Shown one piece after another: positions 1 to 64,000 of a stretch of DNA of 64,000 nucleotides. The DNA lies in contig CAVYWC010000007.1 in NCBI GenBank assembly GCA_963772045.1, forward strand, positions 438,023 through 502,022, read 5' to 3'. The DNA comes from an uncultured Acidobacteriaceae bacterium. GTDB lineage: Bacteria > Acidobacteriota > Terriglobia > Terriglobales > Acidobacteriaceae. The notes below the pieces were generated by a model. That model searched no databases. It saw nothing but the letters and a program-made list of their open reading frames with translations, and was not told the DNA's origin. Both the position numbers and the translations under genes were made by a program. Each line of letters begins with the position of its first letter. Position 1 is the first letter of the stretch.

Positions 1-624
1 CGGAACGTGGGGGCATGGCGTCTCAACGCGAACGCCAACTACAACCAGGGTATGGAAACCCAGCTGGCGCTGACGACCGAGTCCGAGGCGACCGCGAATG
101 TGGGGATCCGCCGCACTGTGGCCGACAGGATGAGCTTTGGGGCGACCGCGGGATACGGCAGAAGCCTCTTTTCGACGCAGCAGGGGCAATCGACGAAAAC
201 AGAGAATGCGGGCGTCTATCTGGGCTGGATGAAACAGACTTTGTCCGGCAACTACGGAGAGTCGGGTGGAACCGCAATTATTACCAGCGCAGGGCTGGTC
301 GCAGTGACAACGCCCGGTCTGAACACCGCTCAGATCACGCCCTACTCCGGGAAGAGCTACAATGTCGGCTACGCGAATACTTTGATCAAGAATCTGAACC
401 TGAGTTTTTCCTGGAGCAGGTTCCTGAGCACCGGCACGGGCGCCGGGCTGTTCTCAAATGTGTCGGCAGAAACGTACCTGGGGAGCGCGACTTATCAATA
501 TCGCAAGATCGATTTCATCGCCAATTATTCACAAAGTCATCAAGGGGCCAGCAACACATCCGCTGCGCCCAGTAACATAACCGTTTACTACTTCGGGATC
601 TCGCGATGGTTCGACTTTTTCTAA
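1..624 (+). CDS. Outer-membrane beta-barrel protein, C-terminal ~205 aa (5' end outside window)
   Basis: The frame is open from base 1. It shows a G/S/T/N/Y-rich alternating beta-strand pattern and ends ...YYFGISRWFDFF with a terminal Phe (OMP beta-signal). The stop lies 5 nt before the next gene. Confidence 0.6.
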   Translation, partial: RNVGAWRLNANANYNQGMETQLALTTESEATANVGIRRTVADRMSFGATAGYGRSLFSTQQGQSTKTENAGVYLGWMKQTLSGNYGESGGTAIITSAGLVAVTTPGLNTAQITPYSGKSYNVGYANTLIKNLNLSFSWSRFLSTGTGAGLFSNVSAETYLGSATYQYRKIDFIANYSQSHQGASNTSAAPSNITVYYFGISRWFDFF

Positions 625-629
625 AGCAA

Positions 630-1691
630 ATGTCGATTACCCGGCGCGCCACGGCGCTAGTTGCCTGTGCGTTTCTTTTGGCACCTATCGCCCAGGCTAG
701 GGGGAACGGAGGTAAGCCGGAATTCGTTCCGGCGCCCCCCGATCTGTTGCTGGAAGGGAACCGCAAACTCAGTTTTGTGCAGGCCTTCAGCTCGGAACGC
801 GAGGCCAGCAAACCGGGGTTCTTCGGCAAACTGCTGAACGTAGTGGCGGGCGAGCCGGTCCATCACCGAATGGTGCGGCCCTATGGGATCGCAGTCGATT
901 CGCGCGGTCGCATCATTGTGACCGATCCCGGTGCCCAGGGCGTTCATATCTTCGACTTCGGCCAGCATAAATATAAGTTCCTAGAGCGGCTTGACACGGA
1001 AAAGAACCCGATGCGTCAGCCGCAGTGCGTGGCGGTAGACGCAAACGACAACATTTATGTCACAGATTCGGAGTCCGGGTACATCTTTGTGTTTGATCCG
1101 CACGGCGGATTGCGCCGCGTGATCGGCAGCCTGAAGGGCGGCGAAGGGTATTTCAAGCGTCCCACTGGTATTGCGGTGGATTCCGCTGCGGGAAAAATCT
1201 ATGTCGCGGACACACTGCGAGACAAAATCTTTGTCCTGGACATGAATGGCTCTATTCTGCGGACCATCGGAGACCACGGCAGGAATCCAGGCAATCTGTA
1301 CTTTCCGACCGAACTCAGGCTGACAAAGAGTGGTCTGATCGCAGTGGACTCGATGAACTTCCGAGTACAGTTGTTTTCCCTCGACGGAACTGTTCAGAGC
1401 ACAATAGGCAGTATCGGAGATTCAGTCGGCAGCATGTTCCGCCCCAAGGGAGTTAGCGTCGATTCGGAAGATCATATTTATGTTGTCGATGGACTTTGGG
1501 GTGTCGTTCAAATTTTCGACCGGCAAGGACAACTGCTCTATTACTTCGGTCAGCGGGGGACACAGTTGGGCGAATTCCAACTACCGTCAGGGATATTTAT
1601 CGACAGCAAGGATCGTATCTACGTAGCTGATTCCTATAACGGACGAGTGCAAGTTTTTCAGTATCACGGCATTCCCCCTGTAAAGGAGTAA
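630..1691 (+). CDS. Periplasmic NHL-repeat protein (six-bladed beta-propeller)
   Basis: Signal peptide MSITRRATALVACAFLLAPIAQA. Six repeats of the type GIAVDS.G.IYV.D.....I.VFD are present (e.g. GIAVDSRGRIIVTDPGAQGVHIFD, GIFIDSKDRIYVADSYNGRVQVFQ). The ORF-track start at 606 overlaps the upstream stop, so ATG 630 is preferred. Confidence 0.8.
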   Translation: MSITRRATALVACAFLLAPIAQARGNGGKPEFVPAPPDLLLEGNRKLSFVQAFSSEREASKPGFFGKLLNVVAGEPVHHRMVRPYGIAVDSRGRIIVTDPGAQGVHIFDFGQHKYKFLERLDTEKNPMRQPQCVAVDANDNIYVTDSESGYIFVFDPHGGLRRVIGSLKGGEGYFKRPTGIAVDSAAGKIYVADTLRDKIFVLDMNGSILRTIGDHGRNPGNLYFPTELRLTKSGLIAVDSMNFRVQLFSLDGTVQSTIGSIGDSVGSMFRPKGVSVDSEDHIYVVDGLWGVVQIFDRQGQLLYYFGQRGTQLGEFQLPSGIFIDSKDRIYVADSYNGRVQVFQYHGIPPVKE

Positions 1692-1695
1692 GAAA

Positions 1696-3732
1696 GTGAG
1701 GAAAGCGGTAGCACTGGCGCTATTTTGGATGGTGGCATTGGCGGCCAGCGCTCAGATATCCGGCAATGCCCTTGGAGCTCACGATATGGGGGGAAGTGGA
1801 ACATCCCCCACCGTGGGAGGCCTGCCCGCTTGCTACTTTTGCCATGCTCCTCATAACGGTGTCGGCGGGACTCAGGTCGGCCTTTGGTCGCAGAAACTTT
1901 CCACCGTCCAGAATTACACACTCTACCCACAAAGCCAAATTACGAACTTGGTTGAGGAACCGCTTCTCGGGGATAAGAGCAATCTTTGCTTGAGCTGTCA
2001 CGATGGGAGTGTTGCTCCCGGACAGACGATGCCGTGGGGTCCAATCAAAATGAGTGGATCGATGCAGTCCCAGGACCTCTTTGGCCGAGATCTGTCGACG
2101 GCTCACCCGTTCAATTTCAAGCTGCCGCTGCAAATGCCGCCAGATCAGAACCTGATTCCCACGGTCGTGAGTTCCGGTGCCACTGCAAACCCTCTAGTTC
2201 AGATGCCTGGCGGAAATGTGCAATGCGTAAGTTGTCACGAGCCTCACGTTCAAGGCCTTGACTCCTCGAACGCGTTTCTGGTGGTGGATAACACCGGCTC
2301 AGCACTTTGCCTGGCCTGCCATGTCTCGTCTCCCGAGTCGGCCGGCAGCATGATAGGGTTCAGACACGTGACGCCCTTTAACGTAGCTGCGGCGCAAAGC
2401 GCCCCGGCCAGCCAGTCCGGTCCCACTCAAAAGACCTACAATGCGTTGACCGCGTGGAGCAATAGCATCCACGCTCAGGCTGGCCAACAGGCAGCGAGAG
2501 CGGCCAACGTGGGTCCTCACGGAAGCGTTCGCAAGAACGGCTGTGAGTCGTGCCACAGCATGCACAAGGCCCAGGCGGGAGAGGCTCTTCTGTCTCCGGC
2601 AAAACAAGCTCTGACCAATGTAGATGCATCGACTCAGACCTGCTTAAACTGCCACAACGGCGGATCGACCATCTCTCCTCCGATTGGCAACATCTATCAG
2701 GAGTTTACGAAGAAGGGTCATCCTTTCCCGACGGGCACGAATACCCACCTAATGAACGAAGCTGCACTCTTGAACCGGAATCGCCACACTACCTGTGTGG
2801 ATTGCCATAACCCGCATGCTTCCCAGAAGACATCATCATTTCTCGTGACAACGATTCGTCCTTCCCAGGAGGGTACGGACGGCATTAGTGGTGTCGACGG
2901 TGTCACCGTAGTCAGCCCAGCCGTCAATCAGTACGAGGTTTGTTTCCGTTGCCACGCGGCCAGCTCGGGAAAGCAACGTCTGGCGATCTATGGTTATTCT
3001 CCGACCCGAATGGACACGACTGGCGATCCCTTTAATCTGGTGCCTCAGTTAAACAACAATTCGGTGTCCAGCCATCCGGTGGCTCATGTGCGGCAGAGCA
3101 AGTTTCCTCAGCCCAGTCTTCTGAAATTCATGTGGAACCTGGACGGTCACACTCAAGGGCGAATCATGGGTTCCCGCATTCTTTGCACGGATTGCCATAA
3201 CAGCGATGACAATCGGGAGTTTGGTGGTTCGGGGCCGAACGGACCTCATGGCTCGCAGTACGATCACATCCTTGAACGTCGTTACGAGTACAGCCAAGTT
3301 GCTTCTGCGGCTGGTCCGGGAACTACAATCCAAAGCCTTTTGCCGGTGGTTGTCGATCCGGGGGCCAATGGGCCCTACTCACTCTGCGCGAAGTGTCACG
3401 ACCTTGTGAACATTCTTTCCGATGCCAGCTTCCGCAAGCACTCGGTTCACATCAATGCGGGTTTCTCCTGTTCGGTATGTCACACGGCCCACGGAGTGGC
3501 GAAGGGTTCCGTGGGGCTGTCGGGCGATCGGTTGGTGAATTTTGATCTGAACGTCGTTGCGCGGAATGATGTCAGCCAAGGTCCGATCTCCTACAATCGG
3601 AATACTGGGACATGTACGCTCAAGTGCCACAACTTCAACCATAACCAGAATGGCACGGTAACCAACTCGCGAGGCAAAACGACACCGACTCAATTACAAG
3701 GGGTCTTGCCTCCGTGGGCGGTTAAGCATTGA
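1696..3732 (+). CDS. Secreted multihaem cytochrome c with 12 haem-binding motifs (11 CXXCH + 1 CX3CH)
   Basis: GTG start preceded by AAGGAG. Signal peptide MRKAVALALFWMVALAASA. Motifs: CYFCH, CLSCH, CVSCH, CLACH, CESCH, CLNCH, CVDCH, CFRCH, CTDCH, CAKCH, CSVCH and CTLKCH. All 24 Cys lie in these motifs. C..CH.PH pairs recur, as in doubled-CXXCH families. Confidence 0.9.
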   Translation: MRKAVALALFWMVALAASAQISGNALGAHDMGGSGTSPTVGGLPACYFCHAPHNGVGGTQVGLWSQKLSTVQNYTLYPQSQITNLVEEPLLGDKSNLCLSCHDGSVAPGQTMPWGPIKMSGSMQSQDLFGRDLSTAHPFNFKLPLQMPPDQNLIPTVVSSGATANPLVQMPGGNVQCVSCHEPHVQGLDSSNAFLVVDNTGSALCLACHVSSPESAGSMIGFRHVTPFNVAAAQSAPASQSGPTQKTYNALTAWSNSIHAQAGQQAARAANVGPHGSVRKNGCESCHSMHKAQAGEALLSPAKQALTNVDASTQTCLNCHNGGSTISPPIGNIYQEFTKKGHPFPTGTNTHLMNEAALLNRNRHTTCVDCHNPHASQKTSSFLVTTIRPSQEGTDGISGVDGVTVVSPAVNQYEVCFRCHAASSGKQRLAIYGYSPTRMDTTGDPFNLVPQLNNNSVSSHPVAHVRQSKFPQPSLLKFMWNLDGHTQGRIMGSRILCTDCHNSDDNREFGGSGPNGPHGSQYDHILERRYEYSQVASAAGPGTTIQSLLPVVVDPGANGPYSLCAKCHDLVNILSDASFRKHSVHINAGFSCSVCHTAHGVAKGSVGLSGDRLVNFDLNVVARNDVSQGPISYNRNTGTCTLKCHNFNHNQNGTVTNSRGKTTPTQLQGVLPPWAVKH

Positions 3733-5285
3733 TTCGCACAGAGCCCGACACTGTAAACTCGCATCCCCCCGGCGTGAGTGAAGTCCTGATTAGAAGCGGT
3801 TGCGCCAAAGTCAGCCTGCTTCGCCTATCGCAAAATTCCGTCACTCGAATTTTGGTTCTGATCTTGCTGTTGAGCACAGCGGCTCTGTGGGAAGCGAAGC
3901 AGATTTCGGCATTTTCAAACGATGAGATTTGGTGTCATCTGCGCACCGGGATGTGGATTCTCCAGAAGCATGCGATTCCTCACACGGGATTGTTCTCGCA
4001 GTTTTCAATATCCCGCTGGATTGATTTCAGCTGGCCGTATGATGCGTTGTGCGGGGCTGTCTACACCTTGTTGGGATTGAGAGCTTTTCCCCTGTTGCTC
4101 ATGATGTTCAAAGTGGCAGTGGGTGGAATTACTTTCCTGCTCGCGGGAGGGCGACGCAACTTCTGGTGGGCGGTAGTGCTCTCCGTATTAGCCCAGTTCA
4201 GCTTCTCTTCGCTGCAGCCGCTTCCAGAAGTGTTTTCGATCTGCCTTTTTGGATTGGCGCTGCATTGCATGCTTGAGGCTCATCGCAGCCATGACTTAGC
4301 TTATTTGCTGTGGCTGCCACCTTTGTTTTTGTTCTGGGCAAATCTCGATGCCCGGTTCGTTCTGGGCTTGCTGCTGCTCTTCATGTTCTTACTGGGCGAG
4401 ATCCTGGAAAGGGTGACGCGTCTATCGGGGAACTACAATTCCGGGTCTCCGCGAATTCCTCTCCTTTATCTTGTCGCGATCGTTGCGGGCTGTGGTATGG
4501 CGACAATGATCACGCCTTACTTTGTTCATCTGTTTCCCGCTGCCTTGCAGTCCTTGTATAGCTTCACACTGTTCAAGAACTTCTCCTTCACGGCTGCTAT
4601 GAGCTTTCGGCGGCCTGAACACTTTGTCCTAACCTTGCTGCTTTTTTCGGCCTGCCTCCGACTGGGACGGGAGCACTCCCGGGACATCTTCAAGATACTT
4701 CTGCTTGTCTGCTGGGCAGCTCTGGCATTTCGGGTTCAACGCGACAACTGGACAGTTGTTCTAGCCTCGATCGCGATTCTCGGCGGCGCTGTCGCAATGG
4801 ATGGCGATAAGATGGGTGCTCTCGGGCAGATAAGTGCGAAGAATGCCAATCTTTGCATTGCGGCCGGCGTGGCGACCCTGCTGACGCTTTCTTTCTTTTT
4901 GTTGCCCGGTAATCAACTCCTTGAGTCTCGACTCGATCGTATCCTGCCAGCCAAAGCGTGTGAGTACATACAAGAGAATCATCTCCCCGGTCCGCTGTTC
5001 AACGGATCCACGTGGGGAGGGTATCTGATGTGGAAACTTCCCGAGTATCCGGTCGCGATGGATGAGCGCTTGAACCTATATGGAGAGGAGTTCAGCGATG
5101 CGTACTTTGAAGTGATCATGGGCAAGCGGAGAATGGAAACATTGCCGGGCTTCGCTAGTGAGCAGATCGTGCTGCTGCCGGTGAACCTTTCGATGGCGAA
5201 GGCACTCACTACAATTCCAGCCTTGCAACAGCAATTCCGCGAAGTTTACCGAGACAAAGTCTCGATCGTCCTGGTGCGACGATGA
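3729..5285 (+). CDS. Polytopic inner-membrane protein, GT-C-glycosyltransferase-like (tentative), paralog A
   Basis: Many hydrophobic helices. There is an acidic motif in the first loop after TM1 (SNDEIWCHLRTGMWI), a shared WANLDARF motif and the C-terminal motif WGGYLMWKLPEYPVAMDERLNLYGEEF. The start is uncertain (TTG 3729 overlaps the cytochrome stop). Confidence 0.65.
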   Translation: MIRTEPDTVNSHPPGVSEVLIRSGCAKVSLLRLSQNSVTRILVLILLLSTAALWEAKQISAFSNDEIWCHLRTGMWILQKHAIPHTGLFSQFSISRWIDFSWPYDALCGAVYTLLGLRAFPLLLMMFKVAVGGITFLLAGGRRNFWWAVVLSVLAQFSFSSLQPLPEVFSICLFGLALHCMLEAHRSHDLAYLLWLPPLFLFWANLDARFVLGLLLLFMFLLGEILERVTRLSGNYNSGSPRIPLLYLVAIVAGCGMATMITPYFVHLFPAALQSLYSFTLFKNFSFTAAMSFRRPEHFVLTLLLFSACLRLGREHSRDIFKILLLVCWAALAFRVQRDNWTVVLASIAILGGAVAMDGDKMGALGQISAKNANLCIAAGVATLLTLSFFLLPGNQLLESRLDRILPAKACEYIQENHLPGPLFNGSTWGGYLMWKLPEYPVAMDERLNLYGEEFSDAYFEVIMGKRRMETLPGFASEQIVLLPVNLSMAKALTTIPALQQQFREVYRDKVSIVLVRR

Positions 5286-6793
5286 GTGTTCAGCCCGCAG
5301 CGTCTAGAGTTGACTCTGGAATCGCTCGGGAATTGGCCCAACTATTGGGAAGACCCATTGCGAAGGTGACAGCACTCGGGGCCTTATTTGCTTTGTTTTC
5401 CTTCACGACTTTGCTGAGCAAGGGCTACCTGGTTGACCCGGATATCTGGTGGCACTTGAAGGTTGGGGATTGGATCGTACAGCATCGGTCTGTCCCATGG
5501 GTAGGCATTCTTTCACGTACCGCCGCCAATCGGCCTTGGTTGGCGTACAGCTGGGCGTTTGAGGTAATCCTGTCCCGAGTCTATGCGTGGTTGGGACTGA
5601 TGGGCTTTGCCTACTTCGGCATCCTGTTATCCCTGCTAGTCCCGCTCGTGCTATTTGCCACCTGCTTTGCCCTTTCCGGTCGCTTCTGGCGATCGTGGCT
5701 GTTGACACTGGTTGGAACCTTTGCCTACGTTTTCGCCCTTTATCCCCGCCCCGTATTCTTCAGCATGATGCTGTTCAACGTCCTGGTGTATCTGCTGTTG
5801 CAGGCGCAACGCAGCAACCAGATCCGCGAGCTTTACTGGTTGCCGCTGATATTCATGGTTTGGGCGAATCTTCACATCCAGTTCATTTACGGGCTGGCCA
5901 CCCTGGGGCTTTTTGTTGTCGTCACGGCTGCAGTTCGGCTCGTTTCACGCCGGTCCTTCAATTCAAGTGCGTTCCGGACGTCCTCGTTGTCATTGTCCAG
6001 ATTGTCGCTAATCCTAGCCGCCAGCGCGGCGGCGTCTTGCATCGGCCCGTATTCTTACCGGCTCTTCGGAGTAGTCTTTGCATACTCCCGCGCAACACAG
6101 ATTTACTTCGTCGTTCAGGAGTTGCTGTCTCCGACATTCCTCAGCTTCACCTGCTTCATTCTCCTTTTTGTCGTTATGGCTGCTTTCTATGCGGCGGGGT
6201 CGCGAAAGCAGATCGACCTGTTTCAGCTGCTCCTGCTGGTCATAGGTTCGCTTTCGGCCTTACGTATGGTTCGAGACGCGTGGTTTGCCGCGATTCCAGC
6301 CATTCTCTTACTGGCGGATGCTCCTGCGGACTCCACCGGCCACGATGCGGCTTTCAGTCGCTGGCAACTCTTGTCTATTACTGTTGCGATGGTATTCGTA
6401 GTCTTCTTGCTGTCGACGAATACGGGGTTTACTCCTCGTGGAGTCGATTACACCGTGAGTATGGAGTATCCGGTCGACGCCGCGAATTTCGTGCGCAGGA
6501 TCGAGCCACCCGGGCCAATCTACAATGACTTCGATTGGGGTGGCTTCCTTACTTGGTATCTTCCCCAATATCCGGTTTCGATCGACGGTCGTACTGATCT
6601 TTACGGAGACAAGTTCGTGGCGGATTATTTTAATTTCAGGTTCGGCGATCGAACCGAAGGCGATCCGCAACTTGATCAGGCCGGCACGGTATTGCTTAAG
6701 AAAGACGCGCCGCTTGCCAAATTGCTGAAGCAGGACCCACGTTTTCGCTGCGTTTATGAAGACGGCCTTGCCGATGTTTTCTTACGCAACTGA
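5282..6793 (+). CDS. Polytopic inner-membrane protein, GT-C-like (tentative), paralog B
   Basis: ATGA start/stop overlap with paralog A. It aligns with A at DPDIWWHLKVGDWI, WANLHIQF and WGGFLTWYLPQYPVSIDGRTDLYGDKF, and has many TM helices. Confidence 0.7.
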   Translation: MSVQPAASRVDSGIARELAQLLGRPIAKVTALGALFALFSFTTLLSKGYLVDPDIWWHLKVGDWIVQHRSVPWVGILSRTAANRPWLAYSWAFEVILSRVYAWLGLMGFAYFGILLSLLVPLVLFATCFALSGRFWRSWLLTLVGTFAYVFALYPRPVFFSMMLFNVLVYLLLQAQRSNQIRELYWLPLIFMVWANLHIQFIYGLATLGLFVVVTAAVRLVSRRSFNSSAFRTSSLSLSRLSLILAASAAASCIGPYSYRLFGVVFAYSRATQIYFVVQELLSPTFLSFTCFILLFVVMAAFYAAGSRKQIDLFQLLLLVIGSLSALRMVRDAWFAAIPAILLLADAPADSTGHDAAFSRWQLLSITVAMVFVVFLLSTNTGFTPRGVDYTVSMEYPVDAANFVRRIEPPGPIYNDFDWGGFLTWYLPQYPVSIDGRTDLYGDKFVADYFNFRFGDRTEGDPQLDQAGTVLLKKDAPLAKLLKQDPRFRCVYEDGLADVFLRN

Positions 6794-6838
6794 GGGTGCG
6801 CCCCGCGATAACCCTTCTAAATTCCCACTTTGCCGGCG

Positions 6839-7297
6839 TTATTCTACGCTCTTGCGCAGACGGGACACGAGCCATGAGGAGGCGCTTGGAAAACGATGAC
6901 GGGGACAACTGAACGTGAGCAATTCGCGACCCGCATCCCGATCCACAGCGACCAAAGTCAAAGTATCGAGATCGATGACGGTTGGCCAGTGGAAGTAATA
7001 GACGTTCAACTCGAAAATTGGCATGGGATTGAAAGCCGGCGCGGCGTTTTCCTTTTCTTCCGAAAAAACCAGCAAGAGTTCGGCTTCCTTGGGGTTTTGC
7101 ACAATCTTCCAGCGGCCCCACTCCTCTAAGGTAGCTCGCACGTGCTCGAAAACAGCCGCGTCGGCATTGGTATTCACCAGGCAGACAGTATGGAAATCGC
7201 CGATGTGTCTGGGAGCAGAAACAGCGTGCTGAACCTGCGCTGTCGCCAGCGTGGTCAGCAGCAGAGAAACAAGGACCCGAGACGTGAGACGGGGCAT
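6839..7297 (-). CDS. Small secreted hypothetical protein
   Basis: Signal peptide MPRLTSRVLVSLLLTTLATAQV and normal amino-acid composition. The overlapping 213-aa ORF in another frame is Arg/Cys-rich junk. Confidence 0.55.
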   Translation of the reverse strand: MPRLTSRVLVSLLLTTLATAQVQHAVSAPRHIGDFHTVCLVNTNADAAVFEHVRATLEEWGRWKIVQNPKEAELLLVFSEEKENAAPAFNPMPIFELNVYYFHWPTVIDLDTLTLVAVDRDAGRELLTFSCPRHRFPSASSWLVSRLRKSVE

Positions 7298-7470
7298 GGG
7301 GGAACACCTTCGGGGCGAACGAGCGTCCCAATACCAACTATAAGCATTATCGACCGTACGCGGGCCTTGTCAAGCTTACCTAAGGAACCGGGGATCGTAA
7401 TCGGCGAGTCTCGGAGCTTTGTCCGTACGTAAACATGACCCTCTTTCCACAATCTTTATCGCCCAAGTCT

Positions 7471-8142
7471 CTACATTTGCGGTTTAGCTGACTTGGTGCC
7501 ATCGGCGACATGGAGGTGCTGTTTCGCCTGCGCGATCATTTTTTCGACTTGGTCCCGCTTCGGGTGATCCGGATGCAGCTTGAGCAACTTCTCCCACATC
7601 TCGATTGCGCCCTGCGGGTCTGACTTGGTCCGCCATTTGACCATGCCGAGGTTGAAGAGCGCGTTCGCGAATCCGGGATCAATGGAGATGGCCTGCTCGA
7701 GAGTCGCGATGGCTTTGTCGGCGTTTCCCTGATAGTAATAGGCCGAAGCCAATTGGGTGAGTGCGGTGGGGTTTGCACTCTTGACCGCCAGTGAACGTTC
7801 GTAGTATTGCTGCGCTGTCTGGGGCTGTTGCGCCGCCAGATACACGTCCCCGATTTTCGTCAGCAGCCCATCGTCATTTGGATGTGTCTTCAATTCGGTC
7901 AACAGAGGCGCAACTTGCTGATCGGCCATATGTGCAAGCTGAGCGGGCGTGATCTGAGACGGGTCAAGCGGAACTTTCGGAGCATTCGCTGGCTGCACAA
8001 CCTGTGCGGGCTGATTCACCGGGCCGGGCGTCGGTCCGTGAAGCAGATAGCCAACCGCGATTCCGATTACCAGGCACAATGCCAACAACACATAGGCTTG
8101 CGTGCTGGTCCATTGTTGGCTAGCTTCTGTTTTGCTGCCCAT
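7471..8142 (-). CDS. Membrane-anchored TPR protein (CcmI/CcmH-C/NrfG-like architecture), paralog 1
   Basis: GGAG RBS. One N-terminal TM helix (AYVLLALCLVIGIAVGYLL), a Pro/Gln-rich linker, then about 3-4 TPRs. By eye it is roughly 40 percent identical to 13039-13755 over about 145 aa. Confidence 0.75.
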   Translation of the reverse strand: MGSKTEASQQWTSTQAYVLLALCLVIGIAVGYLLHGPTPGPVNQPAQVVQPANAPKVPLDPSQITPAQLAHMADQQVAPLLTELKTHPNDDGLLTKIGDVYLAAQQPQTAQQYYERSLAVKSANPTALTQLASAYYYQGNADKAIATLEQAISIDPGFANALFNLGMVKWRTKSDPQGAIEMWEKLLKLHPDHPKRDQVEKMIAQAKQHLHVADGTKSAKPQM

Positions 8143-8149
8143 CCGTTTC

Positions 8150-8543
8150 TCCTAGCAGACAATTTCGAAAGTCAAAATCTCGATAGCGCAGAGGTTGCGC
8201 AGTGCGCACCTCGTCCAACCGCACGCCCGGCTGGCTACCGGGCACAAGTTCGCGGATCGGCATGGACGATACTAGGTGCTCACCGCGAAATTCCTCCCCA
8301 TGGCCGGCTGTGTCGCGAGTGGCAACGGACCAGACAATTCGTGCGGAGTCAAAACGGGAGCTAACCACACGCACCGTCCGCGAGATTCCACCGTGACGTA
8401 TTGGGGATCGCCTTCCAGAACCACGACAGGAACATTCTGCTTGGATAGTCATAGGCCGCGGCCAATCCCGCTGGTCTGGCGCCGATCATCACGGCTTTGA
8501 ATCTATCCTGATCCATCAGAACAAGTTGAGGTGCAATTCCCAT
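8150..8543 (-). pseudogene. Eroded remnant of an NAD(P)/FAD-dependent oxidoreductase (amine-oxidase-like)
   Basis: The N-terminal fragment KAVMIGARPAGLAAAY carries a broken GxGxxG motif (G to R). A frameshift leads into a second frame holding HGGISRTV, SSMPIRELV and LRYRDF. Only about 0.4 kb remains of what I expect, from memory of this family, to be a gene of roughly 1.3-1.5 kb. Confidence 0.5.
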
Positions 8544-8680
8544 GCCACCCCTCTGGACCAGTTAAGTACCTGATAATGCAGGGTAAAACCCTACTTCGTG
8601 GCTTCCAGGACCGGGTTAAAACACACGCTCTAATGAGGATAAAGGCACGTCGTCTTCTGATCAGGATTGAAGCCCCAAAC

Positions 8681-10054
8681 TTAGTCTCGCTTGGAATTTA
8701 AGTAGTTGGAGTAGTAGCGATTTGCTTCCTGGACGTTTCCCGCCTGCCAGTAGTAGCGAGCCATGTCCCGATTTGCAAGGGGAAAATCAGGATACTGGTC
8801 GAGCAGTTGTTTGAGCAGCGGGTACGACTCCGGCATTCGATTTGCCGTCTGATAAGCCTCTGCCAGATTGTATTTGGCCATTACGTTTGTGGGTGCAGTC
8901 TCAACCGCTCGACGGAACAACGAGATGTCATCTCGCCAGATCCGCAGGTCGGAGCGACTACACCAACACAAAACTACTCCAACCGCAGTCCATGCCACCG
9001 ACCGGGCAACAGTGAAGCGCACGCCACAAAGCCATTCGGCTGCGATGATCGCTAAGCCAACCGATGGCAGGTACAAATAACGATCGTGGGTATAGTCATT
9101 GTAGGTTAGGTAACGAATGGACAGAGCTGGGAGAAGGGTGATCGCAAACCAGGCGAGGCCAAATTGAACGTTGGCTGAGCTCTTGCGAATGATCCATACC
9201 AAACTCACTGCGACTGCAAGTAGCAGTAGCAGCGGCCATGGGGATCGTCCGATAGGGACATCATAGGAAACACTGAGATGTACCGGCCAAATGAGATGCC
9301 CGGCGTATGCCACCAGCAAGCGGGGCCACGTCAGAATCATCGCGGATACGCTCATGCCGGCGGGTCCTCCGGTTACCGGGTTCCCTAAAGCCATGGTTCG
9401 AAGCACGAAATAGAGAAGAACGGAAGGAAAGTAGGGAAGCACATTCACGATGGCGGGTTTGAGTCCCGACCGGGTCCATTCGTAAACGAGGATCAGCGCT
9501 GGAGCCACGATACCGGTTTCTTTGCTGAACATCGCCAACGTGGCAAACAGAATCGAGGGAAAACTGATCGGGCCTTTCCGCTTAACATAAAAGAAAACGC
9601 TAAGCGTCAGAGAGGTCGTGAGAAGTAGATCGCCACTGGATGAAAGCCACGCTACAGCCTCAGTGTGAATGGGATGGATTGCAAACAAGGCGGTGGCGAG
9701 TAACGTTGTCCTAAGATCGTTGATCAAACCGCGGAGCAATAAGAACACGCAGGCGGTCGCTAACAGGTGAGCCACTATTGAAGCGAGATGCCAGATGGCG
9801 CCGGGAGGCCCAAGAATCGCAAACACCAATCGGAACCAAAGCAAGAACATCGGACGATAAAAAAGAGAAGGCTGCTTTTGCGAATTTGCCCAGAGGTGCG
9901 CGGTAAAATATCCAGGAACGTGGCTCCATGACTGGAGACGCTGATTCAACACGAGTTGTTCATAGTCATCGTAGACCGGCGAATAGTGAATCTCTGGCAG
10001 AAAAAGCAAGAAAGTGCCCACCAAAATGGCTGCCAGTTGCAACCGTAGGCGCAT
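8681..10054 (-). CDS. TMTC/DUF1736-like GT-C membrane protein with C-terminal TPR repeats
   Basis: Acidic first-loop motif YSPVYDDYEQLVLN. The FAIHPIHTEAVAWLS motif is typical of TMTC/DUF1736 proteins. There are about 10 TM helices and C-terminal TPRs (AEAYQTANR..., ARYYWQAGNVQEANRYY). The ATG lies 1 nt after the upstream stop (TAGaATG). Confidence 0.75.
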   Translation of the reverse strand: MRLRLQLAAILVGTFLLFLPEIHYSPVYDDYEQLVLNQRLQSWSHVPGYFTAHLWANSQKQPSLFYRPMFLLWFRLVFAILGPPGAIWHLASIVAHLLATACVFLLLRGLINDLRTTLLATALFAIHPIHTEAVAWLSSSGDLLLTTSLTLSVFFYVKRKGPISFPSILFATLAMFSKETGIVAPALILVYEWTRSGLKPAIVNVLPYFPSVLLYFVLRTMALGNPVTGGPAGMSVSAMILTWPRLLVAYAGHLIWPVHLSVSYDVPIGRSPWPLLLLLAVAVSLVWIIRKSSANVQFGLAWFAITLLPALSIRYLTYNDYTHDRYLYLPSVGLAIIAAEWLCGVRFTVARSVAWTAVGVVLCWCSRSDLRIWRDDISLFRRAVETAPTNVMAKYNLAEAYQTANRMPESYPLLKQLLDQYPDFPLANRDMARYYWQAGNVQEANRYYSNYLNSKRD

Positions 10055-10055
10055 T

Positions 10056-12893
10056 CTACTTCACCGTCACCGGCAAATTGATGGTGGCACTTGTGCTTCC
10101 GCTCGTGGCCACTAAGGTCAGATTGTAGCTGCCCGCCGGAGTACCGGGATTTGTGGTGGTCACACTTCCTGAACCCCCGCCGCAACCTCCGAGCCCCACG
10201 AGGAACGCGGCGATCGCAAGCGTTGTCAACCGCGCTGTCTTTCTCACCTGCTTTTTGCTGCTTGCTTCGGAGATCACGAGTATGCCGGCGATTGCGATCC
10301 CAAAGGGGAGGCCTGGCCAAGATTTCGGCCATCTCGGAGTCGACGGTGACAGGAAAGAAACCTGGTTCGAAGCCGTGGTGTTCACCGTCACATTCGCAGT
10401 TGCGGGCGCGCTGCTCGAGATTTGAACAGTGCTGGCCGAACAGGAGGCTCCAAGCATGGACGATGGTGTGGTGCAGGTGAAGGTCACACTGCCGGTGAAG
10501 CCGCTGACGACGTAGATCGTCACTGGAATTTTCGCTGATTGACCGGCAGTGATGGTCGTCCCGGTTGCACCCTGATCTGCCGACAGGGTGAAGTCTGCGG
10601 CCACTACAGTAATCGAGATCTGCACTGACGCCGCGGCAGAATAATCGGCACTTCCGTCCTGGTCCGCCTCTACCACGATGGTGCCTGTTCCGGTGACTGT
10701 CAGCGTGCTACCGCTGATGGTTCCGGGGCCTGAAATGACCGTGTATGTGATCGGTAGTCCGGAACTTGCCGTTGCCGTCAGCGTCACCGGTGCGACCCCA
10801 TTGGGCAATGTCCCGGGATTCGGGAAGGTAATGGTCTGCGCTGCGGCGTTTACGGAGAAGGTTTGGCTCACGGGTGAAGCGGCTGCGAAGAAACCGTTGC
10901 CGCCTTGCACCGCCTGAACCGTAACCGAGCCGGGTGCCGTGAACGTCAGTAGGTTGCTGGCGCTCAAAGTTGCAGGTCCCGAGATCACGGTAAAGCTCAC
11001 CGGAAGGCCTGACGTTGCGGTTGCACTCAGCTCCAGCGGAGTGCCGTAGCTCTGAGCCCCGGGATTTGGAAAGTTGATCGTCTGCGTCGCAACGATGATA
11101 GAAGTGAGTGGAAGCGTGACCGATTCGCTGGTCAAGAAGTTGCTATCGCCGCTGTACTGCGCATAGACGTTATCCGTTCCTGTGGTGGACAAGCCGCTGA
11201 CGGTCACCGTCGTAGAGCTGGTCGCCTGCAGCAGCACCGACTCCGCCGTCATTGCATAATTTGCCGTGATGATGTCCAGCAGACCGTCCCCGTTAAAATC
11301 GCCGACAGCAATGCCGTCCGGAGCACCTCCGGCGGTCGGGGCCAATGGTGCAGCCGTGAAAGTCCCGTTCCCGTTGCCGAGGAAAACCGTGACGGTATCG
11401 ACTGAGTAGTCCGCCGTGGCGAGGTCGAGGTTGCCGTCATTGTTAAAGTCTCCAGCCACGATCGCAAACGGACCGGACCCGGTGGCAACTGGGCTGCCAG
11501 TGGCAGCCGTGAAAGTTCCGTCGCCATTGCCCAGCAGAATTGTTACGGTGTCGTCATAGTGGTTCGCGATGGCGAGGTCGGGAACACCGTCCCCGTTAAA
11601 ATCACCTGCGGCGATCGCGATGTCGTTATTGCCGGTCGGATAGCTGTTTCCCACGGCGAAAGTTCCATCTCCATTGCCTAGCAGGATCGTCACCACATAG
11701 TTGGCCGGCGAGTTGGTATTCGAACTGGTGACCGCCAAATCCAACTTGCCGTCGCCGTTGAAATCCATGGCGACCATACCCTCCGGATTTACCGACCAGG
11801 CCGGCACAGTTGCGGACGAACCGACCGCAAAGGTTCCGTCGCCATTGCCCAGCAAAATCGTCACTACATATCCGGAAGCGTTATTGCTTATGGCCAAGTC
11901 CGGAACTCCATCGCCGTTGAAATCGCCTACTGCGATGGACGCCGCGTAAGCCGCGGCTGGAAGGGTAGCAGGGATCGTGAACGTGCCGTCGCCATTGCCC
12001 AGCAGGATGGTTACGCCATTGCTTCCTGAATTGGCAAATGCAATGTCCAAATTGCCGTCGCCGTTGAAGTCGGCAGCGACAGCTCCTTCCGGATTGGCAC
12101 CTACCGAATATGTCGTAGCTTGCGCGGTAAAAGTTCCATCACCGTTGCCCATCATGACGGTGGCTGTCCCCGAACCGTTCAGGCTGGCCACCACGTAATC
12201 CAGACGGCCGTCGTTGTTGAAATCGCCCACTGCGATGGCTTGATTCTGAGAGGTTGCGGCGGGGCTGGATGTACTGGCAAAGGAAAATCCTGTTGTCGGC
12301 GCGACTGGGGGCGCTAGAGAAACCGAGCCAAGGCTGGCGCTAGTAGTGGCATCGAAAAACGACACGCTGCCAGTTGGCGTAACCGTGCCGGTCGTTGTGA
12401 CCGCGCCGCCAGCCCAGACGGTCGCATTCAGGGCATAGGCGCCAGTCGCCCCAGTGGCACTGATCGTGGTTGTCGAGGGTAGCAGGCCGCTCACTGTCAA
12501 ACTGGCAGCTGACGAAGTGCTCGCGGCGTAAGGGTTCGTGCCTTGGAAAACCGCCGCAATATTGTACGTTCCGGGACCGAATATCTTGTGGATGCTCGCG
12601 GTTCCCGCTGCCGATCCAGAAGCCATGATCCATGCGCTGCCAAGGATCGCAGCGCCCTCGCAGTACGTCGCGCTGGCGTTGCAGAACACCACCTGGCCCG
12701 ACGTCACGGCCGTTCCGCCGGATATTACAGTAGCCCTAACGGTAACCGCGGTTCCAGTGGTTACGCTACTGGAGGACAAAGTCAGAGTGGTAGTGGTTGG
12801 GCTGGGCTGCGCCCACATCGCGGGAGCTGCAAGCAGGATCAACAGCATTCCGCATACGATCCGACGCCCAAGAGAATCTACACAAGTCAGCAT
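10056..12893 (-). CDS. Giant secreted FG-GAP (integrin-alpha-like 7-blade propeller) + Ig-like repeat protein with unusual C-terminal double hydrophobic segment
   Basis: Signal peptide followed by Ig-like Thr/Ser-rich segments. Seven repeats of the type GDFNGDG.(L/P)D... + VTILLGNGDGTF lie at about 11244-12251. At least three Ig-like segments follow (QTINFPNPG..., QTITFPNPG..., DFTLSAD...). The protein ends with a TM helix, a basic patch, a second hydrophobic stretch and CGGG. Confidence 0.85.
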   Translation of the reverse strand: MLTCVDSLGRRIVCGMLLILLAAPAMWAQPSPTTTTLTLSSSSVTTGTAVTVRATVISGGTAVTSGQVVFCNASATYCEGAAILGSAWIMASGSAAGTASIHKIFGPGTYNIAAVFQGTNPYAASTSSAASLTVSGLLPSTTTISATGATGAYALNATVWAGGAVTTTGTVTPTGSVSFFDATTSASLGSVSLAPPVAPTTGFSFASTSSPAATSQNQAIAVGDFNNDGRLDYVVASLNGSGTATVMMGNGDGTFTAQATTYSVGANPEGAVAADFNGDGNLDIAFANSGSNGVTILLGNGDGTFTIPATLPAAAYAASIAVGDFNGDGVPDLAISNNASGYVVTILLGNGDGTFAVGSSATVPAWSVNPEGMVAMDFNGDGKLDLAVTSSNTNSPANYVVTILLGNGDGTFAVGNSYPTGNNDIAIAAGDFNGDGVPDLAIANHYDDTVTILLGNGDGTFTAATGSPVATGSGPFAIVAGDFNNDGNLDLATADYSVDTVTVFLGNGNGTFTAAPLAPTAGGAPDGIAVGDFNGDGLLDIITANYAMTAESVLLQATSSTTVTVSGLSTTGTDNVYAQYSGDSNFLTSESVTLPLTSIIVATQTINFPNPGAQSYGTPLELSATATSGLPVSFTVISGPATLSASNLLTFTAPGSVTVQAVQGGNGFFAAASPVSQTFSVNAAAQTITFPNPGTLPNGVAPVTLTATASSGLPITYTVISGPGTISGSTLTVTGTGTIVVEADQDGSADYSAAASVQISITVVAADFTLSADQGATGTTITAGQSAKIPVTIYVVSGFTGSVTFTCTTPSSMLGASCSASTVQISSSAPATANVTVNTTASNQVSFLSPSTPRWPKSWPGLPFGIAIAGILVISEASSKKQVRKTARLTTLAIAAFLVGLGGCGGGSGSVTTTNPGTPAGSYNLTLVATSGSTSATINLPVTVK

Positions 12894-13038
12894 TCGCGCC
12901 CCTTGTATCTAGACCAACGTTCACCTCGAACTCTGGGCCGTAAATCCACCATGACGCTCAGCTGGTAAACGGCCTGGCGGAATCTTCGACTACTCTGTCT
13001 TAAAGAAATTATGCTAATCGGCCGTTTCGTGCGCAACA

Positions 13039-13755
13039 CTACTGCTGCACCTGTTTTCCAGAACTGCCGGGAGTGATCCCTTCGTGTTTTTTGGCCTCGG
13101 CGATCAGTTGCAGCACCTTGTCTTTGGCCTCGTAGTTTGGGTTGGTGTCCAACAGCTTTTGCCACGTGGAGATCGCTGCATTCGCATCCATCTTGCCTTG
13201 CCATTCGACAATGCCCAAATTAAACAAAGTGTTGGGCTTATTCGGCTCGTACGAAAGCGATTTCTTGAACTCTGAGATGGCGCTGTCGGCATCTCCCGCA
13301 TACCAGGCCGCCGTAGCCAGGTCGGTGCGCACGCTGGTGTCGGCGGGCTGCAGTTTCAGAGACTGCAGGTAATACTGGATCGCGATCGGGTATTGCTGGG
13401 CATCGTAGTAATAGTTGCCAATGCTGGCCAGCAGTCCCGGGTCATTCGGATCAGATCTGAGTTTTTGGATCAGTGGAGCCGCTTGCGCGTCGGCCATCCG
13501 TTTCAGATCTTGGGGGCTGGGCATCTGCTGTTGCGGCATGGCCGAGCCCGGGACGCCCGAACCCGGTACAGCGGCAGCCATCTGCGCAGTTTTGGCAGAG
13601 GCGGCACTGGACTCGGATCCCCGGAATAGATAGCCCAGAGCCACTCCTACGAGAAGACAAATGGCAGCCATCACGTACACCTGCCCTACCGTCCAGCCTC
13701 CTGATGCTCCGCTCTTTTCCCCAGGGCTCGTCGTAGTCACATTCTTGTCTACCAT
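13039..13755 (-). CDS. Membrane-anchored TPR protein (CcmI/NrfG-like architecture), paralog 2
   Basis: ATG 13755 is preceded by GGGAG. The ORF-track extension to 13974 lacks coding character. There is a TM helix (VYVMAAICLLVGVALGYLF), a linker and TPRs. It is a paralog of 7471-8142. Confidence 0.75.
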   Translation of the reverse strand: MVDKNVTTTSPGEKSGASGGWTVGQVYVMAAICLLVGVALGYLFRGSESSAASAKTAQMAAAVPGSGVPGSAMPQQQMPSPQDLKRMADAQAAPLIQKLRSDPNDPGLLASIGNYYYDAQQYPIAIQYYLQSLKLQPADTSVRTDLATAAWYAGDADSAISEFKKSLSYEPNKPNTLFNLGIVEWQGKMDANAAISTWQKLLDTNPNYEAKDKVLQLIAEAKKHEGITPGSSGKQVQQ

Positions 13756-14091
13756 CTCGCAGCTCCCTCGCCGAACACAAATCGAATGTTTCCCAGCCAG
13801 CGTACCATTGCACGCCGCTGGCCACGAATGTTCTTTGATTTTGAACTTTGTTTTCAGGGGCTTACGGGAAAAATATCGTGAAGAGAACGCCCTGTAGCTC
13901 AACGGCGGGTCATTATTCGCACCAGCTGTGTTTTTTGCCCGAGTGGTGCCCGCCATCAGCCGACTAGCAAGCATGCATTCGTTTTCGGAGAGTTCTGGAA
14001 GGCTTCGCTTCGCCGGGTTCCGGCCGGGGCGATATGTGGTGCTCTGCCAGAATCCCTAGCCTGCAGCTGCGAACGCGAGAAATCTTCGAGA

Positions 14092-14670
14092 CTAATGGGA
14101 AGTGGATGGCGTGGCACAAGAAATTGTGCCTTCGCGCAGGGCATAGTCGCAGCGCCAGCGGAAACCATTGGCGTCATGCTGCCCATATCCCCAGACTCGC
14201 ATCTGCAGCGTGTTTTGCTCGATGCGCGAAGATTCGACAAAGACGTGGTCGTTCTCACGAAGCGCCGGTCGGAGTTCGACGGGAATGAGGCGAAGCAGCG
14301 TGGCTTTGTCAATCATTACGACATTTTCCGGGTCGGCTACAGGAAACAGCAGAGCCCGCGATGTTTTCCTACCGAGATACTCGGTAACCATGATGAATTC
14401 ATTGCCCGACCAGGCTACGGCTGTGACGCCAAAGTAGTCGCAGAGCTTCTGCACTCGGCCATTGGCATTGTCGCTAAGCCATAGCGAATGAAACGTGCCG
14501 ATGAAATCTGACGCTGGAGCGTTAGGATTTACGTTGCGAACGACGAACCGTTTGTCCGGAGAGATCAGTTCGTCGACCTTCGGAAATAATACGAACTGGG
14601 CCAATGCGGATTCGGTGCAGGCTACCGCACTCAACAGTAGAAGTGCAAGCTTCATCCGGGGCCACAGCAT
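14092..14670 (-). CDS. Secreted hypothetical protein
   Basis: GGAGG RBS 7 nt upstream. Signal peptide MLWPRMKLALLLLSAVACTESALA. No recognisable domain. Confidence 0.6.
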   Translation of the reverse strand: MLWPRMKLALLLLSAVACTESALAQFVLFPKVDELISPDKRFVVRNVNPNAPASDFIGTFHSLWLSDNANGRVQKLCDYFGVTAVAWSGNEFIMVTEYLGRKTSRALLFPVADPENVVMIDKATLLRLIPVELRPALRENDHVFVESSRIEQNTLQMRVWGYGQHDANGFRWRCDYALREGTISCATPSTSH

Positions 14671-15109
14671 TCCGCATCCTCCCTTTCGTAATTAGAATGC
14701 GCTCATCTCGGAGTGCATAGTGATGGCGATCACGCTGGGATTACTTCGGTTTGCCCGTTTCTTCTGTAGATATCAGGAGTGAAAGAAAACCCTGTCAGAG
14801 AGCTTAGAACCAAGGGCTTCCTCTAGACTTGTTGCCGCATTTTACCGCCGGTCGTGCGTGCAGGACAGCCGTCTAATCACTGACTCTCGCATCTCGAACA
14901 CACTTCCGTCTTCGGGGGTTCTCATGAATTCCGCAATCATTGATTAGCCGATCGAACGTCCTCGTTTCCGGATATCCTTCGCCACGCTCCGGCGATCTTC
15001 CGCCGGAGAAGGCCCACGTTGGTGGCGGACACTGGTGGCTGGACGTGCTTCTCGCAGCGAAGATCCAGCGATTCAGCGTTGTTGCAACGGTGGGTCTGGC
15101 GATCAGATC

Positions 15110-15589
15110 TCACTTCCGCCCATCGCCCGCGGCTACGCTGTCCTCTCGGGACTCGGGAGTGCTGAGTTCATAGGCGACGTGTTTCCGCACCATTTCCCAT
15201 TCCGAGCGCAGCATCATATCCTTGATGCTGAACTTACTTTCGTGCCTGGCATCATCGAGGCGGACGGCGATCTCGTTCTTGCGCAGGCGAAAATCGATGA
15301 CGTCGGCGAGCGGGACAAGGTCCTCCGCTGATCGGCCAACGATCACGTACACCACTTTGTCGGAAACCAGTGTGTATTCGGGGCAGACATCGGATCCCAT
15401 CGGTGCGGTGGATCCCGACATGGTCACCATCAAGGCGTGGCGAGAGGGCAGGCAGTCGCCCATGTGCATTCTTACCACGGTCCCACGCTGGTAAACTCCG
15501 AACGGACCCGCCCAGGCGATCTGCAGGCTACAAACGGCCAGAATTGGCCACAAGAAATACCGACAAGGGGTGTTACCGAACGTTTTCAT
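15110..15589 (-). CDS. Secreted hypothetical protein
   Basis: Signal peptide (...FLWPILAVCSLQIAWA). The start overlaps the stop of the VWA gene by 17 nt, which suggests an operon. Confidence 0.6.
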   Translation of the reverse strand: MKTFGNTPCRYFLWPILAVCSLQIAWAGPFGVYQRGTVVRMHMGDCLPSRHALMVTMSGSTAPMGSDVCPEYTLVSDKVVYVIVGRSAEDLVPLADVIDFRLRKNEIAVRLDDARHESKFSIKDMMLRSEWEMVRKHVAYELSTPESREDSVAAGDGRK

Positions 15590-16511
15590 AATAGTAGCCT
15601 TTCCGGCAGTGAAACCGTAGGTTCAGGTTGTGTTTGGGAAGAATACGCAGCGAGTGGAATCCTCGCGATCGCTCTGGCAGCGCATAGGTCACAACATAAG
15701 AAGTGCGCAGATCGGCGAGGATGGCCTGCAGAATATTGACTGTATTATCCCGTGCGGAGAACGACCGGCCTCCCGTAGCCTCGGCCAATTGTTGCAGAGT
15801 GATGGCTCCACGCGTATCTGAGAGGGGACTGGTATTGACCGCGTACAGCAGGGCACCGCTGGCCAGCACGTCCGACAGAGCCTCATGGCCGGAGGCCGTG
15901 CTGATGGTGTCGTCGCCGTCAGAAAAAAGAATTATGACATCGCGCACAGCGGTAGTTTGTTGGCTGGAGAGAACGCCAGCGGCGTAGGCCAAGGTGTCGA
16001 AGAGCGGAGTCGGCCCGGCAGGTTCAATGGAGAGAAGTTTGGCCTCGAGTTGGGGGCCGCGACAGTTGCCCGCACAAAGAAGCAGCGGCTTCAGGCCGGA
16101 GAAAGACGCGACGGAAAGATTACCGCTGCCCGCTCCGTCTTCCTGCGAAGTGATCCGCTCGACATCTCTGACAGTTTCGTGAAAGTACGGTCCCATGGAC
16201 TCGCTGGTGTCGACCAGGACGATGATGTGCAGTGCGGTTTCCTCGGTTCGGACGAGGCTGCGAAAGTCACGGATGACATTGCCGCTGTCGACAACCGCGA
16301 AATCGTCGCGGCTCACGGTCTCGATAGAACGGTCAGCCGCGTCGGTAGCAAAGAATACGACCCGCACTTCGGAAGCGCTGACGTGATAACTCACCGATTG
16401 CGCGACACACCTGTTTTCAAGAATGAAAACCAACGAACAAACGGAAAGTAAGAGCCCGCATGAACAGCCCTGCCGATGAGACAGCATTGCCATTGCTGGG
16501 AACTTCGGCAC
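15573..16511 (-). CDS. VWA-domain protein of the acidobacterial VWFA-related type (TIGR03436-like)
   Basis: N-terminal signal/anchor. MIDAS motif VLVDTSESM. The motifs ILFSDGDDT and LAEATGG are present, and the C-terminus is typical (...YVVTYALP...RKGYYYE). Confidence 0.8.
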   Translation of the reverse strand: MPKFPAMAMLSHRQGCSCGLLLSVCSLVFILENRCVAQSVSYHVSASEVRVVFFATDAADRSIETVSRDDFAVVDSGNVIRDFRSLVRTEETALHIIVLVDTSESMGPYFHETVRDVERITSQEDGAGSGNLSVASFSGLKPLLLCAGNCRGPQLEAKLLSIEPAGPTPLFDTLAYAAGVLSSQQTTAVRDVIILFSDGDDTISTASGHEALSDVLASGALLYAVNTSPLSDTRGAITLQQLAEATGGRSFSARDNTVNILQAILADLRTSYVVTYALPERSRGFHSLRILPKHNLNLRFHCRKGYYYENVR

Positions 16512-16649
16512 GCCGGAGTCATGACTCCAGCGTGCGAAGGTATATCGGACTTACGAGAGTAACTGGAATCGTCTAATAATCGCGGCGGAGGAAGGAACCT
16601 CACTCCATTAAGAGGAGGCAGGCCGCTGCCCCTTCTCCGTAGGCTTATT

Positions 16650-18452
16650 TCAGGTGATGCTCGCTTCTGTGTAGGTGCCGTACACCTGCCGCAAAGCATC
16701 GCAGATTTCGCCCACAGTCGCGTAGGCGCGGACGGCATCGACGATGAATGGCATGGTGTTAACGGATGAGATGTTGCCATTCGATCCCGACCTCGGATCG
16801 CCGGCCGCCGCTCTTTTGAGTGCATCGAGAGCGCGCTGAACTGCTTGGTTGGAGCGCCGGGCGCGCAGAGCTTTCAGCTTGGCTGTCTGCTGGCGGGCCA
16901 CGGTCTCACCAATGTAGAGGATGTGCGGCGGCTCTTCCTCAATCGCGAACTCGTTCACGCCGACAATGATTTTCTCTCGCGCTTCGACCGCACGTTGATA
17001 TTGATACGAAGATTCGGCAATCTCTTTCTGCGGATATCCGCGCTCGATCGCCTTCACCATGCCGCCCATGGCATCGAGTTTGCCGAAATAATCGAGGGTG
17101 CCATTTTCCATCTGCAGCGTCAGATTTTCCAGGAAATAAGACCCACCCAGCGGATCGACCGTCTGCGCGACTCCGGATTCGTAAGCGATGATCTGCTGCG
17201 TACGAAGTGCGATGCGCGCCGCTTCTTCCGTTGGCAGCGCCAGAGCCTCATCGTATGAATCCGTGTGCAGCGACTGCGTTCCCCCGAGCACAGCGGCGAG
17301 CGCCTGGATCGCGACACGCGCGATGTTGTTCATCGGTTGCTGCGCCGGCAACGATACTCCTGCAGTTTGGGTGTGGAAGCGCATCAGCCAGGTGCGCTGG
17401 TTTTTCGCACCGAACCGATCTTTCATCACGCGATACCAGATTTTCCGAGCGGCGCGATACTTCGCGATCTCCTCGAAGAAATCATTATGAGCATTGAAGA
17501 AGAAGCTCAGCCGTGGTCCAAATTCGTCGACATCGAGGCCCCGGCGTCGAGCCCATTCCACATATTCAACGCCGTCGTACAACGTGAACGCCAGTTCCTG
17601 CAGAGCTGTCGAGCCGGCTTCGCGGATGTGATATCCACTGATCGAAATCGTGTTGAATCGCGGGGTGAACTTTGAGCCGAACTCGAACGTATCGATGACG
17701 AGCCGCATCGAAGGCGCAGGAGGGTAGATGTATTCCTTCTGCGCGATGTATTCCTTCAGAATGTCGTTCTGAATCGTTCCGGAAATTTTCTTCCAGTCCG
17801 CGCCCTGCTTTTCCGCCACCACCAGATACATGGCCCAGAGCACCGATGCCGGAGAATTAATCGTCATGGAGACGGTAGTTTTTTCCAGGTCGATGCCGTG
17901 GAAAAGGATTTCCATATCTTCCAGCGAATCGATGGCCACGCCGCACTTGCCTACTTCGCCCTCGCTCGCCGGATGGTCGGAGTCGTAGCCCATCAAGGTA
18001 GGCAAATCGAACGCGACTGAGAGCCCACTGCCACCGTGTTCCAGCAGATATTTGTAGCGCTGGTTCGTTTCTTCCGGCGAGGCGAAGCCGGAGAACTGAC
18101 GCATGGTGAAAAGCTTGCCGCGGTAACCGGTCGCGTGAATGCCGCGCGTGTAGGGCGGCTGGCCGGGATAGCCGAGATATTTCTCTTCGCTCCAGTCTGC
18201 CGGAAGATCGGCCTGAGTGTAGAGTCGCCGGATCGGCACGCCGGAAATCGTGGTGAAGCGTGCGTGCCCGCGCTCGTCGAGATTCACGCCCGTGGGCGAA
18301 CCGATCGGCCGCTCGGGAGCCTTTTCGAGCGTGGGTTCGAGCGTCTTCTCAGCCCACGTCTTCTCGGTTTCGGAGGGATGCCGGTTCTCGAAAACATCGG
18401 CGATCGGATTTTCGGCAATGTTTGCCGGCGTCTTGGGCTGCTGTTTATCCAT
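16650..18452 (-). CDS. Acyl-CoA mutase large (substrate-binding) subunit, isobutyryl-CoA-mutase-like signature
   Basis: Methylmalonyl-CoA mutase family motifs: [57 protein letters not shown]. No B12-binding domain is present. The ATG at 18452 (MDKQQP...) is preferred over the ORF-track start at 18524. Confidence 0.85.
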
Positions 18453-18582
18453 GCGTTCCCCAGTGCTTCTGCTTTGATGATAGGGAAGGCGATTCGGAGT
18501 AGCAAGGCGCAGAGCGCGGATCAAAACGACCGGTCGGTTTGAATTCGAAAACCCTCACATGACACGAGGGTGCGGAGGAAAT

Positions 18583-19353
18583 TCAACGAGGAAGATCGTT
18601 GCGGCTTATTTCCCACGCCTTGGCATATTTCCACGAAACGTACTGCGCGTGATAGCAATGCAGCAGCAGGCCTTCGCGGCCGTCGAGAAATCCCAGGCGA
18701 AAAAAATAGTTGTAGACAAACGTCGCCATCGGCCGCAGAACGATGTTGCGGATGCTGAATCGGCGATGGCCCTTGCCGACCGCCAATTGCGCACCCAGCG
18801 ACGAATAGCGGTTCATGTGCGCGATGTAGAGCGTCAGGTTGGGATAGGTGTAGTGCACCAGTGCATTTTTGAATTGAGGCGTTTGCTGCGGGATTTCCGG
18901 TTTCAGTTCGCAGCAATCGTGGGGATCATGGCCGGTGACGAATCCGTCGCCACGGCGAAACAGCCGCAGCTTGGGATCAGGATAAAAACCGCCGTGCTTC
19001 ATCCATTTCCCGAGAAAAAGATTTTTTCGCGGAAGCTCATATCCGCTGGCCGCATTGGGATCAGAAATCGCAGTACGAATTTCTTCTGCCAGTCCGGGGC
19101 TGACTTCTTCGTCGGCGTCGAGCAGCAGCACCCAATCTTTGGTGCACAGATCGATCGCGTACTGCTTTTGCGCCACGTATCCGCGCCACGGTTCGACGAT
19201 CACCCGTGCACCGTATTGGCGCGCGATCTCGCAGGTTCGATCTTTCGATCCGGAATCGACCAGCACGATTTCATCGGCCCATCTTACGCTGGCGAGCGTC
19301 CGGCCAATGTTGGTCTCTTCATCCATAGCGACAATGGCCACCGAGATCGTCAT
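18583..19353 (-). CDS. Glycosyltransferase family 2 (WaaE/KdtX-like)
   Basis: ISVAIVAMDEE...LVDSGSKDRT...LLLDADE (DxD) are GT2 hallmarks. ATG 19353 is preferred over TTG 19359. Confidence 0.8.
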   Translation of the reverse strand: MTISVAIVAMDEETNIGRTLASVRWADEIVLVDSGSKDRTCEIARQYGARVIVEPWRGYVAQKQYAIDLCTKDWVLLLDADEEVSPGLAEEIRTAISDPNAASGYELPRKNLFLGKWMKHGGFYPDPKLRLFRRGDGFVTGHDPHDCCELKPEIPQQTPQFKNALVHYTYPNLTLYIAHMNRYSSLGAQLAVGKGHRRFSIRNIVLRPMATFVYNYFFRLGFLDGREGLLLHCYHAQYVSWKYAKAWEISRNDLPR

Positions 19354-19395
19354 AGACAAGATTGCAACCAGATGCGTGCGGAACGCGGTATTGTC

Positions 19396-20670
19396 TCACA
19401 CGGAAATCGCCTGCCGCTGCTCAGTCGTGCGGCGAATCTTCACCTGGGAACAGAGAAAGACGATCACAATCAACAGTTCAGGTTCGATGGGATGGCGATA
19501 CCGAGCATGCGGAAAAACGAAGTAGTAGACGGCCGGATAGAAGATGATCAGTCCAGCAAAAAGCCACGCTCCTGGCCTCTTCTGGCGCAGGGCCTGAATC
19601 ATTCCCCAGATCGCTAAGACTGAGGTTGCCAGAAATGCGGAAGTGCGGAAGTCTACCGGCGCCGTGCTGCTGGTGGGCCGAGGCACGCCATTCCAGAAAT
19701 AAAAGAATCGTTTCAGACTGATGACGGCAAATCGCCCGGGGTTGGCGTGAATCCAGTCGAATGCGGACCTTTTGCAGCCGGCGGCATAGGCCAATTCGCC
19801 CATGCGTCGAAATTTCTCCAGTTCGACCTTGTTCATGTTGGGCTGTAAATAAGGCATCAGCATGCCGTCCGCAAACGGTCCGTTGCCCAGCCGTATCTGT
19901 AATCCAAAATCATTACGAATGAATACGAACTTTCCGAAGGCTTCGTAATTACGGATCAACCACGGCGACAACACCAGCCAAAAAGTCAAAGACGCGAGCA
20001 CGATACCGGGCACGGATGTGAGCCCGCGGCGATAGCGCTGCCGCCAGATCCATAGTCCGCAAAAGGGCAGAAATGCCAGCATGGTCGGATTCGCCAAAGC
20101 GCCTACGCCATACAGCGCACCAAACAGGATCCAGCCTCGCCGGCCGGGCCAATCCTGCAACTCGAGAGCAAGCAGAAAAACACAGGCCAGAAGAAATGGC
20201 GTGAACGTCGTGTCCCAAATCCAATGGACGCCCCAATACCACATGTACGGGCATAGCGCCCATATCCACGCGGACCAGAGAGCGACGCGCGCGCCGAATG
20301 TGCGGTGCGCAATCCAATAGATGGGGATGCAGGTCAGCGTGGTGAAAATGCAGTTGATGCCCAGCAGCACCCAGGCCGACGCGTACGTGTAAATCCCGAA
20401 AATTTTGAACACGCCGCCAATCAGATAGGGGTAGAGCGGAGGCTCCCACGCCGAAGGTCCGGTCTGGCCTTCATAAGGACTGCTGAAACCGTGGCCTTGC
20501 GCGATCGAGCGCCCGATCCGTCCCATCTCAAAGCCAAAACCGAAATTGTCCTCACCGGGGCGGGTGCGGTACTGGTGAAGAACGCCGATCGATGCCAGTT
20601 GCAACGCGAACGACAGCGGCAGAAGCCACAGGAAGGATTTCGGTAGAGCAGGCCGCGCGCGTGTCACCAT
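19396..20670 (-). CDS. GT39/ArnT-like (GT-C) polytopic membrane glycosyltransferase
   Basis: About 10 TM helices. The first-loop motif GEDNFGFGFEMGRIGRSIAQGHGFSSPY is typical of acidobacterial GT39-like proteins. The gene lies 42 nt upstream of the GT2 gene. Confidence 0.65.
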   Translation of the reverse strand: MVTRARPALPKSFLWLLPLSFALQLASIGVLHQYRTRPGEDNFGFGFEMGRIGRSIAQGHGFSSPYEGQTGPSAWEPPLYPYLIGGVFKIFGIYTYASAWVLLGINCIFTTLTCIPIYWIAHRTFGARVALWSAWIWALCPYMWYWGVHWIWDTTFTPFLLACVFLLALELQDWPGRRGWILFGALYGVGALANPTMLAFLPFCGLWIWRQRYRRGLTSVPGIVLASLTFWLVLSPWLIRNYEAFGKFVFIRNDFGLQIRLGNGPFADGMLMPYLQPNMNKVELEKFRRMGELAYAAGCKRSAFDWIHANPGRFAVISLKRFFYFWNGVPRPTSSTAPVDFRTSAFLATSVLAIWGMIQALRQKRPGAWLFAGLIIFYPAVYYFVFPHARYRHPIEPELLIVIVFLCSQVKIRRTTEQRQAISV

Positions 20671-20764
20671 CGAAACGACAGTGTATCAGGACAAGCACGC
20701 GCGTTTTTGGCGTGGCTTGAGTGACTTTTAATCGACGCAAAGGGCACCGCTTGTCGCGGCTGCC

Positions 20765-21043
20765 TTACTGCGGCGGCTGATTGTTTGGCTGCGTCTTCTT
20801 TTGGACTTTCTGCGCACCTTGCTGCGTCTTCTTTGCGCCTTTATTGGTCGCCTTCTTGGTTGCATTCTTCGTCTTGTTGTATGTCTTTTTGGTCGCGCGT
20901 CCGGTATCTTGCCCGGCTGCCTTCGCGTTCTGACCCGCGTTTTTCACGTCCTTCTTCGCGGAGCCTTGCGGAGCGCTTCCGAACGCCCAGCCTGCGGTGG
21001 CCAGAATTAAGGACAAAATCCATGCACATCTTTGGCGATTCAT
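20765..21043 (-). CDS. Small secreted lysine-rich low-complexity protein (92 aa)
   Basis: ATG 21043 is preceded by GGGAGA. Signal peptide MNRQRCAWILSLILATAGWAFG. The mature part is rich in K/T/N/Q/A (KKDVKNAGQNAKAAG...KKATNKGAKKTQQGAQKVQKKTQ). The ORF-track extension to 21361 overlaps the TolC-like gene and is rejected. Confidence 0.55.
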   Translation of the reverse strand: MNRQRCAWILSLILATAGWAFGSAPQGSAKKDVKNAGQNAKAAGQDTGRATKKTYNKTKNATKKATNKGAKKTQQGAQKVQKKTQPNNQPPQ

Positions 21044-21221
21044 TTGAGCTTCTCCCGAACAATCTCGATTCCCGTCGAGACTAGCCGCCGCAACGCGGCG
21101 TGTCATTCGGGAAAACCGTGTACTCGCCGCGAGACGCGGGTGTACTGTGCCGCTAATCAGTGCGGCCGGGAGCTCCCCATCTGGTGGCGGATTTGCAATC
21201 CATGTAGTTTCGGGAGGTTTC

Positions 21222-23321
21222 CTAGAGTTGTGCTCCGGGCGGCGGACTCGTCGGCGGCGATGAAGGCGGCTGCTGTCCGGGCTGCAAATCCACCCGCGGT
21301 GCAACATAAGGCACCGTGGGCAGGTGCGTAACTTGCGCGCGGATCGCCTCGTCCACTTCAATTCCGTTGTCCTCGAGCAGCAGTCCGGTGGCGCGTTCCA
21401 GTTCGATCCGCGACTTCTCGTATGCGGCTTTGGCCGAAACCAGGTTCGATTCCGAAGTCGTCAGCGTGGCCGCGTCCTGAAGAATCACGGTCGACGTGGT
21501 CAGTCCGACTCTGAGCTTCTGCTGATCGGCGTCAAACGTCTGTCGGGCGAGGTCCACAGCTGATTGCGCGGCTTCTACGGCCGCACGGTTCTGTCTGACG
21601 TCAAATTGCGCGTTGCGGACTTCGACCCGCACCTGATTTTCCAGCTGGTGCAGTCGTACCTCGGCCTGCCGCAACTCCAGTTGCGAGCGCACCTGATCGG
21701 CCTGCGCCTCGCGATTGCGGAGGGGTATGCTCAACGTGACTCCGATCCCTTTGTCAGGAGCGGTGGAATTGACGAGTTGGCGAAGAGTTCCCCCGTAGCC
21801 AACCGAACTTTTGGTGCCAAATGGCGGTGGCGGCAAGGCGCCGATGGTCGAACACTTCGTTGTTCCAAAAGAACAGTTCGGGTTCACATCTCCTCCGACA
21901 CCCGATCCCCCGTAATAGGCGTATGCGTTCAGGGTCGGCAGGAGTGCATTGCGCACAGCTTTGGCGCTGAGCTGGCGTGAGTTGAGATCAATCCGGGACT
22001 CTACCAGTTCGGCACGATGGCGCAGCGCGTCATCGATCAGGTCCTGAATGGGGATGACTGGCTCTTGTCGCGGCAGCTTACTGGTCGAAGTCGGGATCAC
22101 ATCAGCTTCGGCCAGAACCGGATCTTCAATGCTGCGGCTGATCGCATTTTTCATCAGAAGCTGTTCGAGTTGCAGATTGTTCTGCGCCAGAATCAGGTTC
22201 TGCTCATCGGTGGCAACCGTACTTTGCGCGCTCACCACCTGGATAGGAGGCGCGGTTCCCACCTGCGCTTGTCGCTTCGAGTCTTCCAAGGCTTTCTGGG
22301 CGTAGGTCAGCGATTCTTGCTGCACTCTCACGTTCTCGTAGGCGTAGACCAGGTCCCAATACATGTCCTCGATCTGATCCACCGTGGTGATCACCTGAAG
22401 ACGGAACGCAACATCGGTGATCTCGCGATTGTTTTTCGCAATCAGAATGAATCGCGTGTTGGCGTTGGGGCCGAAACCCTGCAGCAGGTTCTGCGTCAGC
22501 CGGAATTGAAAACTGGAGCTCAGCTGCGGCGTAATCAGGGCAGGCAGGCTATTGGTCGTAACATGGGTGTTGTTGAATCCCATGGTCAGAGCGGTTCCCC
22601 AATGAAAACCCTGCGTGTAGGCGAAGTTGCTGGTGTAAGTGTTTTGTGCCACGATCGGCGGTGCGCTGAAGGGGCTGGTCGAGATGGTCTGGTTTTTGTC
22701 GAGTTGCAGTGTGCTGGTAAAGAGTGGGTCAAAGCTGGTGATAGTTGAGCCAATGCCGAGCGTGGAAGTAACCAAACCATTCGTACCGGTAGCGACACCG
22801 CTGGGAGCAACCGTTGTGCCTCCCGTTCCTGATCCCACAGTTCCACCCAGTCCGCCAACGCCGCCTCCGGGCGTGTTCTGCACCACGCCAGCATTGACGC
22901 CGAGAATTGTCGCTCCCGACTTGGCCCGCAGATAATCCGCGTCGGCGATGTTCAGGTTGTAACGGGCAATATAGATGTCGAGATTATTTTCCAGCGTCAG
23001 CGCGACGGCATTGTCGATCGACAGATAAATCTTCCCGTCGTGCATGAGCGAGTCGATCTGCGGGTTATTTGCCATATTCGGTTCAGGGACTTCCCGCATC
23101 TCATACGACTTCCAGAACTCGGGAAAGGCGGGCCGTGGCTTGGCGTAATCCTTCAAGTAGATCGGCTGCTCGTGCGTGGCTTGGGCTGGATTTGGAGCGG
23201 CTGCGGCAGAGGACGGGGCCGATGCGCTCTGCTGTGCCGGCAGCATGGGTACAACCGCCGCCAGAAAAATTGCAGGAACCAGTGAGAGCCGAAACCACAA
23301 CCTGAGACTCGACACAAACAT
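21222..23321 (-). CDS. TolC-family outer-membrane efflux protein (long form with Gly-rich insert)
   Basis: AAGGAG RBS before ATG 23321, followed by a signal peptide. Two halves with TolC-type coiled-coil repeats are visible (LTLENNLDIYIARYNL..., LEQLLMKNA..., DLIDDALRHRAEL...). A Gly-rich insert lies at 22734-22883 and the tail is Pro-rich. Confidence 0.8.
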   Translation of the reverse strand: MFVSSLRLWFRLSLVPAIFLAAVVPMLPAQQSASAPSSAAAAPNPAQATHEQPIYLKDYAKPRPAFPEFWKSYEMREVPEPNMANNPQIDSLMHDGKIYLSIDNAVALTLENNLDIYIARYNLNIADADYLRAKSGATILGVNAGVVQNTPGGGVGGLGGTVGSGTGGTTVAPSGVATGTNGLVTSTLGIGSTITSFDPLFTSTLQLDKNQTISTSPFSAPPIVAQNTYTSNFAYTQGFHWGTALTMGFNNTHVTTNSLPALITPQLSSSFQFRLTQNLLQGFGPNANTRFILIAKNNREITDVAFRLQVITTVDQIEDMYWDLVYAYENVRVQQESLTYAQKALEDSKRQAQVGTAPPIQVVSAQSTVATDEQNLILAQNNLQLEQLLMKNAISRSIEDPVLAEADVIPTSTSKLPRQEPVIPIQDLIDDALRHRAELVESRIDLNSRQLSAKAVRNALLPTLNAYAYYGGSGVGGDVNPNCSFGTTKCSTIGALPPPPFGTKSSVGYGGTLRQLVNSTAPDKGIGVTLSIPLRNREAQADQVRSQLELRQAEVRLHQLENQVRVEVRNAQFDVRQNRAAVEAAQSAVDLARQTFDADQQKLRVGLTTSTVILQDAATLTTSESNLVSAKAAYEKSRIELERATGLLLEDNGIEVDEAIRAQVTHLPTVPYVAPRVDLQPGQQPPSSPPTSPPPGAQL

Positions 23322-23692
23322 ATGTATTCTCCTTGCATGTGAGCGGCATGCATGATTCAACATCTGGACTGCAGAAAATGCCCGGCTCGGATGGAAATAC
23401 GGCGTCTTCCAATCTTAGCGGGATAAGCCCGGCACTATTCCCTGAGGATTGTAAAGAATTGTGAGGAAAACTATTCCACTTCTCGTTCGTGTGCGCCTTG
23501 AATTTTCGACATGAGCATTTCCGAATCTCGGACTTCGAAAAAATGAGCTCCCCATCGAAGCTGTTCCCTCCGGCGAGCTGACAAAAAAGCTCCCCCGAAG
23601 TTCCGGAGAGTCAGGTACGTCGGTAACTTGCCGCCATGTGACTTTTTTTTTACCTTCATTAGGATGTGATTCAAGTCACAGCAAGGTACGTT

Positions 23693-24073
23693 ATGCAAGA
23701 AAAGCAGTTCAGCCTTTCTCTGGTAACCCGGGCAAGCGCAAAACTGATCGTTGTGGCCCAATGTGTTTTCCTCCTGACGCTTTTCGTTGCGGTAGGTTCG
23801 AGCTCATTTCTCAACGCGCAGGAACCCGGTCACCGCAAAATCGTGGTTCGGGTGAACCCGGAATATCCCGATACTCTGCGCCTGGCGCAGATCGGCGGGC
23901 TGGTTCGTCTCAACGCGACCGTCTCGGCCAATGGCACGGTCACCCAGGTTGAGGTTCGGGGTGGGAACCCCATCCTCGCCGAGAAGGCTCAGCAAGCCGT
24001 CATGAAATGGAAGTTCGCGCCGGCGGCATCACAAACGGTCGAAGAAATTCGTCTGAGTTTCAGTCCCCACTAA
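23693..24073 (+). CDS. TonB C-terminal-domain protein (short, anchor + TonB_C only)
   Basis: Signal anchor followed by VRVNPEYPDTLRLAQIGGLVRLNATVSANGTVTQVEVRGGNPILAEKAQQAVMKWKF (TonB_C fold motif). Confidence 0.75.
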   Translation: MQEKQFSLSLVTRASAKLIVVAQCVFLLTLFVAVGSSSFLNAQEPGHRKIVVRVNPEYPDTLRLAQIGGLVRLNATVSANGTVTQVEVRGGNPILAEKAQQAVMKWKFAPAASQTVEEIRLSFSPH

Positions 24074-24133
24074 TTAGTAATCAGTCCGATTTTCCGTGTC
24101 CTTGCCGTTGGGCATGCGGTTAGAATCGTTTTT

Positions 24134-25363
24134 ATGCCGCTTACCCAGACCCGCGAAATCGCCGCCGCCACTCGCCTCCAGAATGTTCGCTACGCCATCC
24201 GAGACTTGGCGTGCGTTGCCGACGAAGTCATCCAGCAGGGCCACAAAGTCCTGCCACTGAATGTCGGCGACCCGCTGAACTTCGATTTCCAGACGCCGCC
24301 CCACATCATCGACGCCGTATACAAAGCCATGTGCGACGGCAAGAACGGATACGCTCCATCCGATGGAGTGCCCGCCGCGCTCGAAGCCATTCGCGGCGAA
24401 GCGGCGCACAAGGGGATCACCACGGTGCGTGACGTTTTCGTCACTTCGGGCGTAAGTGAGACCGTCGATCTCTGCCTGTCCGCCCTTGTAGACCCGGGGG
24501 AAGATGTGATCACTCCGAGCCCCGACTATCCACTGTATTCGGCCGTTTTATGCAAGTTGGGGATCCGGCTCAATACCTATGATCTGAACGAAGAGGACGA
24601 TTGGCAGCCGGAACTTGCCGACATCCAACGCAAGCTGACGCCGCGTACGCGTGGCATCGTGCTGATTAATCCCAACAATCCTACCGGTTCGCTATGCACG
24701 CGCGAGATGCTGGAGAGGGTCGCGGAACTGGCGCGACGGCACAACCTGATCGTCTTCTCGGATGAAATCTACGACAAGCTGATTCTGGATTGCGATTCTC
24801 AGGGAAACGAAACCCCCCATATCGCCTTCGCCTCCGTCGCTCCCGATGTGCCCTGCGTGACTTTTGGCGGGATGTCGAAGAATTATCTGGTTCCCGGATG
24901 GCGCATCGGCTGGGGCATCGTCTCGGGCGATGCGGCTGCCGTGAAGAGTTATTGCGAGGGCGTGCATCGCCTGCTGCGCTCACGCCTCTGTGCCAATCAT
25001 CCCGAACAATATGCGATCAAAGCGGCACTGGAGGGTCCGCAAGACCATCTCATAGAAGTTCGGCGCAAGCTGCGTTCCCGCCGCGATCTTACGCAGAAAT
25101 GGTGCGACGCAACCCCGCGCGTGAGTTGCGTTGCTCCCCGTGGCGCGTTCTATGCCTTCCCGCGCATCGATATTCCCGAGGGCGATGAAGTTTTCGTGAA
25201 GGAACTTATTCGCCAGAAGCACGTCATGGTGGTTCACGGCTCGGGATTTGGGCAAAAGCCGGGAACCCAGCATTTCCGCATCGTATTCCTGCCGGACGAG
25301 CAAATCCTGACCAAGGCATACGCCGCGATTGCGCAGTTCATCCACGAGCGCTATGGCAATTAG
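24134..25363 (+). CDS. Class I/II PLP-dependent aminotransferase (AlaA/AspC-like)
   Basis: The motifs NPNNPTG, FSDEIYD and GMSKNYLVPGWRIGW (PLP Lys) are present, and the length is about 409 aa. Confidence 0.85.
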   Translation: MPLTQTREIAAATRLQNVRYAIRDLACVADEVIQQGHKVLPLNVGDPLNFDFQTPPHIIDAVYKAMCDGKNGYAPSDGVPAALEAIRGEAAHKGITTVRDVFVTSGVSETVDLCLSALVDPGEDVITPSPDYPLYSAVLCKLGIRLNTYDLNEEDDWQPELADIQRKLTPRTRGIVLINPNNPTGSLCTREMLERVAELARRHNLIVFSDEIYDKLILDCDSQGNETPHIAFASVAPDVPCVTFGGMSKNYLVPGWRIGWGIVSGDAAAVKSYCEGVHRLLRSRLCANHPEQYAIKAALEGPQDHLIEVRRKLRSRRDLTQKWCDATPRVSCVAPRGAFYAFPRIDIPEGDEVFVKELIRQKHVMVVHGSGFGQKPGTQHFRIVFLPDEQILTKAYAAIAQFIHERYGN

Positions 25364-25512
25364 ACGAACCGAAGGCGTGATCACTGTTCGGAAGACCTTT
25401 GTGACGTGCGTCAGGCCTGAACGCCTTCGTGACCATCACCGAACGAACAGCCACCACCTCAGGCAGCATCAGGGCGCGAGTTGCCGGCGAAATTCGTCTC
25501 TCTGGAAAAGTT

Positions 25513-25842
25513 CTACCAACGCTCGCGACGACCGCCGCCGCGGCCGCCACGATCTCCTCCGCGATCACGGAAACCGCCTCCGCCGCCCGCTCGCTCGGCT
25601 TTCGGCCGAGCTTCGTTAACGTTGATGGTGCGTCCGCTGAGTTGCGAACCGTTCAACGCCGTGATCGCTTTTTCGCCGTCTTCGTTGCTCGCCATCTCAA
25701 CGAACCCGAAGCCGCGCGAGCGTCCTGTGTCGCGGTCCGTCATGATGCTCACCCGATCGACTTGCCCGTAAGCTTCGAAAGCCTGGCGCAACTCATCTTC
25801 ATTGGTGTTGAAGCTGAGATTTCCCACGAAAATGTTCTTCAT
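25513..25842 (-). CDS. RRM-type RNA-binding protein with Arg/Gly-rich tail
   Basis: RNP2 motif IFVGNL, RNP1 motif RGFGFVEM, and a C-terminal RGG-rich tail (GGGGGFRDRGGDRGGRGGGRRERW). Confidence 0.9.
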   Translation of the reverse strand: MKNIFVGNLSFNTNEDELRQAFEAYGQVDRVSIMTDRDTGRSRGFGFVEMASNEDGEKAITALNGSQLSGRTINVNEARPKAERAGGGGGFRDRGGDRGGRGGGRRERW

Positions 25843-26044
25843 GCGTCTGCCTCTGCATTGAGCTGTCGGAGTGCGAGCTCACATCGGCGGACTTGCCAGG
25901 GCGGGAGGGCCGTTCCTGAAAATCGAAACCGGAGCTGGCGAACAGTCAATTGCGGCCAGAAGTATAGCAGGTTTCCGGAAATTGGCCTGTCAATTTGCAG
26001 GAAGTAGCGGCCAGCTGAACCATGGAAGAGCGGTGCTTTAGAGG

Positions 26045-26070
26045 CCGCCCTGAGCAACCGAAGCGCGCCG
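26045..26070. repeat. REP-like motif GGAAGAGCGGTGCTTTAGAGGCCGCC (family B)
   Basis: Near-identical to GGAAGAGCGGTCCTTCAGGGCCGCG at 41553-41577. Confidence 0.55.
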
Positions 26071-26119
26071 AAGCCGCGTCAAGGCGCCCATTGGTAAAGG
26101 TCGTACGCCCTGACGTCTA

Positions 26120-26368
26120 TCAGCACTCATCGACTTTCCAATAGCCTTCGGGATGGAAGCCCATCTGGAGCAGGCGATTCTTGGGATCGTGCTTCTTGCC
26201 GCAGCCGGGGCAAGTGAGATAGCGGCTCCACCCCGTTCCCTGATGATCGTAATCTTCCCCGACGGCGAATGTCGTTCCGCAACTGCACGGAACGAGGAAC
26301 ATGCGGAAAGCTTTGGTGGGTGTTTCCCCTGCAGCCTTCCCTTTTGTCGATCTGGCTTGCTTCTTCAC
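26120..26368 (-). CDS. Small zinc-ribbon-like protein translationally coupled to typA
   Basis: The GTG start overlaps the typA stop (GTGA). Two Cys pairs are present: CSCG...CPGCG. An alternative ATG lies at 26302. Confidence 0.5.
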
Positions 26369-28188
26369 GACTCTTCGATCACGGCCATCGCGCTCTTCTT
26401 GCGCTTATTGGCCTGCAAGGTCTTCTTCCGCAGACGAAGTGATTTCGGCGTGACTTCCACGAACTCGTCATCGGCAATGAATTCGATCGCCTGTTCGAGA
26501 TTCAGGTTCCGGAACGGCACCAGGCGGATGGCCTCATCGGCTGTCGATGCCCGCATATTCGTGAGCTTTTTCTCACGTACCGCATTGACATCGAGATCAT
26601 TGTCCTTTGCGTTTTCGCCGATGATCATGCCCTCGTAGAGTTCGACTCCCGGGCCGACGAAAAGCTCTCCTCGCTCCTGCAATCCCCATAACGCGTATGC
26701 CGTGGATGTGCCCGGACGATCGGCGATTAAGGCTCCGGTCAGCCGGTGCGGAATCTGCCCTTGCCACTCCATATATCCATCGAACAGGGAATTCATCACG
26801 ATGGTTCCGCGCGTATCGGTGAGCAACTGGCTGCGCAATCCGATTAGACCACGGCTGGGCACGCGGAACTCGATGCGCACGCGACCGTAGCCGTGATTGT
26901 GCATGTTGATGACTTCGCCCTTGCGCGAGCCGAGTTGCTCCATGACTACGCCAACAAATGCTTCAGGAACGTCAATGGTGACGTGCTCCACTGGCTCCAT
27001 CAGCTTGCCATCGATCCGTTTGGTGACGATCTCAGGCTTGCCCACCATGAGTTCGTAACCTTCGCGCCGCATCATCTCGATGAGGATGGAGAGTTGCAAT
27101 TCGCCCCGACCCAACACTTTGAACGAGTCCGTCGATCCCGTGTCTTCCACGCGCACGGAAACGTTTGTCAATAGTTCTTTTTCGAGACGCTCACGTAAAT
27201 TGCGTGATGTAACGTACGTCCCGTCCATGCCCGCGAACGGCGAGGTGTTGACGGTGAACAGCATCGCAATCGTCGGCTCATCGATTGCGATGTGCGGCAA
27301 GGGCGCGGGATTCTCTGCGTCGGTGATGGTTTCGCCAATCGTGATGCCCTCGACGCCGGCAACCGCAACAATATCGCCGAGCTGGGTTTCCGTGATGTCG
27401 GTGCGTTTCAGTCCGGCGAACGAGAATAATTTCGTGATCTTCGTCTTGTGCAGCGAGCCATCGAGCTTCGCGATCCCGACTTCTTCGCCGGTATACATCT
27501 TTCCATTGAAGACGCGCGCGATCGCCAGCCGTCCGAGATAGTCGCTGTAGTCGAGATTGGCCACCAGAATCTGCAGTGGGCCCACAGCATCGCCCTTCGG
27601 CGGAGGAATCGTTTTCAGGATCGCGTCGAACAACGGCCGCAGATTCTCGCCCGCGACTTTGATATCCGTCGATGCCGTGCCCGTCTTCGCATTCGTGTAG
27701 AGCACCGGAAAGTCGAGTTGCTCTTCTTTCGCATCCAGGTCGATAAATAGATCGTAAATTTCGTTGAGAACTTCCTGCGGGCGAGCGTCGGAGCGGTCAA
27801 TCTTATTGATGACAACAATCGGAGGCAGCTTGGCTTCGAGCGCCTTGCCCAGCACGTAGCGCGTTTGCGGCAGTGGGCCCTCGCTGGCATCGACCAGCAG
27901 CATGACGCCGTCGACCATCTTGAGTGCGCGCTCGACTTCGCCGCCAAAATCACTATGGCCAGGGGTGTCGACGATGTTGATCTTCACATCGTGATAGAAG
28001 ATTGCCGTGTTCTTGGCCAGAATGGTGATGCCGCGCTCGCGTTCCAGTTCATTGGAATCCATGACCCGGTCCACGTGATGTTCGTTAGCCCGGAAGGTGC
28101 CACTCTGCTGGAGCATGGCATCCACCAGCGTGGTCTTGCCGTGGTCAACGTGCGCGATGATGGCGATGTTGCGAATAGTAGAAGTCAA
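26365..28188 (-). CDS. typA: Translational GTPase TypA/BipA
   Basis: G motifs [14 protein letters not shown] and NKID. EF-G-like domain order without domain IV. Length 607 aa with a typical C-terminus. Confidence 0.95.
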
Positions 28189-28284
28189 AAAGAAACTCTT
28201 TCTAGGATCTCAAGTACCAATTTACTATGCGAGAGCGAATTGCGCGAAGTTAGAAGAGCACGCGGCGGGGTCCTAAGTTCACTG

Positions 28285-28358
28285 AACCACTAAGGACGCG
28301 ACGGGCACGAAGTGCGAAACGCTGGTTTCCTTCGTGCGCCTTGGTGCCCTTTGTGGTT
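28285..28358. repeat. Long imperfect palindromic (REP-like) element
   Basis: AACCACTAAGGACGCGACGGGCACGAAG ... CTTCGTGCGCCTTGGTGCCCTTTGTGGTT. It lies in the divergent typA / DUF1080 intergenic region. A possible degenerate half-copy (TTCGTGTGCGCCTTG) lies at 23486-23500. Confidence 0.6.
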
Positions 28359-28432
28359 AATCAGGACGCTGCCGAGGAGACAACGGCGCTCCTCTCGCTG
28401 AATTCACTCGATTGCGATATGCTCTCAGCATT

Positions 28433-29236
28433 ATGAGCACCCGAATTTCGAAGATTTTAGGCTCCGTGGTTCTTCTCACAATCGGTCTTTCCGTGTCCGC
28501 CCAGCAAACGCCGGCACCTCCGGCCGGTTCGGCACCGAAACCGGAGGACACGGAAATCTGGCAGCCCGTCCCGAAAGTAGTGACGCCCGGTGTGACCGAA
28601 GCCGCTCCTCCCTCGGACGCGATTGTTCTATTCGACGGCAAGAACCTTGACGAGTGGGTATCGGCGCAGGATCATTCGCCCGCCAAATGGATCGTTGCCA
28701 ACGGCGTGGTCACTGTGAATAAAGCTGTCGGAAATATTGAGACGAAGAGAAGCTTCAAAAATTATCAGCTCCACATCGAGTGGAGAGTCCCCAAGAATGT
28801 CACTGGCTCGGGCCAGGCGCGCGGCAATAGCGGCGTGTTTCTCGCTTCCACCGGCGCCGAGGACGCCGGATACGAGTTGCAGGTGCTCGATGCCTACAAT
28901 AACTCGACCTACGTCAATGGCATGGCCGGAAGCATCTACAAGCAGAGCATTCCCTTGGTCAATCCCTGCCGCAAGCCGGGCGAGTGGGAAAGTTACGACG
29001 TGATCTGGACCGCTCCAATTTTTAACGCCGACAGCTCACTCAAAAGTCCGGCGTTCGTAACGGTCTTCTTTAATGGTGTGCTGGTGCAGAACCACTTTCA
29101 GTTGAAAGGTGAGACGCGCTATATCGGCCAGCCTTTCTACAAGAAGTTCGATTCCGCGCCGATCAAGCTGCAGGCCCATGGCGACCCCAGCCCGCCACTC
29201 AGCTTCCGCAATATCTGGGTTCGGGAGCTTCCATAG
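28433..29236 (+). CDS. Secreted DUF1080-family protein (3-keto-disaccharide hydrolase-like)
   Basis: Signal peptide followed by the motifs FDGKNLDEW, KSFKNYQLHIEW, GNSGVFL, YELQVLD and FRNIWVREL. An alternative start lies at 28412. Confidence 0.75.
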   Translation: MSTRISKILGSVVLLTIGLSVSAQQTPAPPAGSAPKPEDTEIWQPVPKVVTPGVTEAAPPSDAIVLFDGKNLDEWVSAQDHSPAKWIVANGVVTVNKAVGNIETKRSFKNYQLHIEWRVPKNVTGSGQARGNSGVFLASTGAEDAGYELQVLDAYNNSTYVNGMAGSIYKQSIPLVNPCRKPGEWESYDVIWTAPIFNADSSLKSPAFVTVFFNGVLVQNHFQLKGETRYIGQPFYKKFDSAPIKLQAHGDPSPPLSFRNIWVRELP

Positions 29237-29249
29237 GAGCGAAGGTCGA

Positions 29250-29720
29250 TTACGGTCGCGGAGCAAACGCGATCAGCGGCAATTGCTGGACCAACCTGCG
29301 ACGATCGGCTTCGGAGCCCGTGTACGTCCAGTCGAGCAAGCGGCCGAGTACCCAGCAAACAATGGGGAGCATGAATCGATTGCGTTGCTCGTAGCCGGCG
29401 ACAACGAGCATCGCTTCATCCCCGTCGAGAAAGCGAAAGCTCGCGGGAAAGTGTTCCGAGGCGATGTCGATTTCAGCCCAGCCAGTGGCCTGAATATTGA
29501 GCAGCCAGTCGGAGTTGCGGCCGAATCCACTCATCACTACCGATTCGCGACTTTCCTTGCGGTATTCCATGACCTCGAGCACGGTTTGATGCCCCCTGCC
29601 GGTTCGTCTCCCGATGTGTGTGAGCAGCAAGAAGCGATATCCGAACAGACGCCCTAAACGCCAGCGGTAGAGGTAAACCGGCGCGTGAAGAAGATGCCGG
29701 AGGATAGACTCATTTTTCAC
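29250..29720 (-). CDS. DUF385 / deazaflavin-dependent nitroreductase-family protein
   Basis: GTG start. The pattern LLLTHIGRRTGRGHQTVLEVMEY...VVMSGFGRNSDWLLNIQA...LPLIAFAPRP matches the family. Confidence 0.55.
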   Translation of the reverse strand: MKNESILRHLLHAPVYLYRWRLGRLFGYRFLLLTHIGRRTGRGHQTVLEVMEYRKESRESVVMSGFGRNSDWLLNIQATGWAEIDIASEHFPASFRFLDGDEAMLVVAGYEQRNRFMLPIVCWVLGRLLDWTYTGSEADRRRLVQQLPLIAFAPRP

Positions 29721-29760
29721 TTGCGGGTAAGGCTCTTAAAAGTTGGATGATCGAAAGGCA

Positions 29761-30594
29761 TCACGCGGCGGTGTCGACCAGTTCTTCGCCCACCGCGACA
29801 TTCCCCTCGGTTCTCATCCGCAATCGGTACCACAGTACAATCGCCACCAGTGAGAACATGAAGATAATCGTCGAGATGGCGTTGATTTCCGGGGTGATGC
29901 CGCGACGCAGACGCCCCCAGATTTCCAGCGGCAGGGTGTTGTCGCGGCCGATCAGGAAAAAGCTCACCGCAATTTCGTCCATCGATAAAGTGAATATCAG
30001 CAGTGCCGCACCGACGATCGGCAGCTTGAGATTCGGAACCGTCACCTGCCAGAACGTCTGCCAATAATTCGCGCCCAGGTCGAGCGAGGCTTCCTCTTGC
30101 GAACGATCGAGTTTCTGCAAGCCCGCAAAGATTTCCGTCGTTGCTACCGAGATTAAAGCCGTACCGTGGCCCAGCGTGATGGTGAGCAAGCTGAGTCTGA
30201 AGCTCATCAGGTCGAACAACATGAGCAGAGAAAGGCCGGTGATGATTCCTGGCAAGATTAACGGCAGGAGCACTAGTCGACGAAATAACGCTTTACCCGG
30301 GAACTGCGCGCGATCGAGCGCGAGCGCCGCAGGAACCCCGAAGGCAAGAGCAATCACAATGGCCGCCGAGGCAACTTCCAGGCTGTTGAAAACAGAATCC
30401 CAGATAGGCCCATCGCTGAACAGTATGCGATACCAATTCAAGGTGAGATGATGCGGCGGGAATCCTCCCACCCCTTCGCCGTTGAAGGAATACACGATCA
30501 GGACCAACATCGGTAAGTACAAGAATGCAAATATAACAACGGCATAGCTGAATAACCAGCGCGACCGCGGGGCGGAATCTGCGTCAACGCTCAT
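29761..30594 (-). CDS. ABC transporter permease (PotC-like)
   Basis: ATGA overlap with the upstream permease. Six TM helices and an EAA-type loop (LDRSQEEASLDLGANYWQTFWQVTVP). Confidence 0.85.
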   Translation of the reverse strand: MSVDADSAPRSRWLFSYAVVIFAFLYLPMLVLIVYSFNGEGVGGFPPHHLTLNWYRILFSDGPIWDSVFNSLEVASAAIVIALAFGVPAALALDRAQFPGKALFRRLVLLPLILPGIITGLSLLMLFDLMSFRLSLLTITLGHGTALISVATTEIFAGLQKLDRSQEEASLDLGANYWQTFWQVTVPNLKLPIVGAALLIFTLSMDEIAVSFFLIGRDNTLPLEIWGRLRRGITPEINAISTIIFMFSLVAIVLWYRLRMRTEGNVAVGEELVDTAA

Positions 30595-31439
30595 GAGAAG
30601 CTCCACTTCTTTTCCAATCGTTCGGAAAAGAAAAGCAGGCCGACAACCAGCAGTAGCATGCAGAACGAGATGGCCGCGCCCAGCGGCCAGTTATACGCCG
30701 CGCCGAAAAGGCTGACCACGACATTGGAGATCATGATGCCGCTCGGACCACCGAGCAGCAATGGAGCCAGGAAATCGCCCAGGCTTAATACGAAAGCGAA
30801 TGTCGCGCCGGCCAACACTCCCGGGATGGATAAGGGAAAGATTACCTTCCAGAATGTCTGCGCCGGAGTGGCGCCGAGATCGTCGGAAGCTTCGACCAGG
30901 TTGCGCGGGATGTGCTCGATCGCGGCGTAAATCGGAAGAAATGTGAATGGCGTGTAGATGTGAGTCAGGGCCAGCACCACGGCAAACGGACTGTAGAGAA
31001 GGAATTCCAGCGGATGGCTCGTCAGGTGCACATACTGCAAGAGCGTATTCAATACGCCGTCTGATCCCAGGATCGTCTTCCACGCATACGCTCTCACCAG
31101 ATAACTGACCCACAGAGGAATGATGACCATCTGGTAGAGCAGGTGCTTGCGCTTTCCGGCGTAAAAAGAAAGGAAGTACGCCAGCGGATATCCGAGCAAA
31201 AGAGAAAACAGCACGACGCGAGCCGCAATCCACATGGAGCGCAACAGCGTTTCCCAGTACACCGGTTTTTGCAGCAGTTCTTTATAGTTTTCGAGAGTCC
31301 ACGAATGCACAATAATCTGCAGGGACGAAACCGACCAGAAGCTGTAGCAGAACATCAGGCTATAGGGCAGTAGGAGAAACACCGCGACCCACGCCAGCGG
31401 CGGGACGGTCACGAGTGTCTTGTAGGCGCGGGAAAACAT
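30591..31439 (-). CDS. ABC transporter permease (PotB-like)
   Basis: Six TM helices and an EAA loop (LVEASDDLGATPAQTFWKVIFP). TGATG overlap with the ATPase gene. Confidence 0.85.
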   Translation of the reverse strand: MFSRAYKTLVTVPPLAWVAVFLLLPYSLMFCYSFWSVSSLQIIVHSWTLENYKELLQKPVYWETLLRSMWIAARVVLFSLLLGYPLAYFLSFYAGKRKHLLYQMVIIPLWVSYLVRAYAWKTILGSDGVLNTLLQYVHLTSHPLEFLLYSPFAVVLALTHIYTPFTFLPIYAAIEHIPRNLVEASDDLGATPAQTFWKVIFPLSIPGVLAGATFAFVLSLGDFLAPLLLGGPSGIMISNVVVSLFGAAYNWPLGAAISFCMLLLVVGLLFFSERLEKKWSFS

Positions 31440-32539
31440 CAGCTTCTTTCTGGAGATTTACGGACAAACACCGCGTCGCCGGGGGAAAACTCAAATTCCA
31501 CATCGCCGCCCGGCATTTTTCCGCTCGCCGTTCTCGCCAGCAGAACCAATCCGTCGCTGCACTGGATCCGAACCAATTCCGTTGCCCCATGAAATGCCTG
31601 GTTGATTACATGACCGCGCATTCGCACCGAATCCGGTGCTGCGGATAAGCCTGCCAGGCGCAATTGCTCCGGTCGCAACGAAAACAGAGCTGGCCCATCG
31701 TCGAGCGAGACCGGCCACGACAACTCTCCGCAGCGCGCCTTGCCGCCGCGTATGTCCACCTTCAGTAGGTTCGTATGTCCAATGAATTGCGCCACGTATG
31801 CCGTTGCCGGACGGCTATAGATCGCGCGAGGCGTTGCCACTTGCTCCAGTTCGCCGGACCGCAGCAGGGCGATGCGGTCCGACATGACCATCGCTTCTTC
31901 CTGATCGTGGGTGACGAACACAAATGTGATTCCGACTTCGCGCTGCAGCGATTTCAATTCAAGCTGCATCTGCCGGCGCAGGTTGGCATCGAGCGCGGAT
32001 AGAGGTTCATCGAGCAGAAGCAGCTTTGGACGATTCACCAGCGCCCGCGCCAGTGCGACGCGTTGCTGCTGTCCTCCGCTGATTTGCGAGGGCTTCTTCT
32101 TCGCGTGGTCGCTCATCTTTACTTTTTCGAGGGCGTCAGCGACGCGTCGTGTGATCTCAGCTGCAGGTCGCTTAGCCACGCGCAATCCATAGGCCACGTT
32201 TTCTTCGACCGCGAGATGAGGAAATAGCGCATAACTTTGGAAGACCGTGTTCACCGGACGGAGATAGGGCGGAAGAGAATCCAGCCGCTCGCCGCCCATC
32301 CAAAGCTCGCCTGACGACGCACTTTCGAATCCGGCAATGATCCGCAGCAGCGTGGTTTTTCCGGATCCGCTTTCCCCCAGAATGGTGAGAAATTCGGCTT
32401 CCGTGATTTCAAGAGAAATATCGCGCAGCACCGTGTTCGGCCCGAAGTTCTTGGCGACGTGGCGAATGCTGAGCAGCACGGGTTTTGTCGCGAGATCGTT
32501 GCTCACCGCTGCAACTACCGGAACAGTTGAGGAAATCAT
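31439..32539 (-). CDS. ABC transporter ATP-binding protein (PotA-like, with C-terminal TOBE-like domain)
   Basis: Walker A GESGSGKTT, signature LSGGQQQRVALARAL, Walker B LLLLDEPLSALD. The start is uncertain (ATG 32539 or TTG 32560). Confidence 0.9.
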   Translation of the reverse strand: MISSTVPVVAAVSNDLATKPVLLSIRHVAKNFGPNTVLRDISLEITEAEFLTILGESGSGKTTLLRIIAGFESASSGELWMGGERLDSLPPYLRPVNTVFQSYALFPHLAVEENVAYGLRVAKRPAAEITRRVADALEKVKMSDHAKKKPSQISGGQQQRVALARALVNRPKLLLLDEPLSALDANLRRQMQLELKSLQREVGITFVFVTHDQEEAMVMSDRIALLRSGELEQVATPRAIYSRPATAYVAQFIGHTNLLKVDIRGGKARCGELSWPVSLDDGPALFSLRPEQLRLAGLSAAPDSVRMRGHVINQAFHGATELVRIQCSDGLVLLARTASGKMPGGDVEFEFSPGDAVFVRKSPERS

Positions 32540-32567
32540 AAGAGCTTCTTGAAGCCGCAATGCACCA

Positions 32568-33635
32568 CTACTGCGCCGCCTTCACCTCGTTCCAGATCTC
32601 GTTGTACTTGGCGCGACGCGGCACGTTCTGCCAGAAATAAATATGCTTCTGATAATTGTCGACATCGTCCAGGTGAAATGTCTTCACTTCGTCCGCTGAC
32701 ATGAACTGCGCCGCTTCCGGATTCGCCGGAACATAATGCGTTTTGTCGGTCACTAGTTTCTGCGTCTTGGGCTCGACCATATACTCCAAGAACTTGTAGG
32801 CAAGATCTTTGTTTTCGCTTCCCGCTGTGATCATGAGGTGATCGATCCAGCCCGTCGTATTTTCTTTGGGAATGGTCTCGCCCACGGGAAAATTAACCTT
32901 CTTCAGATCTGCGGTGTTGAGCGGCCATCCCATGGCGATCACGATTTCGTGATTCTCAAACAGGTTGGTCAGTTCGCCGCCGGTCGACCAGATTTTGCGA
33001 ATGTTGGGTTTTAACTCCAGCAATTTCTTCTTCACCGCATCGAGTTGGTCGTCACTCAGGTTGTAGAGCTGCGATGGATCGGGTTTGTCGAATCCAAGGA
33101 CCTGCGCCGCCATGTAGACAGTCGACAGATCATCCCAGACCGAAACTTTGCCTTTGTATTTCGGATCCCAGAACACGCCCCAAGATTCCGGAGGCTGTTT
33201 GAATGCGGTCGTGTCGTAAATGATCGGATTCGGTCCCCACATGAAGGGCACGCCGTACACTTGGCCATTGACGCGCACCAGGGGCAGAGAAGTGAGTTGG
33301 GGAGAAAGTTGGCTGTAGCTGGGAATCTTGGATAGATCGAGAGGCGCCGCCAAGCCTGCCGTTGCGATCGATGTCGCCACATCGCTCGACGGTGAAATGA
33401 TGTCGTAATTTCCTGCGCTTCCTCCGCGCAGCTTGGCAACCAGTTCATCACTCGAGCCCATGTACGACGCGGAAACTTTGCAGTGATTCTGCTGTTCGAA
33501 GGCGTACACGAAGGAGGGATCAGCATAGCCCTCCCAAACCAGCAGGTTGAGAGCTGGAGTCTTTTTTGCGCACGATCCAGTCAACAACAGTAACGCCAGC
33601 GCTGTAGACAGCAGGCATACTCGCCGCCAATTCAT
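32568..33635 (-). CDS. Periplasmic polyamine-type solute-binding lipoprotein (PotD/PotF-like)
   Basis: Lipoprotein signal MNWRRVCLLSTALALLLLTGSC. PotD-family pattern (LLVWEGYADP..., WGPNPIIYD..., MGWPLN). Confidence 0.8.
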   Translation of the reverse strand: MNWRRVCLLSTALALLLLTGSCAKKTPALNLLVWEGYADPSFVYAFEQQNHCKVSASYMGSSDELVAKLRGGSAGNYDIISPSSDVATSIATAGLAAPLDLSKIPSYSQLSPQLTSLPLVRVNGQVYGVPFMWGPNPIIYDTTAFKQPPESWGVFWDPKYKGKVSVWDDLSTVYMAAQVLGFDKPDPSQLYNLSDDQLDAVKKKLLELKPNIRKIWSTGGELTNLFENHEIVIAMGWPLNTADLKKVNFPVGETIPKENTTGWIDHLMITAGSENKDLAYKFLEYMVEPKTQKLVTDKTHYVPANPEAAQFMSADEVKTFHLDDVDNYQKHIYFWQNVPRRAKYNEIWNEVKAAQ

Positions 33636-33690
33636 TCTTCCTCCAACGCGGGATCTACCAATTCGCAACCGTCATTAGTAAGTACTCAAC

Positions 33691-34491
33691 TCAGAACGTG
33701 GGTGGTGTATTCACCCATAACACGAATGTCTCTTTGCGGCCGGGATTTTTCCAACGGTGCGGCGTTGAACTATCGAAATAAAAACTGTCGCCGGGCCTGA
33801 GCCGGTATTGTTCGCCGTCCAGAGCAATGTCCAGTTCGCCGCGCAAAACATAAATGAATTCCTCTCCTTCATGCGTATAAGGCTCGCCGCTGCCTGCCTC
33901 GGGCTTGATTCGGAACAGATGCGGCTCCATGACGGTATTTCCCCAGGCCAGCAATTCCATCTGCACGCCTTCGCCGGCCCCCAGGACCTTACGCTGTGCG
34001 GGCCGCACGTGTCGGCTGCAAGTTCCGTTCGCCTCGAAAAAATCCAGGATGTTCGTCTTATAGAAGCGTGCCAGTTTGCGCAGCGTGCCCACGGATCCGC
34101 TCATCTGCGATCGTTCCAGCGCGCTGAGAAAGCCCACAGAAATTCCCACGGCGCGCGACACCTCTGCCAGGGAAAGTTTTCGCCCCACTCGCAGTTGCCG
34201 CAGGCGCGCCCCAATGGCTCCGGCATTTCCATCGCGCGCCGGATGGGTTTTGCCTTCGCGCCTGAGCAACTGCACAATGGCCGCGGCGTTGAGTCCTCGC
34301 ACCTTCCGCAGGAAGCGCGTCTGCTTTAATAATTTGAGATCTTCCGCCGTATATAGCCGGTACTTGCTCTCCGTCCGAAGTGGACGCGTCAGCCCAAGGC
34401 TCTCCCAGGACCGGATCACGGACGGCGATACGCCGATTTTTTTCGCTACGTCTCCGATCTTCAAGTAAGGTTCAGCTTTGGCTGCTTTCAT
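33691..34491 (-). CDS. Three-module transcriptional regulator: MerR-type HTH + XRE-type HTH + cupin sensor
   Basis: MerR-type module: YLKIGDVAKKIGVSPSVIRSWESLGL. XRE-type module: LRQLRVGRKLSLAEVSRAVGISVGFLSALERSQ. Cupin module: HTHEGEEFIYVLRGELDIALDGEQYRLRPGDSFYFDSSTPHRW. It is the first gene of the Pot-like operon. Confidence 0.8.
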   Translation of the reverse strand: MKAAKAEPYLKIGDVAKKIGVSPSVIRSWESLGLTRPLRTESKYRLYTAEDLKLLKQTRFLRKVRGLNAAAIVQLLRREGKTHPARDGNAGAIGARLRQLRVGRKLSLAEVSRAVGISVGFLSALERSQMSGSVGTLRKLARFYKTNILDFFEANGTCSRHVRPAQRKVLGAGEGVQMELLAWGNTVMEPHLFRIKPEAGSGEPYTHEGEEFIYVLRGELDIALDGEQYRLRPGDSFYFDSSTPHRWKNPGRKETFVLWVNTPPTF

Positions 34492-34557
34492 ACTTGTTCG
34501 CCGCTGACCGGAAAGTTCGATAGGAATTTCCGATTCGCGCGCCCTATTTTTTTATTC

Positions 34558-34607
34558 TTGACAGCCCCCGCCCCACTTCTCTAACCTTGCGGGATTATAG
34601 CAAGGTT
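34558..34607 (+). promoter_or_regulatory. Candidate promoter (TTGACA-N18-TAACCT) overlapped by the perfect inverted repeat AACCTTGC-N9-GCAAGGTT (candidate operator)
   Basis: Located in the 210-bp divergent region between the MerR/XRE/cupin regulator and the TBDR. The inverted repeat spans 34583-34607. The long spacer resembles MerR-type promoters. Confidence 0.35.
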
Positions 34608-34701
34608 GCGGGCGGATACAAGCAGTCGTTTTTCCAGGCTTCATACTCTCGGGCATTCTAGAGAATCATTCAAAAATCTCACGAGAACCCTTGGAGGTTC
34701 C

Positions 34702-37700
34702 ATGCTGTCAGCGCGTTTCCGCTGGAATCTGCTGTGTCCCGTAGCAGCCGTTTGTCTGCTGATGCCCACGCTCCTGCTCGCGCAGGGCGCGACAGGGCGC
34801 ATTCTTGGTCGTGTTGCCGATCCCTCGGGCGCCGTGCTTGGCGGGGTAAAGGTTACGCTGACCAATCAAGCGACCGGCGTCAGCCGTGACGCCGAGACCA
34901 ACGCCACCGGAGACTATACTTTCGTCAATGTCGCCCCAGGGACTTACCAGGCGAGCTTTGAGCTGACTGGGTTCAAGAAAAACCTGCAGAAGAACGTTAC
35001 CGTCGACGTGAACCAGGTGGTCACGTTAAATTCAGTTCTGCAAATCGGCGGCACGCAGGAAGTCGTCGACGTCACTTCGGAAGCTCCCCAGGTCGATACC
35101 ACCAGCACGCAGCTCGGCGCCGTCATCAACGACCGCTCCGTCAACGAACTGCCGCTGAACTCCCGCGACACCTATCAGTTCCTGCAACTGCAGCCCGGAG
35201 TGCAGGCGCAGCTCGGAAACGGCAATGGCAGCTTGTTCTATGGCTCGCAGGATACCGGTTCAGTCTCGGTGAACGGCGGCCGCACTCGCGCCAACAACTT
35301 CAGCGTGAACGGTGGCGATGCCAATGATCAATTCGTAAATCTACCCACCGTCCAACCCACGCCGGACAGCGTAGAAGAATTTCGCGTGCTGACCAACACG
35401 TTCGACGCAGAGTACGGGCGCAACTCGGGCTCCGTGGTGAACGTGATCACCAAGTCGGGCACGAACGGATTGCACGGCGACATCTATGAATATTTCCGCA
35501 ACACGGTTCTGGATGCGAAAAACTATTTCGATATCGCCGGCCGTCCGCAGTGGAATCAGAACCAGTATGGGGGCACGCTCGGCGGCCCCATTGTGAAAGA
35601 TCGTACGTTCTACTTCGTGTCTTATGAAGGACGGCGAGTTCGCGAAGGCATTACCGGCCAGCAGGTGAACGTGCCGACAACCGCGCAGAGAGGTGGAGAT
35701 TTTTCGGGTGTCGGCGGCTTCGCGGGCGGCGGGGGGATCTACGATACGTTTGTGGCGAATGCTCTGGATGGCCGTCCCGGTTGCGATACTGCATTAGGCC
35801 TACCTAGCGGCGGTATTGCAAATCTGCCAGCCGATCCGAACACAGGTCTGATTGACTGGTCGACCGTTTTTCCGAGCGGCGTAATCCCTTCTGCTTGCCA
35901 GGATCCGGTCGCCGCCAACTACATGAACTACATCCCAGCGGCCGCCGTGACGATTCCCGTGAGCACTGATAACGAAGATCAATTTACAGTCCGCTTCGAT
36001 CACAAAATCAATGATCACCAGCAATTCACCGCCTACTATTACTTCAACGATCTCCGCCAGATCCAGCCTTTCAACGAGTTTGAGAATGCCGGTGCCAATG
36101 TTCCCGGGTTCGGAAATTTCAACAATAACCGCTTTCAACAGTGGAACCTCACGCATGACTGGACGATTACAAATTCAATCGTGAATGAAGCGCACTTCAC
36201 CTACATGCGCGAGGGACAGCTTGGATTTCTGAAACCGCAAAATACCAGTGCGGTCACGTCCACATGCAGCGGAACAGCAACGGCTGTTTGTTTTAACGGA
36301 ACCTCCGATTCCAGTGCGATCAACACTTTGATTGCAGGTTCTGGCATTGCCGCCGGAAAAGCTGGTATTACACCCGGTCTGCCCGCGAATCTGACCGGAG
36401 TTCCTTTCATCAACATCGGTGGCGGAGCGATTCTGGGCAACAATTCCGAGGGAATTCTTCCGCAGGTCGGCAACAGCTTCCAATGGTCAGACAGTTTGAC
36501 CTGGGTCAAAGGCACGCACACCATGAAGTTCGGCATCGACATCCGGCGTCAGCGTTTCGATCAGTACTACTATTACGACATTAACGGTTCGTATGGATTC
36601 GACAATACCGGGCCGAACGCGATCCTGCCAGGAGATGGGGATAGCTACGCGGAATTCCTTCTCGGACTCGCAGACTCGTACGGGCAGGGCTCCGGCCAGA
36701 GAGAGGATGTTCGCGGCACATCCGTTTATCCGTTTGTGGAAGACAGCTGGAAGATCAAGCCGAATCTGACCCTGAATTACGGCTTGCGATGGGAACTCGA
36801 CACTCCACCGACCGATATCGCCGGACACGTTGAGACGTACCGGCCCGGACAGAACTCCACGGTCTACCCTTGTGGGCTCTCCGCTGCGGGAGCGAATGAG
36901 CTCGGTGTCAGCCCGGGCACAACCTGCGCCGCAGCCGGCGTGCAGCCAACGGGATTAGTTGTGCCGGGGGACCAGGGCGTTCCGGCGAGCATGACTAGCA
37001 CTTATTACAAGGCATTCGCGCCACGCATCGGACTTGCCTGGAGTCCGGGGAGTTCCGGAAAAACCAGCATTCGCGCCGGCTGGGGCCTTTTCTATAACCC
37101 GATTGAGGAACTGGTGATGGCGCAATTCGGCGCCGAGCCGCCCTTTGGCGGCAGTTCCTATATCTACGATACCTTCTTCAACACGCCGTTCGTCTACCAG
37201 GCGGGAGGCACAATCGCTCCAAATCCCTTCAACGGGATTCTCACACCCACGAAGAGCCAGCCCGTCGACTACTCACTGTTCCGCCCGCTCCTGCTCTACG
37301 GCGAATTTCAGCCGCATCTGCGGACGCAATACACGGCGCAATACAACCTGACGATTCAGCACCAATTCGCAAAAGATCTTATGTTGCAGGTTGGATACGT
37401 TGGTTCGCAGGGACATCGTCTGCTGGCTTCGCATGACATCAATCCTTCGAATCCCCAGACGTGTCTCGATATCGCGAGCATCGCCGGCCTGAATGCGGCG
37501 AATGTGACTTCCTATGGAAGCCCATACTCCTGTGGCCCCACGGTCGAGGATTCGCAGTGGAGCGTGACGATCCCCACCGGTTTCCAGTTTCACATGCCGA
37601 ACGGAAGCATGGTTGCGGGGACGGGACAGACCATCAATCTGGTCGGGCTGCGACCGTACTCCTCGCCCAATTGCGATTCAACCTTGCCTGCGGGCACGTT

Positions 37701-38502
37701 GAATTCTGGATGCCCGGTGGACGGAATTCCAATCTTCTCCAGCATTTTCGCCGAAGATACGATCGCCAGCTCCGCGTACAACGCTTTCGAAGCCATGCTT
37801 GAAAAGCGCTTCTCGCACGGCCTGCAGTTCCAGGCCGCTTACACGCTGAGTAAGTCGCTCGATGACGGATCGACATTCGAAGAAACGCTCGATCCCTTCA
37901 ATTACCGCGCTAGCCGAGGTCTGTCGCTGTTCAATTCGCAGCAGCGATTTGTGATCAGTTACGACTGGGAGATACCAACCAGAAAGTATCAGGGAGTTTT
38001 GGGCAAGCTGGTAAACGACTGGGCCGTTTCCGGCATCACCCAGTTCCAGAGCGGATTTCCCATCCGGCTGAGCAACGAAGACGATACCGAACTGATTGCC
38101 AGCACTTTCTTCCTTGGCACCGAGGGGCCAAGCCTGATTGCGCCTTTCCAGAAGTTGAATCCAAAGACGAATGGGGGCTTCTGGTTCAATCCGAGCGACT
38201 TTGCCACGGCCGCCACCAATCCGGGCGCGCCAGTCCCCCCGCTAGGCCAGTTCAACAACGGCACCCAGCGCTCGATCTGCTGCGGTCCGGGACTCAATCA
38301 ATTCGATTTCGCCATTCACAGGAAGATCTCACTCACCGAAGACAAGTATTTCCAGTTTCGGGCGGAGCTCTTCAACATCTTTAATCATACGAACTTCTAT
38401 AACCCGGACGGTAGCTTTACTGACGGTCCGACTGAATTCGGAAAGGTAACCCAGGCGCAAGATCCGCGCCTGGTGCAGTTTGCCTTGAAGTTTTACTTCT
38501 AA
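34702..38502 (+). CDS. Giant TonB-dependent receptor with N-terminal CarboxypepD_reg domain
   Basis: GGAGG RBS before ATG 34702, followed by a signal peptide. CarboxypepD_reg-like domain (GRILGRVADPSGAVLGGVKVTLTNQATG...). Plug motifs are present (NELPLNSRD, VNGGR...NNF.VNG). The long beta-barrel ends ...QFALKFYF. Confidence 0.85.
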   Translation: MLSARFRWNLLCPVAAVCLLMPTLLLAQGATGRILGRVADPSGAVLGGVKVTLTNQATGVSRDAETNATGDYTFVNVAPGTYQASFELTGFKKNLQKNVTVDVNQVVTLNSVLQIGGTQEVVDVTSEAPQVDTTSTQLGAVINDRSVNELPLNSRDTYQFLQLQPGVQAQLGNGNGSLFYGSQDTGSVSVNGGRTRANNFSVNGGDANDQFVNLPTVQPTPDSVEEFRVLTNTFDAEYGRNSGSVVNVITKSGTNGLHGDIYEYFRNTVLDAKNYFDIAGRPQWNQNQYGGTLGGPIVKDRTFYFVSYEGRRVREGITGQQVNVPTTAQRGGDFSGVGGFAGGGGIYDTFVANALDGRPGCDTALGLPSGGIANLPADPNTGLIDWSTVFPSGVIPSACQDPVAANYMNYIPAAAVTIPVSTDNEDQFTVRFDHKINDHQQFTAYYYFNDLRQIQPFNEFENAGANVPGFGNFNNNRFQQWNLTHDWTITNSIVNEAHFTYMREGQLGFLKPQNTSAVTSTCSGTATAVCFNGTSDSSAINTLIAGSGIAAGKAGITPGLPANLTGVPFINIGGGAILGNNSEGILPQVGNSFQWSDSLTWVKGTHTMKFGIDIRRQRFDQYYYYDINGSYGFDNTGPNAILPGDGDSYAEFLLGLADSYGQGSGQREDVRGTSVYPFVEDSWKIKPNLTLNYGLRWELDTPPTDIAGHVETYRPGQNSTVYPCGLSAAGANELGVSPGTTCAAAGVQPTGLVVPGDQGVPASMTSTYYKAFAPRIGLAWSPGSSGKTSIRAGWGLFYNPIEELVMAQFGAEPPFGGSSYIYDTFFNTPFVYQAGGTIAPNPFNGILTPTKSQPVDYSLFRPLLLYGEFQPHLRTQYTAQYNLTIQHQFAKDLMLQVGYVGSQGHRLLASHDINPSNPQTCLDIASIAGLNAANVTSYGSPYSCGPTVEDSQWSVTIPTGFQFHMPNGSMVAGTGQTINLVGLRPYSSPNCDSTLPAGTLNSGCPVDGIPIFSSIFAEDTIASSAYNAFEAMLEKRFSHGLQFQAAYTLSKSLDDGSTFEETLDPFNYRASRGLSLFNSQQRFVISYDWEIPTRKYQGVLGKLVNDWAVSGITQFQSGFPIRLSNEDDTELIASTFFLGTEGPSLIAPFQKLNPKTNGGFWFNPSDFATAATNPGAPVPPLGQFNNGTQRSICCGPGLNQFDFAIHRKISLTEDKYFQFRAELFNIFNHTNFYNPDGSFTDGPTEFGKVTQAQDPRLVQFALKFYF

Positions 38503-38531
38503 GCAATGAGAGTAATGTAGAAAAATGCAAG

Positions 38532-38555
38532 CCGGGAGGGCTTCCGCCCTCCCGG
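38532..38555 (+). terminator. Stem-loop after the TBDR gene (CCGGGAGGGC-ttcc-GCCCTCCCGG)
   Basis: Perfect 10-bp GC-rich stem with a 4-nt loop, 30 nt after the stop. There is no clear U-tract. Confidence 0.5.
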
Positions 38556-38609
38556 TAATCTAATGGCCCGCCGTGACACTCCGCGGGCTTGAGTCTCCCG
38601 GAGAACCTG

Positions 38610-39992
38610 ATGTACCCCGAACTAGATAAAGAACTCGCCACTTTCGAGCGGCGAACGCCCAAGTCCGCCGAAGCCCACAAGAAAAATCTCAAACGCATCC
38701 CTCTTGGCGTGGCCAGCAACTACCGCGCCTACGATCCCTGGCCGATCTTCGTGAAAGAAGCCAGTGGCAGCAAGTTCCGCGATCTCGATGGCAACGAATA
38801 CATCGACCACAATCTATGTTTCGGCGCCATCATGGCCGGGCACTGCCACCCCGCGGTCATGAAGGCCGTCGAAAAACGGCTCTCCACCGGAACCATGTTC
38901 GGCATGCCCCATGACATGGAATGGGAACTCGCAGAAGAAATCTGCAACCGTTTCCCCATCGAGATGTGCCGCTTCGGCAACAGCGGCACCGAAGCGACCA
39001 TGCATGCCATTCGCCTTGCCCGTGCCGCAACCGGGCGCGACAAGATCGTGAAATTCGAGGGTGCTTATCACGGCTTACATGACAGCGCGCTGGTTAGTGT
39101 GAAGCCGCACGCGCCGGAATTCGGCGATGTGCACAATCCCACCGCGGTTCCCGGCGGGCTTGGCGTACCAAAATCCGCCGTGGCCAACGTTCTCATTGCG
39201 ACTTTCAACGATCTCGTGACCGTGGAGCGACGCTTTAAAGAAAATCCCGGCGAGATTGCCGCGATCATTCTCGAACCTATCCTGATGAACGTCGGACTTT
39301 GCTTGCCGCAACCGGGATTCCTGCAAGGCCTGCGCGACATTTGCGACAAAAATGGCGCGCTGTTGATCTTCGATGAAGTTAAGACCGGCTGCAAACTGGG
39401 ATGGGGAGGAGCCAGCGAATATTTCGGAGTAACACCCGATATGATCTGTCTCGCCAAGTCGATCGGCGGTGGTCTGCCCCTCGCGGCGTTTGGCGCGCAT
39501 GAATCCGTCATGGATTTGATCTCGCAGCACAAGGTCTTCCACGGCGGCACCTACAACACGAATCCGGTTTCGATGGCCGCGGGCCTCGCCACCTTCCATC
39601 ACGTCCTCACGCGCGAGAATTACGCGCACGTCGAAAAACTGAGCAAGAAGCTGGCCGACGGTTACCGCAAGACCATCGCGAAAGTCGGCTTGCAAGGCTA
39701 CATCGCGCAAGCCGGGGCCAACGGCGCGTTGATGTTCTATCCCAAGGAAATCACGAACTATCGCGACTGGACCACCATAGACGTCGATCTGTGGCGTCAT
39801 TACTGGTTCGGTATGGTGAACCGCGGCGTCATGGCTCAGCCCTACTGGTGGGACGAGCAGTGGACGATCTCGGTGCAGCACACCGACGCCGACATCGACA
39901 AGCATCTCGCCGCATTTGACGACATTGCCGAATCGCTGGCCAAGGCGCAGCAGGAGCGCGGCGCAGGCGTGCCTGCCGAAGTCGCACATTAG
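38610..39992 (+). CDS. Class III PLP aminotransferase, glutamate-1-semialdehyde-aminomutase-like
   Basis: The motifs NSGTEATMHAIRLAR, LIFDEVKTG and CLAKSIGGGLPLAAFG (PLP Lys) are present. ATG 38610 follows GGAG. Confidence 0.8.
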   Translation: MYPELDKELATFERRTPKSAEAHKKNLKRIPLGVASNYRAYDPWPIFVKEASGSKFRDLDGNEYIDHNLCFGAIMAGHCHPAVMKAVEKRLSTGTMFGMPHDMEWELAEEICNRFPIEMCRFGNSGTEATMHAIRLARAATGRDKIVKFEGAYHGLHDSALVSVKPHAPEFGDVHNPTAVPGGLGVPKSAVANVLIATFNDLVTVERRFKENPGEIAAIILEPILMNVGLCLPQPGFLQGLRDICDKNGALLIFDEVKTGCKLGWGGASEYFGVTPDMICLAKSIGGGLPLAAFGAHESVMDLISQHKVFHGGTYNTNPVSMAAGLATFHHVLTRENYAHVEKLSKKLADGYRKTIAKVGLQGYIAQAGANGALMFYPKEITNYRDWTTIDVDLWRHYWFGMVNRGVMAQPYWWDEQWTISVQHTDADIDKHLAAFDDIAESLAKAQQERGAGVPAEVAH

Positions 39993-39996
39993 AAAA

Positions 39997-40086
39997 CAGG
40001 GATCAGGGGTTAGAGGTAAGAGGTCAGTTATCCTGCCTCCCAGGGTTTTACTGATCTCTGATCCCTGGCCCCCGATCCCTAACCTC
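39997..40086. repeat. GATC/GGG-rich structured spacer (AGGGATCAG...CTGATCCCT; GGTTAG...CTAACC)
   Basis: Complementary word pairs lie in the 99-bp gap between the aminotransferase and the APC permease. Confidence 0.45.
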
Positions 40087-40091
40087 GAACC

Positions 40092-41546
40092 TTGACCGAC
40101 ACCACACAATCCGAAGCTCAGCCCCACCTGATCCGCGCTCTCGGCCGGCGCGATCTCGTCTTGCTGTTTGTGGTCGCGGTTTTCAACCTGAACGTAGTTC
40201 CGTCGATTGCCGCCAACGGCGGTGTCACAATCTGGCTCTGGATCATCTCTCTTCTCCTTTTCTTCTGGCCCCAGGGCATCGCCGTCATCGAACTCGCGCA
40301 CCGCTATCCCGGGGAAGGCGGCGTCTATCTCTGGGCCAAAGAAATTTTCGGCGACTTTCACGGATTCCTCTCCGGCTGGTGTTACTGGACCAACAACATG
40401 CTTTATGTGCCGACGGTCATGCTCTACTTCGTCGGAGTCTCGGTTTACGTGCTGGGGCCGTCTCATCATGCCCTAGCCGATAACAAGCTGTTCGCTGCGA
40501 CCACTTCGCTCCTTTTGCTGGGACTTCTCACGTTCGTCAACATCCTCGGCCTCGGCGTCGGCAAGTGGATCAACAATCTGGGTGCGATCGGTACATTCAT
40601 CGCCGCAGCTGTTCTGATCGGACTCGGGATTGTGATCTATTCGCGCTTTGGAACCACAATCACCGCGGCGGATTTCAAAATTCCGGTGAATCCAAAATTT
40701 GTCTTGAATTCTTTCGGCGTGATCTGTTTCGGTCTCGTCGGCCTGGAACTCGCTTCCGTCATGGGCGATGAAATCAAAGATCCGCAGCGCACTCTGCCCG
40801 GTGCCGTCGCCTGGGGTGGAGTACTTTCGGGCGCGCTTTACGTGGGCGCAACCCTCACCCTCCTGATCGCGATTGGAAAAGATCTCAACGTCTTGCAAGG
40901 GGTCGTTCAGGCAGTCACACAAATGGCAACCCGCGTGGGAATCGGCTGGTTGATCATTCCTTTCGCGCTCATGCTCAGCCTCTCCATCGCCGGGATTGGC
41001 TCAGCCTGGATGGGCGGTGCAGCGCGGATCCCCTTCGTCGCGGGTCTCGACTCCTACATGCCATCGTGGCTCGCGAAGGTGCATCCGCGCCATGCCACGC
41101 CGTATGTGGCGTTAATCGTGCAGGGGATCGTATCCGGGGTGCTGGTCATTTTGAATTTTGCCGGTGCCGGCGTGCAGGAGACCTTCCAAAAGTTGCTGTC
41201 ACTCGCGGTCGTGCTGCAGCTCGTGCCCTTCCTCTATATGTTCTGTGCGCTGGTGAAATTTGCGGTGACCGAAACCACTCCTCAAGGCCAATATGGCCGA
41301 GGCGCAATGTTCGTAGCGGGAATGAGCGGACTGTTGACCACGATCCTTGGCATCGCCCTGGTATTCTTTCCGGCCCAGCAGATTACCTCTCTGTGGCAAT
41401 ACGAACTTTGGATGGTCGGCGGCACGCTGTTCTTCCTTAGCCTCGCCGCATTTTTCTTTTTCGTCTATGGCCGCAGAAAAGCCCCGCAAGGGCGACATAT
41501 TTTAGACCAGGACGTGAGTCCTGCATTATCGAAGGAATCGCAATAG
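40092..41546 (+). CDS. APC-superfamily amino-acid/polyamine permease
   Basis: About 12 TM helices and an N-terminal APC pattern (LIRALGRRDLVLLFVVAVFNLN...). The TTG start is uncertain. Confidence 0.75.
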   Translation: MTDTTQSEAQPHLIRALGRRDLVLLFVVAVFNLNVVPSIAANGGVTIWLWIISLLLFFWPQGIAVIELAHRYPGEGGVYLWAKEIFGDFHGFLSGWCYWTNNMLYVPTVMLYFVGVSVYVLGPSHHALADNKLFAATTSLLLLGLLTFVNILGLGVGKWINNLGAIGTFIAAAVLIGLGIVIYSRFGTTITAADFKIPVNPKFVLNSFGVICFGLVGLELASVMGDEIKDPQRTLPGAVAWGGVLSGALYVGATLTLLIAIGKDLNVLQGVVQAVTQMATRVGIGWLIIPFALMLSLSIAGIGSAWMGGAARIPFVAGLDSYMPSWLAKVHPRHATPYVALIVQGIVSGVLVILNFAGAGVQETFQKLLSLAVVLQLVPFLYMFCALVKFAVTETTPQGQYGRGAMFVAGMSGLLTTILGIALVFFPAQQITSLWQYELWMVGGTLFFLSLAAFFFFVYGRRKAPQGRHILDQDVSPALSKESQ

Positions 41547-41552
41547 CACCGT

Positions 41553-41609
41553 GGAAGAGCGGTCCTTCAGGGCCGCGACTTGGTACGAAAGATCAAGGGC
41601 CTTCAGGCC
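41553..41609. repeat. REP-like element family B with two CCTTCAGG hairpins
   Basis: GGAAGAGCGGTCCTTCAGGGCCGCG followed by the perfect hairpin GGGCC-TTCA-GGCCC. It lies in the gap between the APC permease and the ALDH. Confidence 0.55.
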
Positions 41610-41633
41610 CGGAAGAGATACAGGAGGGCCACG

Positions 41634-43127
41634 ATGCCCAGCGGAGTTCAAACCGACGTTCAGAAAGAAGTGAAGACCTACCAGATGTTCATCAATGGCG
41701 AATTGACCCCGAGCCATTCCGGCAAGACTTTCCCGGTGTACGACCCCTCCACCGAGGAAGTCATCGCGCATGTTCCCGACGCCGATGCCGAGGATGTGAA
41801 CCGTGCGGTTGCCGCGGCCAAATCCGCATTCGAAGACGGCCCGTGGGCAACAACGACCGCACAGGAGCGTGGACGCGTCCTCTTCCGTCTCGCCGGCAAA
41901 GTTCGCCAGAATCTTCCCGCTCTGGCGGAACTCGAGTGCCGCAACACCGGTAAGCCGATCGTTGAGGCTGAGTTCGACCTCAACGACGTCGCTACCTGCT
42001 TCGAATATTACGGAGGTCTAGCTACAAAGATCACAGGCTCGGTGAATCCCGTTCCCGACAATGCCATGTCTCTTTCCCTGAAAGAACCGGTCGGCGTTGC
42101 CGGACAAATCATTCCCTGGAACTATCCGCTGCTCATGGCCGCTTGGAAACTTGCGCCCGCCCTGGCCGCCGGATGCGCTTGCGTCCTCAAACCCGCCGAG
42201 CAAACGCCGCTGACTGCGCTCGAACTCGCAAACTATTTCCCTGACTGCGGCCTGCCCCCGGGCGTGGTCAACATCGTTACGGGATTCGGCGAGACCTGCG
42301 GCGCTCCCATCGTGCAACATCCCGATGTGAACAAGATTGCCTTTACGGGCAGCGCTGCTGTGGGCAAGATCATCGTCAAACAGGCGGCGGATACCGTGAA
42401 GCGCGTGACTCTCGAACTCGGAGGCAAGTCTCCCAACATCTTTTTCGCCGACGCTGATTTCGAAGCCGCCATCGACGGTGCTCTCTTCGGCGTATTCATC
42501 AATCAAGGCGAAGTCTGCTCGGCCGGCAGCCGCATCTTGGTGCAGAAGACGATTTACAAGAATTTCGTCGAGGCCATGACCGAGAAAGCCAAGAAGATCA
42601 AGCTCGGCCCTCCTCTCGATCGAGATACCAAGATGGGGCCGCTGGTTAGCAAGGAACAATATGATCGTGTGAATGAATATGTGGCGATCGGCAAGAAGGA
42701 AGCCAAACTGGCTGCTGGCGGCGGACGCCCCGAGAAAATTGCGAAGGGCTATTACGTGCAGCCGACGATTTTCTATGACGTTGCGAACAGCGCTCGCATC
42801 GCGCGCGAAGAAATCTTCGGACCAGTGGCTGCGGTAATTCCGTTTGAAGATGAAAAAGACGCGTTGAAGATCGCCAACGATTCTCCCTACGGCCTGGCCG
42901 CCGCAGTCTGGACGCGCGACATCTTCAAGGCCATGCGCGCCGTCAAAGGCTTGCGCGTTGGGATCGTCTGGGTGAATCACATGCAACCGACGTACGTCGA
43001 AGCCCCCTGGGGCGGATTCAAACAATCCGGTTTCGGCCGCGAGCTTGGTCCCTGGGGAATGGAAGAGTATCTGGAAACCAAGCAGGTTTACATCAATTTG
43101 AACGAAGCGCCAATCGGCTGGTACTGA
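41634..43127 (+). CDS. NAD(P)-dependent aldehyde dehydrogenase (aminoaldehyde/betaine-aldehyde DH-like)
   Basis: AGGAGG RBS. ALDH motifs FINGE, IIPWNYPL, FTGS, ELGGKSP and catalytic GEVCSAGSR. Confidence 0.85.
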   Translation: MPSGVQTDVQKEVKTYQMFINGELTPSHSGKTFPVYDPSTEEVIAHVPDADAEDVNRAVAAAKSAFEDGPWATTTAQERGRVLFRLAGKVRQNLPALAELECRNTGKPIVEAEFDLNDVATCFEYYGGLATKITGSVNPVPDNAMSLSLKEPVGVAGQIIPWNYPLLMAAWKLAPALAAGCACVLKPAEQTPLTALELANYFPDCGLPPGVVNIVTGFGETCGAPIVQHPDVNKIAFTGSAAVGKIIVKQAADTVKRVTLELGGKSPNIFFADADFEAAIDGALFGVFINQGEVCSAGSRILVQKTIYKNFVEAMTEKAKKIKLGPPLDRDTKMGPLVSKEQYDRVNEYVAIGKKEAKLAAGGGRPEKIAKGYYVQPTIFYDVANSARIAREEIFGPVAAVIPFEDEKDALKIANDSPYGLAAAVWTRDIFKAMRAVKGLRVGIVWVNHMQPTYVEAPWGGFKQSGFGRELGPWGMEEYLETKQVYINLNEAPIGWY

Positions 43128-43180
43128 GACCGCGGACCGGGTTGCGATTACCGGGTACTCAGGCGCTGGAACTGAAAACC

Positions 43181-43262
43181 AGCCGCGAAGCGGCGAGAGA
43201 ATGCAGCCCACAGCGCAAGGCGTGGGTATTCGAAACTCAGAACGACCCAGCCCCGCAGGGGC
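43181..43262. repeat. Triple-hairpin REP-like element
   Basis: Three hairpins: GCCGC-gaa-GCGGC, CCCAC-agcgcaaggc-GTGGG and GCCCC-gca-GGGGC. They lie in the gap between the ALDH and gabT. Confidence 0.5.
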
Positions 43263-43292
43263 GAAATAACGAACCGCAACTACGAGACTACG

Positions 43293-44654
43293 ATGTCTAC
43301 CATTCAACTCCGCACACCGATTCCAGGCCCGAATTCGAAATCCCTCCACGAGCGCCGCTCGAAAGCCGTGCCCCGCGGGCTTTCTCACGGCACTCCCATT
43401 TACGTTGCCAAAGCTGAAGATGCCTGGCTCGAGGATGTCGACGGCAACCGCTATCTCGATTTCGCCGGCGGCATCGGATGCCTCAACGTCGGTCATCGCC
43501 GCCATGAAGTAGTTGGGGCCGTCAACGGGCAGCTAGAAAAATTCCTGCACACCTGCGTGCAGGTCACGCCGTATGAAAGCTACGTCCGTCTCGCCGAGCG
43601 CATGAACGAGGTCACTCCCGGCAACTTCGCCAAGAAAACCATGTTCGTCAACAGCGGCGCCGAAGCAGTCGAGAATGCCGTGAAGATCGCGCGCGCCCAC
43701 ACCAAGCGCCCGGGCATCATCGCCTTCGAAGACGCGTTCCATGGCCGCACCATGATGACTCTAGCTCTCACTAGCAAAACCCATCCCTACAAAGCCGGAT
43801 TTGCGCCATTCCCGGCCGAAGTCTACCGGGTTCCATTCGCCTATTGTTACCGCTGCTCGTACCACTTGAAATATCCCGAGTGCGATCTGTATTGTGCGCG
43901 TCATCTGGAAGATACGTTCAAGCGCGTGGTCGCCAACGAAGAAGTTGCCGCGGTGATTGCCGAGCCAGTTTTGGGCGAAGGAGGATTTGTCGTCCCTCCC
44001 CCGGACTATTTCAAAGTTCTCATCGACCTTTGCCATCGGCATGGGATTCTCTTCATCGCCGATGAAGTGCAATCCGGTTTTGGCCGCACCGGAGCTCTGT
44101 TTGCCTGCGAACGCTACGGCATCGAACCTGACCTCATCGTCACAGCGAAATCACTCGGCGGGGGCTTGCCACTGGCTGGGGTTACGGGCCGCGCCGAAAT
44201 CATGGACGCGCCGGGCGCCGGCGGCCTGGGCGGAACATTCGCCGGTAACCCGCTTTCCTGCGTGGCGGCTCTGGCAGTTTTGGATTTGTTTGAGCGCGAA
44301 AATTTGCTGGCGCGTGCCAATGAACTCGGCTCGCACTTCCAGCGCCGCGCGCACGAATGGCAACGCCGCTTGCCGATCGTCGGAGATGTGCGCGGCCTCG
44401 GCGCCATGCAAGCGATTGAACTTGTGCAATCGCAGAAAACAAAAGCGCCCGCGGCCGAGGAGACGAAAAAGATCACGCAATACTGCTATGAGCACGGTTT
44501 GATCACAATCACCGCCGGCTCGTACGGAAACGTCATCCGCGCGCTGGTTCCACTGGTGATCACAAGCGAGCAAATGGACGAAGCGCTCGATGTGCTGGAA
44601 GCCGCGCTCGCCAGCGTTTGTGACCAGAAAAACGCAGTGCCGCAATTGGTTTGA
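43293..44654 (+). CDS. gabT: 4-aminobutyrate aminotransferase (class III)
   Basis: N-terminal GabT pattern: AVPRG...DVDGNRYLDFAGGIGCLNVGH. The motifs FIADEVQSGFGRTG and TAKSLGGGLPL (PLP Lys) are present. Confidence 0.75.
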   Translation: MSTIQLRTPIPGPNSKSLHERRSKAVPRGLSHGTPIYVAKAEDAWLEDVDGNRYLDFAGGIGCLNVGHRRHEVVGAVNGQLEKFLHTCVQVTPYESYVRLAERMNEVTPGNFAKKTMFVNSGAEAVENAVKIARAHTKRPGIIAFEDAFHGRTMMTLALTSKTHPYKAGFAPFPAEVYRVPFAYCYRCSYHLKYPECDLYCARHLEDTFKRVVANEEVAAVIAEPVLGEGGFVVPPPDYFKVLIDLCHRHGILFIADEVQSGFGRTGALFACERYGIEPDLIVTAKSLGGGLPLAGVTGRAEIMDAPGAGGLGGTFAGNPLSCVAALAVLDLFERENLLARANELGSHFQRRAHEWQRRLPIVGDVRGLGAMQAIELVQSQKTKAPAAEETKKITQYCYEHGLITITAGSYGNVIRALVPLVITSEQMDEALDVLEAALASVCDQKNAVPQLV

Positions 44655-44665
44655 TTTAAAGATTT

Positions 44666-44730
44666 GTCATCCTGAGCGAAGGTTGGTCGTCGCGCGTGAC
44701 GCGCGATGACCAAACGCAGTCGAAGGATCC
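44666..44730. repeat. REP-like element family A (GTCATCCTGAGCGAAG...CGAAGGATCC) with 12-bp internal stem
   Basis: Internal stem GGTCGTCGCGCG-tga-CGCGCGATGACC. A second family member lies at 52396-52438. Confidence 0.6.
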
Positions 44731-44829
44731 CACGCTTGCCTATATGATGGATGATGTCGCAGGGAGTTCTTTCCAAGTCTTCAACGCCATGATCCAGAAT
44801 TCTTCGCGAACGCGAAAGGCACTACGAAC

Positions 44830-46323
44830 ATGACCACTGTTGCTGCACCTCCCGTTGCTAAGCTGACGAACTACATTAACGGCGAATGGCACAATTCGCA
44901 GGCGTCCGAATGGCGCGACGTCGTGAATCCGGCGACTGGCGAGCTGCTCGCCAGCGTTCCTCTGGGCGACGCCGCCGACGTCAATGCTACCGTCGAAGCC
45001 GCAGCCGCAGCTTTTCCCGAATGGCGCCGCACTCCTCCGGAAGATCGAATCCAGCCGCTCTTCAAGCTCAAGATGTTGCTGGAAGAGCACATTGACGACA
45101 TCGCCCGCATCATCACCATCGAGAACGGCAAGACCTTCGCCGAAGCGAAGGCCGAGATGCGCCGCGCGATCGAGAATGTCGAAGTCGCCTGCGGCATTCC
45201 CATGATGATGCAGGGCTACAACCTCGAAGACGTGGCGCGCGGCATTGATGAAATGATGATCCGCCAGCCGCTCGGCGTAGTCGCGGCTATCGTTCCCTTC
45301 AATTTTCCCGGAATGATCGCATTCTGGTATCTGCCCTACGCGATCGCTACTGGGAATACATTTATTCTGAAGCCGAGCGAGCGCGTGCCGCTGACCATGC
45401 GCTATATCTACGAACTGCTGGGGAAGATCGGACTGCCGAAAGGCGTAGTGAACCTTGTGAACGGCGGCAAAGCCGCAGTCGACGCGTTAATCGATCATCC
45501 CAAAGTTCGCGCCATCAGTTTCGTCGGATCGACACCCGTTGCCCGCTATATCTATGCCCGTTCAGCCGAAAAGGGCAAGCGCTGCCAGTGTCAGGGCGGA
45601 GCGAAGAATCACGTGATCGTTCTCCCCGACGCCGATATGCCCATGGCCACTCAAATCATCAGCGACAGCGCTTTCGGATGCGCCGGCCAGCGTTGTCTGG
45701 CCGTCTCCGTTGCGGTCACGATCGGAGAAGCGCAGAAAACATTTCGCGACTTCATCGCCGATGCGGCTTCAAAACTGAAAGTCGGCTACGGGCTCGAAGA
45801 GGGCGTACACATGGGTCCAGTGATTACGCCGCAGAGTAAAGGGCGCGTCGAGTCGTTAATCGGCATTGGTGAGAAGCAGGGAGCGAAGGTTCTGCTCGAT
45901 GGCCGCAACACGAAAATTCCAAAACACGAATCAGGGAATTTCGTGAAGCCCACGATTCTCGATGACGTCCCTGCGACCAGCGAAATTACCGATACCGAAA
46001 TCTTTGGTCCGGTTCTGAGTCTGGTTCACGCGGATAATCTCGACGAAGGGTTAGCGTTTCTGGAGCGTAGCGCCTACGGAAATCAGGCTTCGCTGTTTAC
46101 ATCCAGCGGATCGGCGGCGCGCCGCTTCCGTTACGAAGCGCCTGCGGGAAATATCGGCATTAACATTGGAGTCGCGGCACCCATGGCCTATTTCCCTTTC
46201 AGCGGTTGGAAGAACAGCTTCTTTGGCGATCTGCACGCCCAGGGCCGAGATGGAATTGACTTCTACACGGATAAGAAAGTCGTTGTCGAACGCTGGGCCA
46301 AAGAGCACAGCAGAAAGTTTTAA
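44830..46323 (+). CDS. mmsA: CoA-acylating methylmalonate/malonate-semialdehyde dehydrogenase
   Basis: ALDH fold with the MmsA-type features NYINGEW, FNFPGMI, QGGAKNH and catalytic CAGQRCLA. The C-terminus is ...VVERW. Confidence 0.7.
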
Positions 46324-46326
46324 TCT

Positions 46327-46379
46327 CACCACGGAGACACGGAGAAGAAAGAAAAGGTTTTCTCTGTGGCTCTGTGGTG
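46327..46379. repeat. 20-bp-stem hairpin CACCACGGAGACACGGAGAA / TTCTCTGTGGCTCTGTGGTG (family C)
   Basis: It starts 4 nt after the mmsA stop, has a 13-nt A-rich loop, and has two G-U wobbles and one mismatch. A half-copy lies at 50718-50739. Confidence 0.6.
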
Positions 46380-46403
46380 AATGATTTTGTACGTGAGGAA
46401 TTT

Positions 46404-47741
46404 ATGACTACAACTGTTGCGAATCCCGCTATGACCGGCCAGGAAATGGTCGATCTCACCAAGAAGTACACTCTTTTCGAGTGGTCTGCCCAATCTAAGG
46501 TCGATCCCATCCCCGTCGCCAAAGCCAAGGGCATTTATTTCTGGACGCCGGAAGGCAAGCGCTTCATCGACTTCAACAGCCAGTTGATGTCCGTTAATAT
46601 CGGCCATGGGGACGAGCGCGTCATCAACGCCATCAAAGAGCAGGCCGAAACGCTCTGCTATGCCAATCCCTTCATGGCGACGGAACCTCGCGCTCGGCTG
46701 GGCGCGAAGCTGGCCGAGATCGCGCCAGGCGACATCGACACCTTCTTCTTCACCAATGGCGGCGCCGAAGCCAACGAAAATGCAATCAAGCTTGCCCGCT
46801 TTTTTACCGGACGCCATAAGATCATGGCGCGCTACCGCTCGTATCACGGTGCGACCGCCGGCAGCATGACCCTTACCGGTGATCCCCGCCGCTGGGCCGC
46901 TGAACCGGGAATTCCGGGAGTGGTCCGTGTGCTCGATCCCTACCACGGCATCGAGCGGGGATGGGAATCCGCCGAAAGTTCGCTGGCAAATATTGAAGAA
47001 ACGATGCAGCTCGAAGGTCCGCAAACCATTGCCGCGTTCATTCTCGAAACAGTGGTCGGCACAAACGGAATTCTCATTCCTCCCGACGGCTACATGCAAG
47101 GCGTGCGCAAACTCTGCGACAAATACGGCATCCTGATGATCGCCGACGAGGTAATGGCCGGATTTGGACGCACTGGCGAGTGGTTCGCCATCGATCACTG
47201 GAAAGTCGTTCCAGACCTGATCTGCATGGCCAAGGGACTGACCGCGAGCTATCTCCCGCTGGGTGCGGTCGGCATGCGGCATCACATCGCGCAGCATTTT
47301 CAGGACAAAGTGTTCTACGGCGGCTTGACTTACAACTCCCATCCCATGGGGTGCGCGGCCGCGCTGGCCACGATTCGCGTGTACGAAGAAGACAAGCTGA
47401 TCGACAACGCGAAGAAAATGGGCGCGATCATGAAGCAACTCGGCGCCGATATGCAGGCCAAGCATCCCTCGGTCGGCGCTGTGCGTTCCATTGGCTTATT
47501 CGGGATTTTCGAACTTGTACGCAACCGCAAGACAAAGCAACCTATGGCACCGTTTAATGGCACCTCCGAGGAAATGACCGCGCTGGGAAAGTTTTTCCGC
47601 GAGCAAGGCTTGTACACGCTGGTGCGCTGGAATACCTTCTTCACCAATCCTCCGCTCTGCATTAGCGAGCAGCAATTGCGAGAGGCTTTTGCAATCATCG
47701 ACAAAGGTTTGGAGATTACCGATCGCGCAGTGAAAGACTAA
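46404..47741 (+). CDS. Class III omega-aminotransferase (beta-alanine/taurine:pyruvate type)
   Basis: GAGGAA RBS. The motifs NGGAEANENAIKLAR, MIADEVMAGFGRTG and CMAKGLTASYLPLGAV (PLP Lys) are present. Confidence 0.8.
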   Translation: MTTTVANPAMTGQEMVDLTKKYTLFEWSAQSKVDPIPVAKAKGIYFWTPEGKRFIDFNSQLMSVNIGHGDERVINAIKEQAETLCYANPFMATEPRARLGAKLAEIAPGDIDTFFFTNGGAEANENAIKLARFFTGRHKIMARYRSYHGATAGSMTLTGDPRRWAAEPGIPGVVRVLDPYHGIERGWESAESSLANIEETMQLEGPQTIAAFILETVVGTNGILIPPDGYMQGVRKLCDKYGILMIADEVMAGFGRTGEWFAIDHWKVVPDLICMAKGLTASYLPLGAVGMRHHIAQHFQDKVFYGGLTYNSHPMGCAAALATIRVYEEDKLIDNAKKMGAIMKQLGADMQAKHPSVGAVRSIGLFGIFELVRNRKTKQPMAPFNGTSEEMTALGKFFREQGLYTLVRWNTFFTNPPLCISEQQLREAFAIIDKGLEITDRAVKD

Positions 47742-48095
47742 CTTCTCGTAAGCCACGTTCCCGCGGTGAATCGGCGCTCACTTGCCTGTGGTGTGTAGCA
47801 GGCGTGTAGTTCGTCGCGCATTGGATAATTGTTCCAAATTCCGAACGAAACCAACCAAAATCGCCACGTTACCGCCATGTGAAAGCCATCCTTTCGCAGA
47901 AGTTTCGCACCGTGTTCGGTTTTCGTAACGACGGTTGCAAAATGTGACTCTCGTCACTGATACTGCACCGAGTCTCCCGTAATGCTGTGTTTCGCTGCGT
48001 CCGCGCCGGTCTGCCAGCGATCGCATACAGGTTGGAGAATTTTCTCAGCCGTAGGCGGCGTCGCCACAACCATAATGTAGGATTCAGGAGTCGGC

Positions 48096-50696
48096 TTGAA
48101 CAGGATCGCTCGGTGGATCTCTTTCGATTTTTTCCCCCGGTGGGGACGGACTTCGCCCAGGCGATATGCGTTCACGGCTCTAGTCCTCGCGCTTGCGACG
48201 GTGGCGCGTTACGTCCTTGATACTTACGTCGGATTGACTCCTCCGTTTATTTTCTTCTATCCCGCAGTCTTGATTATCAGTTTATTCGCCGGACTCTGGC
48301 CTAGTGTAGTCGCAACATTCTTGTCGGCTGCCATCGCCGAAGTGTTCTTCATCGTCGGGGTCGGCGCACCACTGCTAGACCGTACCCAACAATTTGTGGC
48401 ATCGGCAGTGTTCTGTACCTTGGCGATTTTGACCAGCGCTTTTCTGCATGCGGCGCGTCGGCGGGCCGGGGAGTCGCTTCGCGTGGGAGAAGACCGTTAC
48501 CGCGACCTGGTCGAGCACAGCCAGGACCTGCTCTGCACCCACGATTTGGAAGGAAGGCTGCTGACAGTCAATCCCGCTCCGGCGCGCATTCTGGGCTATT
48601 CGGTTGAAGAGTTACTCAAGATTCCAATGCGCAATTTGATCGTCCCGGAGGGCCGGGAAGAGTTCGAGAGCCTGGAGCGGCTCCGGACTACCGGCCAACC
48701 GGAGCGCGGCCTGCTATGCGTTATCTGCCAGAGCGGAGAAACCAGGATTTGGGAGTACCACAACACCCTGCGCACTGAAGGCGTGGACAAGCCAATCGTG
48801 CGCGGAATGGCGCACGACTTGGCGGATGGAACCGAGAGGCACGAACTGGGCAATGCCGCACCTCTACTCGATCCGCAGGGGAACGTCCGCGGAGCAGTCG
48901 CCGCTGCCGTGGACGTCACGGAGCAGGTCCGGGCCGAAGCCGCGCTGCGCCACAGTGAAGAGCACTTCCGGATTCTGGTGGAACAGGTTCCCAATGGGAT
49001 CTTCATTGCCGATTCTCACGGAACATACCTTGACATGAACTCGGCGGGCGCAGAAATGCTCGGCTATTCGCGGGAGGAGCTTTTGCAGCGCGGCATTCCC
49101 GACGTGGTCGCGGCAGAGGAGCTCCAGCGCGTCCCCGACGAACTGCAAGCGCTGCATGAAAAAGCGATTGTTCGTAGCGAATGGAAGTTCAAGCGCAAAG
49201 ACGGGTCATTTTTCCCCGGCGAGGTGTTCGGTAGAAAGCTGCCCGATGGCCGCTTGCAGGGTATCCTGTGCGACATCACCGATCGCAAGCGGGCAGAGGA
49301 ACTCTTGCGCCAAAATGAAGAACGCTTTCGCGTCGCGCTGAAAGATTCTCCCATCAGCGTTTTCAGCCAGGATCGAGAGCTGCGCTACACCTGGATCTAC
49401 AATGCGCAGTCCCATTGGCAGGAAAATGTCTTGGGGATGACCGACGATGATCTGCTCGGTCCGGACAAAGCTCGGCCATTGCGCGAACTGAAACAAAAAG
49501 TTATCGAAACCGGCGTGGGGGTGCGCGAAGAAGTCATGATTCGCACGAACGGAAAAAGTCTTTCCTTTGACGTCACCATTGAGCCCCTGTTTGATTCCGA
49601 AGGGCGCGTTGTGGGCATCACGGGCGCGGCTATGGATATCGCGCGGCTCCGGGAACTGGCTGACAGCTTGCAAGATGCCAAGGAACAGCTGATCCGCGAA
49701 AAGCGTTACCTCGAAAAAGAGATCGATGCGGAGCTCGGTTTCGAGAGGATTATTGGCCAGAGTCCCGCATTGCGCGAGGTGTTAAAGCAAGCCCGCGTCG
49801 TGGCCTCCACCGATTCGACCGTGTTACTGCTGGGAGAAACCGGCACCGGCAAGGAATTGGTGGCCCGCTCGATCCACGGGCTCAGCTCGCGCCACGATAA
49901 AAGTTTCATCAAGCTCAATTGCGCCGCCGTACCCACCGGCCTCCTGGAAAGCGAACTCTTCGGCCACGAAAAAGGATCATTCACCGGAGCCGTCAGCCAG
50001 AAGGTTGGACGTCTGGAACTCGCCGACAAGGGAACCCTGTTTCTGGACGAAGTCGGCGAATTACCTTTGGAGCTCCAGCCCAAGCTGCTGCGCGTATTAC
50101 AGGACCGCGAATTCGAACGCCTCGGCGGCGTTCGTACTCTGCATGTGGACGTGCGGATTATCTCCGCCACCAATCGCGATTTGAAAGCAGACTTGGCTGC
50201 CAGGAGATTCCGGGAAGATTTGTTTTACCGGCTCAACGTATTTCCCATTGAGTTGCCGCCGCTTCGACAGCGCCCCGACGATATCGCAAAGCTGGTCCAT
50301 CATTTTGTGGCCAAGCATGCTACCCGCATGGGTAAGCACATACAATCCATTCCCGATAAAACCATGAACGTTCTGGGGCAATGGAACTGGCCAGGAAACG
50401 TTCGTGAATTGGAAAACCTGATCGAGCGCATGGTCATTCTGACCAAGGACCGCGTGCTGGCACCCCCGCCTGTGGAATTGTGTTCCCCCCAACTCGCGGC
50501 CGATGACAGTTTCACGGATATGGAGCGCGAACATATTATTCGCGTCTTGCGCGAAACCAACGGTGTGCTTTCCGGCTCCGACGGAGCCGCCACCAGGTTG
50601 GGCGTCAAGCGCACCACGCTGCAGTCGATGCTGAAGCGCTTCAATATCCAGGTGCAGGATTTCCGACGCGGCCCCGCACCCCTCGCTCCTGGCTAA
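48096..50696 (+). CDS. Sigma54-dependent enhancer-binding protein: membrane DUF4118-like + 3 PAS (+1 PAS stub) + AAA+ + Fis-HTH
   Basis: TTG start follows AGGAG. The N-terminal region has 3-4 TM helices, followed by PAS-like segments. AAA+ Walker A is GETGTGKE. The sigma54-contact loop is EKGSFTGA (a GAFTGA variant). The motifs GNVRELEN and a C-terminal HTH (AATRLGVKRTTLQSMLKRF) are present. Confidence 0.85.
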   Translation: MNRIARWISFDFFPRWGRTSPRRYAFTALVLALATVARYVLDTYVGLTPPFIFFYPAVLIISLFAGLWPSVVATFLSAAIAEVFFIVGVGAPLLDRTQQFVASAVFCTLAILTSAFLHAARRRAGESLRVGEDRYRDLVEHSQDLLCTHDLEGRLLTVNPAPARILGYSVEELLKIPMRNLIVPEGREEFESLERLRTTGQPERGLLCVICQSGETRIWEYHNTLRTEGVDKPIVRGMAHDLADGTERHELGNAAPLLDPQGNVRGAVAAAVDVTEQVRAEAALRHSEEHFRILVEQVPNGIFIADSHGTYLDMNSAGAEMLGYSREELLQRGIPDVVAAEELQRVPDELQALHEKAIVRSEWKFKRKDGSFFPGEVFGRKLPDGRLQGILCDITDRKRAEELLRQNEERFRVALKDSPISVFSQDRELRYTWIYNAQSHWQENVLGMTDDDLLGPDKARPLRELKQKVIETGVGVREEVMIRTNGKSLSFDVTIEPLFDSEGRVVGITGAAMDIARLRELADSLQDAKEQLIREKRYLEKEIDAELGFERIIGQSPALREVLKQARVVASTDSTVLLLGETGTGKELVARSIHGLSSRHDKSFIKLNCAAVPTGLLESELFGHEKGSFTGAVSQKVGRLELADKGTLFLDEVGELPLELQPKLLRVLQDREFERLGGVRTLHVDVRIISATNRDLKADLAARRFREDLFYRLNVFPIELPPLRQRPDDIAKLVHHFVAKHATRMGKHIQSIPDKTMNVLGQWNWPGNVRELENLIERMVILTKDRVLAPPPVELCSPQLAADDSFTDMEREHIIRVLRETNGVLSGSDGAATRLGVKRTTLQSMLKRFNIQVQDFRRGPAPLAPG

Positions 50697-50717
50697 CTCC
50701 GAGGTCTTCCGCCGTGT

Positions 50718-50739
50718 AACTCTGTGCCCTCTGTGGTGG
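50718..50739. repeat. Half-copy of family C element (AACTCTGTGCCCTCTGTGGTGG)
   Basis: It matches the right arm of 46360-46379. It lies between the convergent sigma54-activator and dmpA-like genes. Confidence 0.45.
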
Positions 50740-50767
50740 CCTGTGCCTCCGAGAAACCCTGGAATCC

Positions 50768-51958
50768 TCATTTCGCCAGGCGGTTGTACTTCTTGAGCAC
50801 TTCCCGCAGCCGGTCGTGCGGCAATGCGATCACTGTATGCCCATTGATGCCGGTCATCGTTTCCGCGGCGACCATGGCATTCACGACAGCTTCTTCCGTG
50901 GCTTGCACGGTGGCCAGAAAAATCGGATCTAGACCGTCGTTTGGCAGCATGGTCAGCGCATGTAATCCCTTTGGACCCGCCGCCCCCGGATTCGCCGTTG
51001 AAAATGCGATAAAAATATCTCCCGACCCGTCGCCGGAGTAGCTTCCATCCCGGCCCAGACCGAGCGAAACTTTCTTCGCAACCCGCTTCAGTTGCGTGGG
51101 AATCAGCGGCGTGTCGGTGGCCACGACCACGATAATCGAGCCCACATCTTTATCCCAGACCGTGTGTTCCGGAATCTCCCGTCCCACATTGACCCCCGCG
51201 ATCCGCAGTTGCTCGCGCGACCCATAGTTGCATTGCACCAGAACTCCGACCGTGTAATTTCCTTCTTTCGTTTGCACCAGGCGAGACGAAGTGCCGATCC
51301 CGCCCTTAAACTCGTTGCAGATCATGCCCGTGCCGCCACCCACATTGCCTTCCTCGACCGGTCCGGACTGAGCCGAATCGATCGCGTGCCATGCGTTCTC
51401 AGCGGTCACGTGAAATCCATTGATATCGTTCAAATAGCCATCCCAGGTTTCGGCCACCACCGGCAGCGACCACCAATAGCCTTCCATATCCGGCGAGCCG
51501 TGCTTGACCTTCCATGCGATGACCGCATCGCGCACCACCCCCACGCTATGCGTGTTCGTGATCATGACCGGGCCGTCGAGAAATCCGGAATCCTCGACCC
51601 ACGTGGTGCCGGTCATCTCGCCGTTGCCGTTCAATGTGAACCAGGCAGCAAAGACGGCATCTTTCGAATTCTTTCCTCGCGGCTCGATTGCCGTTACTCC
51701 GGTCCGCACCGGGCCTTGACCCACCACCAGTTTGCCCGCGCCGGAAATCAAGGTCGTTTCCCCGACCTCGACCCCGCCCACGTCGGTGATCGCATTGTAC
51801 TTGCCGGGTGTACCGTCAAAGGGAACTCCGAGATCCCGCGCCCGAGGCTTGGTTTGAGCCGACAAACTCAGGGAGAACAGAATCAGCAACACGCTTCCTG
51901 CCGCCATCGAACGAAATCGCTTTCCGACACGGAATCGCTTTCCGAAATCAGCGAACAT
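50768..51958 (-). CDS. Secreted DmpA/BapA-family (Peptidase_S58) aminopeptidase
   Basis: Signal peptide followed by the motifs GVTAI, NGNGEMTG, ITNTHSVG and GGGTGM. A putative autoprocessing site lies at DVG|SIIVVVATDTPL. An alternative start lies at 51907. Confidence 0.8.
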   Translation of the reverse strand: MFADFGKRFRVGKRFRSMAAGSVLLILFSLSLSAQTKPRARDLGVPFDGTPGKYNAITDVGGVEVGETTLISGAGKLVVGQGPVRTGVTAIEPRGKNSKDAVFAAWFTLNGNGEMTGTTWVEDSGFLDGPVMITNTHSVGVVRDAVIAWKVKHGSPDMEGYWWSLPVVAETWDGYLNDINGFHVTAENAWHAIDSAQSGPVEEGNVGGGTGMICNEFKGGIGTSSRLVQTKEGNYTVGVLVQCNYGSREQLRIAGVNVGREIPEHTVWDKDVGSIIVVVATDTPLIPTQLKRVAKKVSLGLGRDGSYSGDGSGDIFIAFSTANPGAAGPKGLHALTMLPNDGLDPIFLATVQATEEAVVNAMVAAETMTGINGHTVIALPHDRLREVLKKYNRLAK

Positions 51959-52079
51959 GTGCCCTCCGGAGAACCCCGCAGTATACAGCGCCCGCTGTAG
52001 ACAGGAATGCAGTGAATTGAGGTTTGTTGCCCGCCGCTACGCGCGGGTACAATCAATTTGGCGTTGTGATGGGGGAAGA

Positions 52080-52361
52080 ATGGATAGCTGGAAGAAGGCC
52101 GTCATCGCGGGAGCAATTGGAGCAGGCGGCATCCTGTTCATGAAGCGAAGATTTCCCGCCGGCGTGCTAGCAACCGGAGTGGGGCTGGCGGTGCTGGCAT
52201 CGGAGTATCCCGAAAAGTTTGAGCGAGTACGGCAGCGCCTGCCGGAATATTTTGAGCGCGGCATGCAAGTCATGGAGATGGCCGGCCGCGCCGGCCGCCG
52301 TCTCACCTGGGCGAATGCCGGTCAGACCGCGATGGAAGCCTGGGAAGAAATCAGCGGATAA
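52080..52361 (+). CDS. Small 2-TM membrane protein (93 aa)
   Basis: Two hydrophobic stretches (AVIAGAIGAGGILF and GVLATGVGLAVLA). A purine-rich RBS precedes ATG 52080. Confidence 0.45.
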   Translation: MDSWKKAVIAGAIGAGGILFMKRRFPAGVLATGVGLAVLASEYPEKFERVRQRLPEYFERGMQVMEMAGRAGRRLTWANAGQTAMEAWEEISG

Positions 52362-52395
52362 AAATCATACTGTGGAGCTCGGACGACTGTCCGGT

Positions 52396-52438
52396 GTCAT
52401 CCTGAACGCAGCCGTTCTTCGGGCGAAGTGAAGGATCC
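52396..52438. repeat. REP-like element family A, second copy
   Basis: GTCATCCTGAACGCAG...GGGCGAAGTGAAGGATCC shares both termini with 44666-44730. Confidence 0.55.
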
Positions 52439-52528
52439 CCCCGCTAAGCCGGCTTGGCGCGTAAGCCAAATTCCGCAGCCTTACTGATGCTGAAGCCAGA
52501 GGTCCAGGGGACTGACGAAGTCCTGCTT

Positions 52529-52846
52529 TTACTCGATGCCCAACTGCTTTCTGGCATCCGCGCTAAGCCGCTCCGGAGTCCACGGCGGAGTCCACACCAC
52601 ATTCACCTGCACGTTGCGCACGCCCGGCAACTGCTCCAGACGCGACTTTACTTGTGCGCTGATGTTCACGTGCTCCGGGCAGCCCTGCGCGGTCAGCGTC
52701 ATCTCGATCGTGACGTCCTGCTTGTTGTCGTCCGCGGGCGTAAAGCCGACGTTGTAAATCAGGCCGAGATCGACGATGTTGACCGGAATCTCAGGATCGT
52801 AGCAGCTCCTGAGCGCGCTTAGAACATCTTGTTCAGTCACCGGCAT
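52529..52846 (-). CDS. DUF59 Fe-S cluster assembly protein (SufT/PaaD-like)
   Basis: The motifs CYDPEIPVNIVDLGLIY, TLTAQGCP and LPGV are present, and the length is 105 aa. Confidence 0.85.
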   Translation of the reverse strand: MPVTEQDVLSALRSCYDPEIPVNIVDLGLIYNVGFTPADDNKQDVTIEMTLTAQGCPEHVNISAQVKSRLEQLPGVRNVQVNVVWTPPWTPERLSADARKQLGIE

Positions 52847-53007
52847 GGGGCCTACTCCTGCTATTGAGTGTACAACGGCCCGGAAATTCGACGAGCACGG
52901 GGCCCCATCCTTGTAGCGCTTTGTGCGACAGGATGGGGATTTTGACTTCCACCCTAGCTTTCTGAACTCATCACACTCGAAGCGATAATAGCTGCCATAA
53001 TTCTTCC

Positions 53008-53745
53008 ATGCTCACTCCAGACACCAAGAAAAAGATTCAACTCGTGCTGGCCATCGCCATCGTCGTGGCGGCCGCCCGCACCGGCTATATTTTTTATCAG
53101 CGCCACCAAGACTACGTCGCCGCCGAAAAACAGAAGCAGGCGCAGAATCTCGGATATTCCGATCCCGACTTGTATGTCAATCCCAGGAGGCTTTATCCCT
53201 ACGACTTGAAATCCGCGATGCAGCTCACCCAGCAGCCTGTCTGGGTTCAGGAGGGCTATCACTATGCCTATTACCCCTACGAACCCGGCAGCAAGCGCGT
53301 CGATTTCAAACACGAAACTGGAGTGCTCGGCCCCATCGAAGAATTGCACATTACCGATGTGATCACCGCTATGCCGCCCGGTGCAGGCCAGCAGAGGCAA
53401 GTCGTGGCCCTATTTGAGAAGGATGGGAAAAGCTACGCCGTGCCCATTGGAGTCGAAGCGGATAACGAATACAAAATTTATTCCGACTACATGTTTTTCG
53501 TCGAGAATCCGCACGATCTCTACAAGCACTGGCCTGCGGACGTCTGGCAAGCCATCGAGCAGCACGAAGTCAAGCCCGGGATGAACGAACTGCAGGCCAG
53601 TTTTTCCGTAGGCATGGGCGTGCCTGATCCGGGCGGTGATTCCGACGAAAAAACAGTCCGGTATCCGAACGGCGGCAAGCCCCTGGTCGTTGTTTTTCGT
53701 GATGGAAGAGCGGCTGAGATTACGCCGGGGGCGCAGCCATCGTAA
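53008..53745 (+). CDS. Membrane-anchored periplasmic hypothetical protein
   Basis: N-terminal TM helix IQLVLAIAIVVAAARTGYIF. The C-terminal part carries a BamE/SmpA-like motif (VKPGMNELQASFSVGMGVP). Confidence 0.55.
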   Translation: MLTPDTKKKIQLVLAIAIVVAAARTGYIFYQRHQDYVAAEKQKQAQNLGYSDPDLYVNPRRLYPYDLKSAMQLTQQPVWVQEGYHYAYYPYEPGSKRVDFKHETGVLGPIEELHITDVITAMPPGAGQQRQVVALFEKDGKSYAVPIGVEADNEYKIYSDYMFFVENPHDLYKHWPADVWQAIEQHEVKPGMNELQASFSVGMGVPDPGGDSDEKTVRYPNGGKPLVVVFRDGRAAEITPGAQPS

Positions 53746-53897
53746 GCGCCAGATTCTCCCTTGCAGTTCGGGAGGGCTTTGCGTCAGGTTTGGAAAGGGC
53801 ACAAATTTCACTCGTGCCGGGAAGTTTCCTCGGCAATCGGCGCGGGAAATCGTAGCTTTCCAAGCAGGAGCGAGACTCGACTTTTTTGGCGCTCTTT

Positions 53898-54812
53898 TTA
53901 CTCGCTCGGTTGTGGGCCGGTGAACTCCGAACAACAAGGCTTCTGCGTCGGCTTGAACTCCATCAGTTCAATGCGCGTCAGATCCGGATCGTAGATATTC
54001 AGCTGCCACTTGCCGTCTCTTCCCATTTGTGCCCGCTCGTCGCCGTGCGGATTCCAGCCATGCGACGACTCCAGCAGCGCCTGCGCTTTCTTCATATCCA
54101 CCACGCCCAGAGAAACGTGATTCATCACTCCCGTCAACTGCAGGTCAGGATGTGCGGGCTGATTCAGCATGTACTCGAGCCAGTCAGTGCCGTCGGGAAC
54201 CTGCAACGAGAACCAATCGGTTTCGTCGTCTTTCATCCCGCCATGCCAGTACGGACGAAAGCCGAGAATTTCGCGATAGAAGTGGTCCTCGGCTTCCTGA
54301 TGGTAGACGAGAAATCCCGCGTGGATGATATGGTGCGAAACTGCCGTCACCGGCGCCGCCGGAATGTTCTCTTTTCCGCGTTCCACAAACTCCACGCGAT
54401 GGCCATCGGGATCGTTGACCGTGAAGCTCAGACTGTGGTCAGAGCGCCCCTCGATATGCGAGGGCTTGATCCCTTTTTCCACCAGATAACGGCGCAGCGC
54501 CACAATGTTATCCGTCGTGAAAGCCACGTGATCCATCCGGTCGGTCGCTTTGGGATCGGGCGCAGGCGAGTATCCGATCCATTGCCGGCCGACCATGTAG
54601 CGCAAAATTTGTCCGGGCTCAACCGGCGCAGCCGACGGCAGTCCCAGTACATTGACGTAAAGCTTGTTCACTTCGTCGGCAGAAGTTGTATAGAACGCGA
54701 CGTGATCCACGCCGGTAATGTGTGGCCGCTTGACTGTGGATTGGGCCGAAGATGAAGAAGAAGCGAAACCTGCAATGATGAGAACACTGCAGCAAAGCAT
54801 GGGGATTTTCAT
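53898..54812 (-). CDS. Secreted two-domain VOC (glyoxalase/dioxygenase-fold) protein
   Basis: Signal peptide followed by two VOC modules (ITGVDHVAFYT..., HIIHAGFLVYH..., MNHVSLGV...). Confidence 0.7.
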   Translation of the reverse strand: MKIPMLCCSVLIIAGFASSSSSAQSTVKRPHITGVDHVAFYTTSADEVNKLYVNVLGLPSAAPVEPGQILRYMVGRQWIGYSPAPDPKATDRMDHVAFTTDNIVALRRYLVEKGIKPSHIEGRSDHSLSFTVNDPDGHRVEFVERGKENIPAAPVTAVSHHIIHAGFLVYHQEAEDHFYREILGFRPYWHGGMKDDETDWFSLQVPDGTDWLEYMLNQPAHPDLQLTGVMNHVSLGVVDMKKAQALLESSHGWNPHGDERAQMGRDGKWQLNIYDPDLTRIELMEFKPTQKPCCSEFTGPQPSE

Positions 54813-54956
54813 GGCGGTTCGATTCTAGATCAGCAGGAGCGGATTTTCGATTGCAAAGGCGTAGCTTTCATCTGCGCCCAAATGTAGCTCCGGGCGCATT
54901 CGTCCGGGCTTGCGCGAAGCGTAATAAGCCTGCAAGATGGCGAGGTTCCAACCCTC

Positions 54957-55763
54957 CTATACTCCGTCGAGAAATTGCCGCAGCAGGCGCGCGGCTTCCT
55001 GCGGCTGTTCCCACGGCGAGTAATGTCCAGCCTTGGGAATCACGCGCAACTTGCTTCCGGAAATGTGTTGGCGCATGACTTCCGCTTCATTGATTCCCGT
55101 CATGATGTCTTCGTCGCCGGTCACAAGCAGTGTGGGAACATTGATGGTCTTTAATGTATCAACCGAGTCTGGGCGCACGGCCATGCCACGCTGCACTTGC
55201 GCAATATCATCGGGCGACATCTTTCGCATCATGCGAAGCGCGTTCTCGACCAGGTCAGGACGCGATTCGCGCGTACTCTTGCCCAATAGCTTCGGGATCA
55301 TCGATTCGAGAAATGGTTCCGTGCCGCGCTCCAGAACGTCATTCGCGGCCTGCAGACGTCCAGCTCGCGCTTCCGGCCCATCCGCCATAGCCTTCGTGTT
55401 GAACAGGGCAAGCGCTGCCGCTCGGCCGCGAAACTTGCGCCAGAATTCGAAAATGTTGTATCCGCCGATCGAGACTCCGATGATCGGAGCTCGACCAACG
55501 TCCGCATCGTCCATGACTCGCGCAATATCGGCTGCGTGTTTCTGCATGGTCGCCGGCCCGTCGCCGACTCCAGAATCGCCGTGCCCGCGCAGATCGGGAA
55601 GGATCAGCCGATAACGCGCCGAAAGCGCTTCGGCCACCGGCAGCCAAAACTCGTGATGCACAGGAAACGGATGCAGAAGAACGACGGGTGATCCATCACC
55701 GAGAGTCCAATAGACGATCTCAGCATCGTCGCTTTTGATCCGCTGCGAAGAGGTGTCGCTCAT
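54957..55763 (-). CDS. Alpha/beta hydrolase
   Basis: The motifs VVLLHPFP and LRGHGDS and the nucleophile elbow GVSIGG are present. A C-terminal catalytic His lies in GHYSPWE. Confidence 0.85.
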   Translation of the reverse strand: MSDTSSQRIKSDDAEIVYWTLGDGSPVVLLHPFPVHHEFWLPVAEALSARYRLILPDLRGHGDSGVGDGPATMQKHAADIARVMDDADVGRAPIIGVSIGGYNIFEFWRKFRGRAAALALFNTKAMADGPEARAGRLQAANDVLERGTEPFLESMIPKLLGKSTRESRPDLVENALRMMRKMSPDDIAQVQRGMAVRPDSVDTLKTINVPTLLVTGDEDIMTGINEAEVMRQHISGSKLRVIPKAGHYSPWEQPQEAARLLRQFLDGV

Positions 55764-55978
55764 GAAGAAGAATTAAAACACAGTCTCCGGACACGCAGCA
55801 TGGGCTAAGCGGTTGCGGTGCGACGGCCGGAGTAACCGCCGGCGTGACGAGCTTCGAACTATGTCTCTCTTCATTTCGCCAGTAAATCCATTTGCAGACT
55901 AGAGAGCACGTGTGGCAGAGTCCTCACTTGCGTATGAAGCCTGAAGTCGGAGGCCCGAGGTCCGAAGCCAGATCTTAT

Positions 55979-57637
55979 ATGCACTCTTCAAGCCAGCAAC
56001 GGGCGATCGTATTCGCCGCCATTTTCGTCGTCGTCTTTCTGTTACACGCTCGGCTGCTGCAGCTTCCTTACTTCTGGGACGAAGCTGGATACTACGTTCC
56101 TGCCGCCCGCGACATTCTGCTCACCGGCAGCCTGATTCCGCATACGACCGTCTCGAACGCTCATCCCCCACTGGTCATGGCGTGGGTTGCGCTCTGGTGG
56201 AAACTGGCAGGCTACGCGCCTCTGGTGACTCGCTCCGCCATGCTGGTGGTTGCCGCGTTCTCCCTCCTTGGCCTATTTCGGCTTGCCGAGCGCGCGGCCA
56301 ATACGGAAGTGGCGATCGCATCGGCATTTTGTACGGCCCTGTATCCGGTATTTTTTGCGCAGAGTTCGTTGGCGCAGGTCGATCTGGCTGCTGCCGGCCT
56401 CACGTTCTGGGGATTGTGCTCGTATCTCGAAGACCGACCGGTCGCGACAGCGGCTTGGTTTTCGCTGGCAGCGCTCGCCAAAGAGACGGCGATCATCACG
56501 CCTCTGGCCTTGCTGAGCTGGGCGCTTTTGTGCGCGTTGCTGCCTGGATCAAGTCAGCCTATGGCGAGAGGGAAGTCGAGCTGCGCTCGACCGGACAGCA
56601 GACGGCGGCTTTCCCCACATGGACTCTGCTGGCCACAAATTCTTCCACTCTTGCTATCAGTCATTCCGCTGACGATCTGGTACGCCTACCACTATTCTCG
56701 CACCGGATACGTCTTCGGCAATCCAGAATTCTTCCGTTACAACGTGGCGGGGACGCTGAACCCAGTGCGTTTTGTTCTCGCGCTCGCGCTTCGTCTGTGG
56801 CAAACGTTCGGATACATGCATCTGTGGTTTCTGACGTTAGCTATGCTGCTCGCGATGTCACTGCCACCGGTAAAAGAGGAAGGCAGCGAGCGGCAGCGGA
56901 TCGCCATCCCGATGCAAGCGATTCTCTTCGTCGTGATTGCTGCATCCATCATTGCCATGGCGCTGATTGGCGGAGCCGTGCTGGCCCGCTACATGCTCCC
57001 TGTAGTTCCGCTGGTGATCATCCTGGCGGTCTCGACGGTGAGGAGGCGGCTGCGTTACTGGCGTGCAGCGATTGCGGTGATCGCCCTCGCATTCGTTGCT
57101 GGGTGGTATTGGAACCCTCCCTACGGATTCTCCCCCGAAGACAATCTCAGCTACCGCGACTATGTTGTCCTTCACCAGAAGGCCGAGAGCTTTCTTGAGG
57201 CTCGTTATCCCATGGCGCACGTTCTCACTGCCTGGCCAGCTTCAGATGAGCTGACGCGTCCGTGGCTTGGCTATGTGACACGTCCAGTACAAGTCGTGCG
57301 CATCGAGGATTTTTCGGCGGAGCAAGTGATCTCAGCGGCCGATTTTCGCGAGCATTACGAAGTCGCGCTCGTGTTCTCCACGAAGGACGAACCGGAGCAT
57401 CCGCTGCTGGAGCGCTGGATGATTTCGAACGGACACGCAAGCCGATGGCGAGCGGACGCCTTGGTCCGCTGGCAGAATCTGAAACGTCGCTTCTTCGGCT
57501 ATCACCGCGATCTGCCACCGCAAGCTGCGGCAATGATCCTCGGCGGGCATATCGTGTTCTCAGAAGAACGTAAAGGCCAGTGGGTCGCGGTGATCGAGAT
57601 GGAAAGAAGAAAATCGATAGAACTCGCATCGAGGTGA
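55979..57637 (+). CDS. GT39/ArnT-like (GT-C) polytopic membrane protein
   Basis: First-loop motif LPYFWDEAGYYVPAARD, at least 10 TM helices and a soluble C-terminal domain. The start is uncertain (55892, 55934 or 55979). Confidence 0.65.
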   Translation: MHSSSQQRAIVFAAIFVVVFLLHARLLQLPYFWDEAGYYVPAARDILLTGSLIPHTTVSNAHPPLVMAWVALWWKLAGYAPLVTRSAMLVVAAFSLLGLFRLAERAANTEVAIASAFCTALYPVFFAQSSLAQVDLAAAGLTFWGLCSYLEDRPVATAAWFSLAALAKETAIITPLALLSWALLCALLPGSSQPMARGKSSCARPDSRRRLSPHGLCWPQILPLLLSVIPLTIWYAYHYSRTGYVFGNPEFFRYNVAGTLNPVRFVLALALRLWQTFGYMHLWFLTLAMLLAMSLPPVKEEGSERQRIAIPMQAILFVVIAASIIAMALIGGAVLARYMLPVVPLVIILAVSTVRRRLRYWRAAIAVIALAFVAGWYWNPPYGFSPEDNLSYRDYVVLHQKAESFLEARYPMAHVLTAWPASDELTRPWLGYVTRPVQVVRIEDFSAEQVISAADFREHYEVALVFSTKDEPEHPLLERWMISNGHASRWRADALVRWQNLKRRFFGYHRDLPPQAAAMILGGHIVFSEERKGQWVAVIEMERRKSIELASR

Positions 57638-57745
57638 GGAACGGAAGAGGGCTCTTGACAACCACTAGCGTTGCTGCTATTTCTGTAACAACAGAAAATA
57701 CAGATAGTACGAGCGATACTGGCGTGTCGCCAAGAGAGGGATCTT

Positions 57746-59140
57746 ATGAAGCTCATCTTTCCCGATCTGTTGCGCCCTAACGGTACCGTTGGCCGGGGCA
57801 CCTACGCTTTGATAGGAGTGCTGGGGTTCGCGCTGAAGCATAATCTTGATCGCCTGCTTGCAACATACATATTCCATCGCCCATGGAGCGTCTTCAACTA
57901 TTGGGTTCCCGTGCGTGACGTCACCCGCATCACGCAATTGCGAGGCAGCGAAGCCGGATTTCTGGCATCGATGGCTGCACTCGCATTGCCGTTTATCTGG
58001 ATTGGCGTTGTCTTGACCATGAAGCGCTTGCGGAGTGCGGCTCTCCCCATGCCCTTGCTTGTTCTGTTCTTCGTTCCCTTTCTCAACCTTGTCTTCTTTC
58101 TCGTCCTGTGCCTGCTGCCGTCGCGCATGCCCAACGAAGGGTCAGGCTACGACTCCGCCCGACAGGATTTCTCGGTTCGCCGAATCATTCCCAAGACCGC
58201 CACGGGCAGCGCGGCTATTTCTTTATTGATAACAGTCCCTCTCGGCCTAGCTCTTGCCCTGCTGGGAACGCAGTTGCTCAGGAACTATGGTTGGGGCCTC
58301 TTCGTAGCTCTTCCGTTTGCGATGGGCTTTGGCGCGGTGCTTATTTACGGGACTCATCAGCCGCGCACTTTGGCGCACTGCATCGCGGTTGCCTGCCTCG
58401 CGGTAGCTTTGCTGGGGGCGGCCCTGTTGGCGTTAGCGTTTGAAGGTGTAGTTTGCCTGTTGATGGCCGCTCCGATTGCCTTTCCACTGGCAATTTTCGG
58501 GGGAATCTGTGCCCACTTCGTGCAGCGACGTCGCTGGCTGCATCGGGATGTCCCGGCCTTTCTGTCTCTCCTGCTGATTTTCGTTCCGGGGATCGAATTA
58601 GCAGAGCACGCCGTCAAAGTTGCTCCGCCGCTATACGTCGTGCGAACGTCGGTTGATATCCAGGCTCCTCCCGAAAGAGTCTGGCGAGAGGTAATTGCTT
58701 TCTCCGAGATTCCTGCGCCAAGCGGATGGATTTTCCGCGCCGGGATTGCCTACCCTCTGCGCGCTGAAATGGTGGGTACTGGCGTCGGTGCTGAGCGACA
58801 TTGTGTCTTCTCCACCGGGACATTTGTGGAACCGATAGAGGTCTGGGATGAACCGCGCCGGCTGAAATTTTCTGTCGTCTCCAATCCTCCTCCAATGCAG
58901 GAATGGACTCCCTACTCGCACATCGATACTCCACATTTGCACGGATTCCTCGTCTCCGAAGGAGGGCAATTTCTTCTCACGCTGCTGCCTGGTGGCGGTA
59001 CGCGCCTCGAAGGCGCGACTTGGTATAAACACGGCCTTTGGCCTGCCTCTTATTGGCGCCTGTGGTCAGATGCCATCATTCACCGCATTCATCTTCGTGT
59101 GCTTAGGCACATTCGTGATGAAGCGGAAGCCAACACTTGA
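57746..59140 (+). CDS. Membrane protein: DUF805-like N-terminus + extra TM helices + C-terminal SRPBCC-like domain
   Basis: GAGGG RBS. DUF805-like pattern GRGTYALIG...MKRLRSAALPMPLLVLFFVPFLNLVFFLVL. The C-terminal part, SVDIQAPPERVWREVIAFSEIP..., looks like an SRPBCC/polyketide-cyclase fold. Confidence 0.6.
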   Translation: MKLIFPDLLRPNGTVGRGTYALIGVLGFALKHNLDRLLATYIFHRPWSVFNYWVPVRDVTRITQLRGSEAGFLASMAALALPFIWIGVVLTMKRLRSAALPMPLLVLFFVPFLNLVFFLVLCLLPSRMPNEGSGYDSARQDFSVRRIIPKTATGSAAISLLITVPLGLALALLGTQLLRNYGWGLFVALPFAMGFGAVLIYGTHQPRTLAHCIAVACLAVALLGAALLALAFEGVVCLLMAAPIAFPLAIFGGICAHFVQRRRWLHRDVPAFLSLLLIFVPGIELAEHAVKVAPPLYVVRTSVDIQAPPERVWREVIAFSEIPAPSGWIFRAGIAYPLRAEMVGTGVGAERHCVFSTGTFVEPIEVWDEPRRLKFSVVSNPPPMQEWTPYSHIDTPHLHGFLVSEGGQFLLTLLPGGGTRLEGATWYKHGLWPASYWRLWSDAIIHRIHLRVLRHIRDEAEANT

Positions 59141-59145
59141 CTCAT

Positions 59146-60390
59146 TTATCCCCTCTGCATCAGATGGCAGGAATGCGTTTTGATCACCAGCCAGACTTGG
59201 CGTCCAGGCTCGAGTTGCAGGGAATCGCGAGCGGCCAAGGTGAGATGCGCTTCCATCTCCACGCCGGAAGCTCTTGCGTTCTCGGTAAAGTTCGTCAGGC
59301 CGCAATTCACGAGTGCGGCCACGATCACATCGCGCTGCTCCAGTGATATCACGCGGCCGGGAAGCACATTGCGGGCACTCAGGCCCCGGGGGAGGAAAGT
59401 CGCCAGCAGAATGTCGCCTGCGCGAATTCCGACCCGCAGTGTGGACCCAACCTCGGCACGTACCAGAGGAGTCTCAAGAGAGACCGGCTCATTCTCGTCG
59501 GCGAGCGTCGTGACCCGGCACGTCATGCTCCCCTGTTCAGGGTGAACTGCCTCGACCGTCACGTCGAAGATATTTTCGAATCCGGCCAATTCGGCGACGG
59601 TTTCCTGCAGGGGCGCGGTCATGACTTCGTGCGGAGTGCCCTGCGCGACGATGCGTCCGCGCTCGAGCACGATCACGCGCTCCCCGAGAGCAAAAACTTC
59701 CTCGCGGCTGTGCGTGACATAAAGAATGGGAATGCGGTGAGTGCGGTTCCAACTGCGCAAGTCATCGATGATCTTCGATTTCGTCGGCGCATCGAGAGCC
59801 GAAAGCGGTTCGTCGAGCAATAGCACGGCAGGATCGGTCACCAGAGTTCGTGCCAGCGCGACGCGCTGACTTTCGCCGCCGGAAATTTCGCGCGCAGAGC
59901 GGGAAGCAAGAGGCTCTATGCGGAGCGCCCGAAGAATCGCAGCGATGCCGGCCTTGCGCTCGGGCGGTGGCAGTTTGGCAAGGCCATAAGCAATGTTATG
60001 TTCGACGGTCAGGTGAGGGAACAATGCGAGGTTCTGAAAGACATATCCCACGCGGCGCTTGGCTACAGGCAGGTCAATACGCGATGTCATGTCGTACAAG
60101 ACGCGCTCGCCAACTTGAATGCGTCCTTCCTCCGGAGTGACTAATCCTGCGACGCAATCGAGCAGAGTGGTTTTTCCCGCTCCTGAGGCGCCAAACAGAA
60201 TCGTGAATCCGGGCGCGGCCTGGAAGTCAACATCCAGAATGAAATCACCGAGTTGTTTGCGAATGCGGACTGCAAGGCGAGGATTTTCGAATGCGGAAGC
60301 TGGCGAGAGGGACGGCGCTTGCGCAACCGGCGTGCCGGCTTCGGCTTTGGGCACTGCTTCGGCGCCAGCGAGTTCGCGGGTGTCGCTCAT
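59146..60390 (-). CDS. modC: Molybdate ABC transporter ATP-binding protein with C-terminal TOBE domains
   Basis: Walker A GASGAGKTT, signature ISGGESQRVALARTL, Walker B LLLDEPLSALD, and a TOBE-like tail. There is an N-terminal extension of about 40 aa. Confidence 0.85.
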   Translation of the reverse strand: MSDTRELAGAEAVPKAEAGTPVAQAPSLSPASAFENPRLAVRIRKQLGDFILDVDFQAAPGFTILFGASGAGKTTLLDCVAGLVTPEEGRIQVGERVLYDMTSRIDLPVAKRRVGYVFQNLALFPHLTVEHNIAYGLAKLPPPERKAGIAAILRALRIEPLASRSAREISGGESQRVALARTLVTDPAVLLLDEPLSALDAPTKSKIIDDLRSWNRTHRIPILYVTHSREEVFALGERVIVLERGRIVAQGTPHEVMTAPLQETVAELAGFENIFDVTVEAVHPEQGSMTCRVTTLADENEPVSLETPLVRAEVGSTLRVGIRAGDILLATFLPRGLSARNVLPGRVISLEQRDVIVAALVNCGLTNFTENARASGVEMEAHLTLAARDSLQLEPGRQVWLVIKTHSCHLMQRG

Positions 60391-60410
60391 CCGGCTTTCA
60401 TTCTACGGTT

Positions 60411-61091
60411 TCACGCTACGGGTTTCACGGCCCAGGCTTTGCGATTCGTGCCATAGACGATGGCCAGCAGCGCAAAGCAGAGGACGAGCAGCAGTAGAGC
60501 GGTGGCGTTTGCGCCGGCGTAGTCTGAGGCCTGCACGCGATCATAAATGTCAATCGAAACCGTCCGCGTGACGCCCGGAATATTACCGCCGACCATAAGC
60601 ACGACCCCGAACTCTCCCATGGTATGTGCGAAGCTCAAGGCCGCGCCAGTAATGAGGCCAGGAACGGAGAGTGGAGCGACCACGCGGAAAAATGTTCGCA
60701 AGGAAGAAGCGCCGAGCGTCGCCGACGCGGCGATCAGCTTGCGGTCGACGGCCGCGAACGACGCCGCAAACGGCTGCACCGCGAAGGGGAGGCTGTAGAT
60801 GATCGATCCGATCACGAGTCCCCAGAAGGTGAACGCCAGCGTATGGCCGGTGAGTGCAATCCACCAGCGCCCGAGCGGGCTGCGAGGTCCAAGCGCGACC
60901 AGCACATAAAAACCAAGTACGGTTGGCGGAAGGACAATCGGCAAGGCCACCACAGCTTCGATGAGGAACTTCCAGCGCGTGCGGGAAAACGCGACCCAAT
61001 ACGCAATGGGCAGCCCGATCACAAACAACGTCGCCGACACAATCACCGCCAACTGCAGTGTTAGCCAGAATGCTTGCCAGTTAATCGCCAT
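60411..61091 (-). CDS. modB: Molybdate ABC transporter permease
   Basis: The pattern FAHTMGEFGVVLMVGGNIPGVTRTVSIDIY is ModB-typical. ATG 61091 is preferred over 61154. Confidence 0.85.
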   Translation of the reverse strand: MAINWQAFWLTLQLAVIVSATLFVIGLPIAYWVAFSRTRWKFLIEAVVALPIVLPPTVLGFYVLVALGPRSPLGRWWIALTGHTLAFTFWGLVIGSIIYSLPFAVQPFAASFAAVDRKLIAASATLGASSLRTFFRVVAPLSVPGLITGAALSFAHTMGEFGVVLMVGGNIPGVTRTVSIDIYDRVQASDYAGANATALLLLVLCFALLAIVYGTNRKAWAVKPVA

Positions 61092-61150
61092 GGGAGAGAT
61101 TTGAGGAATCTGCCGTGCCTGCCCACGGCTTGAAGCCCAGGTAATCTTTA

Positions 61151-62056
61151 TCACGGCACTTCGAATCCGTACTTCCTCAGCAATTCCGCCGTTTGTTTTG
61201 TCTTTATGTAGGCCAGAAACTCTGCGGCTTCTTTCTTATGTTGCGAATGCGAGACGATCACCACTCCCTGTGCGAGCGGCGGATAGTCTTCGGCGAGAAC
61301 GATCCAATACTTACCTTTCCCCTGCATTGAAGGAGCGACGGCATGAGCCAGCGCGACAAATCCGACCTGCGCGTTGCCGGACTCCACAAATTGCGCAGCC
61401 TGCGAAATATTTTCCCCCAGCACCAGACGATCCGAGACGCGGTCATAGAGTCCTCTATGCTTCAGTGCGGCAACCGCGGCGCGGCCGTATGGAGCGTGCT
61501 CAGGATTGGCGATCGCAATCTTCTTTACTGAAGGATCGAGTAGAACGTTCATCCCTTTCTGATCAAGGTCAAGCGGCGAGTTGGCCGGAACCCAGAGCAC
61601 CAGCCTGCCAATCGCGTATTCATACAGACTTCCAGCGTCGGCATCGCCGGCTGCGACGAGCCTGCGGGGATAATCCATGTCCGCCGAAAGGAAAAGGTCA
61701 AACGGAGCTCCGTTCTCGATCTGTTGGGTGAGCGCGCCCGACGCTCCAAATGACAGCTTCACGACGATTCCGGTCTGTTTCTGGTACCGGTCGCCGACCT
61801 CCTGCAGCACGGAACTGAGATCGGCCGCGGCCGCAATCGTCAATTCTTTGGAGTTTGATGGCTGTTGAGCCGACGCAAGCACTGGTGCAAACAAGCAAAT
61901 CGCGAGGGCTAACGTCACGATCACTGCGCTGATTTGGCCCAATAGCGGAAGACGCGCGAGACTCGCTTTCCCAAAGTGGGCCGATATTTCTCGCGAGATT
62001 CCGCTTTTGCGTTGATTCGTTTTCACTGGTTTCCCATACTTGCGCATGAGCGTCAC
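61151..62056 (-). CDS. modA: Molybdate-binding periplasmic protein
   Basis: The pattern LTIAAAADL...SFGASGALTQQIENGAPFDLFLSAD is ModA-typical. The start is uncertain, because ATG 62056/62047 abuts the divergent gene and an in-frame TTG would give MGQISAVIVTLALAICLFAPVLASA. Confidence 0.8.
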   Translation of the reverse strand: MTLMRKYGKPVKTNQRKSGISREISAHFGKASLARLPLLGQISAVIVTLALAICLFAPVLASAQQPSNSKELTIAAAADLSSVLQEVGDRYQKQTGIVVKLSFGASGALTQQIENGAPFDLFLSADMDYPRRLVAAGDADAGSLYEYAIGRLVLWVPANSPLDLDQKGMNVLLDPSVKKIAIANPEHAPYGRAAVAALKHRGLYDRVSDRLVLGENISQAAQFVESGNAQVGFVALAHAVAPSMQGKGKYWIVLAEDYPPLAQGVVIVSHSQHKKEAAEFLAYIKTKQTAELLRKYGFEVP

Positions 62057-62060
62057 TTTT

Positions 62061-64000
62061 ATGTCAATTCGCTATTCTCGCAGTTTTACCCGGAGTCTCT
62101 TATTTATTTTTGTTTGCCTTGTGGTCGCGTCGACGACCTTCGAAGCACAAAGTGCGCAACCGGTTCTTCCGGGAAATTCTGTTCATGATATTACGATCGG
62201 GCATACGGAGCGGCGCGATCGATGGTTCTATACCGGCCGCGTAGTCGCGGGCACGAATGCCGCGCAATTGCGGCGACGGGCCTATGACCTGAAACTCAAG
62301 ATGCGCGCCCAGCGTGCCGCCTCGTTGGCCGCTGCGCAAACCCGCGAGTCCGCTGGGCAGTCGTCCAGACAATCCTCCGGGCAGTCGGCTACTCCTTGGA
62401 CTCCGCTTGGGCCCGTACCCCTGGCTTCCGATGCGACCGGCAATGGAACGCAGGATTATCACCAGGTCGCCGGGCGCGCAACCGCGGTCGCGATCGATCC
62501 GGCCGACTCAACCGGCAACACCGTTTACGTTGGCGGCGCGCAGGCCGGAGTGTGGAAGTCGAGCAATGCCGCAAACAGCATAGCCAACGATGTGACCTGG
62601 ACCCCGCTCACGGACGATCAGGCGACACTGTCGATTGGTGCGCTCGCCATTCAGCCGGGAAACAGCAATCCCGATAATTCCGTGATTCTGGCCGCAACCG
62701 GCGAGGCCGACAATGCCAGTGATTCCTATTTCGGACTGGGCATTCTTCGGTCCGTGAATGCAGGCAGTTCCTGGACGTTGATATCAACCGCCAATAACGG
62801 GGCATTGTCTTTCGCTGGTCTGGGTGGAACTCGGATGGCGTTCAGCACGGCCGGCAGCCCAATGAATACAGTTGTGGCGGCTATGTCGATTTCATCAGAA
62901 GGCATAGTTTCCGGCGCTGCGTCGGCCAATACCATGCCCGGTCTTTACACGTCGCTCGATGCCGGCCAGACCTGGAGCTACGACTCCATTTCCGATCCCG
63001 GCGGAGCCACGGATGCGAGCTATGCCACATCGGTGGCGTACAACCCGGGCGCGGGATTATTCTTCGCCGCGATCCGCTACCACGGTTTCTATTCGTCGCC
63101 CGACGGAGTCAATTGGACTCGGCTCGCAACTCAACCCGGAGGAGGTGTATTGAGCACAGGTGCATGCCCGCCACAGTCGACCGCGAACGGGCAAGCTTGT
63201 CCGCTCTTCCGCGCCGAGATCACGACGGTTCCCGCACGAAACGAAATGTATGTCTGGTTCGTCTACTACTTGGCTGGAGAACTCACGGACGGTGGAATCT
63301 GGCAAAGCCTCAGCGGCGGCGGATCATGGACCGAGATCTCCGACTCCGGTATTACGAATTGCGGCGATCCCGTAGGCTGCGGGATCGGGCAAGGCTCGTA
63401 CAACCTGGAACTCGCGGCGGTCCCGAACTGCCCAGGCGGAGAGCAGAGTTGCCCCGCCGACGGCAATCCCACCGATCTGTATGCGGGCGCCATCAATGTG
63501 TACAAGTGTTCTATCGCAACGCCAACCGCGCCCTCGTGCACAAATGGTTTCCTGAATCTCACGCACGCCTGCGGGTGTGATCCAATCTCTGCCCCGGCGC
63601 ACGTGCATCCCGCGCAGCATTCGCTGGCGTACACGATTCCCACGTTGGGCAGCGACTCAGGCTACATCCTGATGTATTTCGCCAATGATGGTGGCCTCTA
63701 TCGTGCACTGGACGGCGTCTCGGGCCTCAACACCGGGTCATGCTCGGGCGCAAACGCATTCGACGATCTGAATCAGAATCTCGGATCATTGACGCAATTC
63801 GTCAGCTTCTCCCAGCATCCAACGGACCCGAATACGCTGCTCGGGGGCGCGCAGGATAACGGTTCTCCGGCCACCAGTCAGGCGACCGGTCAGCCGGCCG
63901 ATCTGGCGTGGGGCAATGTGCTCGGCGGCGACGGCGGTTATAACGCGATTGCTCCGAATGCTCCCCCCGATTTTTACTCATCCAATCCCGACCTCCCTCC
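62061..64000 (+). CDS. Secreted Cys-rich BNR/Asp-box/VPS10-like beta-propeller protein (3' end outside window)
   Basis: I translated this frame by hand and it is open to the window end. The ORF track omits it because it has no stop. Signal peptide MSIRYSRSFTRSLLFIFVCLVVASTTFEA. Motifs include SxDxGxTW-like segments (SLDAGQTWS, SPDGVNWT, SGGGSWT) and HVHPAQHSLAY...ANDGGLYRALDG. Confidence 0.7.
   Translation, partial: MSIRYSRSFTRSLLFIFVCLVVASTTFEAQSAQPVLPGNSVHDITIGHTERRDRWFYTGRVVAGTNAAQLRRRAYDLKLKMRAQRAASLAAAQTRESAGQSSRQSSGQSATPWTPLGPVPLASDATGNGTQDYHQVAGRATAVAIDPADSTGNTVYVGGAQAGVWKSSNAANSIANDVTWTPLTDDQATLSIGALAIQPGNSNPDNSVILAATGEADNASDSYFGLGILRSVNAGSSWTLISTANNGALSFAGLGGTRMAFSTAGSPMNTVVAAMSISSEGIVSGAASANTMPGLYTSLDAGQTWSYDSISDPGGATDASYATSVAYNPGAGLFFAAIRYHGFYSSPDGVNWTRLATQPGGGVLSTGACPPQSTANGQACPLFRAEITTVPARNEMYVWFVYYLAGELTDGGIWQSLSGGGSWTEISDSGITNCGDPVGCGIGQGSYNLELAAVPNCPGGEQSCPADGNPTDLYAGAINVYKCSIATPTAPSCTNGFLNLTHACGCDPISAPAHVHPAQHSLAYTIPTLGSDSGYILMYFANDGGLYRALDGVSGLNTGSCSGANAFDDLNQNLGSLTQFVSFSQHPTDPNTLLGGAQDNGSPATSQATGQPADLAWGNVLGGDGGYNAIAPNAPPDFYSSNPDLP

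What the first reader, a model, noticed from the sequence alone, without database searches (positions are those of the whole stretch)
1..6793. OMP beta-barrel / NHL propeller / 12-haem cytochrome / twin polytopic membrane proteins: candidate outer-membrane electron conduit or cytochrome export-modification operon
Five co-directional genes are packed with gaps of +5, +4, -4 and -4 nt, so they almost certainly form one transcript. A beta-barrel OMP paired with a secreted multihaem cytochrome follows the logic of porin-cytochrome conduits (Shewanella MtrAB, Geobacter Pcc). From memory, which I cannot check here, NHL-type propellers and porin-like proteins also accompany filament-forming cytochromes in Geobacter. 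The two paralogous ~500-aa membrane proteins carry an acidic first-loop motif like GT-C glycosyltransferases. That is not part of any characterised conduit I know, and it suggests cytochrome glycosylation or a new export or anchoring component. I know of no characterised acidobacterial system with this composition.
Basis: partly seen in the sequence, partly recalled or inferred. Interest (0 to 1): 0.75.

Follow-up and report, generated by a model that had tools for sequence, protein, structure and literature searches.

The report
Acidobacterial OmcE-type cytochrome cluster, 3′ half
The five genes are the tail end of a nine-gene outer-membrane cytochrome system, related to the Geobacter OmcE "nanowire" clusters and already reported in peat Acidobacteria in 2026, followed by two optional membrane enzymes that look like sugar-attaching glycosyltransferases.

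Summary
Five co-directional genes sit at the stated coordinates with gaps of +5, +4, -4 and -4 nt. The cytochrome has 11 CXXCH plus one conserved CX3CH.

The window cuts the operon. Upstream lie a 16-haem DmsE-like cytochrome, a second NHL propeller, a tetrahaem cytochrome, a SurA-like isomerase and the rest of a 611-aa barrel, next to divergent resB/resC.

The first 209 residues of the 12-haem protein match the solved OmcE filament subunit (7TFS, E 2e-20). The upstream tetrahaem protein belongs to the same family. The seven-gene core is conserved across Terriglobales, including cultured Koribacter versatilis Ellin345. It matches the "EET1 porin-NHL-CytC" cluster of a May 2026 preprint, and resembles the Geobacter omcE and Tenderia uet clusters.

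The twin membrane proteins belong to a large family with no Pfam or NCBIfam match. A confident model has a GT-C glycosyltransferase fold (STT3, DPY19, ArnT, PglB). They are accessory: only about 35% of cytochrome-anchored loci carry a GT-C gene. A PMT_2-type GT-C sometimes fills the same slot, and mp2 is usually convergent.

Verdict: a new member of a known kind. The glycosylation target is not shown.

The parts
1..624 (+). 3' end (last 207 of 611 residues) of a large outer-membrane beta-barrel gene
   Evidence: The full gene was recovered on an identical public contig at L005 8184..10019. It has a Sec signal peptide and ends in ...SRWFDFF, an aromatic C-terminal beta-signal. A crude alternation count on a 38-sequence alignment finds about 28 amphipathic 9-residue segments. 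It has no Pfam, NCBIfam or PDB sequence match. A homologue lies 5' of the NHL gene in every related locus with enough flank. The peat preprint's AF3 model of a homologue matched MtrB, TM 0.48.
630..1691 (+). Secreted six-bladed NHL beta-propeller (alternative start ATG 606)
   Evidence: Pfam NHL E 8.9e-32 with 5 repeats; DUF5128 6-bladed propeller E 1e-16. It has a Sec-type signal peptide ending AQA/RG and no convincing lipobox. A homologue lies directly upstream of the cytochrome in 57 of 57 cytochrome-anchored metagenome loci.
1696..2322 (+). OmcE-like tetrahaem module (residues 1-209) of the 12-haem cytochrome
   Evidence: phmmer against PDB gives 7TFS_A (G. sulfurreducens OmcE filament) E 5.9e-17 and 9YUQ_N E 7e-12. 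The family profile gives 1.8e-20 and 1.7e-16, spanning the whole OmcE chain. The four CXXCH and the four extra His (H29, H53, H137, H184) are invariant.
2323..3732 (+). C-terminal eight-haem module of the same cytochrome (7 CXXCH plus the conserved CX3CH at nt 3613-3630)
   Evidence: Motif count. The 11+1 count is kept in 63 of 64 homologues. Thirteen further invariant His are available as distal ligands. PDB matches are only marginal NrfA/NapB hits, E >= 0.004. AF2 without haems failed, pLDDT 33.
3729..5285 (+). mp1: polytopic membrane protein, paralogue of mp2, candidate GT-C glycosyltransferase (alternative start GTG 3774; first-loop motif N64-D65-E66 at nt 3918-3926)
   Evidence: 30% identical to mp2, E 7e-54. 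A homologue lies directly downstream of, and co-directional with, the 12-haem cytochrome in 45 of 68 related genomes and 9 of 57 cytochrome-anchored metagenome loci. A PMT_2-family GT-C takes the same slot in 7 and 2 loci respectively.
5282..6793 (+). mp2: polytopic membrane protein with GT-C fold (first-loop D52-P-D54 at nt 5435-5443; C-terminal soluble domain about residues 385-503)
   Evidence: The AF2 model has pLDDT 87.4 and pTM 0.88. Its top 18 Foldseek matches in the PDB are all GT-C enzymes (STT3, DPY19, ArnT, PglB), probability 1.00, TM 0.39-0.59. D52 and D54 are nearly invariant; H58, R331, D332, D435 and R437 are invariant. UniRef names the 50%-identical Koribacter homologue 'Glycosyltransferase RgtA/B/C/D-like domain-containing protein'. 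It has no significant Pfam, NCBIfam or PDB sequence hit.
7471..8142 (-). Membrane-anchored NrfG/CcmI-like TPR protein, probably associated
   Evidence: Pfam TPR_CcmH_CycH E 4.6e-9 (below the family cut-off); NCBIfam NrfG E 1.9e-7. A homologue lies within 10 kb in 63 of 80 mp2-anchored loci. It sits directly upstream of the mp2 homologue on the same strand (gap 234 nt or less) in 14 of them. It parallels nrfG in the uet cluster.
8681..10054 (-). Polytopic membrane protein with C-terminal TPRs; possible further accessory, weakly linked
   Evidence: Only the TPR part matches known families. It shows no profile similarity to the mp family. A homologue is present in 14 of 80 related loci. Its fold was not tested.

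Best explanation
Window 1-6793 is the 3' half of a conserved Terriglobales gene cluster for moving electrons across the outer membrane through multihaem cytochromes. It is of the same kind as the Geobacter/Desulfuromonas omcE clusters, the Tenderiales uet cluster and the 'EET1 porin-NHL-CytC' cluster of peat Acidobacteria.

The full plus-strand unit is: 16-haem DmsE/MtrA-like periplasmic cytochrome, NHL propeller, tetrahaem OmcE-like cytochrome, SurA-like prolyl isomerase, 611-aa beta-barrel, NHL propeller, 12-haem cytochrome (OmcE-like tetrahaem module plus eight further haems), mp1, mp2. System II haem-attachment genes resB/resC lie divergently upstream.

Shown:
- the homology of both cytochromes to OmcE;
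- the gene content and its conservation;
- the GT-C fold of mp2;
- the variable, optional nature of the GT-C genes.

Inferred mechanism:
1. The 16-haem protein carries electrons through the periplasm and into the barrel.
2. The isomerase and the propellers help fold, export or scaffold the cytochromes.
3. The OmcE-like proteins lie outside the cell. The tetrahaem protein is the abundant subunit, possibly polymerising. The 12-haem protein is the barrel-proximal or terminal partner.
4. mp1 and mp2 are accessory periplasm-facing glycosyltransferases. They would use a lipid-linked sugar to modify a product of the cluster, most likely the OmcE-like cytochromes, before or during export.

The direction of electron flow (reduction or uptake) is not determined.
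For: - Upstream genes were recovered from a contig identical to the window over 11,691 nt.
- OmcE homology: 7TFS E 5.9e-17 for the single sequence and 1.8e-20 for the profile; 9YUQ E 1.7e-16.
- The tetrahaem family (41 sequences) always has 4 CXXCH plus exactly 4 other invariant His, the OmcE pattern. It hits 9YUQ at E 1.1e-7, and aligns to the 12-haem family's N-terminal module at HHalign probability 99.4%, E 1.7e-21.
- The 16-haem protein scores 177.5 bits against DmsE family TIGR03508, with 8 paired-CXXCH units.
- The core order is conserved. NHL lies directly upstream of the cytochrome in 57 of 57 loci. The full seven-gene order is seen wherever flank allows, and in Koribacter versatilis Ellin345.
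- A sequence-conserved GC-rich hairpin with a T-run follows the tetrahaem gene. The exact pattern occurs in 47 of the 166 loci held, once in each but one, and never in the 64-kb window. This fits a highly expressed major subunit.
- mp2 has a GT-C fold and a conserved D-x-D just after the first transmembrane helix.
- A different GT-C family (PMT_2, PF13231) occupies the mp1 slot in other genomes.
- Literature: the minimal omcE cluster is 2 MHC + 2 propellers + OmcE + a large barrel next to resB/ccsB. It is often followed by glycosylation genes including GT39. G. sulfurreducens OmcE carries probable glycan densities. The uet cluster has the same kinds of parts. EET1 is transcribed in peat.
Against: - No experiment exists for any Terriglobales member.
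- Filament formation is inferred from homology only. The 12-haem protein is three times the size of OmcE.
The cytochrome model failed (pLDDT 33).
- The propellers are not lipoproteins here, unlike in Desulfuromonadia.
- GT-C genes are missing from 37 of 57 cytochrome-anchored loci, so they are not needed for the core function.
- The mp family is very large: 26,534 clusters at 50% identity with E <= 1e-3. It cannot be dedicated to cytochromes as a whole.
- No donor-synthesis genes (GT2, flippase) lie nearby.
- No conserved acceptor motif was found beyond one N-Y-T sequon in 37 of 41 homologues.
- The topology of mp2 was not resolved by charge counts.
Confidence: 0.6

Rival explanations
1. The cytochrome part is as described, but mp1 and mp2 have nothing to do with it. 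They would be general envelope GT-C enzymes (lipid A, exopolysaccharide or general protein glycosylation) that happen to sit at the 3' end of the cluster in one lineage.
For: 37 of 57 cytochrome-anchored loci have no GT-C gene in the flank. The family has more than 26,000 clusters at 50% identity. Some mp2 homologues (L029, L057, L065, L083) have no OmcE-like cytochrome within 10 kb. mp2 is usually on the opposite strand. ArnT, a lipid A transferase, is among the fold matches.
Against: Among the 80 closest genomic relatives of mp2, 66 lie within 10 kb of the cytochrome. mp1 homologues follow the cytochrome within 218 nt or less, and sometimes overlap it, in 42 of 46 cases. An unrelated GT-C family takes the same slot. 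An NrfG/CcmI-like apocytochrome-type TPR protein is often the upstream neighbour of mp2. Geobacter omcE clusters show the same pairing with glycosylation genes.
Confidence: 0.28
2. The cluster is a plain Mtr-like porin-cytochrome conduit with no polymer. The DmsE-like 16-haem protein sits in the barrel. The 12-haem protein acts as a monomeric surface reductase, analogous to MtrC. The tetrahaem protein is a soluble shuttle. This is essentially the model of the peat preprint.
For: The DmsE-family match of the 16-haem protein. A homologous barrel matched MtrB in the preprint's AF3 model. The 12-haem protein has enough invariant His (17 outside the motifs) to ligate all its own haems.
Against: Both extracellular cytochromes carry the complete OmcE module. 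The tetrahaem one has exactly the 4+4 His pattern, in which OmcE gives one His to its neighbour. The propeller, isomerase and barrel set is the one tied to nanowire secretion in the osc and omcE clusters. The terminator-like hairpin after the tetrahaem gene resembles major-subunit genes.
Confidence: 0.3
3. mp1 and mp2 have a GT-C-like fold but are not glycosyltransferases. They would be a new export, anchoring or haem-handling component for the cytochromes.
For: No sequence match to any curated GT-C family. They have a conserved C-terminal soluble domain of unknown function. An NrfG-like TPR protein is a frequent neighbour.
Against: The D-x-D after the first transmembrane helix is the hallmark position of the GT-C catalytic acid (established knowledge of PglB, STT3, ArnT and PMT). 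A bona fide PMT_2 enzyme replaces mp1 in the same slot. The core cluster works without them in most lineages.
Confidence: 0.08
4. The cytochrome is a periplasmic reductase of the Nrf/Hao type, and the barrel is an unrelated porin.
For: Marginal NrfA hits to residues 200-319, E 0.004. Some databases name homologues 'nitrate reductase cytochrome c-type subunit'.
Against: The only significant structural relatives are OmcE filaments. There is no CXXCK catalytic motif. Linkage to the barrel and propeller is invariant.
Confidence: 0.02

Closest known systems
Geobacter/Desulfuromonas omcE nanowire gene cluster (OmcE structures 7TFS, 9YUQ; bioRxiv 10.1101/2025.10.22.684050)
   Same: There is an OmcE-homologous tetrahaem cytochrome with 4 CXXCH plus 4 conserved His. 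The set also has two further multihaem cytochromes, two beta-propeller proteins and one large barrel. It neighbours resB/ccsB. It is optionally followed by glycosylation genes, including GT-C (GT39), and TPR proteins.
   Different: The phylum is Acidobacteriota, which is not among the five phyla listed in that paper. The propellers have no lipobox. A SurA-like isomerase lies inside the cluster. One accessory cytochrome itself carries a full OmcE module fused to eight more haems. The glycosyltransferase complement is one to three GT-C genes rather than 15-70 genes. The main GT-C family has no Pfam model.
omcS companion (osc) operon of G. sulfurreducens (Shen et al. 2025, as summarised in PMC13194489)
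   Same: It holds a filament cytochrome together with proteins proposed for folding (OscH), secretion (OscE, F, G) and morphology (OscD).
   Different: OmcS is a hexahaem protein. I did not test sequence relationships of the osc proteins to the present ones, because no sequences were at hand.
uet (undecahaem electron transfer) cluster of Ca. Tenderia electrophaga and Gallionella (bioRxiv 10.1101/2022.05.06.490989; PMC10734462)
   Same: The parts list matches: tetrahaem cytochrome (UetA), prolyl isomerase (UetB), large barrel (UetC), two NHL proteins (UetH, I), an 11-12-haem doubled-CXXCH cytochrome (UetJ), ccsAB and an NrfG-like TPR protein. A VWA protein lies nearby in the window, compared with batABD there.
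   Different: One 16-haem cytochrome replaces three trihaem c7 proteins. No cupredoxin (UetF) was found. GT-C genes are not reported for uet. uet is linked to electron uptake. Orthology was not tested by sequence.
'EET1 porin-NHL-CytC' cluster of peat Terriglobales (bioRxiv 10.64898/2026.05.27.727921)
   Same: This is almost certainly the same cluster family. It has the same order, the same three-gene core, and an OmcE-like cytochrome matched to 7TFS. It is transcribed in situ.
   Different: That work defines a three-gene core and counts 13 loose haem motifs. Its main text and supplementary discussion do not mention the tetrahaem OmcE-like gene, the isomerase, the second propeller, the 16-haem cytochrome, the hairpin or any glycosyltransferase.
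Shewanella MtrCAB / Geobacter Pcc porin-cytochrome conduits
   Same: A periplasmic DmsE/MtrA-like multihaem protein, a large barrel and an extracellular multihaem protein are encoded together.
   Different: The 16-haem protein is below the DmsE family cut-off (177.5 against 192.2 bits). The barrel has no MtrB-family sequence match. The extracellular cytochromes are OmcE-like, not MtrC-like. Propellers and an isomerase are present.
GT-C (class A) glycosyltransferases: STT3/PglB, DPY19, ArnT, PMT
   Same: mp2 shares the predicted fold. It is polytopic, with a soluble C-terminal domain, and has acidic residues at the start of the first long loop.
   Different: No detectable sequence similarity to any curated family. 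Donor, acceptor and activity are unknown.

Membership tests
OmcE-type cytochrome (nanowire subunit family) | Sequence homology to solved OmcE filament subunits across the whole tetrahaem unit | tested here: met
   12-haem protein residues 6-209 against 7TFS, E 1.8e-20, and 9YUQ, E 1.7e-16. Tetrahaem family against 9YUQ, E 1.1e-7. The two families align at HHalign probability 99.4%.
OmcE-type cytochrome (nanowire subunit family) | Four CXXCH plus four further conserved His | tested here: met
   Tetrahaem family: 41 of 41 have 4 CXXCH; H95, H258 and H337 are invariant and H109 nearly invariant. N-terminal module of the 12-haem protein: H29, H53, H137 and H184 are invariant.
OmcE-type cytochrome (nanowire subunit family) | Polymerises into an extracellular filament with inter-subunit His-haem ligation | not testable with these tools
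   This needs cryo-EM or at least haem-aware multimer modelling. AF2 without haems gave pLDDT 33.
omcE-type gene cluster | OmcE homologue plus two other multihaem cytochromes, two beta-propellers and one large barrel, next to resB/ccsB | tested here: met
   L005 gene map. The order is conserved in genomes and metagenomes.
omcE-type gene cluster | Beta-propellers are lipoproteins | tested here: not met
   Both NHL proteins have Sec-type signal peptides. NHL439 has no Cys in its leader. NHL361 has an A-x-A cleavage site after a short 'LVAC' (sequence inspection). The preprint also reports Sec/SPI.
uet cluster | UetA-J parts list with ccsAB and nrfG | tested here: inconclusive
   The same kinds of proteins are present for UetA, B, C, H, I and J, plus ccsAB and an NrfG-like TPR. 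No cupredoxin and no separate trihaem c7 genes were found. Sequence orthology to the Tenderia proteins was not tested, because no sequences were available.
EET1 (Fiorito et al. 2026) | Porin - NHL - OmcE-like cytochrome core in Terriglobales | tested here: met
   The order OMP611 - NHL361 - cyt678 is seen in 57 of 57 loci with flank. All 80 related genomes are Acidobacteriota, mostly Terriglobales. Identity with the preprint's representative could not be checked by sequence.
MtrAB / DmsEF porin-cytochrome conduit | MtrA/DmsE-family cytochrome at the curated threshold and an MtrB-family barrel | tested here: not met
   TIGR03508 scores 177.5 bits, below the cut-off of 192.2. The barrel has no Pfam, NCBIfam or PDB sequence match.
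GT-C glycosyltransferase superfamily | GT-C fold | tested here: met
   The AF2 model has pLDDT 87.4. The Foldseek top 18 are all GT-C, probability 1.00, E 7e-6 to 9e-4, TM 0.39-0.59.
GT-C glycosyltransferase superfamily | Conserved acidic residue(s) at the start of the first extracytoplasmic loop | tested here: met
   D52 and D54 are at least 90% conserved and H58 is invariant, directly after helix 25-46. The sidedness of the loop is inferred, not shown.
GT-C glycosyltransferase superfamily | Membership of a curated sequence family (PMT_2, STT3, ArnT-type and others) | tested here: not met
   No Pfam or NCBIfam hit for mp1, mp2 or 30 homologues, even at E <= 5. HHalign against a PMT_2 neighbour gives probability 0.1%.
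GT-C glycosyltransferase superfamily | Transfers sugar from a polyprenyl-phosphate donor | not testable with these tools
   This needs a biochemical assay.

The most novel reading that the evidence does not exclude
The 12-haem protein carries a complete OmcE subunit module, with all eight His, fused to a conserved eight-haem extension. It is encoded next to a tetrahaem OmcE-like protein that has the filament-type 4+4 His pattern and a major-subunit-style terminator. The 12-haem protein could therefore be the missing end piece of a cytochrome nanowire. It would be a base or tip subunit that docks onto the tetrahaem polymer by His-haem exchange. It would wire the polymer either through the barrel to the periplasmic 16-haem protein or out to the substrate. 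The unannotated GT-C family would decorate this wire. The authors of the D. soudanensis OmcE structure explicitly noted that no such OmcE-like, haem-richer candidate is encoded in the operons they examined.
Probability: 0.18. Interest if true: 0.75.

Novelty: new member of a known kind. Interest (0 to 1): 0.45.

Why it matters
Terriglobales are among the most abundant soil and peat bacteria. How they dispose of electrons without oxygen is an open question tied to peat carbon and methane budgets. This locus shows three things.

1. Their recently reported 'EET1' core is really a seven-gene, OmcE/uet-type system, with a tetrahaem OmcE-like subunit and a DmsE-like periplasmic partner.
2. The whole cluster exists in a cultured strain with a complete genome, Koribacter versatilis Ellin345. 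Filament formation, localisation and electron transfer can therefore be tested directly.
3. A large, unannotated GT-C-fold family, interchangeable in position with PMT_2 enzymes, is linked to these cytochromes. This gives a concrete candidate for the enzyme behind the probable glycans seen on OmcE-type wires.

None of this is a new principle. It extends a known kind of system to a major soil phylum and names testable parts.

Tried and rejected
1. A homologue search with the 207-residue OMP fragment returned only two short fragments, so no full-length alignment was usable.
The number of strands therefore rests on a crude alternation count of about 28 segments and on the preprint's AF3 result.
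3. AF2 of the 12-haem cytochrome with a 41-sequence alignment failed (pLDDT 33, pTM 0.21). I ran no fold search on it.
4. Sequence searches of mp2 and of the barrel profile against the PDB found nothing.
5. Profile comparison of the mp family with the neighbouring TPR-membrane protein and with PMT_2 showed no relationship.
6. A search for conserved N-x-S/T sequons or Ser/Thr-rich acceptor regions gave one conserved N-Y-T in the OmcE-like module, in 37 of 41 homologues. The Gly/Ser/Thr-rich N-terminus of the tetrahaem protein is confined to close relatives. This is not enough to name an acceptor.
7. Positive-inside charge counts did not settle the topology of mp2.
8. One look-up of a distant mp-family representative gave a 6-kb contig with no informative context.
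9. Consensus promoter and terminator scans over the operon were no better than shuffles. Only the hairpin after the tetrahaem gene stood out on folding.
10. The Nrf/Hao-type periplasmic reductase reading is rejected.

Full report
**1. Observation**

- OMP fragment 1..624
- NHL protein 630..1691
- cytochrome 1696..3732
- mp1 3729..5285
- mp2 5282..6793

The junctions are +5, +4, -4 and -4 nt. The cytochrome has 11 CXXCH and one CX3CH (CTLKCH). All 24 cysteines lie in these motifs. Pfam confirms NHL repeats (E 9e-32) and the doubled-CXXCH domain (E 4e-21). The OMP fragment, mp1 and mp2 have no significant Pfam or NCBIfam match. mp1 and mp2 are paralogues, 30% identical, E 7e-54.

Two start codons are uncertain. 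Public gene callers start the NHL gene at ATG 606. One caller starts mp1 at GTG 3774.

**2. The window cuts the operon**

The exact mp2 and NHL proteins occur on a 2.25-Mb ENA metagenome contig. That contig is identical to the window over the 11,691 nt that overlap. Upstream of window base 1, on the same strand, lie:
- a 439-aa NHL propeller;
- a 407-aa tetrahaem cytochrome;
- a SurA-like PPIC-type prolyl isomerase;
- the first 404 residues of the barrel, which is 611 aa in total with a signal peptide and a terminal ...WFDFF.

A fifth gene was missed by the public gene call, which placed a spurious minus-strand ORF there. L005 2761..4284 encodes a secreted 16-haem cytochrome whose stop abuts the ATG of the NHL gene. 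It has eight doubled-CXXCH units. It scores 177.5 bits against the DmsE/MtrA family TIGR03508, whose cut-off is 192.2.

Divergently upstream lie resB and resC, the System II cytochrome c maturation genes. The unit is therefore nine genes, and the finding covers its last four and a third.

**3. What the cytochromes are**

The only significant solved relatives of the 12-haem protein are OmcE filament subunits:
- 7TFS_A (G. sulfurreducens OmcE): E 5.9e-17 with the single sequence, 1.8e-20 with a 41-sequence profile;
- 9YUQ_N: E 1.7e-16.

Both matches cover residues 6-209 of the query and essentially the whole of the 218-232-residue chains. The aligned region contains the first four haem motifs and the four additional histidines that are conserved in OmcE (H29, H53, H137, H184). 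The remaining 470 residues carry eight more haem sites. They have only marginal NrfA/NapB similarity (E >= 0.004).

The upstream tetrahaem protein belongs to the same family:
- Its 41 homologues all have exactly four CXXCH.
- They share exactly four other conserved histidines.
- The family profile hits 9YUQ at E 1.1e-7.
- It aligns with the N-terminal module of the 12-haem family at HHalign probability 99.4%.

The Nrf/Hao-type periplasmic reading is therefore rejected.

**4. Conservation**

I scanned one genome per species (GTDB) with the mp-family alignment. It found 534 relatives. The best 80 loci are all Acidobacteriota, mostly Terriglobales, 'Ca. Sulfotelmatobacter' and Korobacteraceae.

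tblastn with the cluster proteins found homologues within the 10-kb flanks as follows. The counts for distal genes are limited by flank length.

| Protein | Loci of 80 |
|---|---|
| 12-haem cytochrome | 66 |
| its NHL partner | 66 |
| barrel | 56 |
| isomerase | 51 |
| tetrahaem protein | 46 |

I then ran the reverse test on 80 cytochrome-anchored metagenome loci. The NHL gene lies directly upstream of the cytochrome in 57 of 57 loci with enough flank. The order 16-haem, NHL, tetrahaem, isomerase, barrel, NHL, 12-haem recurs wherever the contig is long enough. The 11+1 haem-motif count is kept in 63 of 64 homologues.

The cultured strain Koribacter versatilis Ellin345 (CP000360.1) has the complete cluster. 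Its cytochrome is 50% identical with the same 11+1 motifs. It also has a tetrahaem protein, an mp1 homologue and a convergent mp2 homologue, Acid345_0739.

**5. The twin membrane proteins**

An AF2 model of mp2 built on 32 sequences is confident (pLDDT 87.4, pTM 0.88). Its 18 best PDB fold matches are all GT-C glycosyltransferases: STT3 of yeast and human OST, DPY19, ArnT and PglB. Probability is 1.00 and E ranges from 7e-6 to 9e-4.

D52 and D54 are nearly invariant, in the motif DPDIWWH. They sit directly after the first transmembrane helix. This is where GT-C class A enzymes carry their catalytic acid (established knowledge of PglB, STT3, ArnT and PMT). UniRef labels the Koribacter homologue 'Glycosyltransferase RgtA/B/C/D-like domain-containing protein'.

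The family is large. It has 26,534 clusters at 50% identity with E <= 1e-3, and 3,095 with E <= 1e-30. No Pfam or NCBIfam model detects it.

**6. How tightly the GT-C genes are tied to the cytochromes**

In the mp2-anchored genomes (68 loci with the cytochrome and enough flank):
- an mp1 homologue follows the cytochrome directly and co-directionally in 45;
- where a distinct co-directional mp1 is present, the gap is 218 nt or less in 42 of 46 cases;
- the mp2 homologue is convergent, tail-to-tail with mp1, in 59 of 64.

The co-directional, overlapping twin seen in the window occurs only in the four closest relatives.

In 7 of 68 genomes and 2 of 57 metagenome loci, the slot behind the cytochrome holds a different GT-C. 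This is a PMT_2 (PF13231) protein with no detectable sequence similarity to the mp family. That looks like non-orthologous replacement, and it argues that a GT-C activity is what is selected at this position.

In the unbiased cytochrome-anchored set, however, only 20 of 57 loci have any mp or PMT_2 gene within the flank. In several others the cluster is followed by housekeeping genes such as hemA, lytB and squalene-hopene cyclase.

The seven-gene core is therefore universal, and the GT-C genes are optional accessories. A membrane-anchored NrfG/CcmI-like TPR protein (window 7471..8142) is within 10 kb in 63 of 80 loci. It lies directly upstream of mp2 on the same strand in 14 of them.

**7. A conserved RNA hairpin**

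Right after the stop codon of the tetrahaem gene there is a perfect 12-bp GC-rich hairpin followed by a U-rich stretch (MFE -30 kcal/mol, z -4.6). The stem sequence GGGGAGAG...CTCTCCCC is conserved. The exact pattern occurs in 47 of the 166 loci held, once in each apart from L013 (two copies). In each locus I cross-checked, it lies at the junction between the tetrahaem and isomerase genes. It never occurs in the 64-kb window. Koribacter has a variant of it.

This is the arrangement typical of genes for abundant fibre subunits. I take it as circumstantial support that the tetrahaem protein is the major product.

**8. Comparison with what is known**

- *omcE clusters.* The D. soudanensis OmcE preprint describes the minimal omcE cluster as two multihaem cytochromes, two beta-propeller lipoproteins, OmcE and a large barrel, inserted next to resB/ccsB. 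It is commonly followed by 15-70 glycosylation genes, including GT2, GT4 and GT39, and by TPR proteins. G. sulfurreducens OmcE shows probable glycan densities. OmcE homologues were reported in five phyla that do not include Acidobacteriota.
- *osc operon.* The osc operon of OmcS is proposed to supply folding, secretion and morphology factors.
- *uet cluster.* The uet cluster of Tenderiales and Gallionella has a tetrahaem cytochrome, an isomerase, a 28-strand barrel, two NHL proteins, an 11-12-haem doubled-CXXCH cytochrome, ccsAB and nrfG.
- *EET1.* A May 2026 preprint on Swedish bogs describes the 'EET1 porin-NHL-CytC' cluster in 49 Terriglobales MAGs. It has an MtrB-like barrel and an OmcE-like cytochrome (AF3 TM 0.70 to 7TFS), and it is transcribed at depth. 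Its main text and supplementary discussion do not mention glycosyltransferases, the isomerase or the tetrahaem gene.
- *Earlier notice.* A 16-haem Koribacter cytochrome was already noticed in Arctic peat reads in 2013.

The present locus is therefore a member of a known, though experimentally untested, cluster type.

**9. Mechanism, with shown and inferred steps kept apart**

Shown:
- gene content and order;
- OmcE homology of both cytochromes;
- DmsE-like nature of the 16-haem protein;
- secretion signals;
- GT-C fold and acidic motif of mp2;
- the optional, replaceable nature of the GT-C genes.

Inferred:
- The 16-haem protein bridges the periplasm and enters the barrel.
- The propellers and the isomerase assist export or scaffold the complex.
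- The OmcE-like proteins are extracellular, with the tetrahaem one possibly polymerising.
- mp1 and mp2 glycosylate a cluster product, most likely the OmcE-like cytochromes.

Not determined: the direction of electron flow, the inner-membrane quinol oxidase, the sugar donor and the acceptor.

**10. Limits**

- The barrel could not be modelled.
- The cytochrome model failed.
- Only the best 80 hits of each scan were examined.
- Sequences of the Uet, osc and GSU0615-0617 proteins were not available, so no direct orthology tests were done.

Noticed in passing
L005 6998-7019 (about 2.4 kb upstream of window base 1); the same junction in 46 other loci: A sequence-conserved hairpin, GGGGAGAG-loop-CTCTCCCC plus a T-run, lies immediately after the tetrahaem cytochrome gene. 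The exact pattern occurs in 47 of 166 loci, once in each apart from L013, and never in the 64-kb window. The stem sequence, not only the pairing, is conserved across proteins down to about 35% identity. This suggests more than a generic terminator.
   Followed up: partly
L005 2761-4284 (+), upstream of the window: A 16-haem DmsE-like cytochrome gene is not called in the public annotation of this contig. A spurious 303-aa minus-strand ORF is called there instead. Surveys that rely on called genes would miss this component.
   Followed up: yes
L103 9904-11421; also L025, L056, L060, L063, L070-L072 and L107: A PMT_2-family (PF13231) GT-C glycosyltransferase occupies the position directly behind the 12-haem cytochrome, in place of mp1. 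Some loci carry mp1, mp2 and PMT_2 together.
   Followed up: yes
L167 (CP000360.1 899238-920734, Koribacter versatilis Ellin345): A cultured aerobic soil isolate with a complete genome carries the complete cluster, including the mp1 and mp2 homologues (Acid345_0739 is the mp2 homologue). This makes the system experimentally accessible.
   Followed up: partly
window 8681-10054 (-): A 457-aa polytopic membrane protein has C-terminal TPR repeats, an architecture reminiscent of TMTC-type GT-C enzymes. Only the TPR part matches known families. A homologue occurs in 14 of 80 related loci. Its fold was not tested.
   Followed up: partly
window 7471-8142 (-), 13039-13755 (-) and 15573-16394 (-): Two paralogous NrfG/CcmI-like TPR proteins (40% identical) and an acidobacterial VWA-domain protein (TIGR03436) lie downstream of the cluster. 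This recalls the nrfG and batABD genes that follow the uet cluster.
   Followed up: partly
window 10056-12893 (-): A 945-aa secreted protein has Ig-like (Big_3_5) domains and seven FG-GAP/VCBS repeats, a Gly/Ser-rich stretch and a hydrophobic segment near the C-terminus. It is probably a surface adhesin-like protein and is not conserved near the cluster.
   Followed up: no
window 41480-41523 (-): This is the only Rfam match in the window: Acido-Lenti-1 sRNA, 38.1 bits against a gathering score of 37. The window holds no tRNA genes.
   Followed up: no
L002 8449-10004: In one of the public assemblies of the same organism, mp1 is split into 432-aa and 85-aa ORFs. This is either a frameshift variant or an assembly error.
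   Followed up: no

Follow-up and report, generated by a model that had tools for sequence, protein, structure and literature searches.

Two adjacent minus-strand genes in a 64-kb stretch of DNA from a soil acidobacterium (Terriglobales, Acidobacteriota), referred to here as the window, raise the question of whether a membrane glycosyltransferase and the surface protein encoded directly upstream of it act as enzyme and substrate. The first-pass annotation had proposed a dedicated pair, in which a 457-aa TMTC/DUF1736-like GT-C enzyme glycosylates a 945-aa integrin-like adhesin.

The junction is as tight as had been claimed: it reads ...GTGAAGTAGaATGCGC..., in which the TAG of the 945-aa gene is followed by one nucleotide and then the ATG of the 457-aa gene (Table 1). 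No terminator or promoter was found between the two genes. Gaps of ≤10 nt are commonplace in the window, however, occurring in 11 of 28 co-directional neighbor pairs, so that the spacing argues for co-transcription and not for a specific functional tie.

TABLE 1. Features of the two-gene locus, in window coordinates
Feature	Position	Strand	Basis or remark
Decayed PRK07208/amine-oxidase-like flavoprotein remnant	8174..8522	-	tblastn, E down to 7e-18
457-aa GT-C fold glycosyltransferase gene, short C-terminal TPR domain	8681..10054	-	AF2, Foldseek, homologs
Periplasmic TPR tail, residues 376-456	8687..8929	-	TPR_19, 1.5e-8; five helices, ~2.5 repeats
DRYLY, residues 324-328	9071..9085	-	D324, R325, Y328 invariant; equivalent to TMTC motif M7 (ERxxY)
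KET, residues 178-180	9515..9523	-	K178 nearly invariant, E179 invariant; equivalent to TMTC motif M4
HPIHTEAVAW, residues 127-136, periplasmic end of TM3	9647..9676	-	P128, E132, W136 invariant
DD motif, D29 D30, first periplasmic loop	9965..9970	-	Invariant in 51 homologs; TMTC motif M1
Single spacer nucleotide, TAG stop/ATG start	10055..10055	-	Read from sequence
Shine-Dalgarno-like GGTGAAG, putative function	10059..10065	-	5-11 nt 5' of GT-C ATG, within upstream CDS
945-aa exported envelope protein gene	10056..12893	-	ORF and translation, Pfam, AF2, Foldseek
NF058595 "lipo-invert" C-terminal anchoring domain, residues 831-945	10059..10403	-	NCBIfam, 72 bits, cutoff 37
Cys904 codon	10182..10184	-	Lipobox-like LGGC
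FG-GAP beta-propeller, ~residues 216-560	11214..12248	-	Pfam stretches, AF2 strand pattern
Sec-type signal peptide, residues 1-29 (...AAPAMWA/QPS)	12807..12893	-	Read from sequence

The AF2 model of the 457-aa protein (pLDDT 93.6, pTM 0.92) has a GT-C fold, with Foldseek matches to ArnT (5f15, the best structural match), AglB, STT3, ALG12, PglB, and Pmt, all at probability 1.0. The protein has 362 homologs, mostly in Terriglobales, several of which are labeled "protein O-mannosyl-transferase" by JGI; Pfam PMT_2 is matched by 8 of 51 homologs, and PMT is also matched by some. Scored over 51 homologs, the two motifs singled out in the first-pass annotation, HPIHTEAVAW and the acidic DD of the first loop, proved invariant or nearly so, and the full set of invariant motifs (DD, YRP, HPxHTE, KET, and DRxxY) matches M1, part of M2, M4, M7, and the TM3 motif of the TMTC enzymes. 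In the published account, M4 is modeled as a phosphate and metal binder, the Arg of M7 is a phosphate-binding residue, and the HPIHT motif is located at TM3, outside DUF1736 (PMC7801869). The DUF1736 part of the original label did not survive: neither DUF1736 nor PMT_2 gave a Pfam match in the 457-aa protein even at E values of ≤10, and the TM7-TM8 loop has 17 residues versus ~75 in TMTC DUF1736, so this designation was dropped, while the GT-C fold, the TMTC-type motifs, and a periplasmic TPR tail stand. The C-terminal TPRs are present (TPR_19, 35.3 bits, cutoff 25; best PDB sequence matches to the TPRs of OGT) but short, and ~2.5 repeats offer little for the substrate-specific recognition that had been attributed to them.

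TMTC1-4 (CAZy GT105) are eukaryotic O-mannosyltransferases of the ER dedicated to cadherin EC domains, and they share with the 457-aa protein the GT-C fold, ~11 TM helices, a cytoplasmic N terminus, extracytoplasmic TPRs, DD and YRP in loop 1, KET in loop 3, and (D/E)RxxY before TM10. The FAxHPIHTE of the 457-aa protein at TM3 is near-identical to residues 127-134 of human TMTC3, whose residues 118-134 read KSSVIASLLFAVHPIHT, and the candidate acceptor resembles TMTC acceptors in being a membrane-anchored protein of beta-sandwich domains. The differences extend beyond the missing DUF1736 to the His-Lys of SHKSYRP, the Arg of RxD, and the DW motif, which are not conserved in the 457-aa protein, and to the long TPR array of TMTC; the donor would also differ, with undecaprenyl-phosphate-sugar predicted in place of dolichyl-phosphate-mannose.

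The ArnT match is in keeping with a different role, in which the enzyme would transfer a sugar from a polyprenyl-phosphate donor to lipid A, LPS core, capsular polysaccharide or exopolysaccharide, or another envelope glycolipid, with the TPR tail attaching it to machinery that assembles the envelope. Many transferases that act on lipids and glycans belong to GT-C families, and an Acyl_transf_3 gene and genes for TPR-membrane proteins lie beside the orthologs in two lineages (L082 and L083). We consider a nonprotein acceptor of this kind unlikely: Foldseek E values and TM-scores are similar for ArnT, STT3, PglB, and Pmt (TM-scores, 0.3 to 0.48); TfpW, a protein glycosyltransferase, likewise models best on ArnT; FAxHPxHTE, KET, DRxxY, and YRP are motifs of the TMTC protein O-mannosyltransferases; and GT-C/TPR fusions have so far been tied to protein acceptors (TMTC and TfpW).

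The 945-aa protein comprises a signal peptide, two Big_3_5 domains, a seven-blade FG-GAP propeller, three beta-sandwich domains, and a C-terminal anchor. Pfam identified FG-GAP_3 in seven stretches (2.5e-68) and Big_3_5 in two (3.5e-13), and the AF2 model is all-beta (pLDDT 71.5), with values of 80 to 90 in the propeller region, where GDFNGDG-type repeats are invariant across 19 orthologs. Foldseek ranks integrin ectodomains highest (alphaV and alphaIIb, E 8e-13), with alphaV chains in the first eight positions and alphaIIb at ranks 12, 16, and 18, although global TM-scores are only ~0.2 because the domains are flexibly arranged. Ser and Thr together make up 29 to 37% of the Ig-like parts, compared with 8 to 17% in other proteins of the window; these results agree with the initial description of an integrin-alpha-like propeller with Ser/Thr-rich beta-sandwich domains. 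The protein shares a seven-blade propeller, Ig-like "legs," and a membrane anchor with integrin alpha and with bacterial integrin-type FG-GAP proteins (PMC3192720) but differs from integrins in having two Big_3_5 domains ahead of the propeller, in lacking a counterpart of the beta-subunit partner, and in being anchored by a TM hairpin with a lipobox instead of a single TM helix. In this NF058595 anchor, a basic loop (KKQVRKTAR) joins TM helix 1 to TM helix 2, which ends in LGGC and is followed by a 41-residue beta-hairpin; Cys904 is invariant across the 19 orthologs, and the post-Cys strands at residues 921 to 944 have a pLDDT of ~80, in contrast to <35 in the 70 residues before them. The end of the signal peptide is also conserved among orthologs (consensus ...AATAAWAQPS). 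Being exported and membrane anchored, the 945-aa protein is topologically accessible to the 457-aa enzyme.

The abutting gene pair is not conserved, an outcome that the first-pass annotation had itself named as speaking against its proposal. Abutment of the two genes was seen in the host species only. In relatives at 73 to 75% identity the genes are convergent and 4 to 7 kb apart, or else unlinked or absent; in ~17 further lineages with a GT-C ortholog, unrelated genes lie upstream of it (GDSL-TPR, DUF900, multihaem cytochromes, and CHB_HEX_C), and no FG-GAP gene adjoins the GT-C gene in ~140 more distant family loci. Among nine lineages with FG-GAP/invert-tail orthologs, six have a GT-C gene within 7 kb, drawn from three GT-C families: the orthologous GT-C lies ≤7 kb away in four (the window, L100, L082, and L181), and a different family supplies the immediate convergent neighbor in L180 (PMT type) and L185 (YfhO type, with weak resemblance to PgfM2). 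No family GT-C was found within 9 kb of the FG-GAP orthologs of L182 to L184; a PgfS/ArnC-like GT2, GtrA, and an epimerase are encoded nearby in L182 and L183, the GT2 of L182 being most similar to PgfS. In two other lineages (L001 and L096), the GT-C orthologs adjoin genes for NHL-propeller proteins with the same invert-tail. Glycosylation genes thus recur near FG-GAP orthologs, which is only suggestive; proximity is weak evidence because GT-C genes are dense (2 in the window, and 60 secondary family members across 1.37 Mb of flanking DNA) and because the lineages are not independent.

These distributions weigh on the strictest form of the proposal, a co-evolving pair in which the TPRs are specific for the beta-sandwiches of this adhesin, with translational coupling controlling the stoichiometry. 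The 1-nt junction with its Shine-Dalgarno-like element, the linkage of orthologous genes within 7 kb in four lineages, and the precedent of TfpW and PilA all speak for it, but coupling is missing outside one species, and of the four lineages with both orthologs, three have the genes in convergent orientation, which precludes co-translation there. Most GT-C orthologs have no FG-GAP partner nearby, the FG-GAP orthologs of L182 to L184 have no family GT-C at close range, and the TPR tail is brief, leaving this strict form very improbable.

The adjacency could also be accidental, with the junction left behind as a by-product when a rearrangement-prone island of envelope genes recently underwent an inversion or deletion, and with the GT-C serving other acceptors, through general periplasmic protein O-glycosylation or on other island-encoded proteins, the FG-GAP protein not being a substrate. 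Besides the restriction of the pair to one species, the varied upstream neighbors, the GT-C gene density, and the routine tight junctions, the orientation and spacing of the two genes differ in every related lineage, and IS remnants adjoin the GT-C gene in L081 to L084, at the breakpoint in the closest relatives. In the window, the GT-C gene is directly followed on its 3' side by a flavoprotein pseudogene remnant, detected with the intact 497- to 523-aa proteins of L098, L100, and L180 as queries (family assigned by NCBIfam NF005545, 790 bits); it carries frameshifts and lacks residues ~72 to 254 and those beyond 320, indicating that the locus was reshuffled recently. Accidental adjacency is a serious rival, only slightly less likely than the reading preferred below. 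Against it, non-orthologous TMTC-like, PMT, YfhO, and GT2-plus-GtrA genes recur beside FG-GAP orthologs, a pattern that inherited synteny alone would hardly yield.

We tentatively prefer, at somewhat less than an even chance, the reading that the two genes are co-transcribed, that their pairing is a recent event within a single Terriglobales species, and that the GT-C putatively O-glycosylates envelope proteins, the 945-aa protein being a likely client and probably not the sole one. The 457-aa protein would be an inner-membrane enzyme of the TMTC-like/PMT_2-TPR group with ~11 TM helices, a cytoplasmic N terminus, a catalytic DD in the first periplasmic loop, and its TPR tail on the periplasmic side, and KET and DRxxY appear placed to bind the phosphate of a polyprenyl-phosphate-sugar donor. 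The enzyme most likely transfers one sugar residue from undecaprenyl-phosphate-sugar to Ser/Thr of exported proteins held at the inner membrane, where the 945-aa protein would be tethered by its TM hairpin and lipobox after Sec export. What the analysis establishes is the fold, the motifs, the topological reasoning, and the arrangement of the genes with its spread across lineages, whereas the donor, the acceptor, the sugar, and any relation of enzyme to substrate are inferred from these. A client relationship is plausible; a dedicated pair is not demonstrated.

Two bacterial systems, TfpW-PilA and Pgf-Cnm, are precedents that the novelty claim of the first-pass annotation overlooks. The Pgf system of Streptococcus mutans (PgfS, PgfM1, PgfE, and PgfM2) is reported to modify the adhesins Cnm and WapA, its polytopic membrane glycosyltransferases O-glycosylating Thr/Ser-rich adhesin regions extracytoplasmically, with a GT2 enzyme as the presumed source of the polyprenyl-phosphate-sugar (PMC5856776, PMC12041528). 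Extracytoplasmic O-glycosylation of Thr/Ser-rich adhesins is the likeness to the system proposed here; Pgf differs in being Gram-positive, in using YfhO-type membrane glycosyltransferases without TPRs, and in modifying disordered linkers. Genes for a GT2, GtrA, or an epimerase are missing from the window, and no gene for a polyprenyl-phosphate-sugar synthase or flippase was found in it.

The other parallel, by description, is TfpW of Pseudomonas aeruginosa, a GT-C that is predicted to have 11 TM helices and ends in a TPR domain. Its gene directly follows pilA, the gene for its substrate, and loss of the enzyme abolishes glycosylation of the group IV pilin PilA. Both TfpW and the 457-aa protein are inner-membrane GT-C enzymes with a cytoplasmic N terminus, an acidic motif in periplasmic loop 1 (DDX in TfpW, DD here), a periplasmic TPR domain that matches OGT best, and a membrane part that matches ArnT best, and in both loci the substrate or candidate substrate is encoded directly upstream. 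At 646 aa, TfpW is the longer of the two and has the more extensive TPR domain; it acts on a type IV pilin with D-arabinofuranose, whereas the upstream gene here encodes a propeller/Ig protein. The order of pilA and tfpW is maintained from species to species, and the order found here is not. Comparable bacterial enzyme-substrate gene pairs are thus already known, and the tight pairing described here is limited to the host species, yet the example of TfpW shows that dedicated O-glycosylation of a protein can be the task of a TPR-bearing GT-C whose gene follows that of the substrate.

The 457-aa protein encoded next to the 945-aa FG-GAP protein is predicted to fold as a polytopic membrane glycosyltransferase. 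Its AlphaFold2 model (pLDDT 93.6, pTM 0.92, from a 51-sequence alignment) shows about 11 membrane helices and, at residues 376 to 456, the five helices of the TPR tail. Foldseek comparison of this model with the PDB recovered GT-C enzymes throughout (ArnT 5f15, AglB, STT3, ALG12/ALG9, PglB, Pmt1/2/4, AftD, and DPY19; all with probability 1.0 and TM-scores of 0.3 to 0.48), and on these two grounds we place the membrane domain in the GT-C fold. Pfam and NCBIfam recognized the C-terminal TPRs alone (TPR_19, 35 bits), with no match to DUF1736, PMT, or PMT_2 even at E values up to 10; because these databases gave none, the family link of the membrane domain is drawn from fold, motifs, and homologue matches. 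PDB sequence searches with the protein and with its family profile returned TPR proteins only and were uninformative for the membrane domain. The homologues are found mainly in Terriglobales, several bear the JGI name "protein O-mannosyl-transferase," and 8 of the 51 reach Pfam PMT_2; PF08409 (DUF1736) is absent from the precomputed domains among the 120 homologues listed. TMTC-like or PMT_2-TPR relatives number more than 559 in representative genomes, often with several per genome.

Human TMTC1 to TMTC4 share seven motifs, M1 to M7 (DD, SHKSYRP, RxD, KE(T/Q)xxT, DW, PxxP, and ERxxY), and carry HPIHT at TM3 (PMC7801869). M1 (DD29-30) and M4 (KET178-180) are present in the 457-aa protein, and M7 appears as DRYLY324-328 with a conservative change of Glu to Asp. 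M2 is partly retained as YRP66-68 without the His-Lys, and M6 as P309 only, whereas M3 reads SGD instead of RxD and M5 (DW) was not found. At the end of TM3, LFAIHPIHTEAVAW is nearly identical to LFAVHPIHT of TMTC3 (residues 126 to 134; FAxHPxHTE at the lumenal end of the helix). Residues invariant in all 51 homologues include D29 and D30, which directly follow TM1 and supply the acidic first loop, as well as R67, P68, P128, E132, W136, E179, P309, H323, D324, R325, and Y328. The HPIHTEAVAW motif and loop-1 DD proposed in the first-pass annotation were therefore both found, with their key residues invariant, and the C-terminal TPRs that it described exist, but they amount to about 2.5 repeats and not to the long extracytoplasmic array of the TMTCs. 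Its DUF1736-like designation does not hold: that domain is a TM7-TM8 loop of about 75 residues, matched at E values below 1e-19 in human TMTCs (PMC7801869), whereas the loop here has 17 residues (256 to 272), and HPIHT sits at TM3. "TMTC-like GT-C" is a fair label for this protein; "DUF1736-like" is not.

The positions of basic loops, together with the need for DD, KET, and DRxxY to share one side, suggest that the N terminus is cytoplasmic and that the TPRs, after an odd number of membrane helices, are periplasmic. A polyprenyl-phosphate-linked sugar is the probable donor, since KET and DRxxY are the equivalents of phosphate-binding residues. A lipid or glycan acceptor, as for ArnT, is unlikely even though the ArnT match in Foldseek might point to it: the TMTC-type motifs and the fused TPRs speak against it, and TfpW of Pseudomonas aeruginosa, a pilin-glycosylating enzyme whose best TPR match is OGT, likewise has ArnT as its best template.

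The 945-aa protein begins with a Sec signal peptide (AMWA/QPS) and continues with two Big_3_5 domains, seven FG-GAP repeats (seven FG-GAP_3 stretches in Pfam), three beta-sandwich domains, and an NF058595 "lipo-invert" tail. The order of seven-repeat propeller, Ig-like domains, and transmembrane hairpin anchor is integrin-alpha-like, and the best Foldseek matches of the whole model are the integrin alphaV and alphaIIb ectodomains (E value of 8e-13), with global TM-scores of about 0.2, as expected of a flexible multidomain chain. Serine and threonine together make up 29 to 37% of the Ig-like parts, compared to 16% of the propeller and 8 to 17% of other proteins in the window, in agreement with the propeller and Ser/Thr-rich Ig-like domains noted earlier for this gene. 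Given its signal peptide, anchor, and Ser/Thr-rich domains, the protein is an exported, membrane-tethered beta-sandwich protein that is topologically within reach of a periplasm-facing GT-C.

The tail consists of a transmembrane helix, a basic loop, a second transmembrane helix ending in the lipobox-like LGGC, and a 41-residue beta-hairpin. The lipobox cysteine, Cys904, is conserved without exception in 19 orthologues. In the structural model the hairpin after this cysteine has a pLDDT of about 80 and the preceding 70 residues fall below 35, which suggests that the hairpin may complete the last Ig-like domain; the tail looks like an internal lipoprotein signal placed inside that domain. Used alone as the query, the 124-residue tail recovered one homologue, and an exhaustive search of representatives gave 516 clusters at E values of 0.001 or less, always at the extreme C terminus of proteins of up to about 2,000 aa. 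Our literature search found no paper on this tail family.

The adjacency of the two genes in the window was as first described, a TAG and an ATG separated by the single nucleotide 10055 (GTGAAGTAGaATGCGC), with the corrections that both genes lie on the minus strand and that the enzyme is not DUF1736-like. A Shine-Dalgarno-like GGTGAAG lies within the upstream gene, 5 to 11 nt before the GT-C start codon, and a consensus scan of positions 7300 to 14200 found no promoter or terminator between the genes, the number of sites being no higher than in shuffled sequence. The 16 runs listed as containing the locus are labelled DNA (metagenome) or are of unknown type. Because 11 of the 28 codirectional neighbor pairs in the window are 10 nt or less apart, the tight spacing is unremarkable and supports cotranscription alone.

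Features of the window and of the retrieved loci (L numbers) bearing GT-C or FG-GAP orthologues
Sequence	Feature	Coordinates	Strand	Remarks
Window	Envelope-gene island, first part	606..3732	+	
Window	Tandem gene, 518 aa	3729..5285	+	4-nt overlap with next; no Pfam/NCBIfam match
Window	Tandem gene, 503 aa	5282..6793	+	No Pfam/NCBIfam match
Window	PRK07208/amine-oxidase-like flavoprotein remnant	8174..8522	-	Directly downstream of GT-C; frameshifted, large internal deletions
Window	457-aa ORF (GT-C)	8681..10054	-	
Window	945-aa ORF (FG-GAP)	10056..12893	-	
Window	NF058595 putative C-terminal anchoring domain	10059..10403	-	Residues 831-945; 72 bits against a cut-off of 37
Window	Envelope-gene island, second part	13039..16511	-	
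Window	Methylmalonyl-CoA mutase gene	16650..18524		Borders the envelope-gene island
Window	Second, unrelated GT-C gene, 581 aa	55892..57637	+	Pfam PMT_2, E value of 7e-7
L001	NHL propeller with invert-tail, 1130-1145 aa	4343..7777	+	Codirectional, ~220 nt upstream of GT-C
L096	NHL propeller with invert-tail, 1130-1145 aa	1819..5208	-	Divergent, 147-aa gene between
L082	HTH_Tnp_1 transposase remnants	~6900..7950		
L102	GDSL-like lipase/acylhydrolase with TPR, ~560-585 aa	2894..4585		Directly upstream of GT-C, codirectional
L106	GDSL-like with TPR	97..1845		Same position
L107	GDSL-like with TPR	5175..6920		Same position
L122	GDSL-like with TPR	3575..5263		Same position
L182	Sugar-modification cluster	11880..20811		SIS, PgfS/ArnC-like GT2, epimerase, GtrA-type, several methyltransferases, TPP enzyme, HAD, NeuB
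L183	Sugar-modification cluster	17111..20790		SIS, GT2, methyltransferase, epimerase; cut by locus end

Seen from the enzyme side, the abutting arrangement is confined to the window's own species: identical pairs were recovered in same-species assemblies only, with 100% identical enzymes. In the sister lineage L081 to L084 (GT-C 73% identical), the flanks run collinear with those of the window, but the enzyme gene is inverted beside transposase remnants, and the FG-GAP orthologue is convergent and 6.8 kb off. The HTH_Tnp_1 remnants in L082 fall exactly at the boundary of the inverted block, which suggests an IS-mediated inversion in this lineage. Another lineage at 73% identity (L100) has a convergent FG-GAP orthologue 4.4 kb away, and the flanks at hand for a lineage at 75% identity (L085 to L087 and L101) contain no FG-GAP gene. 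About 17 further lineages with GT-C orthologues at 43 to 61% identity have other genes upstream, including GDSL-like lipases with TPRs (four lineages), a DUF900 hydrolase, multihaem cytochromes, a CHB_HEX_C/cytochrome protein, TPR proteins, and NHL-propeller proteins. The GDSL-like/TPR protein is a commoner close partner of the GT-C orthologues than is the FG-GAP protein. Of about 140 loci with more distant members of the family, taken from representative genomes and from metagenomes, two showed FG-GAP similarity in their flanks, and in neither was it adjacent to the enzyme gene. The linkage survey thus went against a conserved, translationally coupled pair, and the strictly dedicated enzyme and substrate proposed in the first-pass annotation are improbable, since the arrangement is not conserved and the TPR domain is tiny. 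That the adjacency is accidental and the enzyme serves other acceptors is a substantial possibility.

The survey is less unfavorable to linkage when it starts from the FG-GAP gene. Nine lineages were found to carry an orthologue of the 945-aa protein (54 to 75% identity, all with the tail), and in four of these, the window, L100, L082, and L181, an orthologous GT-C gene lies less than 7 kb from the FG-GAP gene; in L181 it is convergent and about 0.4 kb off, with two paralogues close by. The immediate convergent neighbor of the FG-GAP orthologue is a 665-aa PMT/PMT_2-type GT-C in L180 and an 859-aa YfhO-type GT-C in L185, where a split family member is also close by. L182 and L183 have a GT2 most similar to PgfS/ArnC near the FG-GAP orthologue, both with an epimerase, a SIS-domain gene, and methyltransferases and the former also with a GtrA-type protein; these clusters encode machinery that makes an unusual sugar linked to polyprenyl phosphate. 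No such cluster is present in the window, and in L184 no glycosylation genes of these kinds lie near the FG-GAP orthologue. These recurrences yield no sound statistic because the GT-C background is dense and poorly known, family members cluster (60 secondary copies in 1.37 Mb of flanks), and the lineages are related. The window itself has a second GT-C gene, and two in 64 kb show the GT-C density of this genome; the second is weakly similar to a "cell surface glycopolymer formation" family.

The decayed flavoprotein gene directly downstream of the GT-C gene shows that the locus was rearranged recently. Because the genes are convergent in three of the four lineages that retain both orthologues, the simplest reading is that the codirectional abutment seen in the window is derived. 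Intact copies of the flavoprotein that survives as a remnant in the window (497 to 523 aa) neighbor an orthologue of the GT-C or of the FG-GAP gene in L098, L100, and L180. At the N terminus, this flavoprotein family weakly resembles UDP-galactopyranose mutase, and the 60-aa ORF called at the remnant in other assemblies is a piece of it. The pair belongs to an island of envelope genes, partly syntenic with relatives, that contains an NHL-repeat protein, a 678-aa multihaem cytochrome, two TPR proteins of 223 and 311 aa, and a VWA protein of acidobacterial type. The tandem 518- and 503-aa genes have a strongly T-rich coding strand (AT skew of -0.275), and their products share homology with the first ~560 residues of 760- to 816-aa TPR proteins that flank GT-C orthologues in L082, L085, L098, L183, and L185. 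We considered these TPR membrane proteins and the 503- and 518-aa proteins as hidden GT-C paralogues and rejected them, as profile-profile comparison aligned the TPR part only.

Across 2.0 Mb of retrieved loci, an HMM of the tail found invert-tails only beside close orthologues of the 457-aa enzyme. Two of these orthologues, at 56 to 57% identity, neighbor invert-tail NHL-propeller proteins (L001 and L096). Eukaryotes have domain-specific O-mannosyltransferases, TMTC for cadherins and TMEM260 for IPT domains. A short-TPR, TMTC-like GT-C clade of Terriglobales might be a bacterial counterpart of these, dedicated to O-glycosylating the beta-sandwich domains of inner-membrane-tethered invert-tail propeller proteins (FG-GAP and NHL), and the shared anchor would then keep substrate and enzyme in one membrane; we regard this narrower proposal as doubtful.

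The reading that we tentatively favor is broader and has three parts: the 457-aa protein would be a TMTC-like GT-C that faces the periplasm and depends on a polyprenyl-phosphate-sugar; it would most probably O-glycosylate envelope proteins that are rich in Ser/Thr and held at the inner membrane; and the FG-GAP protein would be a likely but nonexclusive client. What survives of the original interpretation is a TMTC-like GT-C with an accessible Ser/Thr-rich partner, without pair conservation, DUF1736, or long TPRs. We found no literature on the function of any bacterial TMTC-like protein; should the 457-aa enzyme prove to glycosylate its integrin-like neighbor, this would be a first function for the very large and uncharacterized bacterial TMTC-like/PMT_2-TPR group, and domain-directed O-glycosylation of beta-sandwich adhesins would predate eukaryotes.

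The closest functional precedent is TfpW, a GT-C enzyme with 11 membrane helices, a loop-1 DDX, and a C-terminal periplasmic TPR domain, which is needed for pilin glycosylation and is encoded immediately downstream of its substrate gene pilA. The 457-aa protein has the same predicted architecture of membrane helices, loop-1 acidic motif, and TPR domain. Unlike TfpW and PilA, the window's pair does not keep its gene order across species: in other lineages the genes face each other, lie far apart, or are unlinked. The Pgf system of Streptococcus mutans, as outlined in reports on its substrates Cnm and WapA (PMC5856776 and PMC12041528), offers a second example, in which polytopic membrane glycosyltransferases, thought to be supplied by a GT2, O-glycosylate Ser/Thr-rich adhesins on the envelope side. 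The principle of a GT-C encoded beside the surface protein that it modifies is already established by TfpW-PilA and Pgf. The locus described here is an operon-type junction of the usual sort, set in an envelope-gene island prone to rearrangement in an uncultured soil acidobacterium; it would be an uncharacterized further case of that known principle and no new kind of system.

Follow-up and report, generated by a model that had tools for sequence, protein, structure and literature searches.

A probable polyamine and diamine catabolic locus in a soil acidobacterium of the order Terriglobales

The DNA analysed here (the window) is a 64,000-nucleotide stretch of a contig from an uncultured Acidobacteriaceae bacterium, and all positions are those of the window. 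A PotABCD-like ABC importer is encoded on the minus strand by genes for a PotC-like permease (29761–30606) and a PotB-like permease (30591–31439), both with the Pfam domain BPD_transp_1 and with PotC (169 bits) and PotB (201 bits) as their respective top NCBIfam matches, under the equivalog cut-off in each case; a PotA-type polyamine ABC ATPase (31439–32560; ABC_tran and TOBE_2), which passes TIGR01187 (potA subfamily; 364.4 bits, cut-off 355.6); and a periplasmic solute-binding protein (32568–33668; SBP_bac_8). The top matches of the binding protein were YdcS, PotF and PotD, all far under the equivalog cut-offs, and its PDB matches include PotF and PotD (E 1e-28 to 1e-36). The adjacent gene on the same strand (33691–34491) encodes a regulator with the Pfam domains MerR_1 (residues 11–78), HTH_3 (97–149) and Cupin_2 (192–260). 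The C-terminal two thirds of this protein are PuuR-like, at 72 bits for NF007408 (PuuR) against a cut-off of 211. The regulator is kept at full length in relatives, and the MerR-XRE-cupin architecture is also present in ESM-Atlas clusters.

Divergently, on the plus strand, follow genes for a TonB-dependent-receptor-like outer membrane protein (OMP; 34702–38502), a GSAM-like class-III aminotransferase (AT1; 38589–39992, with a likely true start at ATG 38610), an APC-family permease (40092–41546; AA_permease_2), an omega-aminoaldehyde dehydrogenase-like enzyme of the ALDH9/10/BADH type (ALDH1; 41580–43127), the 4-aminobutyrate:2-oxoglutarate transaminase GabT (43293–44654; TIGR00700 equivalog, 569.3 against 506.65 bits), an MmsA-type CoA-acylating (methyl)malonate-semialdehyde dehydrogenase (44830–46323; TIGR01722, 561.3 against 448.5 bits) and an omega-aminotransferase of the PRK06062 family (AT3; 46374–47741; NF004718, 528.5 against 472). 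Beyond these lie a DUF4118-PAS-sigma54 AAA+-HTH_8 activator (48096–50696, plus strand), a neighbour whose membership in the system is putative, and a secreted S58 aminopeptidase of the DmpA/BapA type (50768–51958, minus strand; PF03576, E 8e-116). All 14 genes are intact open reading frames at or near the coordinates of the initial annotation and belong to the families named there. Curated cut-offs were exceeded by GabT, MmsA, PotA and the PRK06062 aminotransferase, and the locus does hold three class-III aminotransferases, out of eight in the genome.

Gene order and orientation of the 12 genes between 29761 and 47741, in which the importer and regulator genes diverge from those for the OMP, AT1, APC permease, ALDH1, GabT, MmsA and AT3, were identical in all eight same-genus genomes, and the unit recurs in further named Terriglobales MAGs; the arrangement is therefore not due to chance. 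A 10-gene core comprising the ABC importer, regulator, OMP, AT1, APC permease, ALDH1 and GabT, and lacking MmsA and AT3, was found in other genera across the Terriglobales. Co-transcription of the OMP gene and AT1 is uncertain because a strong hairpin lies between them. The cluster had been proposed to span 22 kb; conservation extends through 47741, but the sigma54 activator and the DmpA-type peptidase are only variably linked. The activator gene was near the array in only two of the eight same-genus genomes, and no -24/-12 consensus was found in or near the cluster. The peptidase gene was near the array in four of the eight and also adjoins it in genome G088.

The divergent promoter region contains a putative promoter/operator (34558–34609, plus strand) that consists of TTGACA (34558–34563), an 18-nt spacer, TAACCT (34582–34587) and the palindrome AACCTTGC-N9-GCAAGGTT (34583–34607). 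The element is a phylogenetic footprint in the eight genus genomes and in other genera, and its 30-nt core was present in 38 of 40 genus genomes, against no matches for a control pattern. The genome carrying the locus (G000) has a single close second copy, some 200 bp upstream of a contig C3 gene whose product matches spermidine dehydrogenase (SpdH) of P. aeruginosa end to end (PDB 7d9f, E 3.4e-156). SpdH yields 1,3-diaminopropane and 4-aminobutanal (PMC9397018, PMC8437039). Near-copies upstream of SpdH genes were also found in three relatives (G001, G002 and G345) and were not found in G219, G198 or G088; with at most two mismatches allowed, no more than about 5 of the 41 genus genomes have the element ahead of spdH. 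In a phylum sample, SpdH was encoded by 11 of 18 AT1-positive and 22 of 283 AT1-negative genomes (Fisher p 1e-7, the genomes not being independent). Only some lineages have the MmsA gene added to the core, and each of these encodes SpdH: every MmsA-appended cluster (8/8) lay in an SpdH-bearing genome, and of six clusters without MmsA two were in genomes with SpdH, which was not found in the other four.

The top NCBIfam matches of ALDH1 were BADH and aminobutyraldehyde dehydrogenase (ABALDH), for which it scored higher than for the SSADH models, although under every equivalog cut-off, and its best PDB matches were BADH and plant AMADH. Equivalents of SoBADH E103, Y160, W167 and W456 are kept, with Ile at position 441. 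By comparison with the described aminoaldehyde-dehydrogenase pocket, in which Ile stands at the position equivalent to SoBADH 441 (PMC4046141), these residues predict an omega-aminoaldehyde (cation-binding) pocket in ALDH1. AT3 is proposed to be a beta-alanine transaminase. Its best PDB match was a taurine:2-oxoglutarate aminotransferase (6jix, E 3e-114), no Xsc above cut-off was found in the genome, and in other lineages the AT3 position is held by a different class-III aminotransferase. HemL, ArgD, an ornithine aminotransferase and an AcOAT-family enzyme are all encoded outside the locus, and biosynthetic roles in heme or arginine/ornithine formation were excluded, HemL, ArgD and the ornithine aminotransferase being supplied from elsewhere.

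The nearest known enzymes to AT1 are glutamate-1-semialdehyde 2,1-aminomutase (GSAM; HemL) and the GSAM-like transaminases (GntE, beta-transaminases and D-phenylglycine aminotransferase). With the GSAMs it shares about 36–40% identity, the fold, the PLP lysine and a Ser/Arg N-terminal motif, and the Arg46 equivalent is also kept. It is without a characterised close relative. An identity as HemL was ruled out: the TIGR00713 (hemL) score of AT1, 393, falls short of the cut-off (527), and contig C10 encodes the true HemL (603 bits). AT1 is set apart from HemL and the GSAM-like transaminases by a DEQWT motif specific to its clade, by seven additional residues inserted in the gating-loop region and by its catabolic genomic partners. 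Orthologues of AT1 were encoded near ALDH1 orthologues in 10 of 13 distant loci from across the phylum, which argues that the product of AT1 is an aldehyde. AT1 is a likely diamine (putrescine/diaminopropane) transaminase in place of PatA/SpuC, and no PatA orthologue was found in the genome. AT1 may instead have an aminomutase-like or carboxylate-directed activity, since it keeps the Arg of the GSAM type and is acidic at the position of GSAM Glu406.

The OMP has a signal peptide, a CarboxypepD_reg domain (PF13620), a divergent plug and a large barrel (PF25183, E 1.5e-194). Its designation as a TonB-dependent receptor gains no direct match from the Pfam Plug model but stands by transitive homology, because residues 110–260 share homology (E 1e-13 to 1e-30) with 14 same-genome paralogues in which this segment passes the Plug cut-off. 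The CarboxypepD_reg domain, plug-like segment and very large barrel are also features of SusC-like/CarboxypepD_reg-type TonB-dependent transporters, from which the OMP differs in having no SusD partner or direct Plug match and in its place within an amine-catabolism locus. The position of the gene is kept in all eight genus genomes (53–70% identity), and its adjacency to AT1 recurs in other families in different arrangements. In E. coli, polyamines are transported by PotABCD, PotFGHI, PuuP, PlaP and PotE. The combination of two uptake systems with an outer-membrane receptor had been noted as unusual; two inner-membrane systems are ordinary for polyamines, but the receptor is the genuinely unusual part of the locus, and literature searches yielded no polyamine transporter of the TonB-dependent kind.

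Taken together, these data make it probable that the locus serves this soil acidobacterium of the Terriglobales as an island for polyamine/diamine catabolism, and that an unlinked periplasmic SpdH is regulated along with it. The enzyme set fits both routes of the initial annotation, from putrescine via 4-aminobutanal and GABA to succinate semialdehyde, and from diaminopropane or spermidine via 3-aminopropanal, beta-alanine and malonate semialdehyde to acetyl-CoA. These routes gain support from the near-copy of the element upstream of the SpdH homologue, the omega-aminoaldehyde type of the ALDH1 pocket, the exclusion of biosynthetic alternatives and the tracking of the MmsA branch with SpdH across genomes. 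Spermidine, spermine or diamines would pass the outer membrane via the TonB-dependent-type receptor, and Tat-exported SpdH would cleave spermidine to its two products. The PotABCD-like importer and the APC permease, whose gene is flanked by those for AT1 and ALDH1 in several families, would import diamines and products. AT1 would then convert the terminal amine to an aldehyde, from which ALDH1 would form GABA or beta-alanine; GabT would convert GABA to succinate semialdehyde, with an unlinked SSADH completing this branch, and AT3 and MmsA would convert beta-alanine to malonate semialdehyde and on to acetyl-CoA. The palindrome, which overlaps the putative -10 of the receptor/enzyme promoter, is the probable target of the MerR-XRE-cupin regulator, which would also bind the element upstream of spdH and be released upon amine binding, like PuuR.

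A locus for the use of GABA or other omega-amino acids, not polyamines, appears unlikely. The APC permease would then import GABA or a homologue, GabT and/or AT1 would make the semialdehyde and ALDH1 would be the succinate-semialdehyde dehydrogenase, with MmsA and AT3 processing imported beta-alanine or beta-aminoisobutyrate. GabT does exceed its equivalog cut-off, the best NCBIfam match of the permease is of the GadC type (170 bits, far under cut-off), and AT1 retains the GSAM Arg, which in GSAM binds the substrate carboxylate. However, the Glu/Tyr/Trp/Trp pocket of ALDH1 and its higher BADH/ABALDH scores, the PotA-type importer within the conserved unit and the promoter element common to the locus and spdH argue against this assignment. 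The lack of a dedicated GabD had been remarked on. In favour of the GABA reading, the cluster encodes no other SSADH, and TIGR01780 is passed nowhere in the genome; against it stands a plausible unlinked candidate just under the cut-off on contig C5 (NF006916, 514 against 521 bits).

A beta-amino-acid or beta-peptide module, in which the peptidase frees beta-amino acids, AT1 acts as a MesAT/VpAT-type beta-transaminase and the products pass to MmsA, is more doubtful still. The peptidase is intact, with a signal peptide, a conserved Gly-Ser autoprocessing site and close PDB matches (1b65, DmpA, E 2e-105; 3n2w, BapA, E 1e-98), and may supply beta-alanine or D-amino acids. It adjoins the array here and in the genomes given above, but half of the congeners lack it at the locus, as does the 10-gene core of other genera, and no copy of the shared operator was found at its gene. 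Known beta-transaminases are GSAM-like, and AT1 matches 2yku and 4ao9, yet it is much nearer to GSAM (~300 bits) than to these enzymes (170–190 bits), which give beta-keto acids and not the aldehydes suggested by the linkage with ALDH. Chance juxtaposition of housekeeping or biosynthetic genes (heme, arginine/ornithine, taurine) with no common substrate would accord with the aminomutase label that NCBIfam's broad GSAM subfamily model ('glutamate-1-semialdehyde 2,1-aminomutase') gives AT1 (418 bits, cut-off 398) and with the nearest solved relative of AT3, but is scarcely credible and already largely refuted by the paralogue inventory and the gene order kept across genera; the lack of an Xsc above cut-off and the conserved operator within the divergent promoter also speak against it.

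The preferred reading, polyamine and diamine catabolism, follows the reaction logic of the P. aeruginosa system (SpdH; SpuC; KauB/PauC; BauA-BauC; GabT-GabD), whose SpdH/transaminase pathway has been described (PMC9397018). The acidobacterium likewise encodes a full-length SpdH homologue, an ALDH1 that matches KauB (6b4r, E 3e-121), GabT, an MmsA/BauC-type malonate-semialdehyde dehydrogenase and a class-III aminotransferase of the beta-alanine type. Unlike in P. aeruginosa, the first-step diamine aminotransferase is probably GSAM-like and not SpuC/PatA, the genes are grouped with a Pot-type importer, an APC permease and a TonB-dependent-type receptor around one divergent promoter, the regulator combines MerR, XRE and cupin domains, GabD is unlinked, and SpdH is unlinked but has the common cis-element. 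In E. coli, PatA/YgjG acts with PatD/YdcW, encoded next to ydcSTUV, and PuuR and PuuP are the regulator and permease. The locus resembles the putrescine transaminase pathway of that organism in its YdcS-like binding protein and ABC importer, aminobutyraldehyde-type ALDH, PuuR-like XRE-cupin regulator, APC-family permease and downstream GabT; it differs in that the Pot, YdcS and PuuR matches are far under equivalog cut-offs, PatA is missing, and a MerR domain, an outer-membrane receptor and a beta-alanine branch are added. The chemistry would be ordinary and the pathway a known one; what is unexpected is the family of the putative first enzyme and an outer-membrane receptor built into the locus.

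Every gene named in the initial annotation, which read positions 29761-51958 as a supercluster converting amines and polyamines to GABA and beta-alanine, was recovered by ORF listing and Pfam/NCBIfam scans. The minus strand carries a PotC-like permease (29761-30606), a PotB-like permease (30591-31439), PotA (31439-32560; TIGR01187, 364.4 bits against a cut-off of 355.6), a YdcS/PotF/PotD-like binding protein (32568-33668) and a 266-aa regulator with MerR-HTH, XRE-HTH and cupin domains (33691-34491). These are divergent from eight plus-strand genes: a 1266-aa outer-membrane protein (OMP, 34702-38502) with a CarboxypepD_reg domain and a PF25183 barrel (E 1.5e-194), the GSAM-like class-III aminotransferase AT1 (38589/38610-39992), an APC permease (40092-41546), the aldehyde dehydrogenase ALDH1 (41580-43127), GabT (43293-44654), MmsA (44830-46323), the class-III aminotransferase AT3 (46374-47741; PRK06062, 528 against 472) and a DUF4118-PAS-sigma54 activator (48096-50696). 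A secreted S58 peptidase of the DmpA/BapA type follows on the minus strand (50768-51958; PF03576, E 8e-116; signal peptide present). It keeps the Gly-Ser autoprocessing site, the query 'GS' aligning to the G249-S250 cleavage site of DmpA. GabT belongs to the 4-aminobutyrate transaminase equivalog (TIGR00700, 569.3 bits against 506.65) and MmsA falls within the CoA-acylating methylmalonate/malonate-semialdehyde dehydrogenase subfamily (TIGR01722, 561.3 bits against 448.5). For the two permeases and the binding protein the top NCBIfam models were Pot/YdcS models, far under their equivalog cut-offs. The genome comprises 6.16 Mb in 11 contigs, and the named records closest to it are MAGs from soil with the label Acidobacteriaceae or Terriglobales; the sequencing runs containing the stretch were of soil-metagenome DNA only, with no RNA run among those listed.

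From potC to AT3, all twelve genes kept the same order and orientation in each of the eight same-genus genomes from which the region was fetched, with identities of 84-94% for the enzymes and merely 53-70% for the OMP. The sigma54 activator was close by in two of the eight and DmpA in four, and the upstream flank of the unit varied. The functional unit was therefore delimited as 29761-47741; this much of the supercluster first proposed stands, and the activator and the peptidase are linked to it only variably.

Beyond the genus, AT1 orthologues were present in 18 of 301 sampled genomes of the phylum. Among 13 distant loci, an ALDH1 orthologue (63-80% identity) lay near AT1 in ten, the APC permease lay between the two in six, and GabT was adjacent in four to five. 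Named Terriglobales MAGs carry a ten-gene version (ABC importer, regulator, OMP, AT1, APC, ALDH1 and GabT), to which MmsA and a further aminotransferase are appended in some lineages only. In G088, L049 and L059, MmsA is followed by another class-III enzyme, a PRK08117-type aminotransferase, and this position seems to keep a function slot rather than one specific aminotransferase gene. Matches to AT1 in Chloroflexota, Actinomycetota and Thermoplasmata, at no more than 45% identity, have lost the ALDH and APC neighbours and are for that reason uninformative on function.

Other neighbours of AT1 were recorded in two groups of genomes. In family f36 (G206, G097 and G160) the AT1-APC-ALDH1 triad lies directly 3' of a sulfatase-family gene (L036:7205-9475, L037:12459-13952 and L038:7156-9441), which is TPR-fused in two cases, and is followed by a CarboxypepD_reg TonB-type OMP; the sulfatase neighbours were treated as lineage-specific. 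In G086 the AT1 orthologue is followed immediately by an M28 peptidase (L039:7781-9913) that has PA and TFR_dimer domains and resembles glutamate carboxypeptidase II, a second instance of a peptidase beside AT1; next in line are a class-III aminotransferase and a thiolase.

The three class-III aminotransferases of the locus are among eight in the genome, namely HemL, a second GSAM-like enzyme, AT1, GabT, AT3, an AcOAT-family enzyme, ArgD and ornithine aminotransferase. No PatA/SpuC orthologue was found in the locus or among these eight, and AT1 itself scored 149 bits on the PatA/SpuC model NF008570 (cut-off 612). AT1 has a DEQWT motif specific to its clade, its gating-loop region contains an insertion, and both the PLP lysine and the Ser/Arg motif at the N-terminus are retained; since GSAM-like residues are kept, AT1 may have an unusual activity. 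Literature searches found no GSAM-like aminotransferase tied to putrescine in Acidobacteria. The second GSAM-like paralogue (G000:C6:556078-557370; L002:1486-2850, minus strand; 401 bits on TIGR00713) is distinct from HemL, falls outside the AT1 clade and has no DEQWT motif.

Other substrates and roles were weighed for these enzymes. The closest solved relative of AT3 is the taurine:2-oxoglutarate aminotransferase 6jix (E 3e-114), against merely E 1e-67 for the SpuC-like 9j4z; taurine is nevertheless an improbable substrate, because no Xsc was found above cut-off in the genome. Biosynthetic readings of the locus were excluded, as HemL, ArgD, ornithine aminotransferase and the AcOAT-family enzyme are all encoded elsewhere. 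That AT1 is HemL was ruled out by its score of 393 bits on the HemL equivalog TIGR00713 (cut-off 527.3) and by the true HemL of the genome, which scores 603 bits and lies on contig C10.

ALDH1 was tested against the BADH (TIGR01804) and ABALDH (PRK13473) families, its two top-ranking models, and fell under both cut-offs (561 against 668.6 bits and 520 against 615, respectively). Its best structural matches were BADH and plant aminoaldehyde dehydrogenases. In spinach BADH (SoBADH), E103, W167 and W285 are part of the cation-binding pocket. When ALDH1 was aligned to this enzyme (4a0m), Glu103, Tyr160, Trp167 and Trp456 were found to be kept, W285 was replaced by Ile, and position 441 was occupied by Ile, the AMADH-only type. 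The pocket accommodating the ammonium group is built from Y160 and W456, and Ile441 marks enzymes that oxidise omega-aminoaldehydes, not betaine aldehyde (PMC4046141). Together, the pocket residues and Ile441 favour a cationic aminoaldehyde over succinate semialdehyde as the predicted substrate of ALDH1. The earlier remark that no GabD was visible holds for the cluster, which contains no SSADH, and no gene in the genome passed TIGR01780; an unlinked candidate on contig C5 nevertheless scored 514 bits on the SSADH model NF006916, just under the cut-off of 521.

The OMP had been annotated as a TonB-dependent receptor. It has a large barrel; the Pfam Plug domain was matched neither in a direct scan at E<=1 nor in a genome-wide Plug search. 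Residues 110-260 of the OMP nevertheless aligned over their full length with about 50 paralogues in the same genome (tblastn, E 1e-13 to 1e-30), in 14 of which the same segment exceeds the Plug cut-off. Because of this homology the OMP is predicted to be of the TonB-dependent-receptor type, with a plug that has diverged. Most of the roughly 50 paralogues of this CarboxypepD_reg/plug/large-barrel class in the 6.16-Mb genome lie around or under the Plug cut-off, and the Plug model therefore under-detects this acidobacterial family. No match to the OMP was found among PDB sequences, and a single-sequence AlphaFold model of its N-terminus was unusable (pLDDT 38). An OMP-class gene occurs beside AT1 in several families in differing arrangements: upstream and divergent from the regulator in Terriglobales, 3' of ALDH1 in family f36, and divergent from AT1 in G086 and G051. 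As OMP-class genes make up only ~1% of the genome, this recurrence exceeds chance. Literature searches found no TonB-dependent polyamine transporter.

Alignment of ten relatives revealed a footprint in the divergent gap between the regulator and the OMP, consisting of TTGACA and TAACCT, separated by 18 nt of variable sequence, and a perfect palindrome, AACCTTGC-N9-GCAAGGTT (34583-34607), which overlaps the -10. Its 30-nt core was present in 38 of 40 genomes of the genus, and the reversed control gave 0 matches. The bare palindrome was not enriched genome-wide (33 matches at up to two mismatches, against 27 for the control). The sole meaningful match of that search, on contig C3, also has the same spacer and repeats the whole architecture as CTCGACA-N17-TTCTCTAACCTTGCGGACTTATAGTAATGTTG. 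The regulator scored 72 bits on the PuuR model NF007408 (cut-off 211) and carries an extra N-terminal MerR domain; the MerR-XRE-cupin architecture is not unique to it, occurring in several ESM-Atlas clusters from Acidobacteriota and Pseudomonadota. By analogy with PuuR, the regulator most plausibly represses by sitting on the palindrome over the -10 and would be released by an amine; we infer the pairing of regulator and palindrome from adjacency only.

A second short palindrome of the GAAWTTYC type (e.g. GGAATTTCC), followed by a T-run, lies at 34500-34545; it is kept genus-wide in the regulator-proximal half of the gap and may serve as promoter of the pot operon or as another operator. Control of the catabolic genes as a sigma54-dependent operon was rejected, as no -24/-12 site (TGGCAC-N5-TTGC, at up to one mismatch or with a relaxed pattern) was found within 29-52 kb; counts of the sigma54 pattern across the window were those of chance. 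The activator itself is not syntenic. A generic promoter and terminator scan likewise gave counts at or under the shuffled expectation. A strong hairpin, CCGGGAGGGC-TTCC-GCCCTCCCGG, occupies 38532-38555 between the receptor gene and AT1. A GC-rich palindromic REP-like element occurs in every intercistronic gap of the six-gene array (38532-38555, 40000-40080, 44655-44735 and 46330-46375), that of the GabT-MmsA gap being of the GTCATCCTGAGCGAAGG...GTCGAAGGATC type, and a U-tract on the coding strand is absent at all of them.

Two tandem genes for FAD proteins of 634 and 692 aa (G000:C3:914251-918085; L130:3811-7786, minus strand) begin ~200 bp 3' of the C3 element. The first (L130:5882-7786, minus strand) matches the spermidine dehydrogenase SpdH of P. 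aeruginosa (7d9f) end to end (E 3.4e-156; residues 16-629 on 3-618), contains the twin-arginine motif RRDFLNG, and has homologues named spermidine dehydrogenase by JGI. The genome holds three SpdH paralogues, the tandem pair (54% mutual identity) and a third copy at G000:C1:208927-210870, and the cluster-type promoter/operator lies upstream of the first tandem gene only. Among the neighbours are an M13 peptidase and a hybrid histidine kinase/response regulator. The same variant element was found directly upstream of SpdH orthologues in three further genomes (G001, G002 and G345), but not upstream of SpdH in G219, G198 or G088, nor of the third paralogue here; in G005 it lies on a short contig with no SpdH downstream. 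Among congeners, the spdH-linked element was detected in a minority only.

Cleavage by SpdH yields 1,3-diaminopropane and 4-aminobutyraldehyde from spermidine, and spermidine and 3-aminopropanal from spermine (PMC9397018, PMC8437039); these products are exactly the predicted substrates of the enzymes of the cluster. In the 301-genome sample, SpdH was present in 11 of 18 AT1-positive and 22 of 283 AT1-negative genomes (odds ratio 19, Fisher p 1e-7, a value that overstates independence because the genomes are related; roughly six family-level lineages contribute). The expectation set beforehand was that MmsA-bearing clusters would lie in SpdH genomes and MmsA-less clusters would not. SpdH was present with all eight clusters containing MmsA; for the six without it, SpdH was not found in four and was present in two. 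The implication from MmsA to SpdH thus holds fully, and that from absence of MmsA to absence of SpdH is imperfect.

The polyamine and diamine routes proposed in the initial annotation are supported, and are sharpened by the element shared with spdH, the ALDH1 pocket and the co-occurrence of SpdH. In the proposed pathway, polyamines would enter across the outer membrane through the receptor, and triamines and tetra-amines would be cut by periplasmic SpdH. Uptake of diamines and products would fall to the Pot-type ABC system together with the APC permease, AT1 would convert a terminal amine to an aldehyde, and ALDH1 would oxidise this to GABA or beta-alanine. The route to succinate would then run through GabT and an unlinked SSADH, and that to acetyl-CoA through AT3 and MmsA. 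Tentatively, and as a possibility rather than the expected outcome, we propose that soil Acidobacteria scavenge polyamines by a dedicated three-compartment system, in which a TonB-dependent-type receptor would serve outer-membrane uptake, periplasmic SpdH would perform cleavage, the DEQWT GSAM-like clade would act as a diamine:oxo-acid transaminase replacing PatA/SpuC, and a dual-HTH MerR-XRE-cupin protein would control everything through one palindromic operator.

The chemistry of the locus is already known from Pseudomonas and E. coli; the locus differs from the pathways of those organisms in its GSAM-like first aminotransferase, its integrated TonB-dependent-type receptor and the shared operator that ties in SpdH. 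The reactions of SpdH, aminoaldehyde dehydrogenase, GabT, beta-alanine transaminase and MmsA are textbook, so the gain is for annotation and ecology rather than a novel mechanism. If correct, the proposal would assign a role to a clade of GSAM-like aminotransferases now mislabelled as HemL in automatic annotation, would indicate the first TonB-dependent-type outer-membrane route for polyamine uptake, and would provide an operator-regulator pair, open to test, through which a spermidine dehydrogenase encoded elsewhere is joined to the cytoplasmic pathway. Polyamines are plentiful nitrogen-rich compounds of soil and decaying biomass, and Acidobacteria are dominant, little-characterised soil bacteria.
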